A stretch of 64,000 nt of DNA, taken from Thermoanaerobaculia bacterium. Lineage in GTDB: Bacteria > Acidobacteriota > Thermoanaerobaculia > UBA5066. The position numbers and the translations under genes are program-made. Below are positions 1 through 64,000 of the stretch, piece by piece; the first letter of the stretch is position 1, and the number at the start of each line of letters is the position of its first letter. Below the pieces are notes generated by a model. That model searched no databases. It worked only from the letters and a program-made list of their open reading frames with translations, and was not told the origin of the DNA. The stretch spans positions 672,001-736,000 of the forward strand of contig CAWFJJ010000024.1 of the NCBI GenBank assembly GCA_963816185.1, read 5' to 3'.

Positions 1-1231
1 GATTGCGGAACGCGAGGCTGTGCCGGAAGCTCAAGGTCCCAAGGACCGCGAGGACGCTCACGACGACGGCTGCTCCGGCCCGTCGCGCCGCCGCTCCCCG
101 GTGGAGGACTCGAGACGACGCCCCGCACACCGCACAGGCCGCGAACACGGCGGCGGCCTGATAGGCGAAGTGGTCCGCCACCCAGGAATAGCGCATCGCG
201 TAGACGTTGAAGAACCCCATCGCCGGAAACAGCACTCCGAGAAAGAGAAGGAGGCCGGCGAGCGGCCCCCTCCCAAGACGGCGCCTGAAGAACCACGCCG
301 ACGCCGTTGCCGCGATCACGAATGCGGTCGGAAGCCACTGGGAGAGGACCCGCGGATCGACGTGCCATCGCTCGTAGATGAACGCGAGCTTCGTCGGAAC
401 GACGAGCTTCGCGGCATAGAAGCAGGAGGTCTGTCCGGCGAGGACGATGCGTCCCAGGAGATTCAGGTTCCACTCCGCGCCGGCCGCTTGCACCATGGTG
501 CGCTCGAGCCACGCGGTGTGGAAGGCGAGCCCGGCGCCGAGCGCGAAGAACGGGACGAGAGGCCGGACATCCGACGCTCCGATCCGCCCCTTCTCCCACC
601 AGGCCAGGACGAGAAGAACGGCCGGTACGGCGCAGGCCGTCGTCTTCGAGAAAAGGGCGAGCGCGAGAAATGAGAACGCCAACGCGTACCGTGTTGCCGG
701 CCGATGCGTCCACGGCGTGACCGCACGCGGCTTCCGCTTCTTTCTCGGTTCGGCCGCCTTCGCGCGGGCCTCGAGATAGGCATACCAGGCATGCACCGCG
801 AGAAGCGACAGAAACAGCGAGAGCGTGTTCTTGCGCTCGGTGACCCAGGCGACGGATTCGACGCACACCGGGTGCAGGGCGAAAACCGCGGCGGCGAGCC
901 ACGCCCCGGGTAGGTTCAGGCGGGCCAGAAGCCGCCAGAGAAGCAGGGCCGAACCCGCGTGGAGCAGGATGTTGATGAGGTGATAGCCCAACGGATGGAG
1001 AGCCCACAGGCGCTTCTCGATCCAGAACGACGTGAAGACCATCGGGTAGTACTGCTCGTTCGCCTTCGGCTCGGTCCAGATGGTCTGGAGCCCGTCGAGC
1101 GTGTCAAGCGTTCGGTTCTCCGTCAGGTAGGTGTCGTCGTTCCAGATGAAGCCCGCCCGGAAGACCGGGAGATACGCCGCGACGACGGCGGCCACCATCG
1201 CCAGAGCGAGAAAGAGAGCCTTCCTTTGCAC
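1..1231 (-). CDS. TMTC-like/GT-C-type multi-pass membrane protein (partial, runs off window start)
   Basis: GTG at 1231; own translation gives GFIWNDDTYLTEN, YYPMVFTSFW, YHLINILLH, FALHPVCVESVAWVTERKN and RYSWVADHFAY, typical of bacterial TMTC-like proteins; no stop seen in the parts translated. Confidence 0.75.
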   Translation of the reverse strand, partial: MQRKALFLALAMVAAVVAAYLPVFRAGFIWNDDTYLTENRTLDTLDGLQTIWTEPKANEQYYPMVFTSFWIEKRLWALHPLGYHLINILLHAGSALLLWRLLARLNLPGAWLAAAVFALHPVCVESVAWVTERKNTLSLFLSLLAVHAWYAYLEARAKAAEPRKKRKPRAVTPWTHRPATRYALAFSFLALALFSKTTACAVPAVLLVLAWWEKGRIGASDVRPLVPFFALGAGLAFHTAWLERTMVQAAGAEWNLNLLGRIVLAGQTSCFYAAKLVVPTKLAFIYERWHVDPRVLSQWLPTAFVIAATASAWFFRRRLGRGPLAGLLLFLGVLFPAMGFFNVYAMRYSWVADHFAYQAAAVFAACAVCGASSRVLHRGAAARRAGAAVVVSVLAVLGTLSFRHSLAFRN

Positions 1232-1303
1232 CGGCACACGATATGCCAACGGCCGGACCGCGAAAGCGGCCGGCCGCCCCGAATGCCGAGCTCCGGGCGC
1301 GCG

Positions 1304-1726
1304 CTACGCCAGGTGCAGGTCGATCAGGCCGTGCTGATGGAACGCGCCGATGCGCGGCGCGAAGAGCCCGATGAGGAAGAGCACGAACGCGCCTCCGGCC
1401 ACCGCAGACAGCACGAGGAGCGGCGTGAAGCGGGCCGCGAGGATCTGGTCGGCGTTGTTCACGCGGACAGTGGCCTCGACGACGGCCTTCAGCCCTGTGT
1501 CCGTCGTGATGAGGAGCCGCTTGTCCGTGACGGCTTTCTGGAGCGGCACGTCGGCCACGAGCACCTCGATCCGGTCCGACGTCGTCGAAAGCGGCAGCGC
1601 GAGGTGAGCCGGGGTCCAGGTCGCGTTGACCGGCTGATTCTGGACGCGCCAGAGCCCGGCCAGCGCGACGACGAGGACGATTCCCCCTCCGAGCAGGGCA
1701 AACAGCCGGAAATGACTCTTGGGCAT
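1304..1726 (-). CDS. hypothetical two-TM membrane protein
   Basis: MPKSHFRLFALLGGGIVLVVALAG; two hydrophobic segments; GGAGG upstream. Confidence 0.6.
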   Translation of the reverse strand: MPKSHFRLFALLGGGIVLVVALAGLWRVQNQPVNATWTPAHLALPLSTTSDRIEVLVADVPLQKAVTDKRLLITTDTGLKAVVEATVRVNNADQILAARFTPLLVLSAVAGGAFVLFLIGLFAPRIGAFHQHGLIDLHLA

Positions 1727-1847
1727 GACGAAACCTCCCACTTCCGCGGCGGGGGCACCGCACTTTCCGGGATCCCTCAAATACTTAGGGCGCAGCCCGA
1801 AACCCGGTCAAGGGATGCGTTTGCATCTGATGCCCCAAGGGGAGAAT

Positions 1848-1932
1848 GAGGAGGAGATTTCTTAGAAAGGAAAGAGGAATCCGGCGCGCATCGCGAACAC
1901 ACCCTTCTAAGAAAATCTTCTTCTTTCCCTCT
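1848..1932. repeat. inverted pair of the dispersed GATTTCTTMGAA motif
   Basis: GATTTCTTAGAA at 1856-1867 and TTCTAAGAAAATC at 1905-1917, with complementary purine/pyrimidine flanks, just past the ABC operon stop. Confidence 0.75.
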
Positions 1933-1933
1933 T

Positions 1934-2782
1934 CTACTTGACCGCGCCGACCGTGAATCCGGCGATGAAGCGGTCCAGGAACAGGTTGTAGATGACGGCG
2001 ATCGGGAGGCTCGCGACGAGGCAGGCCGCCATCAGCGAGCCCCAGTAATAGACGTCGCCGCGCACCAGAAAGATCGGGATGCCCACGCCGACCATCTGAT
2101 TGGACTCGGGCGAGATGAAGGTCAGGGCGTAGACGAACTCCTGGGTCACCAGCGTGAACGTAAAAATGACGACGGTCAGGATCCCGGAGACGGAGATCGG
2201 CACGACCATCCGAAGGAAAGCGCCGAAGCGCGTCAGGCCGTCCACCATGGCCGCGTCCTCGAGCTCCTTCGGGATGGACTTGAAGAAACCCATGAGCAGC
2301 CAGATCGAGAAAGGAATCGTCATGCTCGGGTAGACGAGCACCACGGAAAAGATGCTGTCCTGCAGTCCCAGGATCGCGACGACCCGCGAGAGAGGAATGA
2401 AGAGCAGGGTCGGTGGAATCAGATAGGTGAGAAAGATGGCGATCCCCAGCCGCTCGCCCCAGCGGCCGGCCAGGCGGGCGAGCGCATACGCCGCCGGCAC
2501 GGAAAGGAGAAGCGTGATGGCGACGACGAGCACGCCCACGAGCGCCGTATTGCCCAGCCAGCGGACGAAACGCGTCTCGGTGAACAGGAACTTGAGGTGC
2601 TCGAGCGTCGGTGGGAGGTTGAAGAGGAACGGGTTGTTCTCGACCGTGTAGAGGTCGATGTTCTGCTTGAACGTGGCGACGAGCATCCAGAAGAAGGGAA
2701 ACGCCAGGGCGACGACGAAGAAGGCCAGCACGAAGACATGGAGGGTCCTGGCGCCGAGTCTGCGGAGCGTACTGCGTTCCAT
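1934..2782 (-). CDS. carbohydrate ABC transporter permease (MalG-like)
   Basis: EAA loop IPKELEDAAMVDG; C-terminal GFTVGAVK; ATG overlaps the upstream stop. Confidence 0.9.
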   Translation of the reverse strand: MERSTLRRLGARTLHVFVLAFFVVALAFPFFWMLVATFKQNIDLYTVENNPFLFNLPPTLEHLKFLFTETRFVRWLGNTALVGVLVVAITLLLSVPAAYALARLAGRWGERLGIAIFLTYLIPPTLLFIPLSRVVAILGLQDSIFSVVLVYPSMTIPFSIWLLMGFFKSIPKELEDAAMVDGLTRFGAFLRMVVPISVSGILTVVIFTFTLVTQEFVYALTFISPESNQMVGVGIPIFLVRGDVYYWGSLMAACLVASLPIAVIYNLFLDRFIAGFTVGAVK

Positions 2783-3669
2783 CAGGCCACCTCGGCGCGA
2801 TGTGCGACGCGCAGCATGAGGTACGCGACCGCGACGAGGACCGGCACGAGAAAGAGCGAGATCGCCGCTCCCGCGGCCAGGTCGCTGCCGGCGATCCCCG
2901 TCGCGAAGGCGAGAGACGGCAAGGTCTGGGTCGAATCGAAGGGTCCGCCGGCCGTCAGGATGTAGACGACGATCATGTCGGTGAACGTGAAAACCGTCCC
3001 GAAAAGGACGGCCACCGAGAGGATGGGGGTCATCATCGGGATGTTGATCTGAAAGAGAGTGCGCCAGAAGCCGGCGCCGTCGATCGCAGCCGCCTCCGGG
3101 ATCTCCTTCGGGATGGCGGAGAGACCCGCCAGGATGATCACGGTGGAAAACGGAATCAGACGCCAGCAATGGACGAGGATGACGGAGGCCATGGCGAGGT
3201 GCGGCTCCCCGAGCCACATCGGAGCGCTGTACGGCTTGTACAGATGCACCGCGACGAGCACCCACGTGATTACGCTGTAGATCGAGTCGAGGATCCACTT
3301 CCAGCCGATCGTGCCGAGAGAGACCGGGGCCACCCACGGCAGCAGGATCAGGAAACGGACCAGACCGCGGCCGCGAAAGGGCTTCTCCAGGGCGATCGAG
3401 AGAATCGTCGAGCACACGACGACGACGACCTGAGCGCAGACGGTGAACACGATGGAATTCTGAATCGCCTTCCGAAAGCTGGGGCTTTGCAGGATGCTCC
3501 GGAAATTCTCCAGGCCGACGAAATGAAACTCCGTACTGCCGATCCGCGCGTCGCTGAAGGCATAGAGCACGGCGAGAACGAGCGGCACTCCGACGAGCGC
3601 GACGATGTAGAAGACCGCTGGGAGCAGCATCGCCTGGCCCAGCCAGCGGTCGCCTGATCGCGCGCTCAC
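2782..3669 (-). CDS. carbohydrate ABC transporter permease (MalF-like)
   Basis: FVGLENF; EAAAIDGAG EAA loop; multiple TM segments. Confidence 0.9.
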   Translation of the reverse strand: MSARSGDRWLGQAMLLPAVFYIVALVGVPLVLAVLYAFSDARIGSTEFHFVGLENFRSILQSPSFRKAIQNSIVFTVCAQVVVVVCSTILSIALEKPFRGRGLVRFLILLPWVAPVSLGTIGWKWILDSIYSVITWVLVAVHLYKPYSAPMWLGEPHLAMASVILVHCWRLIPFSTVIILAGLSAIPKEIPEAAAIDGAGFWRTLFQINIPMMTPILSVAVLFGTVFTFTDMIVVYILTAGGPFDSTQTLPSLAFATGIAGSDLAAGAAISLFLVPVLVAVAYLMLRVAHRAEVA

Positions 3670-4691
3670 GTCTTCCGGGCTCCCGTCGCCGCGTCGAAGA
3701 GCTTCAGGTGGCGCTTTTCGATGGCGAAATCGTACGTCGCGTCCTTCGTGAAGAGGCCTGCGTGCGTCGAGGCGATGCGCGAGACGACCTTCTGTCCTGC
3801 GAAGGGGCCGTCGTGGAGCGTGCCGTAGAGCATGCGCTCGGCGCCGAGGTATTCCTCGTGGCTGAACGTGAGGCGCATCGCGACGGAATCCGGAACGGCC
3901 GCGGCCCGGGCGGGGAGGAAGTGCTCCGGGCGGAAGCCGGTGATCCCGTCCGCGCCGGGCACGAGATTCATGGGGGGCGAGCCGAGGAACGTCGCGACGA
4001 ACGTGTCGGCGGGCTCGTCGTAGACGTCGGCCGGCGTCCCGATCTGACGGACGACACCCTGGTGCAGCACGACGACACGGTCGCCCATGGCCATGGCCTC
4101 GACCTGGTCGTGCGTCACGTAGATCGTCGTCGTCCCGACGCTCTTGTGGAACTGCTCGAGCTCCTCTCGCGCGCTCAAGCGGAGCTTCGCGTCGAGGTTC
4201 GAGAGGGGCTCGTCAAGGAGGAATACCGCCGGCTCGCGGACGATGGCGCGGGCGAGCGCGACGCGCTGCCGCTCGCCGCCGGACAGCTCTCGCGGCTTGC
4301 GCTCCAGCAACCTGCCGATGCCGAGAAGCCCCGCGGCCCATTCCACTTTCTTCTTGTGCTGCTCCCGCGGGACCCCCTGCGCCTTGAGAGGGAAGGCGAT
4401 GTTCTTGTAGACGGTGAGGTGGGGATAGAGCGCGTAGCTCTGGAACACCATGGCGATCCGGCGCTCGCGCGGCGACAGGCGGTTCACGATTTGCCCGCCG
4501 ATCAGGATCTCCCCCGAGGTCGGGGTCTCCAGACCCGCGATCATCCGGAGGAGGGTGGTCTTCCCGGAGCCCGAAGGCCCCAGGAAGACCAGAAACTCAC
4601 CCTCTTTCGTCGCCAGGTTTACGTCGTTGACTGCTCCGAGCTCGCCTTCCTTGAAGACCTTCGTGAGGTTTCGTGTTTCGACGACCGCCAT
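3666..4691 (-). CDS. sugar ABC transporter ATP-binding protein (MalK-like)
   Basis: Walker A GPSGSGKT, LSGGERQ signature, LLDEPLSNLD. Confidence 0.95.
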   Translation of the reverse strand: MAVVETRNLTKVFKEGELGAVNDVNLATKEGEFLVFLGPSGSGKTTLLRMIAGLETPTSGEILIGGQIVNRLSPRERRIAMVFQSYALYPHLTVYKNIAFPLKAQGVPREQHKKKVEWAAGLLGIGRLLERKPRELSGGERQRVALARAIVREPAVFLLDEPLSNLDAKLRLSAREELEQFHKSVGTTTIYVTHDQVEAMAMGDRVVVLHQGVVRQIGTPADVYDEPADTFVATFLGSPPMNLVPGADGITGFRPEHFLPARAAAVPDSVAMRLTFSHEEYLGAERMLYGTLHDGPFAGQKVVSRIASTHAGLFTKDATYDFAIEKRHLKLFDAATGARKT

Positions 4692-4703
4692 CGAGCGCCC
4701 GCG

Positions 4704-6044
4704 CTACTTCCACCGGGCGAAGATGCGCTTGTACTCGGCTTCCGCCGCCTTCGCGGCGTCCTCCGGTGACTGATCCCCTCGCGCGACGGTCGCGAACATC
4801 GTCGGAATGACCCAGGTGCTGAATGCTTCGGAGATGCCCGCGGTCGCGTAGCCCGGATAGCCGACGTTCGTGGCCCAGTCGAGGACGTTCCCGAGGACCT
4901 TGTATTTGTCCGGCGGATTCGCCCGCGGATCGTTCGCGATCAGCTTCTGGAGGTCCGGGACCGTCGAGGGGAAGCAAGGGAAGTTGTAGAACTCCCCGGC
5001 GGCGAAGCCCTCATGGAAATGGTCCATGAAGTCGATCAGGAACTGCTGCGCGCCTTCCTTGTTCTCCGCGAATTCCCAGATCACGTAGCAGTTCATGACG
5101 TGCTCGGCCGCGATCCGGCGGACCGGGCCCTTCAGCGCCGGGCTGATCATGATCTTGCTGTCGATGGGGAGTTTCTCCCTCTCCGACTGGCGCGTGACGG
5201 AGATGGCGTTCATCACGAAAGAGACGCGTCCGGCGAGCATCGCCTGGTTGTTCGAGGGAGGAGTCCAGGTGAAGACCTCCGGTGTCTCGGACTTCTGGTA
5301 GAGCTCCTTCATGAACTTCAGGGCTTCGATGGTCTGCTTCGAGTTGATCGTGACGTTTCCGGCCTCGTCCTGCTCGGCCCCGCCGAACGACCAGAGAAGG
5401 GCGCGCATGGCCATGCTGGTGTCGAGCTCCTGTCCGAGGCCGACTCCGCACGGGTGGCCGCTCTTCTCCCGGATCTTCGTCGCTCCCTTGAGCAGGTCGT
5501 CCCAGGTGTCCGGCCCTTTCGGGAATCCGGCTTCCGTCCACCAGTCTTTGTGCCAGTTGCCCGGGTCGGGGGTGTACGCGTCGGAGAAGGCGAAGTATTT
5601 CTTCGTCTTCGGGTTGTAGGTGGACTTGTGGGCCAGGTCGATCTTCTTCCCGTGCTTTCTCTCCACCTCCTGGTACACGTGACTCATGTCGATGACTTGC
5701 TTCTCGTAGGACGCGGGCGGAGAAAGGAACATGAAGAGGTCGTGGCCCTTCTTCGCCGAGACCTCGGAGGCGGCCCGGGCGTTGAGGTCGACCAGGTTGA
5801 TGTTGTCGACGATCACGTTGGTGTTGTTCTTCTTGCCCCACTCCTTGGTGTACGTGCCGTTGAACCACGTGTCCCAGGCGGGAACGAAATGGCTCCACTG
5901 GATGATTTTCAGCGTCTTGGGCTGGGCGTCGGCCCGGCCGGCGAACAGGAACGCGGGCCCTCCGACGCCGGCAGCGAGTGCGCCGCCTCCGGCAAGCTTC
6001 GTGAACGTTCGGCGAGTGATTCCACGGGGCTGCTTCCTCTTCAT
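4704..6044 (-). CDS. ABC transporter substrate-binding protein with Tat signal
   Basis: Twin-arginine TRRTFTK leader; family-1 SBP features (PDTWDDL); first gene of the ABC operon. Confidence 0.85.
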   Translation of the reverse strand: MKRKQPRGITRRTFTKLAGGGALAAGVGGPAFLFAGRADAQPKTLKIIQWSHFVPAWDTWFNGTYTKEWGKKNNTNVIVDNINLVDLNARAASEVSAKKGHDLFMFLSPPASYEKQVIDMSHVYQEVERKHGKKIDLAHKSTYNPKTKKYFAFSDAYTPDPGNWHKDWWTEAGFPKGPDTWDDLLKGATKIREKSGHPCGVGLGQELDTSMAMRALLWSFGGAEQDEAGNVTINSKQTIEALKFMKELYQKSETPEVFTWTPPSNNQAMLAGRVSFVMNAISVTRQSEREKLPIDSKIMISPALKGPVRRIAAEHVMNCYVIWEFAENKEGAQQFLIDFMDHFHEGFAAGEFYNFPCFPSTVPDLQKLIANDPRANPPDKYKVLGNVLDWATNVGYPGYATAGISEAFSTWVIPTMFATVARGDQSPEDAAKAAEAEYKRIFARWK

Positions 6045-6196
6045 GACAGCACTCCTCCGGCCGATTTCGGCCTCCAAGTCATCAGTGAAAGGGAACCGGC
6101 TTCGACTCCGATCGTGAGGCGAATGAGATCACCCCGCATCGCGAGGGTCAACAGCCATTAGCGATTCTCAGTCGCGACCTGATAGCCTGTAGGAGC

Positions 6197-7765
6197 GTGA
6201 AGAGACTCCGGGTAGGGATCATCGATCTCGTCGCAAAGGGACCCACGGACGCCCTTTACGCCCGCGTCATGAACGCGAACCTCGCGAGCATCATGCCGCA
6301 GGTCGTCGGGGTGTGGTGCGAAGCGCGCGGGCACGAGGTCACATACGTCTGCTACACGGGCCTCGAGAACCTGGACGACGAGCTGCCGGGCAACGTCGAT
6401 GTCGTATTCATCTGCGCGTTCACCGAGGCGGCGTTTCTCGCGTACGCGCTGAGCAACCTCTTCCGGTCGCGGGGAGCCGTGACGGCCCTGGGCGGGCCGC
6501 ACGCCCGCTGTTATCCGGAAGACGCGCGCCGGTACTTCGATTACGTGCTCGGCTTCACGGACGAGGCGCTGATCGATGAGCTGCTCCAGGATTGCAGCAG
6601 ACACCGCCCCGTGGGTCTCCACCTCCACGCGCCGCGCCAGCCGCTGGCTCTTCCCGGGGTCCGGGAACGGTGGAAGTTCATCGAGCCGACTCTCCGGAAG
6701 GCGCCCCTGATCAAGATGATCCCGATTCTGGGAAGTCTGGGATGCCCCTACACCTGCAGCTTCTGCATCGATTCCGTCGTGCCGTACCAGCCGCTCGACC
6801 TGGAGGTCCTCCGGGAGGATCTGCGTTTCATTGTCCGGAAGGTCAAGAAGCCGCTCGTCGGGTGGCACGATCCGAACTTCGGCGTGAGGTTCGACCAGTT
6901 CCTGGACGTGATCGAGGATGCGATCCCGCCGGGGAGCATCACCTTCATCGCGGAGAGCAGCCTGTCGCTGCTTTCCGAGCCCCACCTGAAGCGACTGCGA
7001 CGGAACGGATTCAAGGCCGTCCTTCCGGGGGTCGAATCCTGGTACGACCTCGGCAACAAGTCGATGACGGGCCGGAAGACGGGGATGGAGAAAGTCAGGG
7101 AAGTGTCCGACCACGTCAACCTGATCCTGCGATACCTGCCGTACGTCCAGACGAACTTCGTTCTCGGCCTCGACGGCGAATCGGGCGCCGAACCGTTCGA
7201 GCTCACGAAGCGGTTCGTCGACCTGACCCCGGGCGCGTTCCCCGGCTACTCGCTTCTCTCGGCATTCGGGCGCGCGGCGCCGCTCAATCTGGATTACCAG
7301 CGCGCGAACCGTGTGCTTCCGTTTCCATTCCACTTCCTCGACAACAACCACGCGATGAACGTGCGGCCGCAGAACTACGCCTGGAAGGACTTCTACGATC
7401 ACGTGATCGACCTGACCCGATATACCTTTTCGTGGAAAGCGATTTTCAAACGGTTCGTCGCCACGAATGCCGCGATCCCGCGCTGGATGAACGTCGTGCG
7501 CGCGATCTCCTCGGAGGGCTCCGGCCGGATCGCGTACTACAGAGAGGTGCGACGACGGCTGGACACCGACGGGCAGATGCAGCGCTATTTCGCTCAGGAG
7601 ACGGACGCCCTCCCGGAGTTCTACGCGCAGCAGGTGAGCCGGGATCTCGGATCGCTGTTTCCATTCCTGCCCGCAGGAAGCATGTTCCACGATCACAAGG
7701 CTTACCTCACGTCCGAGGGGCCGCCGCGCGAGGTCCCGCGCCACGAGGAATTGGCGGCCGTCTGA
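6197..7765 (+). CDS. cobalamin-binding-domain radical SAM protein
   Basis: CPYTCSFC (CxxxCxxC); N-terminal B12-binding-like region with LGGPHA. Confidence 0.85.
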   Translation: MKRLRVGIIDLVAKGPTDALYARVMNANLASIMPQVVGVWCEARGHEVTYVCYTGLENLDDELPGNVDVVFICAFTEAAFLAYALSNLFRSRGAVTALGGPHARCYPEDARRYFDYVLGFTDEALIDELLQDCSRHRPVGLHLHAPRQPLALPGVRERWKFIEPTLRKAPLIKMIPILGSLGCPYTCSFCIDSVVPYQPLDLEVLREDLRFIVRKVKKPLVGWHDPNFGVRFDQFLDVIEDAIPPGSITFIAESSLSLLSEPHLKRLRRNGFKAVLPGVESWYDLGNKSMTGRKTGMEKVREVSDHVNLILRYLPYVQTNFVLGLDGESGAEPFELTKRFVDLTPGAFPGYSLLSAFGRAAPLNLDYQRANRVLPFPFHFLDNNHAMNVRPQNYAWKDFYDHVIDLTRYTFSWKAIFKRFVATNAAIPRWMNVVRAISSEGSGRIAYYREVRRRLDTDGQMQRYFAQETDALPEFYAQQVSRDLGSLFPFLPAGSMFHDHKAYLTSEGPPREVPRHEELAAV

Positions 7766-7778
7766 GATACTCCCGGCC

Positions 7779-8738
7779 GTGAGGCGGGGGCTGGTTCTTT
7801 TACTCTTGCTCGCGGCGTCTCCCGCGCTGCCGTGCTCGATCTGTCGCTGCGGGGACGTGACGTTCAACGCGCTCGGCCCGAACGTTTTCGCCGAGGGAAA
7901 ATTCCGACTCGCGCTCGACTGGGACCGCTTCGACAAGGACAGCGCGATCGCGGCGGGCGTGGATCTGCGCGCCCTTCGGCATCGCCTCGGCACCGAACCG
8001 ACGGCGGGCCTCGATGCGGAGGTCGAGAACCGGTTCACCGCCGCCTTCTCGTACGTGTTCGGCGAACGCGTCGTCGCCGTCGTTCGCGTGCCGTGGAGTC
8101 AGAAGCGGCTCACGTCCACCGATGTCGGCTCGGACATCTCGGAGACGAGCCGGACGAGCGACCTGTCTGATCCCGAGCTCTATGCCCTCGTCCGCCTCTG
8201 GTCCGCGCCCTTCGACCCCGCTCTCGGGAGGCGCGGGTGGGCGTCCCTCGTCGGGGGCGTGAAGACACCCTGGGGAAGAAACGACCTGTCCGAGGGCGGA
8301 GTGCGCCTCGACGAGCACCTCCAGTCCGGAACAGGCGCGACGGACGTCTTCGGCGGCCTCTCGATGGTGGCCTTCATCGACATAAACTCATCCATCCTCG
8401 CCTCGGCCCAGTACCGCGGAACGGGTACGAATGACTTCGGGTACCGGTACGGGAACGTGACCCTCGTGAACGCGGCATACGAGCACAAGCTGGGGAGCGC
8501 CGTGGATGCCCTGCTCGAGCTGAATTACCGCCACGCGCAGCAGGATCGCGTGAACGACGCGGGAGACCTCGACCCGAACACCGGGGGCGACATCGTCTAC
8601 CTGACGCCGCGGGCCGTGATCGATCTCGGCCGAGGCGTCGCGGGCCGCGCCGCGATCCAGATTCCGCTCGTTCGCGCGCTCTACGGCGAGCAAACGGAGC
8701 GGTTCGTGGCGAGCCTCGGGTTGACGTACCTCTTCTGA
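7779..8738 (+). CDS. outer-membrane beta-barrel 'transporter' (MetA-pathway/SphA-like)
   Basis: Signal peptide, CSICRC after cleavage site, LQSGTGATD, NTGG, C-terminal GLTYLF. Confidence 0.65.
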   Translation: MRRGLVLLLLLAASPALPCSICRCGDVTFNALGPNVFAEGKFRLALDWDRFDKDSAIAAGVDLRALRHRLGTEPTAGLDAEVENRFTAAFSYVFGERVVAVVRVPWSQKRLTSTDVGSDISETSRTSDLSDPELYALVRLWSAPFDPALGRRGWASLVGGVKTPWGRNDLSEGGVRLDEHLQSGTGATDVFGGLSMVAFIDINSSILASAQYRGTGTNDFGYRYGNVTLVNAAYEHKLGSAVDALLELNYRHAQQDRVNDAGDLDPNTGGDIVYLTPRAVIDLGRGVAGRAAIQIPLVRALYGEQTERFVASLGLTYLF

Positions 8739-8753
8739 CGGCCGCGTCAAGTC

Positions 8754-9374
8754 CTACTCGGCGATATCGGTCTCAGTGGATCCGGCGGGGGCCGCGCGGA
8801 AGACGAGCGGCACTGAGCCCAGGCGGATCTCGTCCCCGTCGGCCAGCTCGACTCGGCCCTCGACCCGCTGGCCCTTTAACCAGGTGCCGTTCTTGCTGCC
8901 AAGATCCTCCAGCGTCGCGGTGTCGCCCGAGATGAGGATCCGTGCATGGCGCCGCGAGATGGACTTCATCGAGATCACGACCGACACGTCGTCGTCCCGC
9001 CCCAGGACGTTCTCGCCCGGGTGCAGGTCGAAATCCCGGGCCAGGTGTGTCACGCGAAACCGCGCGACAGAGGCGGGCGCGTCGAAGCGGAAGGCGTAAC
9101 CGAACCCATAAGCGGTCTTGAGGAAGCGGGGGCTCCGCGCGTCCTCGCCGATGGCGGACCGCACTTCGGAGACGAGGCTCTTGAGGTTCGACTCCTCCAC
9201 GAAGACGCGTGGCCAGAGCGACTCGTAGAGGCTCGCCTTGGAGACGGCCTTCGGTGCGTTATCGATGAGGAGCTCCAGAAGGCGAAAGGCCTTGGGCGAG
9301 ACGTGAACTGGCTTTCTTCCACGCCGAAGCTCGCGTGCCTCCGCGTCGAACAGAAACTCGCCGAATCGGATCAT
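8754..9374 (-). CDS. winged-helix (OmpR/CadC-type) plus FHA domain regulator
   Basis: IRFGEF...LWPRVFVEESNL...GFGYAF; FHA motifs LGR, SRRHA, DLGSKNGT. Confidence 0.9.
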   Translation of the reverse strand: MIRFGEFLFDAEARELRRGRKPVHVSPKAFRLLELLIDNAPKAVSKASLYESLWPRVFVEESNLKSLVSEVRSAIGEDARSPRFLKTAYGFGYAFRFDAPASVARFRVTHLARDFDLHPGENVLGRDDDVSVVISMKSISRRHARILISGDTATLEDLGSKNGTWLKGQRVEGRVELADGDEIRLGSVPLVFRAAPAGSTETDIAE

Positions 9375-9454
9375 CGAAACCTACCGGATTCCTACGATTT
9401 CCTCACGACTTCCGGCGCGCGGGAAGGCACGTTGTAGGCGGAAAGGAGAACGCC

Positions 9455-10144
9455 ATGAATCTACATCGAAACCGCGCGCCCGCTTTTCTTCTCCCGCTGC
9501 TTTTCCTGATCGTTTCTCCAGCGATGCTAGCGCAGGCCATGAGGGCCGAGAACGACGACGTCCGGCTGCCGGAGGCCGTCACCGAGGGCCAGCTGCTCTT
9601 CGAGTTCGTCGGGCAGGTCTCAAACTTCACCCCGACCACCTCCACACAGTACGGCTACTTCACGTGGGTTCGTGATGTCGACACGCTTTTTTCGGGAAGT
9701 CCCGCTAACGAGACGTCCGCACGGTTCACGTTCTACCGCGAGATGACGAACGTCAATGTCGTCATCAATGGCACACTCAAGATCATCTCCCGCGAGGGGA
9801 CCACGACGCTCTATCTACAGCCGTCCGGCGGCGCCACGTTCTCGAATCCCGACTCGTTCCGGGCGGGCACGGCCATCCAGACATCCCGCTCGCATCAGCA
9901 GGTCATCGTCGACACCGTGACCTCGGCGTTCACGGTGGTCAACTTCGAAACCGTCACGGCGACGCCGCGATTCATGCTCGACGGACACGACACGACTCTG
10001 GGCCGCGTCGGAGACGTTTACCGCACGTCCAAGCAGGGCCACCTCTTCTCGCCGAGCCCCGCGGGCTATTTCAGCGGCTACTCCGTCAGCGTCGCCCGAA
10101 CGACGGGCGGCCTCCTCTCGGGAAGCGGCGCGATTCAGGAATAG
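9455..10144 (+). CDS. secreted hypothetical protein
   Basis: AGGAG RBS, signal peptide, beta-rich body; divergent from the FHA regulator. Confidence 0.7.
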   Translation: MNLHRNRAPAFLLPLLFLIVSPAMLAQAMRAENDDVRLPEAVTEGQLLFEFVGQVSNFTPTTSTQYGYFTWVRDVDTLFSGSPANETSARFTFYREMTNVNVVINGTLKIISREGTTTLYLQPSGGATFSNPDSFRAGTAIQTSRSHQQVIVDTVTSAFTVVNFETVTATPRFMLDGHDTTLGRVGDVYRTSKQGHLFSPSPAGYFSGYSVSVARTTGGLLSGSGAIQE

Positions 10145-10156
10145 AGCCGCGGAAGT

Positions 10157-12556
10157 TCAGGACGGAAACCCGACGCGCTTGATTAACGCTGCGAAGCGGG
10201 AGTCGGAACGGATCGGCTCCCAGCGCAGGTCCCGTTCGAGCCAGACGAGCCAATGGGTTCGCTCCTCGACTCCCTTTTCCAGCCAGGCGAAGGCCCGATC
10301 CTTGTCTCCGAGCGCCGCATGAACGAGGGCCACGCCGTAAGCGGTGACGTATTCCTTCTTCGACCGCGCCTCCAGGTTGGAGAGAACCTGGAGCGCTTCC
10401 CGGCGCTTGCCCATGACGCCGTAGACGTAGCCGATCGCCGCGACCGTCGGCACCCACTCCTTGAGCGGCCCGGTCGCCTGGTACTCCGCGATGGCCTGCT
10501 CGTAGAGCCCCTTCGCCTGATAGACCCGCCCGAGGAAGAGGTGCGCAGGCGGGTATTGGGGATTCATCTCGAGGGCCTTTCGCAGCTCCTCCGCCGCCCG
10601 GTCCTGCTCGTAGCTGTAGTGAAGGAGGAAGCCCATGTCCGACTCGATCGGGACGGAGAGGGGATCGAGCTCGTGCGCTCGCTTGATCTGGGCGCGTGCT
10701 TCGGGGAGGCGCCCGGTCGCCGTCAAGAGGTAGGCGTACCAGTCGTGTGCCGTCGCATAATTCGGATTCAGCTCGATGGCTCGCTGGAACTCGCGCTCGG
10801 CTCCGGGCCAGTCCCAATCGAAATAGAACTTTTCGTAGGCCAGGGAGGCGTGCGGCTCGGCGAGAGAGGCATCCAGCTCGAGGGCCTTCCCGGCGGCCTC
10901 CCGCGCCTTTGGAAAGACTTCCCGGGGCGCGACGAGACTCAAGTATCCGAGCTGCGTGTAGGAGTCGGCGATCCCCGAGTAGGCCACGGCGTAGGCAGGA
11001 TCGACGTCCAGCGCCTGCTGGAAAAACCCGATTGCCTTCTTGAGGTTCTCGCCATCGCGCTTGTTCCAGAAGTACCGTCCCTTCACATAGGCCTCGAAGG
11101 CGGCCGGATCGACGCGCCTCGTCTTCGCGAGCTGGGATATTTCCGGTGGAGTCAGCTCGAGGCGGCCGGCGCGGGCGATCGCCTGCGCGATTTCACTTTC
11201 CAGAGCGAGCACGTCGTGGAGGTCACGTTCGTACGTCTGAGCCCAGAGGTGTTTGTCCGACGCCGCCTCGATGAGCTGGGCCGTCACGCGGACCTTGCTG
11301 TCCGCCCGCGAGACCGATCCCTCAACGACGGCGTCGACGCCGAGCTCCCGTGCGATCTCGGGCAGCCGCTTTTTCGTGTCGCGGTACGACATGACCGAGG
11401 TCCGGGAGGTGACGCGGAGCCCGCTGATCCGGGCGAGGTCGGCGATCAGCTCCTCCGTCATCCCGTCGGCGAAATATTCCTGGGTCGCATCGCCGGAAAG
11501 GTTCTGAAGAGGAAGAACCGCCAGCGATCGGATCGCGGTGCCTTTCCCTCGTGTGCCGAGGCGTCCGCGGAGACCGCCCACATCGAGGGCGAAAAGAAGC
11601 GCGGCGGCCAGGACGATTACACCCGCTGCGATGGCGGCGACTCGACCGCGACCCACCCTTGTGCCCACCATCGCCACGCCGGACATCTGAACCGCCGAAG
11701 CCGACGTCGACGCAATCTCGCGAAGCGCGTAGGTCAGATCGCGTGCCGACTGGAACCTCTCGTCGGGGCTCTTCTCCAGGCAACGCGTGATGACGCGCGC
11801 GAGCGCGAGAGGAATCGTCTTCCCTGATTCCGAAGGGTCCGGCGGCGATTCCTTGAGAATTGCCGCCATCGCATCGGCGGACGTCTTTCCCGCGAAAGCC
11901 CGCCTGCCGGTCACCATCTCGTAGAGCACGGATCCGAACGAGAAAATATCGCTCCGCGCATCCACAGGGAGCCCACGTACCTGCTCGGGAGACATGTAGG
12001 CGGCGGAGCCCATCACGGTGCCGGGCTGCGTCTGCGACGCCGTGAGGACCGAGCTGCCCACCTCCTCCGGTGCGCCGGGCTGGAGCCTTGCCAGGCCGAA
12101 GTCGAGGATCTTCACCCGTCCGTCTTCGGTGAGGAAGACGTTCTCGGGCTTCAGGTCCCGGTGGACGATCCCCTGCGCGTGCGCCGCCGCGAGGCCATCG
12201 GCGATTGACACGGCGATTTCAACCGCCTTTCGCCAGGAGAGTGACTCCCGATCGAGCCGTCCGCGAAGCGTCTCACCTCGGAGCAGCTCGGTGACGGAGT
12301 AGCACAGTCCGTCCTCGACCCCGAAATCGTGGATCGCGAGAATGTTGGGATGGGAGAGGGCTGCGACGGCCCGGGCCTCGCGCTCGAAGCGGCCCAAAGC
12401 GGCCGGGTCGGAAGCCAGGTGCTCCTGTAGCACCTTAATCGCGACCTCGCGGCCGAGACGTGTGTCCCGCGCGAGGTAGACGGCGCCCATGCCACCCGAA
12501 CCCAGATGCGAGAGGATCTCGTATGGCCCTAACCGGCTACCTTCTGAGAACGCCAT
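10157..12556 (-). CDS. Ser/Thr protein kinase with TM, TolB-N-like domain and TPRs
   Basis: [22 protein letters not shown]; [13 protein letters not shown]...[11 protein letters not shown]; TPR tail. Confidence 0.95.
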
Positions 12557-12720
12557 GAGACTCCCACTTTGCGTCCATTCTAGTCGCTGCGTTGTCCGCA
12601 GGTAGCGTCCGGGCTCATGAAGAGCACGCTGACGAGGTTCGCATCGCGGCCGGCAGCGGGGAAGTCCCGAGGTGGCGGCCTTCCGTGCGGACGTCGTCCG
12701 ACTTCTCTAAACTCGCCCGT

Positions 12721-13122
12721 ATGCGACCCGCTCCCGAGAACGCGCAGCGAATCTATCTCAGGAGCGGATATGGCGGCGACCCGCTCGCGTTCTCCGTTCG
12801 ATGGTTCGTTCCGGCGGACTTCGACGCCGGCGGGGAGGCCGAGATCGCGAGCCACGCGACGGGAAAGGCCGAGCTGACGTCCTGCCTGACGCTTCTCGGC
12901 GTCACGGCCCTCGCCGTCATGGTCGGCGACGTCATGGACGGGACGCCGGTGTTCGATTTCAAGCCGTGCACTCCCACGGAAGCCGCCGAGCACGCCTGCC
13001 GGGAAGGCCAGCGCGCGCGGACCATCGCGTACTCGCAGACCGTCTACGTCGAGGCGGCGCCCATCGAGGTCTTCCGCCGCCTCTCGCTCTGGGAGAACGC
13101 ACGCCGGAGGTGGGCGCGATGA
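12721..13122 (+). CDS. hypothetical protein with a TrmO/TsaA-like DGTPVxDxKP motif
   Basis: DVMDGTPVFDFKP; stop overlaps the queD start (ATGA); start uncertain. Confidence 0.45.
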   Translation: MRPAPENAQRIYLRSGYGGDPLAFSVRWFVPADFDAGGEAEIASHATGKAELTSCLTLLGVTALAVMVGDVMDGTPVFDFKPCTPTEAAEHACREGQRARTIAYSQTVYVEAAPIEVFRRLSLWENARRRWAR

Positions 13123-13541
13123 GGGAGCCGTCCGTTCGCATCACGACGCACACGCACTTCTCGGCCGCCCACCGTCTCCATAACGAATCCAAAGACGCCG
13201 AGTGGAATCGCCGGGTCTTCGACAAGTGCAACAACCCGTACTCTCACGGGCACACGTACGGGCTCGACGTCACGGTGGAAGGGCCGGTGGACCCGCTCAC
13301 GGGCTGGGTGATGGATTTCGGCATGATCAAGCGAGTCGTGAACGAGCGGATCGTGAGGGCGTGCGACCGCAAGAACCTGAACGTGGACGTCCCGTTCCTC
13401 ACGGGCGTGAACCCGACCGCGGAGAACATCGCGATCCGCATCTGGGACGTCCTCGAGCCCGCCGTCTCTCCCGGCCGGCTCGTCAAGGTGGAGCTCCACG
13501 AGACGGAGCGGAACAAGGTCGTCTATACGGGGCCGCGGTGA
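13119..13541 (+). CDS. queD: 6-carboxy-5,6,7,8-tetrahydropterin synthase
   Basis: FSAAHRLH, CNNPYSHGHTY, PTAENIA, ETE. Confidence 0.9.
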   Translation: MREPSVRITTHTHFSAAHRLHNESKDAEWNRRVFDKCNNPYSHGHTYGLDVTVEGPVDPLTGWVMDFGMIKRVVNERIVRACDRKNLNVDVPFLTGVNPTAENIAIRIWDVLEPAVSPGRLVKVELHETERNKVVYTGPR

Positions 13542-14308
13542 GGGCCCTCATCTCCAACGACGACGGTGTGCACAGCCCCGGCATCGGTGCGCTCGAGCGT
13601 GCCGCGCGAAGCGCGGGGTTCGAGACGTACATCGTCGCGCCCGACCGCGAGCAAAGCGCCTCGGCGCACTCGCTCACGATGCACCGCCCGCTTCGCGTCC
13701 TGAAGACGGGCGAGAGGACCTGGGTCGTCGACGGGACGCCGACGGACTCGGTGAACATCGCGCTCTGCTCGGTCCTGAAGGCGAATCCACCCGACTTCGT
13801 GTTCGCGGGCGTGAACGCCGGCCCGAATCTCGGCGACGACGTGACCTATTCGGGCACGGTCGCCTGCGCGTTCGAAGGAACGCTGCTCGGCGTTCCGTCG
13901 ATCGCGTTCTCCCTGGACTACGCGCGCGACGCGGCCGGCACGGTCGACTATTCGGAAGCGGAGAAGGCGGCGGCGCAGATCATCGCGTGGGCGAGGGATC
14001 ACCCGCCCGCGCCGGATACGTTGTGGAACGTCAACGTCCCGGCGGGAAAGCCGAAAGGGTTTCGCTCCACGCGCATGGGTCGGCGGCGGTACGGAGAGAA
14101 TATCGTCGAGAAGATCGACCCGCGCGGTCGCCCGTACTACTGGATCGGCGGGACCTTCGTCGACACGAAGGCCGAGGGAACCGATCTCCTCGCGGTGGCC
14201 GAGGGATGGATATCCGTGACGCCGCTCCACATGGACATGACGGACTATCGCGCCCTCGCCGATCTCGACGGTCTCGGCGAGAAGATCGCTCCTCCCCGCG
14301 CGGGCTAA
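13538..14308 (+). CDS. surE: 5'/3'-nucleotidase SurE
   Basis: LISNDDG, QSASAHSLT, GTPTDSV, NLGDDVTYSGTV, DPRGRPYYW. Confidence 0.95.
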   Translation: MRALISNDDGVHSPGIGALERAARSAGFETYIVAPDREQSASAHSLTMHRPLRVLKTGERTWVVDGTPTDSVNIALCSVLKANPPDFVFAGVNAGPNLGDDVTYSGTVACAFEGTLLGVPSIAFSLDYARDAAGTVDYSEAEKAAAQIIAWARDHPPAPDTLWNVNVPAGKPKGFRSTRMGRRRYGENIVEKIDPRGRPYYWIGGTFVDTKAEGTDLLAVAEGWISVTPLHMDMTDYRALADLDGLGEKIAPPRAG

Positions 14309-14318
14309 GATCGAGCGC

Positions 14319-15023
14319 GTGAAACCGGTCGACCGGGACGTGGAGCGCGCCGCGCGCGCCGGGGCCGGCGCTCGCCGGGCGCTCGTGGAGAGGCTCAAAG
14401 CCGCGGGGCTCTGCCGGGATCCTCGCGTCTCGGAGGCGATGGGATCCGTTCCGCGCCACCTCTTCGTGCCGGCGGCGCTCCGGGGCGAAGCCTACGGCGA
14501 CCACGCGCTGCCGATCGGGCACGGCCAGACGATCACGCAGGCGGCGAACGTGGCCCGCGCAGCCGAGCTCGCGGCCCTGACGCCGTCCTCGCGCGTCCTC
14601 GAGATCGGAACCGGCTCGGGCTATCAGGCCGCCGTCCTCGCGCGCCTCGCGCGTTGGGTCTTCTCGCTCGAGCGCATCGCGGCTCTGGGGAAGGGGGCCG
14701 TGCACCTTCTCAAGACGCTCGGGATCTCGAACGTCTCCATCAAGGTCTTCGACGGCTCGTACGGGTGGAGCGAGCACGCCCCGTACGACGCGATCCTCGT
14801 GGCTGCGGCCGCGCCGGAGGTGCCGGACCCGCTCGTCGCGCAGCTCGCCGCGGGGGGGCGCCTCGTGATCCCGGTCGGCCCCGCGGCGCGGCAGAGGCTG
14901 CTCGTCGTCCGCAAGCTCCCGAACGGCCGGACGCGGGCCGAGGACGCCGGCGAGGTCGCGTACGTTCCGCTCGTGGGCCGCTTCGGCTTCGCGCCCGCCG
15001 GGACGGAGAGGATCTCCCGATGA
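14319..15023 (+). CDS. pcm: protein-L-isoaspartate O-methyltransferase
   Basis: VPRHLFV, LPIGHGQTI, VLEIGTGSGYQAAVL, APYDAI; follows surE. Confidence 0.93.
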   Translation: MKPVDRDVERAARAGAGARRALVERLKAAGLCRDPRVSEAMGSVPRHLFVPAALRGEAYGDHALPIGHGQTITQAANVARAAELAALTPSSRVLEIGTGSGYQAAVLARLARWVFSLERIAALGKGAVHLLKTLGISNVSIKVFDGSYGWSEHAPYDAILVAAAAPEVPDPLVAQLAAGGRLVIPVGPAARQRLLVVRKLPNGRTRAEDAGEVAYVPLVGRFGFAPAGTERISR

Positions 15024-15346
15024 ACGGGCGCGATCCGGCGGTGGACGATTCCGGCGGATGGACCGCCGCCGCGCGGCGCTTCAGGATCTCGGGCCGCGTG
15101 CAGGGAGTGGGCTACCGCGCGTTCGCCGCCCGAGCGGGCCGCGCGCTGGACCTCAGGGGCGGAGCCCGGAACCTCGACGACGGTCGCGTCGAGGTCGTCG
15201 CGTCCGGCGCGACCCATGCCCTGGATCGCCTGGAAGCGGCCCTGGGGGAGGGGCCGCACCTCTCGCGCGTGAGCCGCGTCGAGGTCGAGATCCTCGCCGC
15301 GCCTCCGTCGTCCGCCGATCTTGCCGCCTGCGACGTGGAGTTTTGA
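15020..15346 (+). CDS. acyP: acylphosphatase
   Basis: ISGRVQGVGYR and RNLDDGRVEV motifs. Confidence 0.9.
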   Translation: MNGRDPAVDDSGGWTAAARRFRISGRVQGVGYRAFAARAGRALDLRGGARNLDDGRVEVVASGATHALDRLEAALGEGPHLSRVSRVEVEILAAPPSSADLAACDVEF

Positions 15347-15371
15347 CATCGCCGTTTAAGATCGGAGAGAC

Positions 15372-17024
15372 GTGAACGAACGAAAAATCCTGATCGTCGA
15401 CGACGACGAGGACATTCTCCTCATCGTCCAGACGCTTCTCACGAACGCCGGCTACGCCCCGATCCTCGCGCGGAACGGGCGGGAAGGCATCGAGCAGGCT
15501 ACGGCGCTGCAGCCGGACGTGATCCTCCTGGACGTCACGATGCCGCAGATGTCCGGATGGGAGGTCTGCGCGACGCTGAAGAACCTGCCCGAGACGTCGT
15601 CCATCCCGATCGTGATGCTCACGGTGAAGTCCGAGATCAAGGACCTCATCACGGGGATGCAGGTCGGCGCCGACGACTACATCACGAAGCCGTTCACGAA
15701 GCGCCATCTGCTCGAGACCGTGGAACGGCTCCTCGAGCCGGGGGAGGGCCCGCGGTCGGCGTTTCTCCCGAGGGACACGGGAGACGCGCGGACGCGCAAC
15801 CTGCTCTTCGACACGGTGTCGGGCCTCCCGACGATCCCGGTCATCGTGGACGCGCTCCGGGAATGGCTCCTCGTCGACCAGGAAGTGGGCGTCCTGTTCA
15901 TCGACTTCGAGAAATACGCGCACATCGAAGACTATTACGGATGGGAGGTCTTCGACGACGTCCTGAGGGAAGCCGCGAAGGCTCTGAAGCGCCTTCTCGG
16001 AACGCTGTTCTCCACCGAAGACCTCATCGCGATCAACCGGCCATCGGGCTCGGAGTTCTACGTCTTCCTCTCGGTGCCGCCCGGCCTGCGGGGCGACGAG
16101 ATCCTCGAGCGGCTGCAACGCAAGGCGCGCCAGATCGAGGAGTCGCTGCGCGCGACGCTGAGCGAGAAGTTCGAGCACCGCATCCAGAGGAAGATCGGCC
16201 TGTACGTCGGCTACGCGAAGCTCGTTTACAGCCCGCAGGTCCGGCTCGAGCGGCTGGTCTACCGCGCGCTCCGCGAGGCGATCACCGTAGCGTCGACGAA
16301 AGAGGGCGAGCGCGCGGCGCTCTTGAGGGAGCAGTTCAAGGACGTGCTCGTGCACCGCCAGATCGAGACGCTGTATCAGCCGATCATCGACCTCGGGACC
16401 GGCGGTGTGTTCGCGCACGAGGCTCTTTCGCGCGGTCCGGCCGACTCGCCGTTCGAGAACCCCGAGATGCTCTTCGACTACGCGCTGAAATCGGACCAGG
16501 TGTGGAGCCTCGAGAAGATCTGCATGCAGTTCTCGGCCGAACGCTTCGTCGGAAAGCGCCCCGGCATGCTCTTCGTGAACGTGGAGACGGAGCTCATCCA
16601 CGCGCTGAAATCGCGCGGACACGAAGTGCTCCAGCCGCTCCTCGCGATCCAGAGCGGCGTCGTCCTCGAGATCACGGAGCGCGCCGCCATTCGCGACTAC
16701 GACCTGTTTCGCGAGAGCGTGAGGGTGCTCCGCGAGCTCGGTTTCCGCATCGCGATCGACGACGCGGGCTCGGGCTATGCATCGCTCCAGTCCATCGCCG
16801 AGCTCCGCCCGCAGTACCTCAAGATCTCGAACTACCTCGTGACGGGCCTCCACGAGGACTCGATCAAGCGCGACGTCGTCGAGATGCTCGTCCGTCTCGC
16901 CGCGCGCATCGACGCGGAGACGGTGGCCGAAGGCATCGAGACGGAGGCGGAGAAGGCCGAGGTGAAGCGTCTCGGCGTCACGTACGGGCAGGGCTACCTG
17001 CTCGGACGGCCCGCCCCGTTGTGA
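15372..17024 (+). CDS. response regulator receiver + degenerate GGDEF + EAL protein
   Basis: REC (LLDVTMP, KPF); SGSEF in place of GGDEF; EALSR, DDAGSGYASL, AEGIET, QGY. Confidence 0.88.
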   Translation: MNERKILIVDDDEDILLIVQTLLTNAGYAPILARNGREGIEQATALQPDVILLDVTMPQMSGWEVCATLKNLPETSSIPIVMLTVKSEIKDLITGMQVGADDYITKPFTKRHLLETVERLLEPGEGPRSAFLPRDTGDARTRNLLFDTVSGLPTIPVIVDALREWLLVDQEVGVLFIDFEKYAHIEDYYGWEVFDDVLREAAKALKRLLGTLFSTEDLIAINRPSGSEFYVFLSVPPGLRGDEILERLQRKARQIEESLRATLSEKFEHRIQRKIGLYVGYAKLVYSPQVRLERLVYRALREAITVASTKEGERAALLREQFKDVLVHRQIETLYQPIIDLGTGGVFAHEALSRGPADSPFENPEMLFDYALKSDQVWSLEKICMQFSAERFVGKRPGMLFVNVETELIHALKSRGHEVLQPLLAIQSGVVLEITERAAIRDYDLFRESVRVLRELGFRIAIDDAGSGYASLQSIAELRPQYLKISNYLVTGLHEDSIKRDVVEMLVRLAARIDAETVAEGIETEAEKAEVKRLGVTYGQGYLLGRPAPL

Positions 17025-17066
17025 ACGGCATCCGGAAGACGTGAACGTCGAGGGGAGGTCGATGTC

Positions 17067-18332
17067 ATGCGCGCCCCGTCATCGAGACCGATCTGGCTCG
17101 TCGTCCTCCTGCTCGGCCCGGGCCCTTCGGCCGCGCAGAACATCCTCGCGAACCCGGGCTTCACCGCGAGTCTCGCCGGATGGACGGTGGAGTCGGGCGT
17201 CTCGGCGGGCTGGTCTCCCCTCGACATCGCCGGATCGGCGGTGTCCGGCTCCGCGCTCGTCACGAATTCCTCGGGCGTCGACGGGTTTTCCGGAGGGCTG
17301 GCGCAGTGCGTCGCCGTGGTTCCCGGTGTCGGGTACGCGTTTCGCGTACGCTTTCGCGTCCCGTCGGCACAGTCGAGCGCCGCGCGGGTTCAGGCGGCTC
17401 TCGATTACTTCTCGGGTCCCTCGTGCGTCGGGACCACGACCGGCGGATTCGGAAACGACACCGGGGCGATCACGTCCGGATTCGACTCCTGGAACGACTT
17501 TGTCATCGGCACGGGCGTCATCCCCACAGGCGTGACGAGCGTCCTCGTCGGCGCCCGCCTCGCGAAGGTGTCTGCCGGCGGAGTCGTTCGGGCGTATTTC
17601 GACTCGCCTTCGCTGGCACCGGTCGCGACGCTCACGATTCCCGCTTCGGCGTCGATCCACGGGCAGAACGGAACGTTTTTTCAGACGGATCTGTGGGTTC
17701 TCGGTTCCTCGGCGCTGTTCGACGTAACGGTCACGGCCCGACATCGCTGTTTTGCTTCTCAGACCTGCACCCATGCGAGTCAGCCTTTCCAGGTCCATCC
17801 CCGCCAGTCCGTGTATTTCACCGACGCGCTCGTCACGCTGTTCGGCGATCCCGGTACGTCCGGGGCGATCGAGCTGAGCTTCGACACGGCCACTCCGATC
17901 ACGGTGCTGTCGCGAACGTACTCGCCGTCGCTTCCCGCGCCGACGACGGGGACGTCGGTGCCGGCGTCTGCCTCATCCGAGGCCCGCACGCGCGCGGTCC
18001 TGGTCGGGCTCGCCTCGAGCGGCGGCGACCTGTCCCAGGGCTTCCGCTCGAACGTGGGCGTCTACAACCCGGGCGCTTCGGCCGTCTCGGTGACGGTCAC
18101 GTTGCACGCTAGCTCGGGAGCGACGCTGGGGGATCCGGTTTCGCTCGAACTGGCGCCGAACGAAGCCCAGCAGGTGAACGACATCTTCTCCGCGGCGGGC
18201 GCCGGGCCGACTCTGTCGAGGAACGCGTATGCCGTCGTGACGTCCGGCGCGGCCGTGTTCTCCTATGCCACGGTCATCGACAACCAGTCCCAGGACTCCG
18301 TGTTCATTGCGGGGGCGGACGACGGATCCTGA
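17067..18332 (+). CDS. secreted protein with carbohydrate-binding-like N-terminal domain and a conserved C-terminal domain
   Basis: Signal peptide, QNILANPGF; C-terminal ASIHGQNGTFFQTDLW, FRSNVGVYNP, YATVIDN. Confidence 0.7.
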   Translation: MRAPSSRPIWLVVLLLGPGPSAAQNILANPGFTASLAGWTVESGVSAGWSPLDIAGSAVSGSALVTNSSGVDGFSGGLAQCVAVVPGVGYAFRVRFRVPSAQSSAARVQAALDYFSGPSCVGTTTGGFGNDTGAITSGFDSWNDFVIGTGVIPTGVTSVLVGARLAKVSAGGVVRAYFDSPSLAPVATLTIPASASIHGQNGTFFQTDLWVLGSSALFDVTVTARHRCFASQTCTHASQPFQVHPRQSVYFTDALVTLFGDPGTSGAIELSFDTATPITVLSRTYSPSLPAPTTGTSVPASASSEARTRAVLVGLASSGGDLSQGFRSNVGVYNPGASAVSVTVTLHASSGATLGDPVSLELAPNEAQQVNDIFSAAGAGPTLSRNAYAVVTSGAAVFSYATVIDNQSQDSVFIAGADDGS

Positions 18333-19468
18333 GGGCCCGAGGGACGCGGACGGGAGCTCAGGCGACCGGCGAGCGACGAGACCGTGGCGGATCGATCGCC
18401 TTCTCTCGTGCGGACGAGAAAGCGCGTGCCGGGTGCGGTCCGCTCGCGCTTGACGTACCCGAGGGCGGTCGCCGACCGGAAGCCCGCCGCGCGCGACGCG
18501 CTCGTCACGGCGCCGACCTTCTCTCCTTCGAAGAAGATCTCGCTGCCGGCTGAAGGAGCTTCGCCGTCCAGGAGCAGCCGAACCAGGCTCCGGTTCACGT
18601 GGCCGTACGTCTTGATGCGAGCCACCGTCTCCTGCCCGATGTAGCAGCCCTTCGTGTCGGAGACGAATCCCCGCTCTCTCAGCCCCGCCTCATCCGGGAG
18701 GACGGCTTCGGTCAGCTCGAATCCCCAGCGGGGGATCCCCGCCTGGATGCGCAGACTCTCCATGTCGGCGTCCGAAGCCTGCCTCGCCCCGGCGACGAGG
18801 AACGCCTTTCGGATCTCTTCTGAATGGGAAGAAAGGCAGCGGACGTCGTAGCCCGGGACGCCCGTCCGGTTCTCGCGAACGAGGCGGATGGGAATGCCGG
18901 TGTCGTGGCCTGTTGACTGAGGAGCATCGGGAGTCGCTGGTTCTTCTTCGAAAAGTAATGAGGCGTGGAACGAGGCCGTCAGCGCCTCCGGCGGCTCGTG
19001 CGCCGGAACGGCGCTGGAGGCCGATTCTTCGAATGGGATTCGCGCCGTGACGTGACCATGCGGCGTGTCCGGCAACGCCGCGGCGGGTCCAAGCCTTATT
19101 ACCTTTCTAAGAAATTCTTCTACCGCGTCTCCCGCCGCCGAATGCTGGAGGTGAAAGACGGCCGTCTCCGATGTGAGATTCCCGACTTCGACCTCGTTGA
19201 AAACCAAATACTTCCGAAGCAGATCTTCAATCTTCTTCGCGAGCTCCGGCTCGCAGTCGATCTCGAGGCGGTCCTCCTCGCAGAGGACGACGCAGTCGGC
19301 AAGGAGCTTTCCCTTCGGCGTGAGGAAGGCCGCCGCGCAGCCGGTGCCCGGCGTGAGCTTCTTGATGTCGTTCGTGACGAGGCCGTGGAGGAATGAAGCG
19401 CGCTCCTTGCCCGTCAGGATCACGGCGCCCCGGCCGGTCACGTCGAAGAAAAGAGGAGCGGACTCCAC
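18263..19468 (-). CDS. ygfZ: folate-binding YgfZ/GcvT-family protein with an internal insertion
   Basis: FLHGLVTNDI, FLTPKGK, KGCYIGQETVAR signature; start uncertain; 3' end overlaps the convergent gene. Confidence 0.85.
   Translation of the reverse strand: MESAPLFFDVTGRGAVILTGKERASFLHGLVTNDIKKLTPGTGCAAAFLTPKGKLLADCVVLCEEDRLEIDCEPELAKKIEDLLRKYLVFNEVEVGNLTSETAVFHLQHSAAGDAVEEFLRKVIRLGPAAALPDTPHGHVTARIPFEESASSAVPAHEPPEALTASFHASLLFEEEPATPDAPQSTGHDTGIPIRLVRENRTGVPGYDVRCLSSHSEEIRKAFLVAGARQASDADMESLRIQAGIPRWGFELTEAVLPDEAGLRERGFVSDTKGCYIGQETVARIKTYGHVNRSLVRLLLDGEAPSAGSEIFFEGEKVGAVTSASRAAGFRSATALGYVKRERTAPGTRFLVRTREGDRSATVSSLAGRLSSRPRPSGPQDPSSAPAMNTESWDWLSMTVA
18812..19117. repeat. cluster of dispersed-motif copies inside ygfZ
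   Basis: TTCTTCGAAAAGTAATGAGGC (18944-18964) is near-complementary to GCCTTATTACCTTTCTAAGAA (19093-19113); further copies at 18812 and 19023. Confidence 0.65.
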
Positions 19469-19745
19469 GCCCGGGATTCTCGCATTCGGCGACGCATCTT
19501 CGATCCGTGCGACAATGCGCCGACGTGACAGAGGTTTCGTGAACGACGCCGCCCCGAAGGCCGCGGGCGGCGCCCGGCGCCGGCGGCGCGGCGGGCGCGG
19601 ACGATCGGGCGCCAAGCCACAGGCGCCCGAGGACCTAGCCGATGCCCCGTTTCCGGAGGCCGAACCCGTTTTCGCCGCCCCGCCCCCCGTCCCCGTCACG
19701 TCGAATTTCATCGAGGGCATGGGGACCCCGCCGCCGGCAGGAGCC

Positions 19746-20501
19746 ATGAATCAGGAAGAACAGAATCTCGCCCTCTTCATCGACATCGACAACCTCCTCA
19801 TTGGATTGCGCGAGACCGGGCATCCGAAGTTCGACGTCAAGCTCCTCATCTCGCGGCTGTTGGAGAAGGGGAAGATCGTCGTCAAGCGCGCGTATGCCGA
19901 CTGGAGCCGCTACACGGAGTACAAGCGCGCCTTCCACGAAAGCGCGTTCGAGCTCATCGACATCCCGCAGCATCGCATGACCGGAAAGAACTCGGCCGAC
20001 ATCCGGATGGTCGTCGACGCGATGGACCTCGCCTCGAACAAAGAGCACATCACGACGTTCGTCATCGGTTCGGGCGACTCGGATTTCTCTCCGCTCGTGT
20101 CGAAGCTGAAAGAGAACAACAAGCAGGTGCTCGGCTTCGGCGTCAAGGGCTCGACCTCGGAGCTGCTCATCGACAACTGCGACGAGTTCCTCTACTACGA
20201 GGACCTCGTCCGCGAGAAGACGAAGACGGCGTCCCTCCAAGGCCTGCCCGAGAAGACCGCCGAGGCGTTCTCCCTGCTCATGGACTCCATCCTCGCGTTG
20301 AAGCGCGAGAACAAAGAGATCCTCTGGGGCTCGATGGTCAAGCAGACCATGCAGCGGAAGAACCCGTCGTTCAACGAGAGCTATTACGGCTTCCGTGCGT
20401 TCTCGGAGCTGCTCGAGGCTGCCGAAGAGTCGAAAGTCATCAGCCTGAAGCGCGACGCGAAGAGCGGCTCGTACATCATCACGGGCTTCGGGAACACCTG
20501 A
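19746..20501 (+). CDS. NYN (LabA/DUF88) domain protein with C-terminal OST-HTH/LOTUS
   Basis: ALFIDIDN, KRAYADW, KNSADIRMVVDA, SGDSDFSPL; FNESYYGFRAFSELL. Confidence 0.9.
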   Translation: MNQEEQNLALFIDIDNLLIGLRETGHPKFDVKLLISRLLEKGKIVVKRAYADWSRYTEYKRAFHESAFELIDIPQHRMTGKNSADIRMVVDAMDLASNKEHITTFVIGSGDSDFSPLVSKLKENNKQVLGFGVKGSTSELLIDNCDEFLYYEDLVREKTKTASLQGLPEKTAEAFSLLMDSILALKRENKEILWGSMVKQTMQRKNPSFNESYYGFRAFSELLEAAEESKVISLKRDAKSGSYIITGFGNT

Positions 20502-20515
20502 AGCGCTCGAGACGC

Positions 20516-20663
20516 GTCCGAAGAGAACGAAGAGAAGATTTCTTAGAATGAGTAAGAGGGGCCCGGGGCGTGGCGGTGTGCGCCGAGCAGACGTTTCTCG
20601 TCGCGCGTCGCGGGAGCCCAAGCCCGATTCAACTTCTAAGAAAATCCTCGGTTCTCTTCGGAC
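20516..20663. repeat. long inverted repeat built on the dispersed motif
   Basis: GTCCGAAGAGAAC (20516-20528) is the exact complement of GTTCTCTTCGGAC (20651-20663); inner GATTTCTTAGAA at 20537 and TTCTAAGAAAATC at 20634. Confidence 0.8.
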
Positions 20664-21204
20664 CTTCCCCTCGATCTGGCCTGTCATCTCCCGCGAGACG
20701 CTCGGCAGCTTCAAGGTCTTCGCGGTCCGGCGCGAGATGCTGCGTTCTCCCCGGACGAATCTCCCGCACCCGTTCTACGTTCTCGATTGCCCGGACTGGG
20801 CGAACGTGGTCGCGCTGACTGACCGGAACGAGGTCGTCCTCGTCAGGCAGTTCCGCGCGGGCACGCGCTCGGTCACGCTGGAGATCCCGGGCGGCGGCGT
20901 GGAGGCGCACGACGGCTCGGCACTCGTGGCGGCCCGCCGCGAGCTGCGCGAGGAGACGGGCCACGTGGCGCGAAGCTGGAACCGCCTCGGTGTCGTGGAA
21001 CCGAATCCGGCCATCCTGTCGAACCGGTGCACGACGTATCTCGCGCGCGGGTGCCGGCCCGTCGGGGATCTCATCCCCGACGCTGGCGAAGACCTCGCCG
21101 TGGAGCTCGTGCCGTTGACCAGCATCCCGGGCCTCATCCGGCGCGGCCGCATCACACATTCTCTGGTGATCGCGGCTTTTCACTTTCTTTCGCTCGCGGG
21201 TTGA
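20548..21204 (+). CDS. NUDIX hydrolase (ADP-ribose pyrophosphatase-like)
   Basis: LVRQFR; Nudix box GGGVE...AARRELREETG; start uncertain. Confidence 0.88.
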   Translation: MSKRGPGRGGVRRADVSRRASREPKPDSTSKKILGSLRTFPSIWPVISRETLGSFKVFAVRREMLRSPRTNLPHPFYVLDCPDWANVVALTDRNEVVLVRQFRAGTRSVTLEIPGGGVEAHDGSALVAARRELREETGHVARSWNRLGVVEPNPAILSNRCTTYLARGCRPVGDLIPDAGEDLAVELVPLTSIPGLIRRGRITHSLVIAAFHFLSLAG

Positions 21205-21248
21205 GATCGGGGCACAACCGTCCCTAGAATCCCTCCCGGGAGGGAGCC

Positions 21249-22226
21249 ATGAAGAAGCTCGGTGCAGCCGCGGTCGTTCTCGTCGCCTGCTCGGGAGCCT
21301 TTCTCGTCGCGAGCACGAAGACGCCTGCCGTGAGGACCTTCGAAGCCACGTACGTCGGGACGATCGCGGCGCTTCCCGCCGCGGCGAAGAAGGCGGAGGT
21401 GTGGATCCCGCTGCCGTCGGACGGCCCCTACCAGGCGATTTCCGACATCAAGGTGGATGCGCCGGCCCCCTTCACGCTCGAAACGGACTCGATGGGAAAT
21501 CGGATGGCGCATTTTGTGCTCGAGAAGCCAGAGCAGTTCGGGAAGGACGTAGTGGTCAAGGCCACGTATCGCGTCACGAGGCGGGAAGCCGTCACTCCCT
21601 CTCCGGGCAGTGCGAAGACGGCCGAGCCTCCCCGCGCAGCAGCTTTTCTGAAGCCGAACCGGCTCGTGCCGCTCACGTCCCGCGTGAAGGAGCTCGCCGA
21701 CACCCTGTCCGCCGGCAAGACCGGCGCCGTCTCCAAGGCACACGCGTTTTACGACTATCTCGTCGACAACGGCACGTACGAAAAGGTGACGCCTGGCTGG
21801 GGCAAGGGCGATTCGGAGCGCTTCTGCGACATCAAGAAGGGAAACTGCACCGATTTCCATTCGGCGTTCATGGCGCTCGCGAGGTCCGAGGGCATTCCGG
21901 TGCGCTTCTCGATCGGCTTTCCGCTCCTGCATGACAAGGAGGGCATCGTTCCCGGATACCACTGCTGGGCCGAGTTCTGGGCGCCAGGACAGGGTTGGGT
22001 GCCGATCGACGCGTCGGACGCGGCGAAGACGAAGGAGCCCGTGAAGAAGGCGTACCTCTTCGGCCACCTCGACCCGGACCGCTTCGACATCACGACCGGC
22101 CGCGATCTCACGCTGTCCCCGCCCCAGAAGGACGGCCCTTTGAACTTCTTCATTTACCCGTACGTCGAGGTGGACGGGAGGGCCTTCGCGGAGACGAAGA
22201 TCCGGCTCGAATATCACGATCTGTGA
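21249..22226 (+). CDS. secreted transglutaminase-like protein
   Basis: GNCTDFH, YHCWAEF, GWVPID (Cys-His-Asp triad); signal peptide. Confidence 0.88.
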   Translation: MKKLGAAAVVLVACSGAFLVASTKTPAVRTFEATYVGTIAALPAAAKKAEVWIPLPSDGPYQAISDIKVDAPAPFTLETDSMGNRMAHFVLEKPEQFGKDVVVKATYRVTRREAVTPSPGSAKTAEPPRAAAFLKPNRLVPLTSRVKELADTLSAGKTGAVSKAHAFYDYLVDNGTYEKVTPGWGKGDSERFCDIKKGNCTDFHSAFMALARSEGIPVRFSIGFPLLHDKEGIVPGYHCWAEFWAPGQGWVPIDASDAAKTKEPVKKAYLFGHLDPDRFDITTGRDLTLSPPQKDGPLNFFIYPYVEVDGRAFAETKIRLEYHDL

Positions 22227-23217
22227 CGGTGAGGGGCCCTGACCCGTCGATTGCGAACGCAACGCGCGCGAGCCGAGTCGGAGTCTCGGCCTCCATCCAC
22301 GTCGCCACACGCCGGTCGGCGGTGAGCGCGAGCGTTCCGGGCACCGGCAGAAGGGGCGCATGGAGGACACGGCGCGAGGCCGCCCCCTCCGGCGCATCGG
22401 GGCGTGACCCGACGACGAGGGCGAGATTCCCGATTTCGCCCTCGATCCTGACGACGGCAGGCTCGGGCCCGAGCGTGAGCCAGACCTCCTGGGGAAAAGG
22501 TGCTCCACCGGAACCGCGGAGACGCCGGACCGCCCGCGCCGCGGCGCGCAGGCGGCGAGCCTTCGAGGGGTCGGGCTCGAGTCCTTCGAGATGCTGGCTC
22601 GCATCGGTCAACCGGCGGTCGAGAGCGGCGAGATCGTCCGTCTTTCCGGCGGCGAGGAGGAGGCGTGCGAGGTCGGGTGCCGCGCGCTCGAGGCGGCGCG
22701 AGACGCCTTCGGCGACGCGCGGCGTCTGGACGGACTCGGCGAAGGTCAGCCAGGCGACCGTCGCCTCCCATTTCGCGACGAGCGTCTGGCCGGGCAGGGG
22801 GAAACGCGCGCGGAGCGCGCCCGCGAGCGCGCGCTCGCGAAGCCCGAGGAGCGGTCCCGCTGCGTCGGCCGGCACGTCGGCAAGGGCCCGGCGAAAGGCC
22901 TCGCCGTCGTAGATGCGAACCTGTCGCCCGAGCTTCGGGTCGAACGGCGTCGCGAACGAGACACCCTCGGGCGGGGCGCCGGGACGCGCGGCAAGCCGCT
23001 CCGCCGTCTCTCCGAGGAGAACCTCGGCCAGCGGATCGGGCGTACCTTCGGCTCTGAGGCGGGCGGCGCCCCGCGCGAGGAGGGCCGCCGCGAGCGGAAG
23101 GCGCATGTCGTCGGCTGCGAGATACCGGCCCACGACGACGAGGTTCCTGCTGCCTTCGGGCCCTTCCGCGAAGAGGGAATCGGAAGAGAGAGCCGCGACG
23201 AGGAGCGCGGCGATCAT
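22150..23217 (-). CDS. secreted hypothetical protein, paralogue of 24641..26164
   Basis: MIAALLVAALSS start overlaps the SPFH stop; shares LAAA / LLG / GVS / YDGxAxRR blocks with the 507-aa protein. Confidence 0.6.
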   Translation of the reverse strand: MIAALLVAALSSDSLFAEGPEGSRNLVVVGRYLAADDMRLPLAAALLARGAARLRAEGTPDPLAEVLLGETAERLAARPGAPPEGVSFATPFDPKLGRQVRIYDGEAFRRALADVPADAAGPLLGLRERALAGALRARFPLPGQTLVAKWEATVAWLTFAESVQTPRVAEGVSRRLERAAPDLARLLLAAGKTDDLAALDRRLTDASQHLEGLEPDPSKARRLRAAARAVRRLRGSGGAPFPQEVWLTLGPEPAVVRIEGEIGNLALVVGSRPDAPEGAASRRVLHAPLLPVPGTLALTADRRVATWMEAETPTRLARVAFAIDGSGPLTVTDRDIRAGSSSPRRPSRPPRRTGK

Positions 23218-24404
23218 CGTGAAGTCCCACTCGCGATGCGCTTGCTCATCTCGGGTGCGAGGATGTCTGCAGTCAGATTCGGCATCACGATAACCTGCAC
23301 CTTGTCGCCAAGCTTTTCGGCGAGGGTCTTGTTGACCCAGGTCGGGTTCGCCTGGATGAGCTCCACCTCCCGCTTGAGATTCTCGAACTGTGCGAGAGAC
23401 GTTTGACGGATCGCGTAGGCCTCGGCCTCGGCCATGGTCTTGCGCCGCGAGGCCTCGGCCTCGGCCTGGATCTTCATCGTCTCGGACTGTGACTGCGCGT
23501 CCTTCAGCTTTCGTGCCTTCTGGGCCTCGGCCTCGAGCTCCTGCTGCTTGATCCCCTTCTCCTTGAGCGGCAGGATGTAGGTCATCGCGTCGGCCTCGGC
23601 CTTCGCCTCGATGAGGCGGCGATTCGCGGCCGCCTCGGCCTCCTTGTCGGAGCGGGCCTTGCGCGCCTCTGCCTCGAGCCGCTGCTGCTCGATCTCCTGC
23701 TTCTTGAAGCGGAGGTTCGCCTCGGTGCGTTCGACGAGCTGTGACTGCTCGAGGAGCGCGAGGCGGCCGCGCTCGAACTCGATCGGCAGCTTGAGATCGC
23801 TCACGAGCACGTCCTTGAGAACGATGCCGGTCTCGGCGAGGCGCTCGCCGGCCTGCTTCGCGGCCCGTGCCGCGAGCTCCTCCCGTTTGCTCGCGAGAAG
23901 CGACGGAGCGTCGTACTCGGGCGCGATGGCGCGAAAGGCGGACGCGAGAACCGGCCCGACGACTTCGGGTCCCGGGTCGGCAGGCAGGCCTTCCCATCGC
24001 ACGAGGAGCTGCCCGCGGTCGAGAGCCCAGCGTGCCTGGATGACAAGCCCGACCGCGAAACCGTCCCGCGTCGGAATGGTGAACGAAGCGGCGGGCCCTG
24101 CGAGCAGCTGATCCGATACCCGAACGCGCCTGAGGACGTACAGCGAGCCCGGGAGAAAGTGGCTTCCCGGCGAAACGATGCGGGTGGAGCCGGTGAACTT
24201 GCCGATGACGAGGCCGACGTCGCCGGGCGCCACAGACTTGAAGCTTCGCTCGACCCAGCGCACACCGGACCACAGGGCGACGACGAGCGTCGCTCCGAGG
24301 AGGATGTTGCGCAGGGGCAGGTGTTGCCTCCAGCCGCCGTGGCCGCCGAGGGCGCTGAGTTTCGCGCGGAGGCTGGGAGGGTCGTCGGGATCGGTGCCGT
24401 TCAT
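23214..24404 (-). CDS. SPFH/band-7 domain protein with coiled coil
   Basis: N-terminal TM, VAPGDVGL, PGSHFLP, GIVLKDVLVSDLKLP, EAEA-rich coiled coil; AAGGAG RBS. Confidence 0.85.
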   Translation of the reverse strand: MNGTDPDDPPSLRAKLSALGGHGGWRQHLPLRNILLGATLVVALWSGVRWVERSFKSVAPGDVGLVIGKFTGSTRIVSPGSHFLPGSLYVLRRVRVSDQLLAGPAASFTIPTRDGFAVGLVIQARWALDRGQLLVRWEGLPADPGPEVVGPVLASAFRAIAPEYDAPSLLASKREELAARAAKQAGERLAETGIVLKDVLVSDLKLPIEFERGRLALLEQSQLVERTEANLRFKKQEIEQQRLEAEARKARSDKEAEAAANRRLIEAKAEADAMTYILPLKEKGIKQQELEAEAQKARKLKDAQSQSETMKIQAEAEASRRKTMAEAEAYAIRQTSLAQFENLKREVELIQANPTWVNKTLAEKLGDKVQVIVMPNLTADILAPEMSKRIASGTSR

Positions 24405-24545
24405 CTTCGTCTCCTTCGCGGCGGAAGGGCCGCACGGAGGCGTCTTCACGAACGATGCCGGGCACCCCGTGCCGTGGACGGGGCGCTCTTCGCTCATCCG
24501 CGATCTCTGTTTCGAAGAAACATACTCCGCATCGCATGATTCCGC

Positions 24546-24596
24546 CATCACACGCATCACACGGGATGAGAGACGCCGCGCGGCACGAAGCATGAA
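24546..24596 (+). promoter_or_regulatory. tandem CATCACACG x2 and a weak sigma-54-like promoter
   Basis: CATCACACG at 24546-24554 and 24555-24563; CGGCACGAAGCATGAA at 24581-24596 (GG-N10-GA rather than GC). Confidence 0.3.
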
Positions 24597-24640
24597 ACGC
24601 CCTCTCCGGGCGCGGACAGGACCCGCGCCGGGAGGTTCAC

Positions 24641-26164
24641 ATGTTTCGCCGCTATCTCGCCCCGATCCTGAGGCTTCTCGCGTTTCTCGCCCTTCTCGCG
24701 TCGCCCCTCGTCCTCGCGGCGATCGCCCGCGCCGAGGAGCCGGAAGGAAAGGACCTCGTCGCGCTCCGCTCGCTCGTCCTCGGCGAGACGCCGATCGATC
24801 GCTTCGGGCGCGGCGGGCGCGTCGCGGCCAGCGCTCGGGTCCAGCTTCTGGAGCGCAACGGGAGTCGCGTTCTCGTCTCGGCTCCTGCCTGGGGCTCGGT
24901 CGCTGCGGCGCGCGGCTTTGCAGACTCCTCGGCGTTCTTCGTCCTCGACGATCCGCTGGAGCCGATCGACCGGCTCGTGACCAACGCGCGCCTCCTCCTC
25001 GAGGCCAACGATCGGCCGGTCCTCGCGGCTGCGTATCTTCACGAAGTCACTCGGCGCGATGCGGCGCATGTCGAGGCGTGGGAGCTCCTCGGCCGCGCCG
25101 GCGAGCTTCTCGCCGCGTCGGCACGGCGGGGTGAGGACGGGCGCGAGCCCGCGTCCGTCCTCCTCGCCCGGGTCTGGGGCGTGTCGCTCGTTCCGAAAGG
25201 CGACGGGAGCGGGTATCGATACGACGGCGCGGCCTACCGGCGCGTGATCGCCCTCGCTCCTCCCGCCGACGTGGCCGAGCGCGCCCGCCTGCGCCTCCTG
25301 ACCTCGTGCGGGCCGGTCGTGAATCCGCTGGCGCCGGCCGATGCCGACGCCGTCTCACGACGCGAGCGCGACCTGGCCGAGTTCCTCTCTTCGTTCCCGG
25401 CGTCGCCTCGGCGCGTGCAATTCCTCCTCGAGCGTGCGCGCCTCCTGTCGTGGCTGGCCGAGGGCGCCGCCCGGCGAGGGGACCGCGAGACCTCCGCCGG
25501 CTACCGCGACGCGGCGATCGAGGCCGCCTCGGAGGTCACGGCGACGACGCCCGATGCGGCGCGCCGCCGCGCGGCCGACCGCCTCGTGGCGCGTCTCACC
25601 AAATCGCTTCCGCGCAAGATCGTTTCCGACAAGGCCGTCGTCTCCGCTTCCGGCCTGCGCGCGCAGTTCGTCGCGAAGGGCGGCGTCACGGCGCTCGTGG
25701 TGACGCGGCCTGACGGCAGGGATGCGATCCAGCCCTATCCCGTCGTCGGCGCGGATCCGGCAAGCCTTGCGTTCGACTCCACGGGCCAGAAGCTCGTGTG
25801 GGACGAGGCGCCGGCGGCCGGCCACCGAAGGACGCGCCTCCTCGACATCGTCCGGGCGCGCGTGATCGAGCCGGCAGCGGCCGCCGAGCCCGAGCTCCTG
25901 TCGGCCGGCGCTCAGGGTCCCTCGAGCGGTCAGGGGCCGGGAGAAGACCGATACACGACGTCTCTCGGCTTCTCACCGGACGGCCGCCTCCTCCTCGTCG
26001 TCTGCGAGGGGTTCACACCCGAAGGCGTGCGGATTCCGAAGCGGCACGTCCTCTGCGACACGGATGGCGCGCGCCGGCCGGTCCTCGTGGATCGCCCGTA
26101 CTCGGCTCCGGGCGTCGTGGACTGGAATCGCCTGGAGCAGATGACCGGGCGGCTGAGCGGATAA
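24641..26164 (+). CDS. secreted hypothetical protein with helical/TPR-like core and partial beta-propeller C-terminus
   Basis: Signal peptide, GGAGG RBS; LAFDSTGQKLVW and LGFSPDGRLLL repeats. Confidence 0.7.
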   Translation: MFRRYLAPILRLLAFLALLASPLVLAAIARAEEPEGKDLVALRSLVLGETPIDRFGRGGRVAASARVQLLERNGSRVLVSAPAWGSVAAARGFADSSAFFVLDDPLEPIDRLVTNARLLLEANDRPVLAAAYLHEVTRRDAAHVEAWELLGRAGELLAASARRGEDGREPASVLLARVWGVSLVPKGDGSGYRYDGAAYRRVIALAPPADVAERARLRLLTSCGPVVNPLAPADADAVSRRERDLAEFLSSFPASPRRVQFLLERARLLSWLAEGAARRGDRETSAGYRDAAIEAASEVTATTPDAARRRAADRLVARLTKSLPRKIVSDKAVVSASGLRAQFVAKGGVTALVVTRPDGRDAIQPYPVVGADPASLAFDSTGQKLVWDEAPAAGHRRTRLLDIVRARVIEPAAAAEPELLSAGAQGPSSGQGPGEDRYTTSLGFSPDGRLLLVVCEGFTPEGVRIPKRHVLCDTDGARRPVLVDRPYSAPGVVDWNRLEQMTGRLSG

Positions 26165-26173
26165 TCGCGGCGG

Positions 26174-26698
26174 ATGACGATCACGCTGAAGGAGAACGAA
26201 GACCGGAGGCTGCGGCGAAAATCCGCAGCCTTTCGCTTGAAGCACGATGTCGGAAAAGCGCTCCGCTGGAGCGCGCCGGAAGACAGGGAAAAGGACGCCG
26301 AGGCTCTGCGCGCGCGGCTTGCAGCCGACCTCCTGCCGCGCGCGAGCGGCGGCGGCGCGAATCGTGACGTCCTGGAAACTTTCTTCGAATGGAAGAGGGA
26401 AGAGGGGCCGTTGTTTGCGAGCGGCGATCCGGATCTGGAAGCGGTCGAGCGGGCCATGACGACGGTGGGTCGCCTCGTCCCCCGACTCGCCTCCCCCCTC
26501 TTTCCATTCAAAGAATCCTCCTCTTCTCTTTCCGAATCTTCTCTTTCCGAAAACAAGTCCCTTCCTCTCTCCGAGCCTTCCCTCGTTTCCCTCGACGAAG
26601 CCTGTCTCGAGGCGTCGCGTGCCTGCACGGCGTTCTACCGCCGCGTCGCTCTCGACGACGGGCCGGAGATCGTGCGGCCTCTCGGAGAGCGCCGGTGA
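26174..26698 (+). CDS. hypothetical protein with an H-box-like RLKHDVGK motif (possible phosphotransfer protein)
   Basis: Operon-coupled; helical; Ser-rich insert coincides with the dispersed motif. Confidence 0.6.
   Translation: MTITLKENEDRRLRRKSAAFRLKHDVGKALRWSAPEDREKDAEALRARLAADLLPRASGGGANRDVLETFFEWKREEGPLFASGDPDLEAVERAMTTVGRLVPRLASPLFPFKESSSSLSESSLSENKSLPLSEPSLVSLDEACLEASRACTAFYRRVALDDGPEIVRPLGERR
26379..26551. repeat. inverted motif pair plus 15-bp tandem duplication in coding sequence
   Basis: TTCTTCGAATGGAAGAGGG (26381-26399) versus CCCTCTTTCCATTCAAAGAA (26496-26515); TCTTCTCTTTCCGAA x2 at 26522-26551. Confidence 0.7.
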
Positions 26699-28344
26699 CG
26701 GCCCGTGGCCCGCGCGTTCTCGTCGTCGACGATCAGCCCAAGACCGCCGAGTTCCTGCGGCGTCACGCGCCGGATCTGGTCTTGCTCGGCCCTTCGGCGG
26801 AGAAAGCCTGGGCGGGAAGCTGGCCGGAAGCCGAGGCGGCGCTTGCGCGTGCTGGGCGAATTCCGGATCTCGTCGTTCTCGATCTGAGATTCGACATTTC
26901 CGACGAGGATCTCCTGCCCGACAGGCGTCCTCTCGGCGAGTCGGCGGCGGGGAAGAGGGACCGGCGGGATCGGCGGGACCGGCAGGGCCTGTTCATCCTG
27001 GAACGCCTGCGCCACCGCGAGAGGGATCTGCCCGTCGTCCTGACGACGGCACACGAGGAGATCCCGTTCGAGGACGAGGCCCGCCGCCTTCGCGCCGACG
27101 CGTTCACGTACACGGTGGGCGAGGACGAGGCGACGGGCGAGGGGCTCGTCCGCCTCGTGCGCCGCGTTCTCGCGGAGAGCGAATCGCCTCTGTCGACGGG
27201 AAGGTTCTTCTGGGGCCGCGGTGCCGCGATGAGGGACCTGCGCCGCCGGATCGCGTCCCTGGCGCCCACGCCGCTGCCGCTCCTCCTCACGGGACCGACG
27301 GGTTCGGGCAAGAACTTCCTCGTGAAAGAGGTGATCCACCCCCTCTCGTCGCGCAAAGGGCCCCTCGTCTCCTTCGATTGCGCGACGGTGCCGGAGACGC
27401 TCCTGCAAGCCGCGCTCTTCGGCTCGGTGCGCGGTTCATACACGGGCTCGGTCGCGGACCGGGCGGGGGTCTTCGAGGCCGCGGCGGGCGGGACTCTCTT
27501 TCTCGACGAGATCGAGAACCTGTCTTCCGATGCCCAGAAAGCTCTTCTGACGGCGCTCAACGACGGCGTCGTGCGGCGGGTCGGGGCCACGGCCGCCGTG
27601 CCGCACACGGCGAGGATCGTGGCCGCGTCCAACGCGGACCTCAGGAAGCGCGTTCAGGACGGGCTCTTTCGCGCGGATCTTCTGATGCGCCTCAACCCCG
27701 CGCTTGCGCTCGAGCTGCCGCCGCTGTCCGCGCGGCGCGAGGACCTCGAGGACCTCGCCGACGACTTCGCGGCGACGTTCTTCTCGGACGCGGTTCATCG
27801 TCAGGAGATCGCCGTGCAGGTGCGTGCGGCCGGAGGAGCGGAGCCGGACCGGGAAGATACGTTCGAGCTCGCGCGGGGAGAGGAAGAGGTCGCGCGGAGC
27901 CGGGCCCCGGTCGTCTTCGCCCTCCCGCGCAAGGGCTGGCAGGCGATCGCCCGTCATCCGTGGCCCGGAAACGTGCGGCAATTCGCGATGGTCCTCGCAG
28001 ACCTTCTCGCGGCCACCCTGTACGGCCGAACGGCCGCCACGAAGGATCGGACGGGCCGCGTCGTCTTCACGATGGATCCGCGGCTGCTCTTCGATCTGCT
28101 GGCCGAGGCGCGCCAGGAGGACGTGCCTTCGGCCGGCGAGGTCCTCTCTCTTCCGCGTCCGAAAGTGGAAAGCGTCGAGGGTTTCCGGCGCGAGCTCGAG
28201 CGCTCCGCCTTCCGGCAGGTGTTTCGCGAGTGCGAGGGCGACTTCGCGCGCATGGCCGAGCGCATGACGGGATCGGCGGCCGACGAACGGGCGGTGCGTC
28301 TGCGTTTCAACAAGCTCGGTCTCTCGGCTCGCCGTGGGGCGTGA
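26695..28344 (+). CDS. sigma-54-type enhancer-binding protein with atypical receiver domain
   Basis: VLVVDD...LVVLD; Walker A GPTGSGK; GSYTGS (GAFTGA variant); TLFLDEI; FRADL; WPGNVR. Confidence 0.88.
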   Translation: MTARGPRVLVVDDQPKTAEFLRRHAPDLVLLGPSAEKAWAGSWPEAEAALARAGRIPDLVVLDLRFDISDEDLLPDRRPLGESAAGKRDRRDRRDRQGLFILERLRHRERDLPVVLTTAHEEIPFEDEARRLRADAFTYTVGEDEATGEGLVRLVRRVLAESESPLSTGRFFWGRGAAMRDLRRRIASLAPTPLPLLLTGPTGSGKNFLVKEVIHPLSSRKGPLVSFDCATVPETLLQAALFGSVRGSYTGSVADRAGVFEAAAGGTLFLDEIENLSSDAQKALLTALNDGVVRRVGATAAVPHTARIVAASNADLRKRVQDGLFRADLLMRLNPALALELPPLSARREDLEDLADDFAATFFSDAVHRQEIAVQVRAAGGAEPDREDTFELARGEEEVARSRAPVVFALPRKGWQAIARHPWPGNVRQFAMVLADLLAATLYGRTAATKDRTGRVVFTMDPRLLFDLLAEARQEDVPSAGEVLSLPRPKVESVEGFRRELERSAFRQVFRECEGDFARMAERMTGSAADERAVRLRFNKLGLSARRGA

Positions 28345-30848
28345 GCGTGCTGCTGGCGATCCTGCCGGTCCTCCTTGCCATCGCTCCGGGGCCGGAGACG
28401 GATTGCGCCGAGGATCCCGCGACTCTCGCGAGCCAGGCCGAAAAGCTCGTCGCGGACGGAACACCGCTCCCGGAAGACCTCGCTCAGGCTCGGAATTTGG
28501 TCCGGCGCGCACGTCTCGCGTCGCCCTCGCTCGCTCTCGCCCTGCGCGGCGCGGACCTCGCGGCCGCCGCGGGAGACACGGACGACGAGGCACGCCTCCT
28601 CGAGATTGCGGCGAGGGACGCTCCGGAGCTCCTCTCGCCGGCCGAACGCCTCGTGCTCGCGCGGCAAGCCGAGGCGCGAGGGGACCGGCGCGGCGCGATT
28701 CTCCAGTACGGGCACGTCCTGGCCGCGCTTCAAAGGCGCGGGCGGTCGGGCGCGGACTGGATCGGCGAAAACATCCGGCGACTGGACGCCGAGGACGAAG
28801 CCCGAAGGCTCCCGGCTCGCCCCGGATTCGCTCCCCCCTCCGTGGACGCCCGCCGCGCCTTCGCCGACGGCAAGACGGCTCTGAGGCGCGGGGCGAACGA
28901 GCCGGCGCGCGAGGCGTTCCGGAAGGCGCTCCGGCTCTCGCCCGGATACTCCGAGGCCGCGCTCGCGCTCGGAAGCGTCGAGGAACGGAACGGACGGACG
29001 GCCGAGGCGGCGGCGGCGTACCGGACGGCGCTCGCGGCGGAGCCGGACGGCTTCGAAGCTCTCGTGGCCCTTTCGAATCTGCTCTGGAACGAGCCCGACC
29101 GCTCCGCGAAGGAGGAGTCGCTCGCGCTTCTCGACCGCGCCGTCGCGCTCCGTCCTGATCTCCCGCGCCTCCAGCGCGAGGCGGCAGACCGCTGGGCGGC
29201 CTGGGGCGACCCGGCGCGCGCCCTCGAACGGCTCGACGGGTGGTGGGCGCTCGCCTCGCCCGGCGAACGAGCGCAAGCCGCCGGCTTCCGGGAGCGCTTG
29301 CACGCGGGCCTCGCGCGGACGGCGGGCCCCGAGCCGGTCGTTCTCGGATCGGATCCGGCCTCTCCCGCGGTGGGAGCATTCCGCCTCGCGCAGGTTTACG
29401 CGAGCCGGTCCGACGTGCGCGACTGGGACGCGGCCGAGTCCGAGCTTGCCGAGGCCGAGCGCCTGGACCCCGGCTTCGTCCCGGCTCTCGAGCTGCGCGC
29501 CGCCCTGCGCGAGCGTCGGGAAGATCTGGCGGGCGCCGAGCAGATCCTCAAGCGCGCCGTTGCCATCGACCCTTCGCGCGCGATCGCGTGGGAGCGGCTG
29601 GCCGAGCTTCTGGGCCGGCAGGCAGGCCGGGAGCGCGACGTCGAGATCGCCTGGGAGCACGCGGATCAGGCCGGCTCTCGCGAGGCTCTCTTCGCGCTCG
29701 CCCGCATCGCGTCGAGCGAAGGGCGTTCGTCGCGCGCCGTAGCTCTTTACCGGCGCTACCTCTCGGAAGCGGCGGGAGGCGTTCATGCCGAGGAGGCGCA
29801 AGCAGGGCTCGAGCGCGAAGAGAGGCGGCAGGGAACGCTGCGCGGCGCCACGCTCGGCGCCGCCTTGTGCGTCCTCCTGGCGGGCGGTCTTTCCTGGGCG
29901 AGGAGGCGCGTGGGCCTCACGCTCGAGGAGTGGCTGAAGCGCGACCCCGGCGCGACGCGTGACGCACGTTCCGTGGCGGGTCGCCTTTCTCACGAGGCGT
30001 TCAAGCACGGCGGCCTGCTTCTCGGCGAGGCGGTGGAACGCCTGGGCCCGCACGAGGGGCTCGCCGAGGCTGCGCCGCTCCTCGTCGAACGTCTTTACGG
30101 GAGCTCGGGCGCTCCCGGGCTCGTCGCCGAAGGACGAAGGGCTCTTTCCGATCTCGAGTCGTTGGCACGCCGCCGTGGAGCGCGCCTGAACCTGCGATTC
30201 AAGGATCCGCTTTTTTCCCGGGTCTTCCGTTCGCTCGAGGCCCTCGAGAAGGCGGCCGGCGATCTCGCGCGCCTCGCCGAGAGTGGCTCGCTGCCGCCGC
30301 GCCGACTCGCCAGGCTGAGCCGGGAAATTCGCGAGGCCGCTTCGGCGCTCAACCCGCGGACCGCGCAGCTCTTGACGGCAACCCTCGATGCGGCGGGCTC
30401 CACAGAAGCTCGCTTCGAGCGGCTCGCGTCGATTCTCGCGAGCGTCGCGCGCGAAAACGACGCGGCGGTGCCGCCGCTCGCGGGGCTGGGTCTTTTCGGG
30501 GAGGTGGCCGACAGAAATTACGTCCGCGTCCGGATCCCGGAGGGAGACTGGGCCACCCTCTGGCGGAATCTCTTCGCGAACGCCCTGCGCGCTCCGCGCC
30601 TTGCGCTCCTCGCCGAGGAGCGGCGCGACCCGGTGACCGGCCAGGCCCTCGCGCGGTTCGTGCTCTTCGACGGCGATCCGAGGCTCTTGACCGCAGAGAT
30701 GATCCGGGGGCGAGCCGCGGAGCGGGGCCTCGGAATCGTCGCGGACCTGGTCCGGCGATGGGACGGCCTCGTGGACGTGACGCCGGGAACGGGGGACTTC
30801 ACGAAGGGCGTCGCGGTGGAGTTCGCGGCCGTGGAGGAGGCCGCATGA
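28341..30848 (+). CDS. TPR-repeat membrane sensor with a degenerate histidine-kinase-like C-terminus
   Basis: Signal peptide, TPRs, TM (GATLGAALCVLLAGG), RLSHEAFKH, LWRNLFANAL, LFDGD, RGLGIVADLV. Confidence 0.7.
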   Translation: MSVLLAILPVLLAIAPGPETDCAEDPATLASQAEKLVADGTPLPEDLAQARNLVRRARLASPSLALALRGADLAAAAGDTDDEARLLEIAARDAPELLSPAERLVLARQAEARGDRRGAILQYGHVLAALQRRGRSGADWIGENIRRLDAEDEARRLPARPGFAPPSVDARRAFADGKTALRRGANEPAREAFRKALRLSPGYSEAALALGSVEERNGRTAEAAAAYRTALAAEPDGFEALVALSNLLWNEPDRSAKEESLALLDRAVALRPDLPRLQREAADRWAAWGDPARALERLDGWWALASPGERAQAAGFRERLHAGLARTAGPEPVVLGSDPASPAVGAFRLAQVYASRSDVRDWDAAESELAEAERLDPGFVPALELRAALRERREDLAGAEQILKRAVAIDPSRAIAWERLAELLGRQAGRERDVEIAWEHADQAGSREALFALARIASSEGRSSRAVALYRRYLSEAAGGVHAEEAQAGLEREERRQGTLRGATLGAALCVLLAGGLSWARRRVGLTLEEWLKRDPGATRDARSVAGRLSHEAFKHGGLLLGEAVERLGPHEGLAEAAPLLVERLYGSSGAPGLVAEGRRALSDLESLARRRGARLNLRFKDPLFSRVFRSLEALEKAAGDLARLAESGSLPPRRLARLSREIREAASALNPRTAQLLTATLDAAGSTEARFERLASILASVARENDAAVPPLAGLGLFGEVADRNYVRVRIPEGDWATLWRNLFANALRAPRLALLAEERRDPVTGQALARFVLFDGDPRLLTAEMIRGRAAERGLGIVADLVRRWDGLVDVTPGTGDFTKGVAVEFAAVEEAA

Positions 30849-31309
30849 CGGCACGGCGCAAGGTCCTCGTCGTGGAGGACGGTACGGAATACGTGGAAGG
30901 CTTCGAGCGCCTCACGGCCGCACGGAACCTCGACGTCCTCTTCGCGCGGGCGAAAGACCTCGAGTCGGCCCGCGCGGCTCTCGCGGGGGAGCGGCCCGGG
31001 GCCGTCTTTCTCGACGTCGTCTTCGACCGCGCTCCGGAGGCCTCTCTCGCGGGAGACGCTGAGTCGCTCGTCGCGCGGTTCGGCGGGGACCGTGCGCGCG
31101 CCCTCCGCCATCTCGCGACGCACCAGGGCTTCTACATCCTCGACGCCCTCGCGCCGATGCTCGAAGAGCTGCCGGTCATCCTCGCGTACGACTTCGCAGT
31201 CGAGCCGCAGCGGCTCGAAGCGCTGCGGCGTCGGGTGCCCCGGCTTTCGGGGCTGCAAGACGGCGCGTCGATCTCACAGGCGCTCGAGATGATGCTGACA
31301 AGCTCGTGA
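30845..31309 (+). CDS. stand-alone atypical receiver-domain protein
   Basis: KVLVVEDG, VFLDVVFD, QGFYIL, LPVIL; same insertion pattern as the receiver of 26695..28344. Confidence 0.7.
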   Translation: MTARRKVLVVEDGTEYVEGFERLTAARNLDVLFARAKDLESARAALAGERPGAVFLDVVFDRAPEASLAGDAESLVARFGGDRARALRHLATHQGFYILDALAPMLEELPVILAYDFAVEPQRLEALRRRVPRLSGLQDGASISQALEMMLTSS

Positions 31310-31425
31310 GCCGCGCGCGACACCATGGCAGTCCTTCTTCCCGGTCTCTACCAACGCGCACGGGACCCGACCGCGTGCCGCTGCGGACGCTGCGCTGCCC
31401 GACCTGAGATACGCTCTCCGACCGC

Positions 31426-31788
31426 ATGAATTCGAGACCGGAAGCCCGTGTTCGCCTCGTGACCCGCGCAATCCTGGCGGTCGGGTTCGCCAGCGCGGTC
31501 GTGATCTACCTCGTCAACGCCACGCCCCCCGACGCGGCGGACTTTGAATTCGAGAATTCCAAGAAGTACCTTCGCGAACTGGAGGTCTACGGCGGCAAGG
31601 CGAACGTCATGGCCACGCAGTTCCGGCACTGGTTCGACGGACTGTGGCACGGCAGATCCCTCGCTTTCACGGTTGCCGTTATTGCCGTCCTCCTGGCTCT
31701 GGTCTACAACTTCTTCGCCACGCCCCTGCCGCCCGCCCTCGAGGGCGACGCGGGGCGTGAAGCGAACGGGAGCGGACGCGGCGCATGA
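31426..31788 (+). CDS. small two-TM membrane protein
   Basis: Two hydrophobic segments; SKKYLRELEVYGGKAN. Confidence 0.7.
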   Translation: MNSRPEARVRLVTRAILAVGFASAVVIYLVNATPPDAADFEFENSKKYLRELEVYGGKANVMATQFRHWFDGLWHGRSLAFTVAVIAVLLALVYNFFATPLPPALEGDAGREANGSGRGA

Positions 31789-32300
31789 CGGTCCGCGATG
31801 ACGATCATCGCGGCATGCATCCCCGCGCCAGCGAGCTCGTCGCACGACTGAACCTCGCTCCCCATTCCGAGGGTGGCTATTTCACGCGTGCCTTCCGCTC
31901 AGAGGCAATCGTATTCCCATCCGATTCCCGGGGGGCGCGCTCAGCGCTCAGCGTGATCTACTTTCTTCTCGTCGCCGGTACGCCGAGTCGCTGGCATCGC
32001 GTCTCTTCCGACGAGGCCTGGCACCACTACGAGGGTTCGCCGCTCGAGATCTTCTCCGCGTCGCCCCTGGGCGGTGCCGTCATGCGTCACACGCTCGGGC
32101 CTCTCTCCGCGACATCCGCACCCGTCCATGTCGTTCCTTCCGGCTGGTGGCAGGCAGCCCGGACTCTTGGTCCTTACTGCCTGGTCGGCTGTTCCGTCGG
32201 GCCGGGCTTCGAGTACGAGGACTTTGCGCTCCTGGCCAACGTTCCGGTCGGAGAACGGCCCCCTTTCGACCCGCCCTCACTCCAGGCGGCTTTCCTTTAG
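31785..32300 (+). CDS. cupin superfamily protein (DUF985/Cupin_5)
   Basis: LAPHSEGGYF, WHRVSSDEAWHHYEG, VPSGWWQAA, GPGFEYEDF. Confidence 0.9.
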   Translation: MTVRDDDHRGMHPRASELVARLNLAPHSEGGYFTRAFRSEAIVFPSDSRGARSALSVIYFLLVAGTPSRWHRVSSDEAWHHYEGSPLEIFSASPLGGAVMRHTLGPLSATSAPVHVVPSGWWQAARTLGPYCLVGCSVGPGFEYEDFALLANVPVGERPPFDPPSLQAAFL

Positions 32301-32356
32301 TCCCTCGTCGTCACTCGCGGACTCGACCTTCCAAGGAACCCCGTTCTCCGATCTCC

Positions 32357-33415
32357 TTAGATCTCCCGAAACACGAACCGCTTGAGAACCTGAATCCTCT
32401 CGGAGGCGTGGGTCGGATCCATGAGCCAGATGGCGCCCGCGACCGAGGAGAGAAGCGAGTTGCCGTCCTGGGGCGTGAAGCAGAACCCCACGATCTCCCG
32501 GCCCTTGTCGGCGACGGCGAGCGTGGGCGTCGAGATGACGGTCTGCGAGAGGATGCGGCCGTAATACCCGTGATCGCGGCCGAAGGAGAACACTTCGTTC
32601 GCACTCTTCCGTTCCGTGAGCGCGACGAGCGGATTCTCCTTCAGGTGCTCGACGACCGTCTTCTTGTCGGTCGGCTTCGTGAGCTCGAAGTTGAACCACA
32701 CGGAGTGCATGTATTGCGTGTTGAGCTTCAGGGCCGACGAGAAGACCTTGGGCTCCAGGCTGAGCGTCTCGTACAGGTGAAAGACGTCGCGGGCATGGTG
32801 CGTCCCGAACTGCTCGTCGTCGTGCTTGCCGACCGTCGGCGCGGGGATGTACTCCTTCGTCTGCGAGACGTCGTTCGCGCGCCGCATGCAGACGAACTGC
32901 GCGCGATCCATCACGAGGTCGTCTCCCGACATGCCGAGCGTCTTGATCAGGATCGCGAGGTTGTGCGTGTTGCACGACACGACTTGCAGGAAGCGGTCCT
33001 CGCCCGGGATGAGGGCCGAATCGTTGATCCCGCGCGCGTACATCTTGCCGAACCCGAACTCGGAGCCCTGCGCGACGAAACCACGGGGGCCCTTGAGGTG
33101 CTTGTAGTAGGCCTCCTTGTTGTCGTTTCCGGCGGGCGTGCAGTCGATGACCACGGTCGCGCGCTCGAGAGCTTCCTGTGCGCTGTAGGAGACCATGTGG
33201 CCGAGGGCCTCGAAATCCGCGGTCTTGTCCTCCTCCGTCGCGAGGTGCGCGCCGCGCGACATCAGGTGGGCCACCTTCGCGCGCTCGGTCTTCATGGGCG
33301 TGCGCTTGTGAAACGTCACTTCATCGATGCCGAGGTGCTGCTTGAAGTCGGTGAAGAGCCCGATGAGAGGCTCTCCGATCGTCCCGGTCCCGACGATGTG
33401 AACGATGTTCTTCAT
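32357..33415 (-). CDS. type II (archaeal-like) glyceraldehyde-3-phosphate dehydrogenase homologue
   Basis: GTGTIG Rossmann motif, VVIDCTP, VVSCNTHNL, RRAND, THHARDV. Confidence 0.7.
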   Translation of the reverse strand: MKNIVHIVGTGTIGEPLIGLFTDFKQHLGIDEVTFHKRTPMKTERAKVAHLMSRGAHLATEEDKTADFEALGHMVSYSAQEALERATVVIDCTPAGNDNKEAYYKHLKGPRGFVAQGSEFGFGKMYARGINDSALIPGEDRFLQVVSCNTHNLAILIKTLGMSGDDLVMDRAQFVCMRRANDVSQTKEYIPAPTVGKHDDEQFGTHHARDVFHLYETLSLEPKVFSSALKLNTQYMHSVWFNFELTKPTDKKTVVEHLKENPLVALTERKSANEVFSFGRDHGYYGRILSQTVISTPTLAVADKGREIVGFCFTPQDGNSLLSSVAGAIWLMDPTHASERIQVLKRFVFREI

Positions 33416-33526
33416 GACATGCTCCTGACGCGAAGGCACTTCCCGCGGGGAATTCCCTTATAGCCGTCCGGGGCGGTGGAATTCAACGGGCACGTCCGAA
33501 AAAGGCCGCGTGCTAACGTCGATTCG

Positions 33527-34168
33527 ATGCCGGACGCGGCCCCGGTGAGGCTCACGTCGCTCGAGATTCCGGGTCCCGCGGGCCCCCTCGAGGCTCTCCT
33601 GCGCTCGCCGGTGGCTCCGTCGGGGGCGGCGCTCGTCGCGCACCCGCATCCCCGGCTCGGGGGCACGATGCGCACGAAGGTCGTGCATCGCACGGCACGC
33701 CTTCTGTCCGGGCGATTCTCGCTGGCGGCCCTGCGCTTCAATTTCCGGGGGGTGGGCGCGTCCGCGGGGACGTACGACGGCGGCGCCGGCGAAACGGAGG
33801 ACGTCGTCGCGGCAGGACGCTGGCTGAGGGCCAGCCGGCCGGACGGCCCCTTCGTCCTTTCCGGCTTCTCGTTCGGGGCTCTGTGCGCCCTGAGGGCTGC
33901 CGAGCGCCTCGCGCCCGAGGTGCTGCTTCTCATCGGAGTTCCGACCGACCGGGACGCACCCGAAGGCGTCGCCCCCGAGGGCACGCATGTCGCGTGGATT
34001 CAAGGCGGGGACGACGAGTTCAGCTCGGCCGCTCGTGCCCGGGAAATCGCCGCCGCGAGAGGCTGGACGTTCCTCGTCGTGCCGGGGGCGGATCATTTCT
34101 TCTCGGGCTGCCTGGGCGAGTTCGAGAGCATGACGGGCGATGCGATTGCCCCATGGCTGTCGCGATGA
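33527..34168 (+). CDS. alpha/beta hydrolase
   Basis: HPHPRLGGTM, RFNFRGVGAS, GFSFG nucleophile elbow, ADHFF. Confidence 0.9.
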   Translation: MPDAAPVRLTSLEIPGPAGPLEALLRSPVAPSGAALVAHPHPRLGGTMRTKVVHRTARLLSGRFSLAALRFNFRGVGASAGTYDGGAGETEDVVAAGRWLRASRPDGPFVLSGFSFGALCALRAAERLAPEVLLLIGVPTDRDAPEGVAPEGTHVAWIQGGDDEFSSAARAREIAAARGWTFLVVPGADHFFSGCLGEFESMTGDAIAPWLSR

Positions 34169-34728
34169 TGGTTTCGGAAGAGGGGAGAGGGATTCTTCGA
34201 AAGGTGGCGTTGGCTGCGGCGGCCCGCGCGATGGGACTTCCAGCATCCCCGCGGCCGGTGATCGCTGCGGTAACCGCTCTCGCCAGCCCTGCGCCCGTCT
34301 TTGTGACGTGGAAGCGGGACGGGCGGCCGCGGGGGCGCAGCGGAACGACCGAGACCGCGCGCGGGCTCGTCGAAGAGGTCGAGGAGCACGCCGTGGCGGC
34401 GCTCCTGCACGACCCGAGATTCCCTCCAGCGACCGCCAAGGAGCTCCCGCGCTACGCGCCCGAGATCTCCGTTCTTTCCACCTTCGAAGAAATCTTCTCT
34501 TCCTCCGAAGGAATCTCCGATCTCTCCCGGCTCGACTCGGGCCTGCATGGTGTCGTCGTCGAAAAAGGGAAACGCCGCGGGGTCGTCCTGCCTCAGGATG
34601 CCGCGACGTTCGGCTGGGACGGCGCGCGCATCCTGTCCCAGGCGTGCCTCAGGGCGGGGCTGCCGGAGGAGAGCTGGAAGGCCGCGAGCCCTCCCCGCCT
34701 CCTCCGGTTCACCGCGGAGGTCTTCTGA
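34165..34728 (+). CDS. AMMECR1/AmmeMemoRadiSam protein A-like, degenerate
   Basis: VFVTWK, DPRFPP, EISVLS, GLHGVVV, VLPQDA, CLRAGL, FTAEVF; PRGRSG instead of LRGCIG. Confidence 0.8.
   Translation: MMVSEEGRGILRKVALAAAARAMGLPASPRPVIAAVTALASPAPVFVTWKRDGRPRGRSGTTETARGLVEEVEEHAVAALLHDPRFPPATAKELPRYAPEISVLSTFEEIFSSSEGISDLSRLDSGLHGVVVEKGKRRGVVLPQDAATFGWDGARILSQACLRAGLPEESWKAASPPRLLRFTAEVF
34177..34518. repeat. inverted motif pair inside the AMMECR1-like gene
   Basis: GAGGGATTCTTCGAAAGGTGG (34187-34207) versus CCACCTTCGAAGAAATCTTCTC (34478-34499). Confidence 0.7.
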
Positions 34729-34735
34729 CCGCGGG

Positions 34736-35470
34736 CTACTTCTCGATCGAAAGCAGCTCGACGTCGAAGACCAGCGTCGCGCCGCCTTTGATCTTCGGAG
34801 GGCTTCCCGCGTCGCCGTAGGCGAGATCCGAAGGGCACACGAAGCGGGCCTTGCCGCCCGTCTTCATGAGCTGGAGGCCCTGCGTCCAGCACGGGATCAC
34901 ACCGTTCAAGGGGAACGTCACGGGCTCGCCGCGATCGATCGAACTGTCGAACACCGTTCCGTCCGTGAGGGTGCCGCGGTAATGGACTTTCACCTTGTCG
35001 GTCGGCTTCGGCGAGGCGCCCGTTCCCGCCTTGATCTCCTTGTAAAGGAAACCGGTCGGCTGCTTGACGGCTCCGTTCTCGGCGACCTCCTTCGCGAGGA
35101 AAGCTGCGCCGGCCTTCTTCTCGGCTTCGGCGCCCGAGGCGACGCGCGCGTTCGCGAAGTCGCGGATCTTCGGCCCGTACGCCTGGAGATCCACCTTATG
35201 TGGACGGCCGAGGACTCCATCCGTGATGCCCTCCTGGACGGAGGCGAGGTCGGCCGCGGAGAGCTTCAGCGGCAGGAGGTTCTGGCTCAGGACGAGGCCG
35301 AGGGCGTAAAGGGTCTTCGCGCTTTCAGTCGCGGGTCCCGTACCGGCGACCTTGGTGGAGCCGGTCTTGGCGGGGGCGGCTTTCGCGGTGGCGGGCTTGG
35401 CGGCATCGTCGGCGAGCGCCAGGGTGGCCGAAGACAGAAGAAGAACGGAGGCGATGAGGTTTCGCCGCAT
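34736..35470 (-). CDS. FKBP-type peptidyl-prolyl isomerase (FkpA/Mip-like)
   Basis: Signal peptide, [36 protein letters not shown]. Confidence 0.93.
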
Positions 35471-35530
35471 GGGATGAGGTCCTCGCTTTTCGTTTGATGA
35501 CGGCCCGGAGGGCGCGGCCGAAGATCGATT

Positions 35531-36355
35531 CTACCGCGCGGACGCGGCCGGGCGCGACAGAATGTGGAGGAGAACGCCCGCGGCGACGGCCGCGTTCAGG
35601 GAGTCGACACGGCCGGCGAGAGGCAGCGTGACGCGATGGTCGAGCGACGCGGCGATCTCAGGGGAGATTCCGTGGCCTTCGGAGCCGATCACGAGGGCGA
35701 GAGGTCGGACGCCTGCGAGGTCTTCGGGAGCCGTGCCGCCATGCGCCGCAGCTCCGCCGAGGGCTATGCCTTGCCGGCGAGCCCAGGCGATGGCCTCACT
35801 TGGAGCGACGCCCTCCACGACGGGCAATCGGAAGGCGCTGCCTGCCGACGCGCGCAGCGCGCGCGGTGAAAAAGGCCACGCACAGCCGGGCGTCAGGAGA
35901 GCGGCGGCAGCTCCGAACGCCTCGCCGCTCCGGAGGATCGCCCCCACGTTCGCGGGGTCCTGGACGTCGTCGAGGAGGAGAAAAAGAGAAGACGAGGAGG
36001 GAGATGTCTTTGAAGGTAATAGGGCTGAAAGCGAAGTCAGATCGCGGTGGGGAGGCGCCGCGAGCGCGACGACGCCGCGTGTCGAGGGGAGATCCGAGAG
36101 CTTCCGAAGAACGCGCGCCGAGACACGTGTTACGCGGGCGTCCCCTCTTCCCGTTCTAAGAAAATCTTCGTCTTCTTTTTCTGCTCTCTCTTCCTCCGGA
36201 TTTCTCTGAACAAAGACTTCTTCTATCTGCACCCCCGCGTCGAGAGCCTCCTCGATCATTCGCGCACCCTCGAGCAGCATCTTTTCGTGCGCCGCGACGG
36301 CCTTGACGGCGGCCGCGATACGCGGGTTCGACGGGGATTCGATGCGCGTCGTCAT
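35531..36355 (-). CDS. TrmH/SpoU family RNA methyltransferase
   Basis: VQDPANVGAILRS, RASAGS, GSEGHGI, SLNAAVAAG. Confidence 0.92.
   Translation of the reverse strand: MTTRIESPSNPRIAAAVKAVAAHEKMLLEGARMIEEALDAGVQIEEVFVQRNPEEERAEKEDEDFLRTGRGDARVTRVSARVLRKLSDLPSTRGVVALAAPPHRDLTSLSALLPSKTSPSSSSLFLLLDDVQDPANVGAILRSGEAFGAAAALLTPGCAWPFSPRALRASAGSAFRLPVVEGVAPSEAIAWARRQGIALGGAAAHGGTAPEDLAGVRPLALVIGSEGHGISPEIAASLDHRVTLPLAGRVDSLNAAVAAGVLLHILSRPAASAR
35972..36197. repeat. inverted motif pair inside trmH
   Basis: AGAAAAAGAGAAGACGAGG...GATGTCTTTGAAGGTAATAGGGC (35979-36025) versus CCCCTCTTCCCGTTCTAAGAAAATCTTCGTCTTCTTTTTCT (36142-36182). Confidence 0.7.
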
Positions 36356-36428
36356 GGAGCGCCAACGAGTGTAGTTCCTTCCGGCGAAGCGAGCGGAAGT
36401 GCGAATCGGTGTGCTTAAATCCCCCCGA

Positions 36429-37610
36429 ATGAAGCTGTCGCTTCCGGTCGCGGGCAGCGTCGCCGCGAAGGCCACGCCGCTGACCGCCCTCTGGACGTTC
36501 CCCTCCGTCCTTTTCTCCGCGTTCCTCGTGGCCTGGGGGGCCGAGGCCGCTCAGTTCCTCGTGTCGCAGGGCCTGGCGCTCGCGATCCTGGCGTGGCTTC
36601 AGACGCTCCCCGAATTCGCGGTGGAAGCCGTCATTGCATGGGAGGCCGGGAAGGACCCGGCGAAGGTGCATCTCGCCATCGCGAATTTCACCGGCTCGAT
36701 CCGCCTTCTCGTCGGACTCGGCTGGCCTCTCGTCTATTTCGTGGCGGCGTTTTTCGCCCGGAAGACGGGTAAGAGGAAGACGTGGATCGCGATCGAGTTC
36801 GACGACGAGCACGCGATCGAGATCGTGGGCCTCCTTCCACCGCTCCTCTGGTTCACCGTGATCTGGTGGAAAGGCACGCTCGGCCTCCTCGATGCCGCCG
36901 TGCTCACCGTTTGCTACGTCGGCTATCTCGTCGCGCTGTTGAAGGTGCCTCCGCGCGAGGGTGACGTGGAGGAGATGGAAGACCTCCCGGCCGTGTCGCG
37001 CTGGGCCCTCTCGCGGGGGCCCCGCGGGAGGGGATGGGCGATCGCGGGCATCTTCCTCGTCGGGGGCGCTCTCCTCGCCGTGTCGGCCCACGCGTTCGTG
37101 GAGTCCATGCTCGCGCTCGCGATCTCCGCCGGAGTCTCGCAATTCGTCTTCGTCCAGTGGGTCGCGCCGTTTCTCTCCGAGTTTCCCGAGAAGCTCTCGG
37201 CGTTCAACTGGGCGCGCCAGATCACGAAAGCGCCGATGGCCGTGATGAATCTCGTCTCGTCCACGATCAACCAGTGGTCTATTCTCTCGGGCCTCATTCC
37301 GGTCATCTACTCGATCTCGAGAGGAACCCCGTCGGCCATCGCCTTCGATCAGCACCAGCGCCTGGAGATCCTTCTGACGATCCTGCAGAGCTTTCTCGGC
37401 TGGCTCCTCCTCCTGAACCTGGACCTGCGCGCTTTCGAGGCCGCGATCCTCTTCGTGTTTTGGCTGGTTCAGTTCACCTTTCCCGAGACTCGCGGCGCGA
37501 TGATCGGCGTCTATTCCGGCTGGTGCGGCGTCGAGATCGCGATGATCGCTTTTGGAATGCGGAAGCCGCGCGCCTTTCGGGCCGCCTGGAATACTTTGAG
37601 GCACCGGTGA
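36429..37610 (+). CDS. Ca2+/cation antiporter (CaCA, Na/Ca exchanger family)
   Basis: Alpha-repeats LQTLPEFAVE and FLSEFPE; about 11 TM segments. Confidence 0.8.
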   Translation: MKLSLPVAGSVAAKATPLTALWTFPSVLFSAFLVAWGAEAAQFLVSQGLALAILAWLQTLPEFAVEAVIAWEAGKDPAKVHLAIANFTGSIRLLVGLGWPLVYFVAAFFARKTGKRKTWIAIEFDDEHAIEIVGLLPPLLWFTVIWWKGTLGLLDAAVLTVCYVGYLVALLKVPPREGDVEEMEDLPAVSRWALSRGPRGRGWAIAGIFLVGGALLAVSAHAFVESMLALAISAGVSQFVFVQWVAPFLSEFPEKLSAFNWARQITKAPMAVMNLVSSTINQWSILSGLIPVIYSISRGTPSAIAFDQHQRLEILLTILQSFLGWLLLLNLDLRAFEAAILFVFWLVQFTFPETRGAMIGVYSGWCGVEIAMIAFGMRKPRAFRAAWNTLRHR

Positions 37611-38800
37611 GATTCGCGTCGCGCGCTTCCCGTGTCGCCGGCTCGGCGACGTTCGCGGTCATGAAGGCCGCGGCGGAGCTGCGCGCCAAAGGCATCGACG
37701 TCGTGGACTTCGGCCCGGGGGAGCCCGACTTTCCGACGCCGGCGTTCGTGAAACGCGCCGCGATCGACGCGATCGAGTCGGACTTCACGAAATACACCGA
37801 CTCCTCGGGCACTCCGGAGCTGCGCGAGGCGATCGCCGCGCGGTACCGGGCGAAGTGGAACGCGCCGTACACGGCCGCTGAGGTCGTCGTGACGGCCGGC
37901 GGCAAGCAGGCGCTGCACACGGCCTGCCTCGCGCTCTTCGAAGAGGGCGACGACGTCCTCGTGCCCGTGCCGTACTGGGTGTCCTTTCCCGAGATGGTGA
38001 CGCTTTCGGGGGCGCGAACCGTGTTCGTGCCCATTCCCGCCGGCGCTCTCTTCCGTTTGACGGCGGCCGACGTGGCGCGCGCCGCGACGCCCGCGACGCG
38101 GGGACTCATCGTGAACACGCCGAACAACCCGACGGGTGCCGTCGTGGATCCTTCGGAGATCGAAGCCATCGTCCGTCTCGCGGCTTCGCGCGGCTGGACG
38201 GTGCTCTTCGACGAGTGCTACGACCGCTTCGTCTTCGAAGGGAAGCATCTCTCGGCGGCCTCGCTGGCCGAACGATTCCCCGAGACGATTCTCGTGGTCG
38301 GGACGCTTTCGAAGACGTATGCGATGACGGGCTGGCGCGTCGGCTTCGCACTCGGTCCGAAGCCTCTCATCGATCTCATGGGCCGCGTCGTGGGCCATGC
38401 GACCTCGAACGTCTGCTCGATCACGCAGCGGGCGGCGGTCGCGGCGCTGACTCGGCTCGACGAGGCGCGGCCCGCCGTGGAAGGCATGATGGCCGAGTAC
38501 GCGCGCCGGAGAGAGTTCCTCATTCCGGCCCTGAACGCCCTCCCGGGCGTGACGTGCGCGGCTCCAGGCGGCACGTTCTACGCCTTTCCGGACGTCTCGG
38601 CCCATTACGGAAGAACGATCGGCGGACATGCGGTCACCGGCTCTCAGAGCTTCGCGAAGGCGCTTCTCGAAACCGTCGCCGTGGCCGTGACTCCCGGCAT
38701 CGCGTTCGGCGAGGACCGCTGCGTCCGGATCTCGTTCGCCACCTCCCGCGCTCGAATCGAAGAAGGCGTCGCCCGGCTCAGCCGGGCGCTCGCGGGTTAA
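37607..38800 (+). CDS. class I/II PLP-dependent (aspartate-type) aminotransferase
   Basis: GEPDFPTP, NTPNNPTG, DECY, SKTYAMTGWRVG. Confidence 0.93.
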   Translation: MRFASRASRVAGSATFAVMKAAAELRAKGIDVVDFGPGEPDFPTPAFVKRAAIDAIESDFTKYTDSSGTPELREAIAARYRAKWNAPYTAAEVVVTAGGKQALHTACLALFEEGDDVLVPVPYWVSFPEMVTLSGARTVFVPIPAGALFRLTAADVARAATPATRGLIVNTPNNPTGAVVDPSEIEAIVRLAASRGWTVLFDECYDRFVFEGKHLSAASLAERFPETILVVGTLSKTYAMTGWRVGFALGPKPLIDLMGRVVGHATSNVCSITQRAAVAALTRLDEARPAVEGMMAEYARRREFLIPALNALPGVTCAAPGGTFYAFPDVSAHYGRTIGGHAVTGSQSFAKALLETVAVAVTPGIAFGEDRCVRISFATSRARIEEGVARLSRALAG

Positions 38801-38878
38801 AGGGCTCCGTCACCGCGCCTTCAAGCCGCCCGTGAGAGCGCTTACACTTCCCGAAGACCTCACGGAAGGGGAGAGTTA

Positions 38879-40425
<1,547 letters not shown>

Positions 40426-40436
<11 letters not shown>

Positions 40437-41724
40437 GCCGAGCTATACGCCGCTCGGTGACCTTTGCGACTCCGAGCGGGGAATAACCTATGGAATCGTA
40501 AAAGTAGGCGACTTTGTTCCCGGCGGCGTCCGAGTGATTCGAGGTGGAGACATTCGCAATGGGCGTATCGCATTCGATGACGAGAAGAGAGTCACAGAGG
40601 GGATTAGCCAGCAGTTTCAGCGAACCATCCTCAAGGGCGGCGAAATCATTATCAACTTGATCGCTGAGCCCGGACACACCGCCATCGTGCCGCAGGATCT
40701 GGCTGGCGCAAATGTCTCGCGCGACGTCGGCGTGATTCCCCTTAACAACTCGGTTGATCACCGGTATGTCGACTACTGCCTTAAGTCGCCGCAGGCCATT
40801 CAATGGCTCACCGCGCGGCTACAGGGCAGCGTGACACAGAAGATCAACCTCGGAACGCTTCGTGACCTACCCATCCCGACTCCTACCGTGGAGGAACAGA
40901 GCGCTATAGCCGGAATTCTCGGCGCTCTCGACGACAAGATCGAGCTAAACCGACGGATGAACGAGACGCTTGAGGCGATGGCACGGGCGATCTTCAAGTC
41001 CTGGTTCGTCGACTTCGACGTCGTCCGCGCCAAGGCGGAAGACCGCGGCTCAAGCCTCCCGAAACCCCTCTCCGCCATCTTCCCCGCCCGCCTTGTGGAC
41101 TCCGACCTGGGCGAGATTCCGGAAGGATGGGGAGTGGGGACCGTCGCTCACTTCTGCACTCTAAATCCGGAAACATGGTCGAAGGAGACACGTCCGCCCA
41201 TTATCAAGTACGTCGATCTCTCGAATACGAAGTGGGGCCGAATCGAGACAGTCACGGCCCATACACAGAAGGACGCGCCGAGTCGGGCGCAGCGGGTCCT
41301 GCGAACGCGAGACACGATTGTCGGTTCGGTACGACCCGGGAACGGCTCGTACGCCTTCGTCTCCGAGGACGGACTTACCGGTAGCACGGGCTTCGCCGTC
41401 CTTCGGCCTCTAAGAGTCGAATACGCGGAGTTCGTGTACTTCGCGGTCACGGCTGCCGGGAACATCGATGCGCTCGCGCACTTGGCGGATGGCGGAGCTT
41501 ATCCGGCGGTACGTCCCGAAGTCGTCGCGGCAACTCAAGCAGTCAAGCCAGGAGATGCCGTGATCGAGAGATTTTCAAGTATTACGCGGCCGCTGCTCGC
41601 CAAGATGGCCGAGAACGAGCGCGGAACCCGCACGCTCGCCGCCCTTCGCGACACTCTGCTGCCGAAGCTGCTGTCGGGCGAGCTTAGGGTGGGGGAGGGA
41701 AACCGACGCGGCGGCCAACCATGA
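40426..41724 (+). CDS. hsdS: type I R-M specificity subunit
   Basis: Two TRDs flanking [38 protein letters not shown]; C-terminal [16 protein letters not shown]. Confidence 0.93.
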
Positions 41725-42785
41725 GCAGAGATGAGCGCCGCTTTGAGCTGCCGAGGAGTATCGAACGGCATCTCGCAACGCTATCGACGCTTTACGCCAA
41801 AGAGGGGCAGACGCAGAAGCAGCGAATCCTCGTCAACGCGCACGTCAGAGTGCATGAGGAATGGAGCAGGGATAATTGGGACGGCGGCACATACGGTCAT
41901 GCGCTCTACCTGGCGGTTCCAGAGGTTCTCTACGTCGAAGTTTTGAGAAAGAAGGAAACCCTCCAGGAGGAAATCAAGGCCGACCTGAATAAGGTCCATA
42001 ACGTCCAGCATGAATTCATCGAGGAGGTGTTCCTGGAGATGGACGTGCCCGCCGATTTGGATTGGCGGCGTGAATCGGGTGTCCTTGAGGCGGGGAAGCG
42101 CGATGTTCCCTCCGATACTCTGAAGCGGATTTGGGGGGACAGTGGATTCCGCGTGTTCTTGAGCCACAAAGCAGAGGTAAAAAAGGAGGCATCTGGCCTT
42201 AAAGAAAGAATTTGCGTGTACGGTGTATCGGCATTTGTGGCGCACGAAGACATCCACCCGACAAAGGAATGGCAGGACGAAATTGAAAGCGCCTTGTCCT
42301 CGATGGATGCTTTCGTAGCCCTTATGACGGACAACTTTCACGACAGCCTCTGGACTGACCAGGAGGTGGGGTATGCGCTTGGTCGCGGCGTACCGATCAT
42401 CGCTGTGAAGTTGGGCCGCGATCCATATGGGTTCATCGGCCGATTTCAGGCGCTGTCGTGTGGTTGGTCGGACGTGGCCGAAGGAATCACGAAGCTTCTC
42501 GTGAAGACATCACGCATGAAGGATGCGTATGTCGCCGCGGTGGCAAGGTGTCGGAGCTATGATGACGGTAACTTACTCGCAAGAGTACTCGGTAGTATCG
42601 ATGGACTTACAACCGCTCAGGGCGATGCGCTGGCAGTTGCGTTCAACGAGAACCCGGAGGTGAGCGGAAGTTTTGGCTTTAGCGGAACGTGGGCTGCAAA
42701 GCACGGAGAAGGTTTGATTCCTCATCTTATACGGACAACTGGCCGTGGGTACCATCTGGCGAAAACCGGAAAGATCCAAGTGTGA
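41721..42785 (+). CDS. TIR-domain protein with unknown N-terminal domain
   Basis: RVFLSH, AFVAHEDI, SLWTDQEVGYA (catalytic-position Glu); ATGA-coupled to hsdS; lower GC. Confidence 0.85.
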   Translation: MSRDERRFELPRSIERHLATLSTLYAKEGQTQKQRILVNAHVRVHEEWSRDNWDGGTYGHALYLAVPEVLYVEVLRKKETLQEEIKADLNKVHNVQHEFIEEVFLEMDVPADLDWRRESGVLEAGKRDVPSDTLKRIWGDSGFRVFLSHKAEVKKEASGLKERICVYGVSAFVAHEDIHPTKEWQDEIESALSSMDAFVALMTDNFHDSLWTDQEVGYALGRGVPIIAVKLGRDPYGFIGRFQALSCGWSDVAEGITKLLVKTSRMKDAYVAAVARCRSYDDGNLLARVLGSIDGLTTAQGDALAVAFNENPEVSGSFGFSGTWAAKHGEGLIPHLIRTTGRGYHLAKTGKIQV

Positions 42786-42974
42786 GTGTGACCGAATGCG
42801 TGTCTGCACCCTAGGTCCAGCGGCGTGTCGTGCGTGCTTGGACCTGTTGCGAGGAGCAGCGGTGTCGGATCAGGGGCTGAGTCCGTTGAGCGTTCGGCCA
42901 TCAGCCGTCTCTTGGCCGACCTGGGTGTTAGCAGATGCTCATACATGCCTTCGGAGGGCCCGAAGCCCATCCGG

Positions 42975-43547
42975 TCAAAGTGCGCGTTTCGACGTCTGCG
43001 CACGCAGCGTCTTCAACACCTTGTTGACGATCTTCAGGTCGAATCGCTCCGGGTCGTAGCGTGGGCCGGCCCATTTCCTCATCTGCGTGTGCTCCTCGTG
43101 CTTAGGGTCGCGCCAGGCCTCGAGGAAGTCCTCGTAGCCGGGGATGCCGCCGCAGTCCTCGGGCGGAGCGGAGCGAGCGCCGTCGAGGCAGATGGGGTAG
43201 CGCACAGCGGGGTCAGGAGCGAATCGCTTCTCGACGGCGATGTCGTGGATCCATTCGTCGCCGAGGTCGTAGACGTACGTGAAGCGGTCAACGTCCGGCG
43301 AGACCAGGCCACCGAGGCGAGTCGTGCGCGGGTGGCGTGGGAAGGGCGGCTCGGCGACCTTCGCCCGCCCGACGTTGAACTCGTAGAGGTGGGCATGTTT
43401 CCAGCCAAACGACCACTGGATGATCTCGTGAAGAAGGTGGAACGTCCGGGTGCTCGTGACCTGGATGACGCGAAAGACCGGCGGCTCGATTTCGCGGATC
43501 TGAATCCGGAGCTGGAGCGCCTCTTCGGGGAAAGCCGCGGCTTTCAT
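42975..43547 (-). CDS. plasmid pRiA4b ORF-3-like protein
   Basis: LHEIIQWSFGWKHAHLYEF, YVYDLGDEWIH, PPEDCGGIPGY. Confidence 0.88.
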   Translation of the reverse strand: MKAAAFPEEALQLRIQIREIEPPVFRVIQVTSTRTFHLLHEIIQWSFGWKHAHLYEFNVGRAKVAEPPFPRHPRTTRLGGLVSPDVDRFTYVYDLGDEWIHDIAVEKRFAPDPAVRYPICLDGARSAPPEDCGGIPGYEDFLEAWRDPKHEEHTQMRKWAGPRYDPERFDLKIVNKVLKTLRAQTSKRAL

Positions 43548-43577
43548 GGGCGTAGAATTCTGTCTCATGAAAGCCGC
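43530..43577. promoter_or_regulatory. palindromic junction, putative bidirectional leaderless promoter/operator
   Basis: GCGGCTTTCATG-N17-CATGAAAGCCGC; TAGAAT (+) and CAGAAT (-) overlap 8-9 nt upstream of the two ATGs; extra palindrome GAAAGCCGCGGCTTTC at 43530-43545. Confidence 0.55.
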
Positions 43578-43890
43578 CGAAGCAATTCCTGCAGGCCGAA
43601 TAGCGGCTTCGACAGAGGTCATCGCCGGCTTCTGCCGGCGGCATCACATCCGCAAGCTCTCGTTGTTCGGCTCCGTGCTGCGCGACGACTTCCGTCCGGA
43701 GAGCGACGTCGACGTTCTCGTCGAGTTCGAGCCCGCCCACGTTCCCGGATTTATTCGAATGGCAGCGATGGAGAACGAACTCTCGGTGTTGCTAGGACGA
43801 AAGATTGACCTGTTGACCCCGAACTCGATCAGCCACTATTTTCGCGAGAGGGTTCTTCGGGAAGCGTGCCTGCTGCATGACGCAGCATGA
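43567..43890 (+). CDS. minimal nucleotidyltransferase antitoxin (MntA-like)
   Basis: LFGSVLRDDFRPESDVDVLV (GS-X10-DXD). Confidence 0.9.
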   Translation: MKAAEAIPAGRIAASTEVIAGFCRRHHIRKLSLFGSVLRDDFRPESDVDVLVEFEPAHVPGFIRMAAMENELSVLLGRKIDLLTPNSISHYFRERVLREACLLHDAA

Positions 43891-44224
43891 AGCGCTCGTT
43901 CGACTCGGGCACATGCTGGAAGCGTCGCGAGAAGCGACGGAGCTCGCCCGAGGGAAGACGCGGCAGTATCTCAGTCAGAACCGGCTTCTCGAGCTCGCAT
44001 TGACGCGTCTCGTGGAGATTGTGGGCGAGGCCGCCTCCCGGGTCCCGAAAGAGGATCAGGCGCGCTTTCCGGACATTCCATGGGCCGACATCGTGGGAAT
44101 GCGAAACCGTCTCGTTCACGGCTATACGGAGATCGACATCGACGCGCTGTGGAGCACGATAGAAGAGGATCTGCCGGCGCTTGTCCCACTGCTCGAAGCC
44201 GCCTTGGGGCCCGGTCGGAAATAG
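43877..44224 (+). CDS. HEPN (DUF86/HepT-like) ribonuclease toxin
   Basis: IVGEAA, IPW, MRNRLVHGY (RX4HXY). Confidence 0.9.
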   Translation: MTQHEALVRLGHMLEASREATELARGKTRQYLSQNRLLELALTRLVEIVGEAASRVPKEDQARFPDIPWADIVGMRNRLVHGYTEIDIDALWSTIEEDLPALVPLLEAALGPGRK

Positions 44225-44230
44225 ATCACG

Positions 44231-47803
<3,573 letters not shown>

Positions 47804-47813
47804 CGGCTCGCTC

Positions 47814-50405
47814 GTGAAGAAGCCGAAGCGAGTCTCTGGGATGAATCGGGGGTTGGCCCCGATGGACGCGATGGTCGACGCATCCGACCAGTACGCGGTG
47901 GCGCTGTCCTTTGCCAGCGAAGACGAGGCCCTGGTGAGGGGCGTGTATCGGTATCTACGTTCGCACGAGATCAACGCGTTCTTCGCCCCATCGAAGATCA
48001 GTCAGCTCTGGGGCAAAGACGAGCATGAGTTTGAACGGATCTACGGACCGGGTTCGCGGTACGTGGTCCCATTCATCTCCGAGCACTATATTCGCAAGGA
48101 ATGGCCACGGCTCGAGTTCCGAGCGGCACGAAAGGAGGCGCGCATCCGCGATGCGGAGTTCATCCTTCCCGTCCGCGTTGATGACACGGCACTGCCGGGG
48201 CTGCGGAGGAAAACGCAGTACGTTGACGCCCGGCAGCACACTCCGAAAGAGATTGCAGCATTCCTCATCGAGAAACTCGAGGCCGATGTGAGAACGTCCG
48301 ATGCGGCGCCCATCATTCGTCGCCCGAGGAAGCAGATTCGCATGCTACGCGACGATGAGCGCGAGTTACTCGGCCTTCTCGCGACCGTGCCGCTCCCTCT
48401 GCCCACGGCTCATTTGCGCGCTCTCGTCCCAGAAGGCAGATGGGCTACGCGCATTCCCCGTTGGCGCAGCCTCGGCATCGTCACGAGTGACGTGCGCGGA
48501 TTCGATGACGTTGATTCAAGACTCCGTCGGCAACTGCTAGCGGATAAGCCCGCCGCGACTAGATGGCGAGAACGGTGGGTTGCGCTCCTTGCTCCGCTGC
48601 AGATGCATACGGATACCGGGCTGATGCTTGCGCTCGAACTCATCGGTCTGCGTCGGGTTGGCGAAGCCGTGGACGTTCTCGCTTCAATCGCGGTCGGTCT
48701 CGAGCCTGGTTTTTGGAATAGCCTCTACCTGACCACCTTTTCGGGCCTAGCGGGGTCAACGTTCGTAAGGTCGGCTGATTCCGCCGCTCGAGTCAAGTTC
48801 CACAACGCATACGGCGTGGTGCTTTCACGGAACGGCGATCACAGGGAGGCACTCGCGCAGTTCACGCAGCTCCGCGCTCTCAGCCGCAGAGGGCGCAACG
48901 CGTGGGGCGAGGGTCAGTCCTATATCAACGCTGGCGTCGCAGCGGCAGGGACGGACGACGTCCCGGCCGCGATGGCCTGGTACAAGAAGGCTGCTGCGTT
49001 CGGCAAGAAGCATCGAGACTACGTGCTGGCCGGTCGCGCGGTCGGCAACATGGCGAACTTCGTCGGCCCTGCGGCCGCGACCGAGCTCCTCGAGGAAAGC
49101 GAACGGTTCAAGCTCCGCGGCGGAGACATCGAAGGACTCGCCGGAACCGCTGTCGTTCGCGGCAACGTAGCTGTTCAGCAGGCCGATCTCGTTGGTGCCG
49201 CGAGGCACTACCGTCACGCGGTTCAACTCGCGAGGAAGCTTGATCTGCTGTACCTTCGTGCCGTGGCCTCGCGAAGCCTTGCGCAGACCGAAGCGGGTCG
49301 CGGCCGACCGAAGAAGGCATATCCACTATACCGAGAGTCGGCGCGAATCTGTCAGGCGGAAGGCTTCGTTGCAGACCATGCTCATGCCGTCGCAGGCGAG
49401 GCGCTGGCACGGATGGCCGCAGGTGAGTTTGCACGCGCTGGGAAACTCTTCGAAGCACTGGCGGAGCTCCATCGCCAGGCGGGACAACGTGAGCAGGCGG
49501 CGGTCGCGCGACATGACGTGGGTGCGATGTTCGCAGCGCGCCGGCGTCAGGCAGAGGCATACCGCGTCTTCATCAATGTGATTCGTGAGTTTAAGGAATA
49601 TCGCGTTCATGCGTGGGTGAGACGGACTCAGGTAGATGCAGCCACAGTCGCTCCCGATGAGGGCACAGCCGCATCGCTCCTACGTAGCGCACGACGCGGA
49701 GCGGCGTCGGCCAAGGACTTCGAGACGCTACAGCGGGCTACGGTGCAGCTAGTCAGACGCCGGTTGGACCGAAACGACGTCAGAGGCGCCGTGCGGGAGA
49801 TGGATATCGCGCTTCGGACGCTTCCTTCGCCTCTCGATCTTCCGTTGCTTGCGGATCGCTTCCGCTTCATTCTCGAATCGCATCATGATCGGCGAGTCGC
49901 GCCGGCCTTTCACCGCTTGGTTGCCGTCGCCAGAGCCGCCCACGCCCGGGAGCGCGTCATCGATGCACACATGGAAGCTGGTGATTACCTGTGGGCGAAG
50001 GAGTCAGCGCGGGAGCGCGCCAACGCGTATCAGGCATACGCCGTCGCGATGATAGAGGCTGGCCAACTGGACGAAGCCACGTTGATGAAAGCCTGCATGC
50101 ACATCTTCGGCCGCCTCTACGCGGCCGCCAAACGGGAAGACGCCGAGGTGCTCACGCGCCTCGAAGAGGCGACGCATGCCTGGCTTCGGAAGCAAAATGC
50201 TCGGCACGCATCAGGCCTGATTCAGTTCACGCTCTGGCCTCTCCGCTTGGCGGCGCGCATCTGGGCACTCCCCGACCACGGTCGGCGGTTGTCGAAGCGC
50301 AAGGCTCAGTTCATCCTGACTGAGGAATTCCAAATGGCGTTAGGCAGAGCGGCTTCACCGAAAAGGAAGACACGTGTCCGTCAGCGTGTGTCCGCAAAGC
50401 GATAG
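47814..50405 (+). CDS. TIR domain + winged-helix-like + TPR protein
   Basis: YAVALSFASED, WPRLE, ILPVRVDD TIR; ERELLGLLA..PLP segment; long TPR-like region; lower GC. Confidence 0.8.
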   Translation: MKKPKRVSGMNRGLAPMDAMVDASDQYAVALSFASEDEALVRGVYRYLRSHEINAFFAPSKISQLWGKDEHEFERIYGPGSRYVVPFISEHYIRKEWPRLEFRAARKEARIRDAEFILPVRVDDTALPGLRRKTQYVDARQHTPKEIAAFLIEKLEADVRTSDAAPIIRRPRKQIRMLRDDERELLGLLATVPLPLPTAHLRALVPEGRWATRIPRWRSLGIVTSDVRGFDDVDSRLRRQLLADKPAATRWRERWVALLAPLQMHTDTGLMLALELIGLRRVGEAVDVLASIAVGLEPGFWNSLYLTTFSGLAGSTFVRSADSAARVKFHNAYGVVLSRNGDHREALAQFTQLRALSRRGRNAWGEGQSYINAGVAAAGTDDVPAAMAWYKKAAAFGKKHRDYVLAGRAVGNMANFVGPAAATELLEESERFKLRGGDIEGLAGTAVVRGNVAVQQADLVGAARHYRHAVQLARKLDLLYLRAVASRSLAQTEAGRGRPKKAYPLYRESARICQAEGFVADHAHAVAGEALARMAAGEFARAGKLFEALAELHRQAGQREQAAVARHDVGAMFAARRRQAEAYRVFINVIREFKEYRVHAWVRRTQVDAATVAPDEGTAASLLRSARRGAASAKDFETLQRATVQLVRRRLDRNDVRGAVREMDIALRTLPSPLDLPLLADRFRFILESHHDRRVAPAFHRLVAVARAAHARERVIDAHMEAGDYLWAKESARERANAYQAYAVAMIEAGQLDEATLMKACMHIFGRLYAAAKREDAEVLTRLEEATHAWLRKQNARHASGLIQFTLWPLRLAARIWALPDHGRRLSKRKAQFILTEEFQMALGRAASPKRKTRVRQRVSAKR

Positions 50406-50442
50406 GTGAGAAGACTCACCGTCCGAGTTCCGGGGTTTCGTC

Positions 50443-51426
50443 CTAGCGGTAGCGCACGTCGGCCGGCGTGGCGGGCGGGGGAGCCGGCTCGAGGGCGACG
50501 CGGTCGCGGCCGGCTTTCTTGGCGGCATAGAGGGCGGCGTCCGCGCGGGCGACGAGCGATTCGAGCGAGGTCCTGTCGAAGAGGCCCTGATGGATGGCGA
50601 CGCCGGCGGAGACCGTGATCGGGAGCGGGATCCGCGGAGGCCCGAGGGATGCGACGGCCATCCGGATCCGCTCCAGCGCGTGCAGGGCCGCCTCGGCGTC
50701 TGCTTCCACGAGGAGCACGATGAATTCTTCGCCGCCATACCGGCCCGCCGCGTCGATGCCGCGGACGGTGCGCGCCACGGCGCGCGCGACGGCCGTCAAC
50801 GCGGCGTCTCCGGCGAGGTGTCCGAACCGGTCGTTGAACTTCTTGAAATGGTCGACGTCGAGCATTGCGATCGCGAGGCTCCTCCCCGTCCGGCTCGAGC
50901 GGGCGAGCTCGGCCAGGGCGCGCTCCTCGAAGGCCGCACGGTTTAGGAGGCCGGTCAGCGGGTCCGTGGTGGCGCGCGTGAAAAGGCTCCTCTCCTGCTC
51001 GGCGACGCGCGGAAGAAGGAGCGCCGTGAAGAGAACGAACCCCGCCCCGAGCGGCGATACGAGCGGCGTCGCGACGAGGACCTGCCGCCGGGCGGCGAGC
51101 TCGGCGAGCGCCGCGAGGACGAGCACGCTGGAAGCGGCGAAGAGGAACGCGCGCGTGCGCCGGCCGCCGCGCGCCAGGTCCGAGAGGAACGCGACGGCCA
51201 CGAGGGGAAGGCACACCCCGAGGCCCGTCTCGACCCGGTGGCGCGCGGGCCCGTCGAAGAGGAACGGGGCGCCGAGAAACGCCGCGACGCCGAGCGCGAG
51301 CGCCGCGTAGAGGGCGAGGTGCATCCGCGCGCGGGCGGCGCCGAGCAGCGTGAGCGCGAGAATCCCGAACGACGCGGCGGTCAGCGCGAAGAGGAGCGTC
51401 GCGACCCGCGTGTTCGAGAGCCACAT
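50443..51426 (-). CDS. membrane-bound diguanylate cyclase
   Basis: About 5 TMs, TDPLTGLLNR, DVDHFKKFND, RGID I-site, GGEEF. Confidence 0.92.
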   Translation of the reverse strand: MWLSNTRVATLLFALTAASFGILALTLLGAARARMHLALYAALALGVAAFLGAPFLFDGPARHRVETGLGVCLPLVAVAFLSDLARGGRRTRAFLFAASSVLVLAALAELAARRQVLVATPLVSPLGAGFVLFTALLLPRVAEQERSLFTRATTDPLTGLLNRAAFEERALAELARSSRTGRSLAIAMLDVDHFKKFNDRFGHLAGDAALTAVARAVARTVRGIDAAGRYGGEEFIVLLVEADAEAALHALERIRMAVASLGPPRIPLPITVSAGVAIHQGLFDRTSLESLVARADAALYAAKKAGRDRVALEPAPPPATPADVRYR

Positions 51427-51436
51427 CCCGCCGGGC

Positions 51437-53401
51437 TCACTTCAGCCAGCGGTCGAACCAGGCGAGCACCCGGAAGACGCGGTCCTTCTTGTCCTCCTCG
51501 CGATAGAGGCCGTGGCCCTCGTCGGGATAGATGACGAGCTGCGTCGGCACGCCCAGCGTCTTCAGGGCGTGCCAGAACTCGTAGCCCTGCGGGGCCGGCA
51601 CCTCGGCGTCGCGTTCGCCGTGGAGGACCAGGGTCGGCGTCTTGACGTTCTTGATGAACGTGAGAGGCGAGCTCTTCGCATAGACCGCCGGGTCGTCGTA
51701 CACCGAGGCGCCGAAGTACGGGAGCATCCAGGAGTCGATGCGGTTCTGGCCGTAATAGCTTTGCCAGTTCACGATGCCTGCGCCCGCGACGGCTGCGGCG
51801 AAGCGGTTCGTCTGCGTGACGGCCCACATCGCCATGTAGCCCCCGTAGCTCCAGCCGAAGAGGCCGACGCGCTTCGGATCGACGGGCCGCGTCCTCAGGA
51901 CCTCGTCGAGGCCCGCGAGGATGTCGCGCAGGTCGCCGCCTCCGAAGTCCTTCACGTTGCCGGCCGTGAAGGTTTCGCCCTGTCCGAAGCTGCCGCGCGG
52001 ATTCGGGAGGAACACGAAATACCCCCGTGCGACGAGCGCCCCGAGGAGCGGCGACGGCCACGCATTGCGATGCGCGGAGGCAGGACCTCCGTGCACGAAG
52101 ACCGCGAGAGGGTATTTCTTTCGCTCGTCGACGCGCGCAGGCGGAAGGAGCCAGCCCTGGACACTCTGGCCGTCGCTCGTGACGCGCACGCTCGCGGCGC
52201 GGCCCCATTCGGGTCGCAGCCCCTCGTTCTCCCGAGTCAGGCGGGTCCACGCGCCGATCGGGCCGGCCCAGACTTCGGGCGGGGAGTCGAACGACTGGCG
52301 CACCACGGCCGAGGCGACGCCATCCCGCGCCAGGGCGAAGCCGAGGCCTCGGCCTGGCGAGAGCGTCCCGCCTCCCGAAAACAGCGTGTGAGCCGCGCCG
52401 GTCGCGGGATCGAACGCCACGACGGCGGTGGACTCGCCGGCGAGCTCGGTCACGAGGAGCCGGGACGCGGAGGACCAGGCGAGAAAGCCTGCGGAGGTGC
52501 GGCGCCCCGAGGTCAGATTCCGCGGCGCGCCCCCGGTTGCCGGCACCAGCAACACGTCGCCTCCCGTCGCACCGTGATCGCTCATGAGGCCGTGGATGAC
52601 CGCCACGGTCGAGCCGTCGGGCGAAAAGACGGGGTTCGCGATCTGGAGAGGCGGCTTCCAGAGAAGGCGCGTGGCTCCGGAGGCCGCATCCACCGCGAGG
52701 AGGTCGGCGCGCCACCAGTTGTCGTCGCCCGAGCCTTTCGCCGCCACGGCCGCGAAGGTGCGGCCGTCCGCCGACCAGTCGTACTCGTAAACGTAGAGGT
52801 CTGGCGGCGACGCGAAGCGCAGGGCCTTCGTCTGCACGTCCACGACCGCGATACGCTGCTCGTTGATCCGCTCTTCGACCACACCCGCGTCGCGGGCCGT
52901 GGGGCCCAGCGGCCCCGGCTCCTTCGAGGGGTTCTCGATGACGAGGACCGCGAGAGACCGGCCGTCTTGAGACCAGCGAGGCTCCTGGAACGTCCCCTTG
53001 AGCTTCGTGAGCCGCGACGCGGAGCCGCCGGAGACCGGAGCCGTCCAAAGGGCCGTCCCGCCCGCATGGGAGACGAACGCGAGCGTCTTGCCGTCGGGCG
53101 AGAAGGCGACGTCGCCTTCGCGGATCGGAGAGCCGTCGAGAGACGCCGTGATCCGGACGACCGGGGCGCCGGACCGCGCTTCCTGCACGAGAATTCGCGA
53201 GGCCCGCGGAGTGTTCTCGTCCCGCACCGGCTCCACCCGCGCGACGTGCGTGCCGTCCGGAGAGATCGCGACGCCGAGAATCTCCCGAACTTTCGCGAGG
53301 CGCGCATAGAGCGCGTCGAACGACTCCTCCGCTTCGGCAGGTGCGGAGGGGAAAGCCAGAAGACACGAGAGCGCGGCAAAGGCAGGGACGAGACGTCGCA
53401 T
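51437..53401 (-). CDS. S9 family (prolyl oligopeptidase/acylaminoacyl) peptidase
   Basis: Signal peptide, SPDG propeller repeats, HGGP, GWSYGG, HGERD, EGH. Confidence 0.93.
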   Translation of the reverse strand: MRRLVPAFAALSCLLAFPSAPAEAEESFDALYARLAKVREILGVAISPDGTHVARVEPVRDENTPRASRILVQEARSGAPVVRITASLDGSPIREGDVAFSPDGKTLAFVSHAGGTALWTAPVSGGSASRLTKLKGTFQEPRWSQDGRSLAVLVIENPSKEPGPLGPTARDAGVVEERINEQRIAVVDVQTKALRFASPPDLYVYEYDWSADGRTFAAVAAKGSGDDNWWRADLLAVDAASGATRLLWKPPLQIANPVFSPDGSTVAVIHGLMSDHGATGGDVLLVPATGGAPRNLTSGRRTSAGFLAWSSASRLLVTELAGESTAVVAFDPATGAAHTLFSGGGTLSPGRGLGFALARDGVASAVVRQSFDSPPEVWAGPIGAWTRLTRENEGLRPEWGRAASVRVTSDGQSVQGWLLPPARVDERKKYPLAVFVHGGPASAHRNAWPSPLLGALVARGYFVFLPNPRGSFGQGETFTAGNVKDFGGGDLRDILAGLDEVLRTRPVDPKRVGLFGWSYGGYMAMWAVTQTNRFAAAVAGAGIVNWQSYYGQNRIDSWMLPYFGASVYDDPAVYAKSSPLTFIKNVKTPTLVLHGERDAEVPAPQGYEFWHALKTLGVPTQLVIYPDEGHGLYREEDKKDRVFRVLAWFDRWLK

Positions 53402-53492
53402 CGTTCCTCCTCGGACGGGTCGATTATCGCCGCGCCGCGCGGCGGTGCCGACAGAGGGGATCGTGGACGACGGCCGGCCACGCCTGGAACCG

Positions 53493-55076
53493 CTAGGCCA
53501 TGCCCTCGAGCGACTTGATCAGGAGGTGTTTCTGCACCTTCCCGAGCACGTTGCGGGGAAGCTCGGCCACCGCGCGAAGCTCGCGCGGCTTCTTGAAATC
53601 CGCGAGATGCGAGGCGGCGAAGGAGGTGATCTCCTCGCAAATCCTCTTCGCGCCTTCCTCGTCGCAGCGCTCGACGAGGACGACGGCCGCCGCGATGCGC
53701 TGGCCCCAGACGCGGTCGGGCAGGCCGACGACGGCCGCGTCCTTGACCGCGGGGTGCAGCCGGAGAACGTCCTCGATCTCGCGGGCCGAGATCTTGTAAC
53801 CGCCGCTCTTGATCACGTCGACCGACTTGCGGCCGAGGATCGTCACGTAGCCGTCGGCGTCCCGTCTCGCCACGTCACCCGTCAGGAACCAGCCGTCTCG
53901 GAACGCGGCCGCCGTGTCGGCCTCGCGCCCCCAGTAGCCGCTCATGAGGCCGCTGCCCTTGACGTGGATCTCTCCAGGCTCGCCTTCCGGGGTGTCGTGC
54001 CCGTCGTCGTCGACGAGCCGCATCGCGCAGCCGGGCACGGGGAACCCGACGGTGCCCGGCCGCCGCTCTCCCTCGTAAGGATTCGAGAGCGTGAAAAGCG
54101 TCTCGCTCATTCCGTACCGTTCCAGGATCGCGTGACCGGTCCTCTCGCGGAATGCGGCGAAGTCGGCCGACGGGAGCGCCGCGCTGCCGGACGTGAAGAG
54201 CCTGGCCTTCCGGAGCGCCTCGGCTCGCTCGGGATGACCTTCCAGATGTTCGAGCAGGCGGACGTACATCGTCGGCACGCCCATGAACGCCGTGGCACCC
54301 TCGTTCGCGAACGCGTCCACGACGCGCGCCGCGTCGAAGCGCTCTTCGAGGAGAAGAGTGAATCCGCGAAGGAGCGCGCCCGCCACTCCGAGACAGAGCC
54401 CGTGCACGTGGAAAAGGGGAAGCGCGAGCACGAGGCGATCGGCCGGGCTGAAGCGCCAGAGGTCCATCATTGCGCGCGTGTTCGTCTCGAGGGCGCGATG
54501 CGACAACGCGACACCCTTGCTCTTGCCCGTCGTACCCGACGTGTAGATGAGCATCGCGACATCGTCGTCATGTGGCGGGTCGGTCCGTACGAGGCTCGAA
54601 GAGGAAGATTTCTTAGAAGGGGAAGAGAGAGATACAGATTTCTTAGAGGGGGAGGAGGGGAGGGCGGCGGGAATGGGGAGGACGTGCCGTAGCTGCGGGG
54701 GTCTTTGTTTTCTCAGGACTTCTTCCAGGACGGCATGGCAAGGTTCGCCCTCCCGCGTCAGGACCGCGACCGCGCCCGAGTCCTCGAGGATGTGCCGGGC
54801 CTCGTCGGCCTTGTACCGCGTGTTGATCGGAACGTGGATGACACCCGACGAGAGGTGCCCGACGAAAGCGGCGACGAGCTCGGGACAGGTCTCGGCGAAA
54901 ACCGCGACGCGATCCCCACGCTTGACGCCCGCGCGCTCCAGAAAGATGACGTATGACTCAGCCCACCGGCGTATTTCTTCGAATGGGTAAGAGCGGCCGT
55001 TCCAGACGACAGCCGAATGCGCGGCGCGGTTGCGCAGCGCGAGAAGTAAGCGCGAGCCGGCCGACAAATGCTCCAT
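53493..55076 (-). CDS. acyl-CoA synthetase (malonyl-CoA synthetase MatB-like)
   Basis: YTSGTTGKSKG, LPLFHVHGL, ERYGMSET, GWFLTGD, LPRNVLGKVQK. Confidence 0.88.
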   Translation of the reverse strand: MEHLSAGSRLLLALRNRAAHSAVVWNGRSYPFEEIRRWAESYVIFLERAGVKRGDRVAVFAETCPELVAAFVGHLSSGVIHVPINTRYKADEARHILEDSGAVAVLTREGEPCHAVLEEVLRKQRPPQLRHVLPIPAALPSSPSKKSVSLSSPSKKSSSSSLVRTDPPHDDDVAMLIYTSGTTGKSKGVALSHRALETNTRAMMDLWRFSPADRLVLALPLFHVHGLCLGVAGALLRGFTLLLEERFDAARVVDAFANEGATAFMGVPTMYVRLLEHLEGHPERAEALRKARLFTSGSAALPSADFAAFRERTGHAILERYGMSETLFTLSNPYEGERRPGTVGFPVPGCAMRLVDDDGHDTPEGEPGEIHVKGSGLMSGYWGREADTAAAFRDGWFLTGDVARRDADGYVTILGRKSVDVIKSGGYKISAREIEDVLRLHPAVKDAAVVGLPDRVWGQRIAAAVVLVERCDEEGAKRICEEITSFAASHLADFKKPRELRAVAELPRNVLGKVQKHLLIKSLEGMA

Positions 55077-55112
55077 GGCCCTATTCACCTTCTAAGAAAA
55101 TCCATCTTCTCC
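54598..55112. repeat. cluster of dispersed-motif copies in and upstream of the acyl-CoA synthetase
   Basis: GATTTCTTAGAA at 54607, GATTTCTTAGAG at 54637, ATTTCTTCGAATGGGTAAGAG at 54973, inverted TTCTAAGAAAATC at 55090. Confidence 0.75.
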
Positions 55113-55155
55113 CGCTGCTCCTCGATTGCTCGTGTCGAGAGGGAGCAAAGAATCT

Positions 55156-55875
55156 TCATACGCCCGACACCCCGAGGAACTCCTCGCGGACGCGCGGGTC
55201 GCCGGCGAGGTCCCGCGCGCGGCCCGCGAGGGTCACGCGGCCCGTCTCGAGGACGCAGGCGTGATCGGCGAGCGCGAGGGCGTGGGCCACGTTCTGCTCG
55301 ACGAGGAGGACCGTCACGCCGGCCTTGCGAATCGCGGAAAGCGAGGCGAACACCTGACGGACGAGGCGCGGGGAGAGGCCGAGGGCCGGCTCGTCGAGGA
55401 GGAGGAGGCGCGGGCGCGCCATGAGGCCGCGGCCGATCGCGCACATCTGCTGCTCTCCTCCCGAGAGCGTGCCGGCCTTCTGGGCGTGCCGCTCCTTGAG
55501 GACCGGGAACATCGCGAAGACCTGCTCGAGCGTGCGCGTGGACTCCTTGCGCGCCCTCTTTCCCCATGCCCCCATCTCGAGGTTCTCGAGAACCGTCATG
55601 CCCGGCCAGAGCTGGCGCGCCTCGGGCACGAGCACGAGGCCGTCCGGAGCCCGCGTGTGCGCCGGACGGTTCACGAGGTCGCAGCCATCGAACAGGATGC
55701 GTCCGCGCCGGGGCGTGAGGAGGCCGGCGATCGTCTTCAGGAGAGTGGTCTTGCCGGCGCCGTTGGCGCCCACGAGCGTCAGGATCTCGCCGGCCTCGAC
55801 GCGGAAGGACACGTCCCAGACGGCCTGCACGTTTCCGTAGGAGACGTCGAGGCTCTCGACGACGAGGAGGCTCAA
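55156..55875 (-). CDS. livF: branched-chain amino acid type ABC ATPase
   Basis: GANGAGKTT, LSGGEQQM, LLDEP; TTG start overlaps the upstream stop. Confidence 0.9.
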   Translation of the reverse strand: MSLLVVESLDVSYGNVQAVWDVSFRVEAGEILTLVGANGAGKTTLLKTIAGLLTPRRGRILFDGCDLVNRPAHTRAPDGLVLVPEARQLWPGMTVLENLEMGAWGKRARKESTRTLEQVFAMFPVLKERHAQKAGTLSGGEQQMCAIGRGLMARPRLLLLDEPALGLSPRLVRQVFASLSAIRKAGVTVLLVEQNVAHALALADHACVLETGRVTLAGRARDLAGDPRVREEFLGVSGV

Positions 55876-56615
55876 GACGCCGCCTCCTCCGGGGCGTCGC
55901 CGAAGTACGCCGCCACGACGGCCGGATCGCGCAACGCCTCCTCGGGGCGCCCCTCGGCGATCGTTTCGCCGAAGTTCAGGACCAGGATGCGGTCCGAAAG
56001 CCCGACCACCGCGTGGACGTGATGCTCGATGAGGAGGATCGTGAGGCCTTGATCGCGCAGCTCGCGGACGAGAACCATCGCGGCGTTGATCTCGGCCGGG
56101 TTCAGGCCGCCCATGATCTCGTCGAGGCAGAGCACGTCCGGCTCGGTCGCAAGGGCCCGCGCGATCTCGAGGCGCTTGAGCTCGCCGAGCGCCAGAGTGC
56201 CTGCGAGGGATCCGGCGCGCGCCCCGAGCCCGGTTCGCGCGAGAAGGTCGCGCACCCGGGTCTTCTCGTCGGCGCCGCGCCTTCGTCCCCTTCCGAAGCG
56301 GGCTCCGACGGCCACGTTGTCCGCCACCGTCATCTCGCGGAAGGGCCGGACGACCTGGTGGGTCCGCACGAGCCCGCGATGCGCGACGGCCCAGACCGGA
56401 AGGCCGTCGAGGCGCTCGCCCCGAAGGCGAACGGAGCCGGATGTCGGCTTCTGAGCGCCCGTCAGACACGAAAAAAGAGTCGTCTTGCCGGCCCCGTTCG
56501 GTCCGATGACGCCGAAGATCTCGCCTGGCTTGACGTCGAACGAAACGGCCTTGACGGCCACGAGGCCGCCGAAGCGTTTCGTGAGCGCGCGGACGGAGAC
56601 GACCGGCTCAGGCAT
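55872..56615 (-). CDS. livG: branched-chain amino acid type ABC ATPase
   Basis: KRFGGLVAV, GPNGAGKTT, LEIARALA, IEHH. Confidence 0.9.
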   Translation of the reverse strand: MPEPVVSVRALTKRFGGLVAVKAVSFDVKPGEIFGVIGPNGAGKTTLFSCLTGAQKPTSGSVRLRGERLDGLPVWAVAHRGLVRTHQVVRPFREMTVADNVAVGARFGRGRRRGADEKTRVRDLLARTGLGARAGSLAGTLALGELKRLEIARALATEPDVLCLDEIMGGLNPAEINAAMVLVRELRDQGLTILLIEHHVHAVVGLSDRILVLNFGETIAEGRPEEALRDPAVVAAYFGDAPEEAAS

Positions 56616-57555
56616 CGACGTAGAAGCGCCGCAGACGTCGCGCGGAGAGCCGTCTCACGAGGCCGAGGAGGCCCTTGGGCTCGAACAGCATGACGGCGAT
56701 CAGGAGCGCCCCGTAGATGAAGAGCGAAGAGTTGAGCAGGGCCGGGATCGACAAGAGCTTGAGCTGGAGCCAGCCGAAGAGGATGGCGCCGAGAACCGGT
56801 CCCGCGACCGTCCCGACTCCGCCGACGATCGGCATCAGGACGATCGTGAGACTCAGGCGGAAGTCGAACACCGAGCCCGGCGACACGTACTGGAAATTGA
56901 TCGCGAACAGGCCGCCCGCCAGGCCGACGAGGGCGGCGGAAAGAGCGTGGATGGTGACTTTCAGTCGCGTCGAGTTCACACCGAGCGCCTCGGCCGCGTC
57001 GATGTCCTGCTTCACGGCGGCGAGAGCGGATCCGAAAGCGCTCCGCGAGATCGCGAGCGCGATCCAGACGAGCGCCACCGCGAGGAGCGTCATCTCACGG
57101 AAGTTCGACTCGAAGTCGAATGAGCCCGCGGGCATCCTGAGCCCGCTGGCGCCGCCCGCGAACGAGAGGCTCGAGGCCACGACCCGTACGGCTTCCCCGA
57201 CGCCGATCGTGGCGATCGTGAAGTAAGGCCCGCGCAGCCGAAACGTGGGGTAGCCGATGATCACGGAAAAGACCGCGGCGAGGAGCGCGCCGAGCGGAAG
57301 CGTCAGGACGGGCGACATGCCCCGAAGCGCGAGGAGCACGGTCGTGTAGGCGCCGATTCCGAGAAAAGCGGAGTAACCGATCGAAACCTGGCCTGCAAAC
57401 CCTCCGAGAAGATTCCACGAGGAAGCCAGCACGACGGCCAGCGCGACGCTCCACAGGTCGTTCAGGGTGTCCCGTTCGAGAAAGGAAGGAGCGAAGTAAA
57501 GCGCACCCGCCGCGACGAGCATTCCAGCCGCCTCGAGGCCTCGCTTCGAAGTCAC
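56608..57555 (-). CDS. livM: branched-chain amino acid type ABC permease
   Basis: SWNLLGGFAGQVSIG, RLRGPYFTIAT, GGVGTVAGPVLG. Confidence 0.88.
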   Translation of the reverse strand: MTSKRGLEAAGMLVAAGALYFAPSFLERDTLNDLWSVALAVVLASSWNLLGGFAGQVSIGYSAFLGIGAYTTVLLALRGMSPVLTLPLGALLAAVFSVIIGYPTFRLRGPYFTIATIGVGEAVRVVASSLSFAGGASGLRMPAGSFDFESNFREMTLLAVALVWIALAISRSAFGSALAAVKQDIDAAEALGVNSTRLKVTIHALSAALVGLAGGLFAINFQYVSPGSVFDFRLSLTIVLMPIVGGVGTVAGPVLGAILFGWLQLKLLSIPALLNSSLFIYGALLIAVMLFEPKGLLGLVRRLSARRLRRFYVDA

Positions 57556-58454
57556 CCGCGCCCCCTGACGCGCGCGAAGCGAAGGAGTCCCGGGAGGCCC
57601 TGCGGCAGCACCACGAGCGTCACGACGAGGAGCGTGAAGCTGAGGGCGTCCTGGAGCGACGTCGGGAGGGTCGTGAAAGCCGCCGTTCCGTTTTCGAGGA
57701 GGGCGAGGACGAAGGCGCCGGCAGCCACACCCGTCACGCTCTCGAGGCCGCCCAGGACGATGATACAGAAGGCCTTGAGGAGGAAACTGCGTCCGAAGTC
57801 GGGTGTGAAGGCGAAGAGCGTGGAGAGAAGAGTCCCCGCGAGCCCCGCGAACGCCGTTCCGACGCCAAAAGCCACCGCCGAGATCCGGTCCGCGTCCACT
57901 CCGGAGACGAGCGCAGCGTCGCGGTTCTGCGTGACGGCGCGAATCGCCTTGCCGAGGTACGTGCGGTGGAGGACGAATTCGAGGACGAGAAGCGAGAGGA
58001 TGGACATTCCGAAGACCCCGAGCGCGGGGACACCCACGCGCACGCCGAGGAGCGAGACCGACTTGAGCGTGTACGAGGTCAGGATCGACTGCGTATCCCC
58101 GCTCCAGAGCACGTAGGCGAGATCCTGGAGGACGAGCCAGACTCCGAAGAGAAGCAGGAGGCTCTCCATCGAAGGTGTCGAGCCGGATCGCGGGAGGCGG
58201 CGGACCACAGTGCGGTAGAGAGCGACACCGCCTACGAAGAACAGGGGCACGACGATGACGCTCGAAAGGAAGGGGTCGATCGAAAAACGCGTGAAGAGCG
58301 TGAACGTCGCGTACGCCCCGAGCATCATGATCCCGGCGTGCGCGAGGTTGATGATCCGCATGACCCCGTAGATCACAGCAAGCCCATACGCCATCGTGGC
58401 GTAGAGGCCCGCGGCGAGGAACGAATTGACGAGAACGCCGACGATCTCCTGCAC
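57552..58454 (-). CDS. livH: branched-chain amino acid type ABC permease
   Basis: GLAVIYGVMRIINLAHA, GKAIRAV, KAFCIIVLGGL. Confidence 0.88.
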   Translation of the reverse strand: MQEIVGVLVNSFLAAGLYATMAYGLAVIYGVMRIINLAHAGIMMLGAYATFTLFTRFSIDPFLSSVIVVPLFFVGGVALYRTVVRRLPRSGSTPSMESLLLLFGVWLVLQDLAYVLWSGDTQSILTSYTLKSVSLLGVRVGVPALGVFGMSILSLLVLEFVLHRTYLGKAIRAVTQNRDAALVSGVDADRISAVAFGVGTAFAGLAGTLLSTLFAFTPDFGRSFLLKAFCIIVLGGLESVTGVAAGAFVLALLENGTAAFTTLPTSLQDALSFTLLVVTLVVLPQGLPGLLRFARVRGRG

Positions 58455-58574
58455 AGGTCCTTGAGCGTAGCAGGCCCGGGCGTTCGGCGGCCTCAGGGCA
58501 GCTGCCGAGGAAACCACGTGGGGGCCAGCGACGCGCAGAGGACGACCGCCGAATTCCGTCTGGCGGCAGCAACG

Positions 58575-59264
58575 TCAGGCCGATTGCCTCCTCGAGGGTG
58601 TGGCGACACCTTTGATAAGCAGCCACAGCGCGAGCACAACTTGGAATACGAGCGCCGGCAGCCACTGGAAATATCCGGTCAGCGGCCCCGTGGAGAAACC
58701 GGCGAGCTGCAGGGGCAGTCCCACCGCGAGCAGACCCGAAGTGACCACGCCCATCCATGCGATCGAGACGGGCACCATCCGTCCGCGCAGGAGGAGATAG
58801 GAAAAGATCGTACTCCCCGCGGCAAAGAAGATTGCACCGACGGGGACGCTCGGGCCCGGCATCAGCAGAAACGCGCGCAGCGCGTTCGTTGTAGGGATGT
58901 CCGGGGCACCCGTCCCCATCCCCGGTTTCGCGAGCCACAGCAGTCGCAGGTAGCTCGGGATGCTGAGCGAACCGAGCACGCCTTCGGCAACGCGACAGGC
59001 CAGGGCCAGCATTGCCAGCTCGTGGTCCTGGTCGCGCGTGATCCCGTACATCGCCACGGCCAGCACGAGGGCCGAGAAGGATTCGAGCAGGGTAATCAGG
59101 ATCGTCATGCGCACGTCCGTCGCGTACTCAGCGATGCGCGCGAGTTTCGCGGCATCGCCCTCGGCGCTGTGCACATGGTGCATCAGCACCTCACTGCAGA
59201 TACCGATCGCTGAGTAGAAGAGGTACGTGAATCCGGCGACTCTTGCGCTTGTGGTGCGCGTCAT
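58575..59264 (-). CDS. DUF4386-like membrane protein (cassette-array region)
   Basis: ARVAGFTY start, about 6 TMs, LWLLIKG end. Confidence 0.75.
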   Translation of the reverse strand: MTRTTSARVAGFTYLFYSAIGICSEVLMHHVHSAEGDAAKLARIAEYATDVRMTILITLLESFSALVLAVAMYGITRDQDHELAMLALACRVAEGVLGSLSIPSYLRLLWLAKPGMGTGAPDIPTTNALRAFLLMPGPSVPVGAIFFAAGSTIFSYLLLRGRMVPVSIAWMGVVTSGLLAVGLPLQLAGFSTGPLTGYFQWLPALVFQVVLALWLLIKGVATPSRRQSA

Positions 59265-59355
59265 GTCAACTCCTCGCCGCGCTCGTGGCTGCCAATGCCG
59301 ATGTCATCTCGCTGCCGATGTGGGTGACGTCGGCTCCGTGACGTTCACGCCCAGG

Positions 59356-60099
59356 CTAGTACACAGCGTCCGTGCCGCTTACTCGATCGGGACCAGCTCC
59401 GGAAGGTGGCAATCCCCTTAGCAGGAGCCAAACGCCCATCGTCAGTTCGAAGAAGAAGATAGGAGCTCCATAAATCTCGACGCCGACGACCTTCGCAAGG
59501 TCGGGCAAGATGATGAACGCGAATGCGCACGCTCCCATCAGGCACGACGCACACATTCCCCATGTCGCCAACGTCCTTGGGATGAAGCGGGACTTGAACC
59601 AGAGATAGCAGAAGGCAGTGCTTCGAAGCCCGGCGAGCACCAGGCCGACGTTATACGCAGCGCCATGCGCACCGACCGACAGCCTCGCCAGGGCACGCAA
59701 CTGGTCTGCATCGAATGCATGCAGGTAGTCCGCACCACTCAGGATCCGCAATACATCGAAGTCACTGAGCGTGACGACGACCAGGGTCGCGGTCTCTATC
59801 AGCCCCCAGCCCGCGGCGACCAAAGCGAGGCTTCGATTGACTGGCATGAGGACCACGTACAGAGCAATGATCAAGACGACATCGATCGCGAAGACGGTGA
59901 GATTACTGGCGGTGCCCAGACGAAAGAGCCGTTCGTGCGCCATGATGTTTCGCGCCGTTTGCGCGGCATTGTCGAAGGCGATGAGATGGGTGCGCACATA
60001 GAACTCGGCGAAGATCGCCGGCGGCAGCGCAAGCAGATAAGAGCATCCCACAACTGTCGCTGCTTTACGTTGTGATTCGTCGATGGCTGCGATTGTCAT
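59356..60099 (-). CDS. DUF4386-like membrane protein (gene cassette)
   Basis: TARNIMAHERLFRLG, KSRFIPR, FELTMGVWLLLRG; begins just after an attC GTTAGAC. Confidence 0.8.
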   Translation of the reverse strand: MTIAAIDESQRKAATVVGCSYLLALPPAIFAEFYVRTHLIAFDNAAQTARNIMAHERLFRLGTASNLTVFAIDVVLIIALYVVLMPVNRSLALVAAGWGLIETATLVVVTLSDFDVLRILSGADYLHAFDADQLRALARLSVGAHGAAYNVGLVLAGLRSTAFCYLWFKSRFIPRTLATWGMCASCLMGACAFAFIILPDLAKVVGVEIYGAPIFFFELTMGVWLLLRGLPPSGAGPDRVSGTDAVY

Positions 60100-60112
60100 T
60101 CCGCTCCCCACC

Positions 60113-60190
60113 GTCTAACGATACGCGTTCAGCGGCGAGCGGGGGCGAGCGAAGCGAGCTACGCGAGTCCGCTGCAGCCGCGGGTTGAAC
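60113..60190 (-). other. integron attC site (78 bp)
   Basis: Minus strand GTTCAAC-CCGCGGCTGCAGCGG...CCGCTGAACGCGTATC-GTTAGAC: RYYYAAC/GTTRRRY boxes, inner L boxes, central hairpin. Confidence 0.85.
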
Positions 60191-60206
60191 CGCGCTGACG
60201 GTCAAC

Positions 60207-60626
60207 TCACGGTTGAATCTCCCACGGTACCCACGAGACCGGGACTCCGGCGCGAACCGTGTTGTGCACCTCAGCGAGGGTGTCGGTCTGCCGCAACAGA
60301 GCGGCAATCTCGGCTTGTGACGCTGGTGACGAAACTCGAGCGCGATACGTTATCGCCGAGGCGGCGAGACCAACGCCCGCGAATTCCCCGCTGGCTTCCA
60401 CCTCTACCGTGTCAACCGGAATCTTCAGCCGATCAGCCTCGCGGTAGATGTCGTTGCAGAAGCACGTCGCCAGGGCGAGCATCAGAAACTCACCGCCGTT
60501 CACTGCCGAGCCTCGACCGAGACTCTTTCCCGGGATTGTGACGTGCTGCATGCTTCCAGCGGTGCTGACCGAAACGTCGTGTGATGTACCCGTATTCTTC
60601 ACGAAGGCTGCGATCTGCACTCTCAA
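60207..60626 (-). CDS. OsmC/Ohr-like protein (gene cassette)
   Basis: NGGEFLMLALATCFCND, AEVHNTVR; lies between attC sites. Confidence 0.8.
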   Translation of the reverse strand: MRVQIAAFVKNTGTSHDVSVSTAGSMQHVTIPGKSLGRGSAVNGGEFLMLALATCFCNDIYREADRLKIPVDTVEVEASGEFAGVGLAASAITYRARVSSPASQAEIAALLRQTDTLAEVHNTVRAGVPVSWVPWEIQP

Positions 60627-60649
60627 CCTCCAGATCGGTAAGCGAAGCG

Positions 60650-60838
60650 GCCTAACGATATCGTTTCAATGAAGACGAGAAAAGGGCTGTCCTCGCCGAC
60701 GTGGTCACCGAAGAATCGGGCCACACACTTTAACGGTGCGTTTTCATGATTCAGGACGAGCGGGGAGAGGAGCTGGGACGAGGCGAGGTGCCGACCTCTG
60801 CGCCGGGGCTTGACAGGAACCTTCATGGGCAGTTGGGC
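60650..60838 (-). mobile_element. disrupted attC containing a 168-bp internally deleted copy (60663-60830) of the IS at 61954-63393
   Basis: GCCTAACGATATC, then IS left end, ~60 bp of transposase 5' sequence, IS right end TTGACAGGAACCTTCATGGGC, then GTTGGGC. Confidence 0.8.
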
Positions 60839-60844
60839 CGCGCG

Positions 60845-61309
60845 TCACCCTCGTGCGACGGAGCCGCCTCGCCGCCACAGTGAAAGCCCTAGGCCAACGA
60901 CCATGACGACGAACAGCAGCAGGTTCACGTGTGGCCCGACCGGCGCCCCCACGCGGGGCAGTGGAACGAAACCAAGAACCAACTGCCCGGCGAGGTAGTT
61001 CAACGCGAGGAGCGCGAACATCAAGGGCACCGCGTTTCGGTATCGAAGAAGGACGAGCCCGCACAGGAGACAGAAGAATAGCCGCCAGAGCGATCCTTGC
61101 GCGAAGACTGCCACCACCGTCTGAGCGACCGCGGGCGTGAACGAATCGAGTGGAATCCCATCCGCGTCCCTCGCCGTCGGGTACCCGTTGAGAATAATGG
61201 CTAGGCTCTGAGCGCCCTTCATCGCGACTACCAGGCCAAAGAGCCAGAGCGCCAACCTAGAGCCCCGATACTCATTATCCAGACGCCGCGGTAGAAGCAC
61301 GTCGAGCAT
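60845..61309 (-). CDS. four-TM hypothetical membrane protein (gene cassette)
   Basis: GGAGG RBS; flanked by attC boxes. Confidence 0.75.
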   Translation of the reverse strand: MLDVLLPRRLDNEYRGSRLALWLFGLVVAMKGAQSLAIILNGYPTARDADGIPLDSFTPAVAQTVVAVFAQGSLWRLFFCLLCGLVLLRYRNAVPLMFALLALNYLAGQLVLGFVPLPRVGAPVGPHVNLLLFVVMVVGLGLSLWRRGGSVARG

Positions 61310-61346
61310 GATCTGGCCTCCAGTGGTTCCGGTTACCCGGGAAGCG

Positions 61347-61404
61347 GCCTAACAATATCAAGCTCAGCGGCGAGCGTAGTGAGCCCGCTGCAGCGTTGTT
61401 AGGC
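61347..61404 (-). other. integron attC site (58 bp)
   Basis: Minus strand GCCTAAC-AACGCTGCAGCGG...CCGCTGAGCTTGATATT-GTTAGGC; the TAA of the upstream cassette gene lies in the first box. Confidence 0.88.
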
Positions 61405-61920
61405 GCCGCGAATCCACGGGAGAGTGCGCTTAGCAAAGGCGAGGCGTCCGAGCAGGAGATGAAAGACAAGGGATCCGAGGCAAAAACCACCAAAGACGAG
61501 CGCCCCCACGGCGAGAACGAAAAGGACCTCGAGGACAATCGCGGTCACATGGAAGCCGAGGAGCAGCGAAACGCCGATCGCTAGCGCGAATGTTCCTGCC
61601 ATGCCTTGGGCAAACCTACGGGGGCCAGGAGCCGGTGAGAGCGTGATGCGACCCGGCCCGGCCGCTGCGATCCGATTGTAGAGCGCATCGAACGGGTTCC
61701 AACGAGGGAAGAGCGCGCTCCACCAAAGGACCCCTCCGAGAGCCAGGAAGATCAACGGCGCCTTGAGGACGACAGCCACAAGAACGACCGAGGCGACGAG
61801 CCGCGGCTGAAAAAGAAGTGCGGAGTACTGAACCGGGCAGATTGCTGCAGACGGCTCCTCAAACCCCTGCTGGAGAATGAAGTTGCGCTTGAGGCCGGCG
61901 ACAGCAAAGGTCGGGTCCAT
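61399..61920 (-). CDS. DUF4395-like membrane protein (gene cassette)
   Basis: PGPRRFAQGMAG, GGFCLGS; four TMs; stop inside attC. Confidence 0.78.
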   Translation of the reverse strand: MDPTFAVAGLKRNFILQQGFEEPSAAICPVQYSALLFQPRLVASVVLVAVVLKAPLIFLALGGVLWWSALFPRWNPFDALYNRIAAAGPGRITLSPAPGPRRFAQGMAGTFALAIGVSLLLGFHVTAIVLEVLFVLAVGALVFGGFCLGSLVFHLLLGRLAFAKRTLPWIRGA

Positions 61921-62071
61921 AGATAAGGCCTTCCAGCGGCGCCTAAGGATATCGTTTCAATGAAGACGAGAAAAGGGCTGTCCTCGCCGACGTGGTCACC
62001 GAAGAATCGGGCCACAACGATTAACGGGGTCAACCTCCGAGGAGGTGCCCCAAGCAAGGGAGGACAGCCCG

Positions 62072-63175
62072 ATGAAATCTTATGTGGGACTGGACGTTCA
62101 CAGCAAGTCGAGCGTTTTCATGATTCAGAACGAGCGGGGAGAGGAGCTGGGACGAGGCGAGGTGCCGACCTCTGTGGAAGGGTTTTCCTCGTTGCGGCTA
62201 CGTTTCAAGCTTCGCGCCTCGACGCTGGTGGCTCTCGAATCGGGGACGATGGCGTTTTTTGCGGCGCGAAAGCTTAGTGAGCTGGGGCTTTCACCCGTCG
62301 TGGTGGATGCGCGAGAGGTCAGGATCAAAGCCCATCGGCCCCGGCAGAAAAGCGACACGAGAGACGCCGTTGAACTGTGCGAAGGCCTGCGGCGTGGAAT
62401 CTACCGGTCGATCGTGCATGTGCCGCCGGAGAAGATCGAGCACCTTAGAAATACCCTCTCGAGGCGCCGCCATTTCGTGCGTCTCGGGACGGCGCAGATC
62501 AACGCGGCGAAAAAGATGCTCCGGAGCGCGGGGCTCTCCGAGCTCAGCCGCCAGCATCTCGGGACCCTTCGCGCGTGGCAGCGCCTTCTTGGGGCCCTGG
62601 TTCCACATCCGCAGGTAAGGAGCTACGTCGAGCTTCACCACCGCGCCTGGCAGACTGCCCTCGAGCAGAAGAACGCGTGCGAGAAGAGCCTCGAAAGCCA
62701 GCACGCCGCCTTCGGCGAAGACCTCGAGAGACTCAAAACCGTTCCAGGAGTCGGGGAGATCGTGGCGCTGACGGCAATCGCTGTCTTCTCAGACGCCACG
62801 CGCTTTCCGACCGCCAAGCATGCGGCGAGCTACGCGGGGCTCGTCCCGCAAACCTACCAGTCGGGCGAAACGAACCGCCAGGGCCACATCACCAGGACGG
62901 GTTCGCCGGAGCTGCGGGCCATGCTCGTGCAGGCGGCTCACACGGCCAGGCGGCAAAGCAGCCCACTGAATCCGTTTCTGAGAACTCTCACGTTGCGCCT
63001 GGGGACACGCCGCGCTGTCACGGCCGTGGCGCATCGTCTCTGTCGGGTTCTTTACGCGATGCTTCGAGACAAGACGAGCTTTGATCGATCGATGCTGAAA
63101 GCCCACGAGCCGCGCACGGCGGTAAAGGATGCCCGGATCTATCGACTGAAACCTCAAGCGGCAAAGAGCCGCTGA
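62072..63175 (+). CDS. IS110-family DEDD transposase/recombinase
   Basis: YVGLDVHS, VALES, KSDTRDA, TVPGVG, YAGLVP..QSG, AVAHRL. Confidence 0.95.
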   Translation: MKSYVGLDVHSKSSVFMIQNERGEELGRGEVPTSVEGFSSLRLRFKLRASTLVALESGTMAFFAARKLSELGLSPVVVDAREVRIKAHRPRQKSDTRDAVELCEGLRRGIYRSIVHVPPEKIEHLRNTLSRRRHFVRLGTAQINAAKKMLRSAGLSELSRQHLGTLRAWQRLLGALVPHPQVRSYVELHHRAWQTALEQKNACEKSLESQHAAFGEDLERLKTVPGVGEIVALTAIAVFSDATRFPTAKHAASYAGLVPQTYQSGETNRQGHITRTGSPELRAMLVQAAHTARRQSSPLNPFLRTLTLRLGTRRAVTAVAHRLCRVLYAMLRDKTSFDRSMLKAHEPRTAVKDARIYRLKPQAAKSR

Positions 63176-63372
63176 AGACGAAGAAAGGAAAAGCACGCCG
63201 CAAATCTTGCCGAGAATCGGGTGGATGACCCTGCTGCTGAGCATTGGGCCGCAGAGCCCGGGATATCGTTTGGGGCGCCATCCGCTGAAGTGATACGTGG
63301 GGCTCTGACCCCGAATGGACGAGTGGCCGGCTGTTTCGTGCGGCGCAAGCAAGAAATTATTCAGCGAGGGGC
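63176..63372 (+). ncRNA. putative seekRNA/bridge RNA region of the IS1111-type element
   Basis: ~200-nt non-coding region 3' of the transposase, the position known for IS1111 members; stem CAGAGCCC/GGGCTCTG; short matches to the attC target. Confidence 0.55.
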
Positions 63373-63491
63373 TTGACAGGAATCTTCATGGGCAAGCTCA
63401 GCGGCGAGCGCAGCGAGCGAGATGGGATGAGAAGGCCGGTCTCCCCGGCGCAGTCGGAAAATTCGCTGCAGGAAGAAAACGGGCTTGAGGC

Positions 63492-63819
63492 TGCTCTGCT
63501 CCCCAATTTACTAGACAGGTGAAGATTGAAGTTTAAGTTCACGAAACTCCATGGGCGAAAGCATGCCGAGGGAAGAGTGGGGGGCGATGCGGTTGTAGTC
63601 GTCGATTCAGGCGGGGAGCTGCCGGATGACGGTTTCGGCGTCTGAAAGATCGGCGACCTGGGCGTAGTCATGCTTGATCGTGTTCACGAAGGCTTCGGCC
63701 ATTCCGTTGGACTCGGGGCTGTAGGCCGGCGTCGTCAGTGGAAACTCCGCCATAACGGCTCGCCTTTCTGGATCCGATTCTGGACCCGGAAGTGTCTAGC
63801 CGAGATGGGGGGCAGAGCA
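63492..63819 (-). mobile_element. internally deleted IS3-family element (328 bp)
   Basis: Imperfect IRs TGCTCTGCTCCCCAATTTACTAGACA / TGTCTAGCCGAGATGGGGGGCAGAGCA; integrase-core fragment YSPESNGMAEAFVNTIKHDY...YNRIAPHSSLGMLSP with an internal stop. Confidence 0.8.
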
Positions 63820-63963
63820 ACGAGGCTCCCGGTCGGCTGAGAGAGTGACGAGCAGGAGCCCCGCGATGACGCCTAGTGCAAGGCCGACGATGAACACTGC
63901 GGCTGTTCGCGCGCGTTGGGTCACGAGCCGACCTCCCTCAATTACATGTGGAGTGGAAGGCAT
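63820..63963 (-). pseudogene. 5' part of a cassette gene (one TM) interrupted by the mini-IS3
   Basis: ATG just after GTTAGGC; TM AVFIVGLALGVIAGLLLV; frame runs into the IS3 IR. Confidence 0.45.
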
Positions 63964-63968
63964 TCGCA

Positions 63969-64000
63969 GCCTAACGGGTGGCGCGTCAGCGGCGAGCAAC
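63969..64000 (-). other. partial attC site (array continues beyond the window)
   Basis: GCCTAAC...TCAGCGGCGAGC, as in the other attC sites. Confidence 0.7.

Follow-up and report, generated by a model that had tools for sequence, protein, structure and literature searches.

Arms of the Motif in the Window

The window, i.e., the whole 64,000-nucleotide stretch of DNA that was analyzed, carries copies of a short motif (arms), both between and within genes. The leftmost pair is intergenic, with a forward arm at 1845–1879 (+; core 1859–1867, 36.0 bits) and, at a spacing of 46 bp, a reverse arm at 1893–1927 (−; core 1905–1913, 34.3 bits) just past the stop codon of an ABC permease gene (1934–2782, −; Pfam BPD_transp_1). 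A GCV_T-like gene (18263–19747, −) contains a strong arm at 19093–19127 (−; core 19105, 39.1 bits), translated as AVEEFLRKVIR, its weak partner at 18930–18964 (+; core 18944, 17.2 bits), translated as LLFEEE, and an arm in sense orientation at 18515–18549 (−; 22.3 bits), translated as SEIFFEGEKVG. The latter has matches at the corresponding place in most loci of the genus, and none above 12 bits in the outgroup loci (L026–L030). The forward arm at 20526–20560 (+; core 20540, 34.3 bits) lies 38 nt past the stop codon of an NYN-domain gene, and its reverse partner, 94 bp away at 20622–20656 (−; core 20634, 33.3 bits), is upstream of a NUDIX gene. A weak intergenic forward arm upstream of a sigma-54 activator gene (26367–26401, +; core 26381, 19.3 bits) is followed by a reverse arm at 26495–26529 (−; core 26507, 25.4 bits). 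At the start of an AMMECR1-domain gene there is a very weak forward arm, which may be due to chance (34179–34213, +; core 34193, 14.4 bits); the reverse arm within this gene (34471–34505, −; core 34483, 32.3 bits) has its centre altered to TTCGAAGAA and is translated as STFEEIFSSSE. A divergent intergenic region harbors a forward arm at 35992–36026 (+; core 36006, 23.9 bits) and, 148 bp from it, a reverse arm at 36142–36176 (−; core 36154, 37.5 bits). Finally, an AMP-dependent ligase gene (53493–55088, −) is crossed in antisense by two tandem forward arms at 54596–54660 (+; cores 54610 and 54640, 42.3 and 29.0 bits), translated as SPSKKSVSLSSPSKKSSSSS, and by a weak forward arm at 54961–54995 (+; core 54975, 19.8 bits), with the antisense translation SYPFEEI. 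The strong reverse arm at 55078–55112 (−; core 55090, 40.0 bits) lies between the start of the ligase gene and an ABC ATPase gene; its inner portion (AAGGTGA) is spaced from the ATG at 55077 as a ribosome-binding site would be.

These scores were obtained with a weight matrix derived from the complete set of copies in the genome, using a cut-off of at least 14 bits for copies in the window. The matrix recovered 16 of the 18 positions listed in the original prediction, which had proposed a real dispersed motif; 18812 and 19023 were missed, and one copy beyond the list was found at 18527 (−). The weaker copies of that list (34193, 54975, 18944 and 26381) were also recovered; however, they are unconvincing when taken singly, because they score only 14–20 bits and overlap ordinary coding sequence, e.g., F-E-E-I. 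All seven clusters that had been described as inward-facing are inward-facing by the matrix as well (1859/1905, 18944/19105, 20540/20634, 26381/26507, 34193/34483, 36006/36154 and 54975/55090), besides the tandem forward pair 54610/54640.

Copy Number and Structure of the Motif

The motif is real and is much stronger genome-wide than could be seen from the window. The exact core TTCTTAGAA occurs 337 times in the whole 5.09-Mb genome (67% GC), compared to about four occurrences predicted, by our own calculation, from base composition alone, and the weight-matrix scan yielded 504 copies (about 1 per 10 kb) versus 53 in the reversed-sequence control, well in excess of a null expectation. In the window, GATTTNCTTAGAA with at most one mismatch has five matches versus 0.07 expected (none of 100 shuffles reached five), and GATTTCTTAGAA has six matches versus 0.06 expected.

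According to the position frequencies, each arm is about 30–35 bp long, purine-rich, asymmetric and AT-rich, and is built around a 9-bp palindromic core with a free centre. Read inward, it consists of a GAAGAG-like purine run, GAT, TTCTTAGAA and then GGTGAAKAGGG; a pyrimidine-rich run follows the unit on either strand. Neither a GTAG nor a CGTC tag is present in the arm position frequencies. A rule that would assign TTT to forward copies and TTTT to reverse ones turned out to be a coincidence of the window, the genome-wide counts being 51/50 and 28/21.

The Pair as a Unit

The unit is a pair of arms with an orientation rule. Among the strong copies, 273 of 347 (79%) have an inward-facing partner 40–400 bp away, whereas 12 have an outward partner. 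Counted by one rule for both orientations, there are 232 inward and 11 outward pairs genome-wide, in line with the predicted inward bias, and exact pairs across 29 genomes of the genus comprise 337 inward and 0 outward. The core-to-core spacing peaks at 74–79 bp (25 of 117 pairs), with a second bump at 150–156 bp; outside the peak, the distribution is broad (45–350 bp), and no helical periodicity was detected (period 10.5, Rayleigh p 0.215).

The spacers are unrelated, as had been claimed: the median best-partner score is 25, versus 24 for shuffled spacers. Scores above the shuffled maximum were reached by only 14 of 122 spacers, and most of these are from kinase paralogues; in nine paralogues, a conserved kinase segment is flanked by sequence resembling the motif. 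Each arm fits the consensus of the family, but the two arms of one pair do not match each other, with an identity of 0.363 within pairs versus 0.368 between pairs; therefore, the sequence of each arm would be read individually, on double-stranded DNA.

Genomic Placement and Translation

Copies are both intergenic and intragenic, as originally stated. In total, 271 of 504 (54%) are genic, versus 87% of the genome being coding sequence; the sense:antisense ratio in genes is 138:133, copies are evenly spread along gene length, and pairs are present in all four intergenic types (10/602 divergent and 6/606 convergent regions). We counted the genic share, the strand ratio, the even spread and the four intergenic types as consistent with tolerated insertion. 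Intergenic forward arms are found at a median of 30 nt past the stop codon of an upstream gene on the same strand (84 of 106 within 65 nt). The orientation relative to GC skew is 97:97 and 32:27, and there is no replichore bias. In agreement with the originally noted absence of copies from two foreign islands, the low-GC stretches of the window (40–44 kb and 58–64 kb) hold none, and neither do the 20-kb bins with GC below 64% in the whole genome (0 of 11 hold a copy).

Units located in genes are read through. This is the case for 106 of 232 pairs that lie inside a single ORF (in a smaller set of pairs, 50 of 117 lie inside genes). The motif is used in every stop-free reading frame; one strand yields peptides such as EDFL(R/E), and the opposite strand SPSKK or F(K/E)E. 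Where the frame would yield a stop codon, the core centre is altered: TAG is replaced by TCG or TTG, and TAA by GAA or AAA.

Conservation, Gain and Loss

In a class-wide survey of 301 genomes, the motif was abundant in all genomes of the genus that were sampled (24/24 and 16/16), in agreement with the suggestion of a lineage-specific, genome-wide signal. This genus belongs to the soil Acidobacteriota, and its members have a few hundred copies each. Outside the genus, the motif is abundant only in one genome of a sister genus, G174, with 31 copies, and no more than nine were counted in any of the remaining 283 genomes of the class. Within the genus, the copy number ranges from 37 to 267, i.e., seven-fold. 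The copies of G174 have the same arms and spacings of 75–78 bp, and this genome has no copy at the two orthologous sites common to the sampled species of the genus. We counted this as evidence that the motif probably spread separately in G174.

In-gene sites are conserved at orthologous positions, with rare codons retained. At the core 19105 site of the GCV_T-like gene, a match is present in 23 of 23 loci of the genus that cover the orthologous site; at the forward-arm site, a match is likewise present in 23/23 and AGAA is kept in 22/23. The arginine codon AGA, which constitutes 2.7% of Arg codons in the genome, persists at this site. The SPSKK-type loop of the ligase is present in 19 of 21 rows of the genus; the loop of four other genera is unrelated to it. 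Since these sites are kept at orthologous positions and the rare codons are preserved, selection acts on the nucleotides.

Comparison between species also shows that whole units are gained and lost. Other genera lack the stretch of the GCV_T-like gene that runs from its forward to its reverse arm. The intergenic site between the NYN and NUDIX genes holds a full unit in some species (spacer 85 nt) and a shortened one in others (13 or 18 nt); in further species only a single core is left, or the site is empty. One metagenome contig, although it is weak evidence, skips 20496–20659, i.e., the whole unit. Local tandem duplications of arms together with host sequence were found as well (L002 and L006), and thus some copies arise without transposition, which we counted against a purely transpositional history. 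It should be noted that the original prediction set a simple MITE aside. The lack of a shared interior agrees with this; however, given the evidence for insertion and loss of whole units, an origin from a mobile element has to be reconsidered.

Searches for a Transposase, Target Duplication and RNA Family

The transposase families tested (Y1/RAYT, IS630 and IS4/5) are absent as partners of the motif. Y1_Tnp (PF01797) has no matches in the genome under study (G000, 94.9% complete) and is present in 3 of 24 genomes of the genus versus 11 of 16 motif-free genomes of other genera; hence, the suggested co-distribution with a RAYT or HUH transposase was not observed. IS630 (DDE_3) and IS4/5 (DDE_Tnp_1) are absent from the motif-bearing genomes G001 and G174, and G000 has a single IS630 copy, which is not accompanied by the motif. 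None of the arm-gene-arm units encloses a transposase, and no parent insertion sequence with the same ends was found in these families. The motif has no counterpart among the described repeat families or enzymes tested, and the statement that it is not a classical REP agrees with the lack of a GTAG tag, the lack of RAYT in the genome and the genic location of about half of the copies.

A TA duplication within TTCT-TA-AGAA would explain the two forms of the core; the unfilled 10-mer TTCTTAAGAA occurs 0 times, and the comparison of empty and full sites showed no clear target-site duplication. With Rfam 15, there were no matches at the gathering score in the window, and two sub-threshold, miRNA-like chance matches in eight element loci.

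Possible Origin and Function

We tentatively favor an explanation that, in our estimate, falls somewhat short of even odds: the motif may be a hairpin doublet of old origin, similar to REPINs, MITEs and Rickettsia palindromic elements, with arms that are read by a putative protein. The unit is a hairpin doublet, i.e., two inverted, inward-facing arms of about 30–35 bp and a spacer free in sequence, with a modal core distance of 74–79 bp. Such an element would be old, non-autonomous, transposon-like and palindromic, near to REPINs and MITEs in its layout and to Rickettsia palindromic elements in its in-frame insertions in genes. It may have spread in the ancestor of one genus of Acidobacteriota and, independently of this, in a single genome of the sister genus, settling where it was tolerated, i.e., directly behind stop codons, between divergent genes and at gene positions that encode protein surface loops; afterwards, it would have been inherited vertically, with the arms maintained at the nucleotide level. 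The reader of each arm on double-stranded DNA would most likely be a two-fold symmetric or end-pairing protein, possibly a transposase, a recombinase or a protein domesticated from such an enzyme. The data themselves establish the paired unit with its orientation rule, the range of taxa, the conservation at orthologous sites with rare codons retained, the read-through in genes, the gain and loss of entire units and the lack of the transposase families tested; we infer the protein reading of the arms, the spread by transposition and a present role in the cell. Several observations were counted against this reading. No cognate enzyme was found among the families tested, and the arm-gene-arm units lack a transposase; there is no sign of recent copying, the spacers of different copies being unrelated, and a target-site duplication could not be demonstrated. 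The long-term conservation of hundreds of arms is unlike a dead transposon and would need a present function or drive.

A less likely possibility, at perhaps half the weight, is that the arms are paired sites for an architectural or topological DNA protein of the host, whereby a two-fold symmetric complex would occupy two head-to-head asymmetric sites and wrap or loop about 75 bp, the sites being selected for chromosome organization or supercoil management, whatever their origin. The 9-bp palindromic core with its free centre, the fit of arms to the consensus and not to one another (0.363 vs. 0.368), the strict orientation rule with a preferred spacing, the independence of orientation from transcription (138:133) and GC skew (97:97, 32:27), and the genus-wide nucleotide-level conservation at orthologous sites are all consistent with such a protein, although no candidate was found, the spacing is broad off the peak (45–350 bp) and lacks helical periodicity (Rayleigh p 0.215), one orthologous site varies in spacing from 0 to 85 nt between species, and the gain and loss of whole units and the different sites of G174 would be left unexplained. 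Molecular drive on an uptake- or recombination-type signal, akin to DUS of Neisseria and USS of Pasteurellaceae, appears rather improbable; motif-bearing DNA would be preferred, and the motif would accumulate and be restored by recombination among relatives. The density of only about 1 per 10 kb speaks against it, given that uptake sequences are described as numbering hundreds to thousands in much smaller genomes (PMC2346458), as does the near-obligate pairing of 79% of strong copies, whereas a substantial fraction of uptake sequences is described as lying outside inverted pairs (PMC2346458); moreover, sites appear as whole-unit insertions with purine/pyrimidine flanks and not as point changes, and the copy number varies seven-fold in the genus (37 to 267). 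Conversely, a core specific to one genus, equal orientations with no replichore bias, absence from low-GC bins, use of every stop-free frame and conserved orthologous sites are as expected for such a signal, and the share in coding DNA (54% vs. 87% coding) is near the 47–70% versus 84–89% given for uptake sequences (PMC2346458).

Slightly less probable still is a function of the unit as an RNA hairpin, e.g., an mRNA stabilizer, RNase III site, attenuator or bidirectional terminator; since the unit looks alike on both strands, its arms would base-pair in every transcript running across it. Indeed, the minimum-energy fold pairs the forward with the reverse core in 83 of 89 pairs (mean z −3.6), intergenic forward arms follow same-strand stop codons closely (median 30 nt; 84/106 within 65 nt), and a pyrimidine-rich run follows on either strand. 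However, complementarity within pairs is not in excess, no compensatory changes were found in the arm stem among ten orthologous elements (covariation term +0.25), and the spacer alone is unstructured (z −0.17); the first two results also run counter to the proposal that long-range RNA or ssDNA stems constrain the motif. In addition, 106 of 232 pairs are within ORFs, divergent regions (10/602) hold pairs as often as convergent ones (6/606), the stem base is AU-rich with no U tract, and there is no Rfam match. An intrinsic terminator was rejected, considering the AU-rich stem base with no U tract and the location of pairs (10 divergent vs. 6 convergent, 50/117 in genes). Invertible segments (invertons, including intragenic ones), where a site-specific recombinase would invert the stretch enclosed by the arms, are very improbable: consensus-sharing inverted repeats do flank short segments, many of them in genes; however, most of these segments are only about 60 bp, hundreds of loci would be involved, many in conserved enzymes, and simulated inversion leaves the host frame open in 14 of 50 intragenic pairs, compared to 15 and 12 in two control frames. 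No strand-switch joint was found within pairs in the low-depth metagenome contigs over the window, which is poor evidence either way. The explanation that the motif is a by-product of composition or protein sequence (F-E-E-I and E-D-F-L peptides, Ser-rich linkers) and not a DNA element is refuted for the strong copies, and we give it almost no weight overall. Some weak copies are indeed plain coding sequence (34193, 54975), and the nine kinase paralogues are motif-like around the kinase segment; nevertheless, the exact cores (337 vs. about four predicted) and matrix matches (504 vs. 53) are in large excess, the same DNA word is found in intergenic regions and on both strands and in several frames of genes, rare codons are kept, and the motif is restricted to one genus.

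Comparison with Known Systems

The hairpin doublet that we favor is similar to REPINs as these are described in PMC3116915, in that two short, conserved inverted repeats surround a less conserved spacer, singlets resemble decayed doublets, and hundreds of copies per genome are inherited vertically in a lineage for a long time. The preferred spacing is sharp in both cases, at 74–79 bp here and with peaks at 71 and 110 bp for the REPIN doublets of Pseudomonas fluorescens SBW25 (PMC3116915). Unlike REPINs, which are described as extragenic and mobilized by RAYT transposases (PMC3116915), about half of the copies here are genic, and RAYT/Y1 is absent from this genome and present in 3/24 genomes of the genus. 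Further, the arms within a pair are no more alike than across pairs, and, unlike a REP, the individual arm does not form an imperfect palindrome with a GTAG tag.

The BIME/REP clusters of E. coli also consist of inverted short repeats with defined linkers between genes, and host proteins that bend or wrap DNA act on them, some BIMEs being bound by gyrase or IHF. Their sequence is unrelated to that of the motif; they are part of the GTAG-REP/RAYT system and occur exclusively outside genes.

The resemblance to MITEs, such as the Correia elements of Neisseria as described in PMC10969869, includes terminal inverted repeats of about 25–35 bp, a total length of about 110–190 bp, two size classes and occasional insertion in genes, whereas here the copies have no common interior, there is no parent insertion sequence with the same ends, and the arms are conserved genus-wide. 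With DUS of Neisseriaceae and USS of Pasteurellaceae, in the account of PMC2346458, the motif shares a taxon-specific short core, equal strands, conserved orthologous sites, a roughly even split of copies between coding and non-coding DNA, with several reading frames used, and the occasional inverted pair behind a gene. Compared to the density expected of uptake sequences (about 1 per kb, mostly single sites), that of the motif is about ten-fold or more lower; moreover, an inward pair with a 40–400 bp spacer is nearly obligatory, and units are gained by insertion and lost by deletion.

Rickettsia palindromic elements (RPEs) differ in being recognizable over their full length of about 100–150 bp and in having a CGTC tag, according to the description in PMC3733652, whereas only the arms are conserved here, the spacers are unrelated and CGTC is absent; moreover, the host is a free-living, GC-rich acidobacterium. 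Nevertheless, as RPEs are described in PMC10969869 and PMC3733652, both types of elements form in-frame, translated insertions in unrelated protein-coding genes that are compatible with protein function, and occupy orthologous sites common to species of one genus.

Motif Sequence and Inward-Facing Pairs

In the genome under study, G000 (5,088,052 bp in 30 contigs, 67.2% GC), the sites listed in the original prediction for the window (G000:C24:672001-736000) were seen, by reading of the sequence, to contain an AT-rich word, TTCTTAGAA, set in a purine-rich stretch. Versions of 12 and 13 nucleotides with at most one mismatch had 5 and 6 matches in the window, compared to 0.07 and 0.06 expected from shuffles. 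Genome-wide, there are 337 copies of this 9-mer core, split between the two strands as 165 and 172; by our own calculation, base composition would yield approximately 2 per strand. The position frequencies of these 337 arms (half-sites) show a purine run with many GAAGAG-like units, followed by (A/T)T, the core TTCTTAGAA, GG, (G/T), G, AA and lastly a G-rich end. The core, palindromic over 9 bp, has a free central base, and the asymmetry of the arm comes from its flanks. A weight matrix spanning positions -12 to +21 detected 504 copies of at least 24 bits in G000; the genome reversed without complementing gave 53, and this control is generous, given that the motif comes close to a mirror repeat. 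With this matrix, 16 of the 18 positions reported earlier for the window were recovered at 14 bits or more.

The arms are organized in inward-facing pairs. Among neighbours at most 500 bp apart, the forward-then-reverse order occurs 117 times and the reverse-then-forward order 5 times, with 23 same-strand cases for each strand. An inward partner (at least 14 bits, at 40-400 bp) was found for 273 of 347 strong copies, i.e., those of at least 28 bits, and such a copy lies behind in only 12; the same rule applied in both directions gives 232 inward versus 11 outward pairs in G000. For exact cores separated by a gap of 55-85 nt, there are 337 inward pairs in 29 genomes of the genus (in 28 of the 29) and 0 outward pairs. 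The distance between paired cores has its main peak at 74-79 bp (25 of 117), a secondary one at 150-156 bp and a broad tail. The main peak is chiefly intergenic: 25 of 82 intergenic pairs, compared to 11 of 106 genic pairs, are spaced by 72-82 bp. No helical periodicity was detected at 10.5 bp, and a weak signal at 25-27 bp is the result of the peaks near 75 and 150.

No shared spacer interior was detected: word-based BLAST returned assembly duplicates and one nested repeat only, and in local alignments of 122 distinct spacers the median best-partner score was 25, versus 24 for shuffled spacers. Fourteen of the 122 exceeded the shuffled maximum, most of them from Ser/Thr kinase paralogues. In nine such paralogues (G000 C23:5303, C24:616380, C24:620203, C4:8673, C5:136940 and others), motif-like sequences 93 nt from each other flank a conserved kinase segment (..LPEEFFEGEE.. 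and ..YSFEEI..SSSS); either the protein sequence itself produces these matrix hits, or they are arms that were already fixed when the paralogues diverged. A division into two arm types (GGTGAAT.. and GGGTGAGTG..), noticed by eye, was dropped as a general rule because just 6 of the 232 G000 pairs fit it.

Taxonomic Range and Conservation at Orthologous Sites

The 11-mer TTCTTAGAAGG occurs in 37 to 267 copies in all 24 sampled genomes of the genus, and in 0-2 copies in 16 genomes from other genera of the order. In a class-wide draw of 301 genomes, each of the 17 genomes of the genus had 51 copies or more, and G174, a sister-genus genome, had 31; the remaining 283 have at most 9 copies each, a number at the level of the backwards control. 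Another genome of the sister genus, G082, contains 1 copy versus the 31 of G174, where the pairs have arms as in the genus and spacings of 75-78 bp. It should be noted that the motif-poor outgroups include two unpublished genomes, G025 and G030, and that no claim depends on these two alone. These repeats form a real family of hairpin doublets that extends across the genus.

Two genes of the window were used for comparison of orthologous sites. In the GCV_T-like gene, each of the 23 genus loci covering the site retains the forward arm, with AGAA in 22 of 23; many loci also retain the reverse arm exactly 80 bp away (at least 8 species), as well as two further sites, and the entire arm-to-arm segment is absent in other genera. 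The forward arm is read as GAT TTx CTx AGA AGG, in a genome (G000) where AGA and AGG account for 2.7% and 7.8% of Arg codons, and CTT and TTA for 8.9% and 0.2% of Leu codons. Of 23 species, 22 retain AGA even though the Leu codon varies at its third base, which shows constraint on DNA, not on the peptide alone. In the AMP-dependent ligase gene, 19 of 21 genus rows carry an SPSKK-type loop; the loop of four other genera is similar in length but unrelated (locus L148, from G025, is one of the four outgroup rows of this comparison). Of the 21 genus loci, 15 contain the exact sequence TTCTNAGAA; it is absent from all 8 loci from other genera. The arms are under sequence-specific, nucleotide-level constraint and have been preserved in this way from the origin of the genus onwards. 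G174 lacks the motif at both orthologous sites; thus, its copies arose separately.

Copies within Genes

Approximately 100 copies per genome are written into proteins. In the window, tandem forward arms at 54610 and 54640 are antisense in the AMP-dependent ligase gene and are translated as SPSKKSVSLSSPSKKSSSSS, and the arms at 19105, 18944 and 18527 lie within the minus-strand GCV_T-like gene. Across 50 pairs located within ORFs, the forward side reads ..EDFL(E/R).., ..KISSKGEE.. and similar, and the reverse side ..SPSKK.., ..LLRK.. or ..F(K/E)E... The core centre is altered wherever the reading frame would meet TAG or TAA; therefore, the weaker variants TTCTTCGAA and TTCTTTGAA are reading-frame adaptations.

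The minus-strand GCV_T-like gene (18263-19747) is masked by a longer, overlapping plus-strand ORF (19173-20501), and the true start of the NYN-domain gene is probably near 19750. Both our gene caller and a plain list of ORFs had concealed the GCV_T-like gene. Simple gene calling was misled by open frames in the GC-rich DNA of window 18263-20501, which is an example of the motif causing long false ORFs and shifted starts.

At 55090 and in a few other places, the inner arm sequence AAGGTGA is likely to be a ribosome-binding site. We rejected this as the general role of the arms because distances to downstream starts are broad and the sense and antisense orientations are equal in genes. The reverse arm TTCACCTTCTAAGAAATC (e.g., window 55078-55112) resembles the 3' end of 16S rRNA and the start of the spacer, GATCACCTCCTTTCTAAGGGATC (extracted locus L111:3030-3070), apart from a 4-nt gap, and correspondingly the forward arm has the ribosome-binding-site-like AAGGTGA; this likeness may be a coincidence.

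Genomic Placement

Genes were called with a codon-usage model trained on G000 (4334 genes, 87% of the sequence). The genic copies (271 of 504) comprise 138 sense and 133 antisense cases and are evenly distributed along genes, 161 being at least 300 nt from the gene start and at least 150 nt from the gene end. The 233 intergenic copies represent an approximately six-fold enrichment per base. Intergenic pairs are found between co-directional (33), divergent (10) and convergent (6) genes, roughly in proportion to the numbers of such regions (3096, 602 and 606). Intergenic forward arms have a median distance of 30 nt past the stop codon of an upstream same-strand gene and of 117 nt from the start of an upstream gene, which fits the unequal free room at gene ends versus starts. 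Arm orientation is independent of GC skew (97:97 and 32:27), and no replichore or Chi-like polarity was observed.

No copies were found in the 11 bins of G000 with GC below 64%. Window 40001-44000 and 58001-64000 contain 0 copies and have 60-63% GC, compared to 67% for the genome, in agreement with the two foreign islands free of copies that the original prediction described. On contig C29 (467 kb), the density is 0.24 copies per 10 kb versus 1.5-1.7 on C24 and C28, which might mean that this contig is a separate replicon, was acquired recently or was binned in error. Near-identical multi-gene segments are present at C14:38435-44946 and, in inverted order, at C24:140105-147248, one gene bearing a motif pair; they are either a segmental duplication or an assembly duplicate. 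Outside the window, G000 contains a second repeat family of approximately 150 nt (e.g., at C24:525600-525950, C8:188200-188600 and C29:80750-81150), in which a long hairpin around GTCAAGGGTC...GACCCTTGAC is followed by another hairpin, CGGCGGCTGCATCAGCAGCCGCCG, and by CATATAAGAA. This family has 33 complete copies and 80 hits to its 14-nt marker, is often located immediately inward of a forward arm of the main motif, has its central segment inverted in 4 of 18 aligned copies and has no match in Rfam.

Gain, Loss and Possible Mobility

The orthologous site behind the NYN-domain gene (window 20502-20659) differs among species. G000 has a full unit with an 85-nt spacer; other genomes of the genus have units with 13-nt (G003) and 18-nt (G011) spacers, one core between purine and pyrimidine flanks (G008 and G017), a forward arm alone (G023) or an empty site (G015). 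A contig from low-depth soil metagenomes (likeness of at least 90%) skips 164 bp at this site and has 9 other letters between; this is weak evidence because the shorter side has just 29 letters, which at 90% likeness falls below the caution threshold. Elsewhere, an arm was duplicated in tandem together with host sequence (loci L002 and L006). Soil-metagenome contigs also link different motif sites of the window (20550 to 26501, 36170 to 19103 and 20013 to 26998). Most likely, the repeat caused these joins as cross-links during assembly, which makes it a practical hazard for binning this genus.

Among adjacent G000 copies 500-4000 bp apart, no arm-gene-arm unit with a transposase was detected. 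Ten inward pairs have such distances, and just one encloses a single gene, which, from a reading of its sequence, seems to encode an outer-membrane protein bearing a signal peptide. The unfilled TTCTTAAGAA expected under a TA target-site model was not found.

Possible Mechanisms

The most likely mechanism, which we put forward tentatively, is the past spread of an old non-autonomous element, both ends of which would be read on double-stranded DNA by a putative end-pairing protein. For the co-distributed RAYT transposase that the original prediction proposed to look for, the data are negative: Y1/RAYT genes are absent from G000 and present in just 3 of 24 genus genomes, versus 11 of 16 motif-less genomes, and RAYT/REPIN membership was rejected. 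The IS630-type and IS4/5-type mobilisers, tested beside Y1/RAYT, are both absent from the motif-bearing genomes G001 (genus) and G174, and the lone IS630 copy of G000 has no motif nearby. An open-frame test gave no enrichment for recoding by inversion (an inverton): the frame stays open after inversion in 14 of 50 cases, compared to 15 and 12 in controls.

A role of the pairs as RNA hairpins is very unlikely. Minimum-energy folding does pair the arms in 83 of 89 cases; however, any inverted repeat would do so, the spacer by itself lacks structure (z of -0.17), arm likeness within pairs is not above that between pairs (0.363 vs. 0.368, sd 0.008), and no compensatory change was found among ten orthologous elements. 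No known RNA family was matched. The pairs are not driven by RNA structure. An uptake-like drive appears quite unlikely. A present-day architectural role of the pairs is doubtful. It is possible, if on the unlikely side, that the pairs are working sites and not relics of the element proposed here: a putative genus-specific protein system would recognize, on double-stranded DNA, two asymmetric sites that face each other head to head, and the host would tolerate and preserve several hundred of them despite rare codons and extra loops in approximately 100 proteins. If true, Acidobacteriota would have a new type of DNA signal that acts genome-wide, in the architecture or topology of the chromosome, in self-marking, or in a transposase network that has been domesticated and lacks RAYT.

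Comparison with Known Repeats

Interspersed palindromic repeats (REP, REPIN, RPE and MITE) are recorded mainly in Proteobacteria and a few other groups. In the portions of the literature available to us on the 9-mer core (both orientations) and on acidobacterial repeats, no description of this motif was found, and the matches to the core, among those listed, were in unrelated, eukaryotic or primer contexts. Judging from excerpts of the published work, REPINs have a doublet layout, spacing peaks at 71 and 110 bp and decayed singlets, as in this family (PMC3116915); REPs located within genes have been recorded, as have CGTC-tagged repeats that lack a dedicated transposase (PMC3733652); RPEs are inserted in frame in Rickettsia genes (PMC10969869); and 47-70% of the copies of uptake sequences are within coding DNA (PMC2346458). 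The family has the doublet architecture in common with REPINs and the in-frame residence in genes with RPEs, but does not pass the tests that define either group. It is an unusually clean case, with strict orientation (337 vs. 0), a narrow taxonomic range that includes a contrast within the sister genus, and arms in proteins; thus, two questions become testable, namely, which protein reads such repeats in the absence of RAYT, and how much protein sequence is ceded by a genome for a DNA signal.
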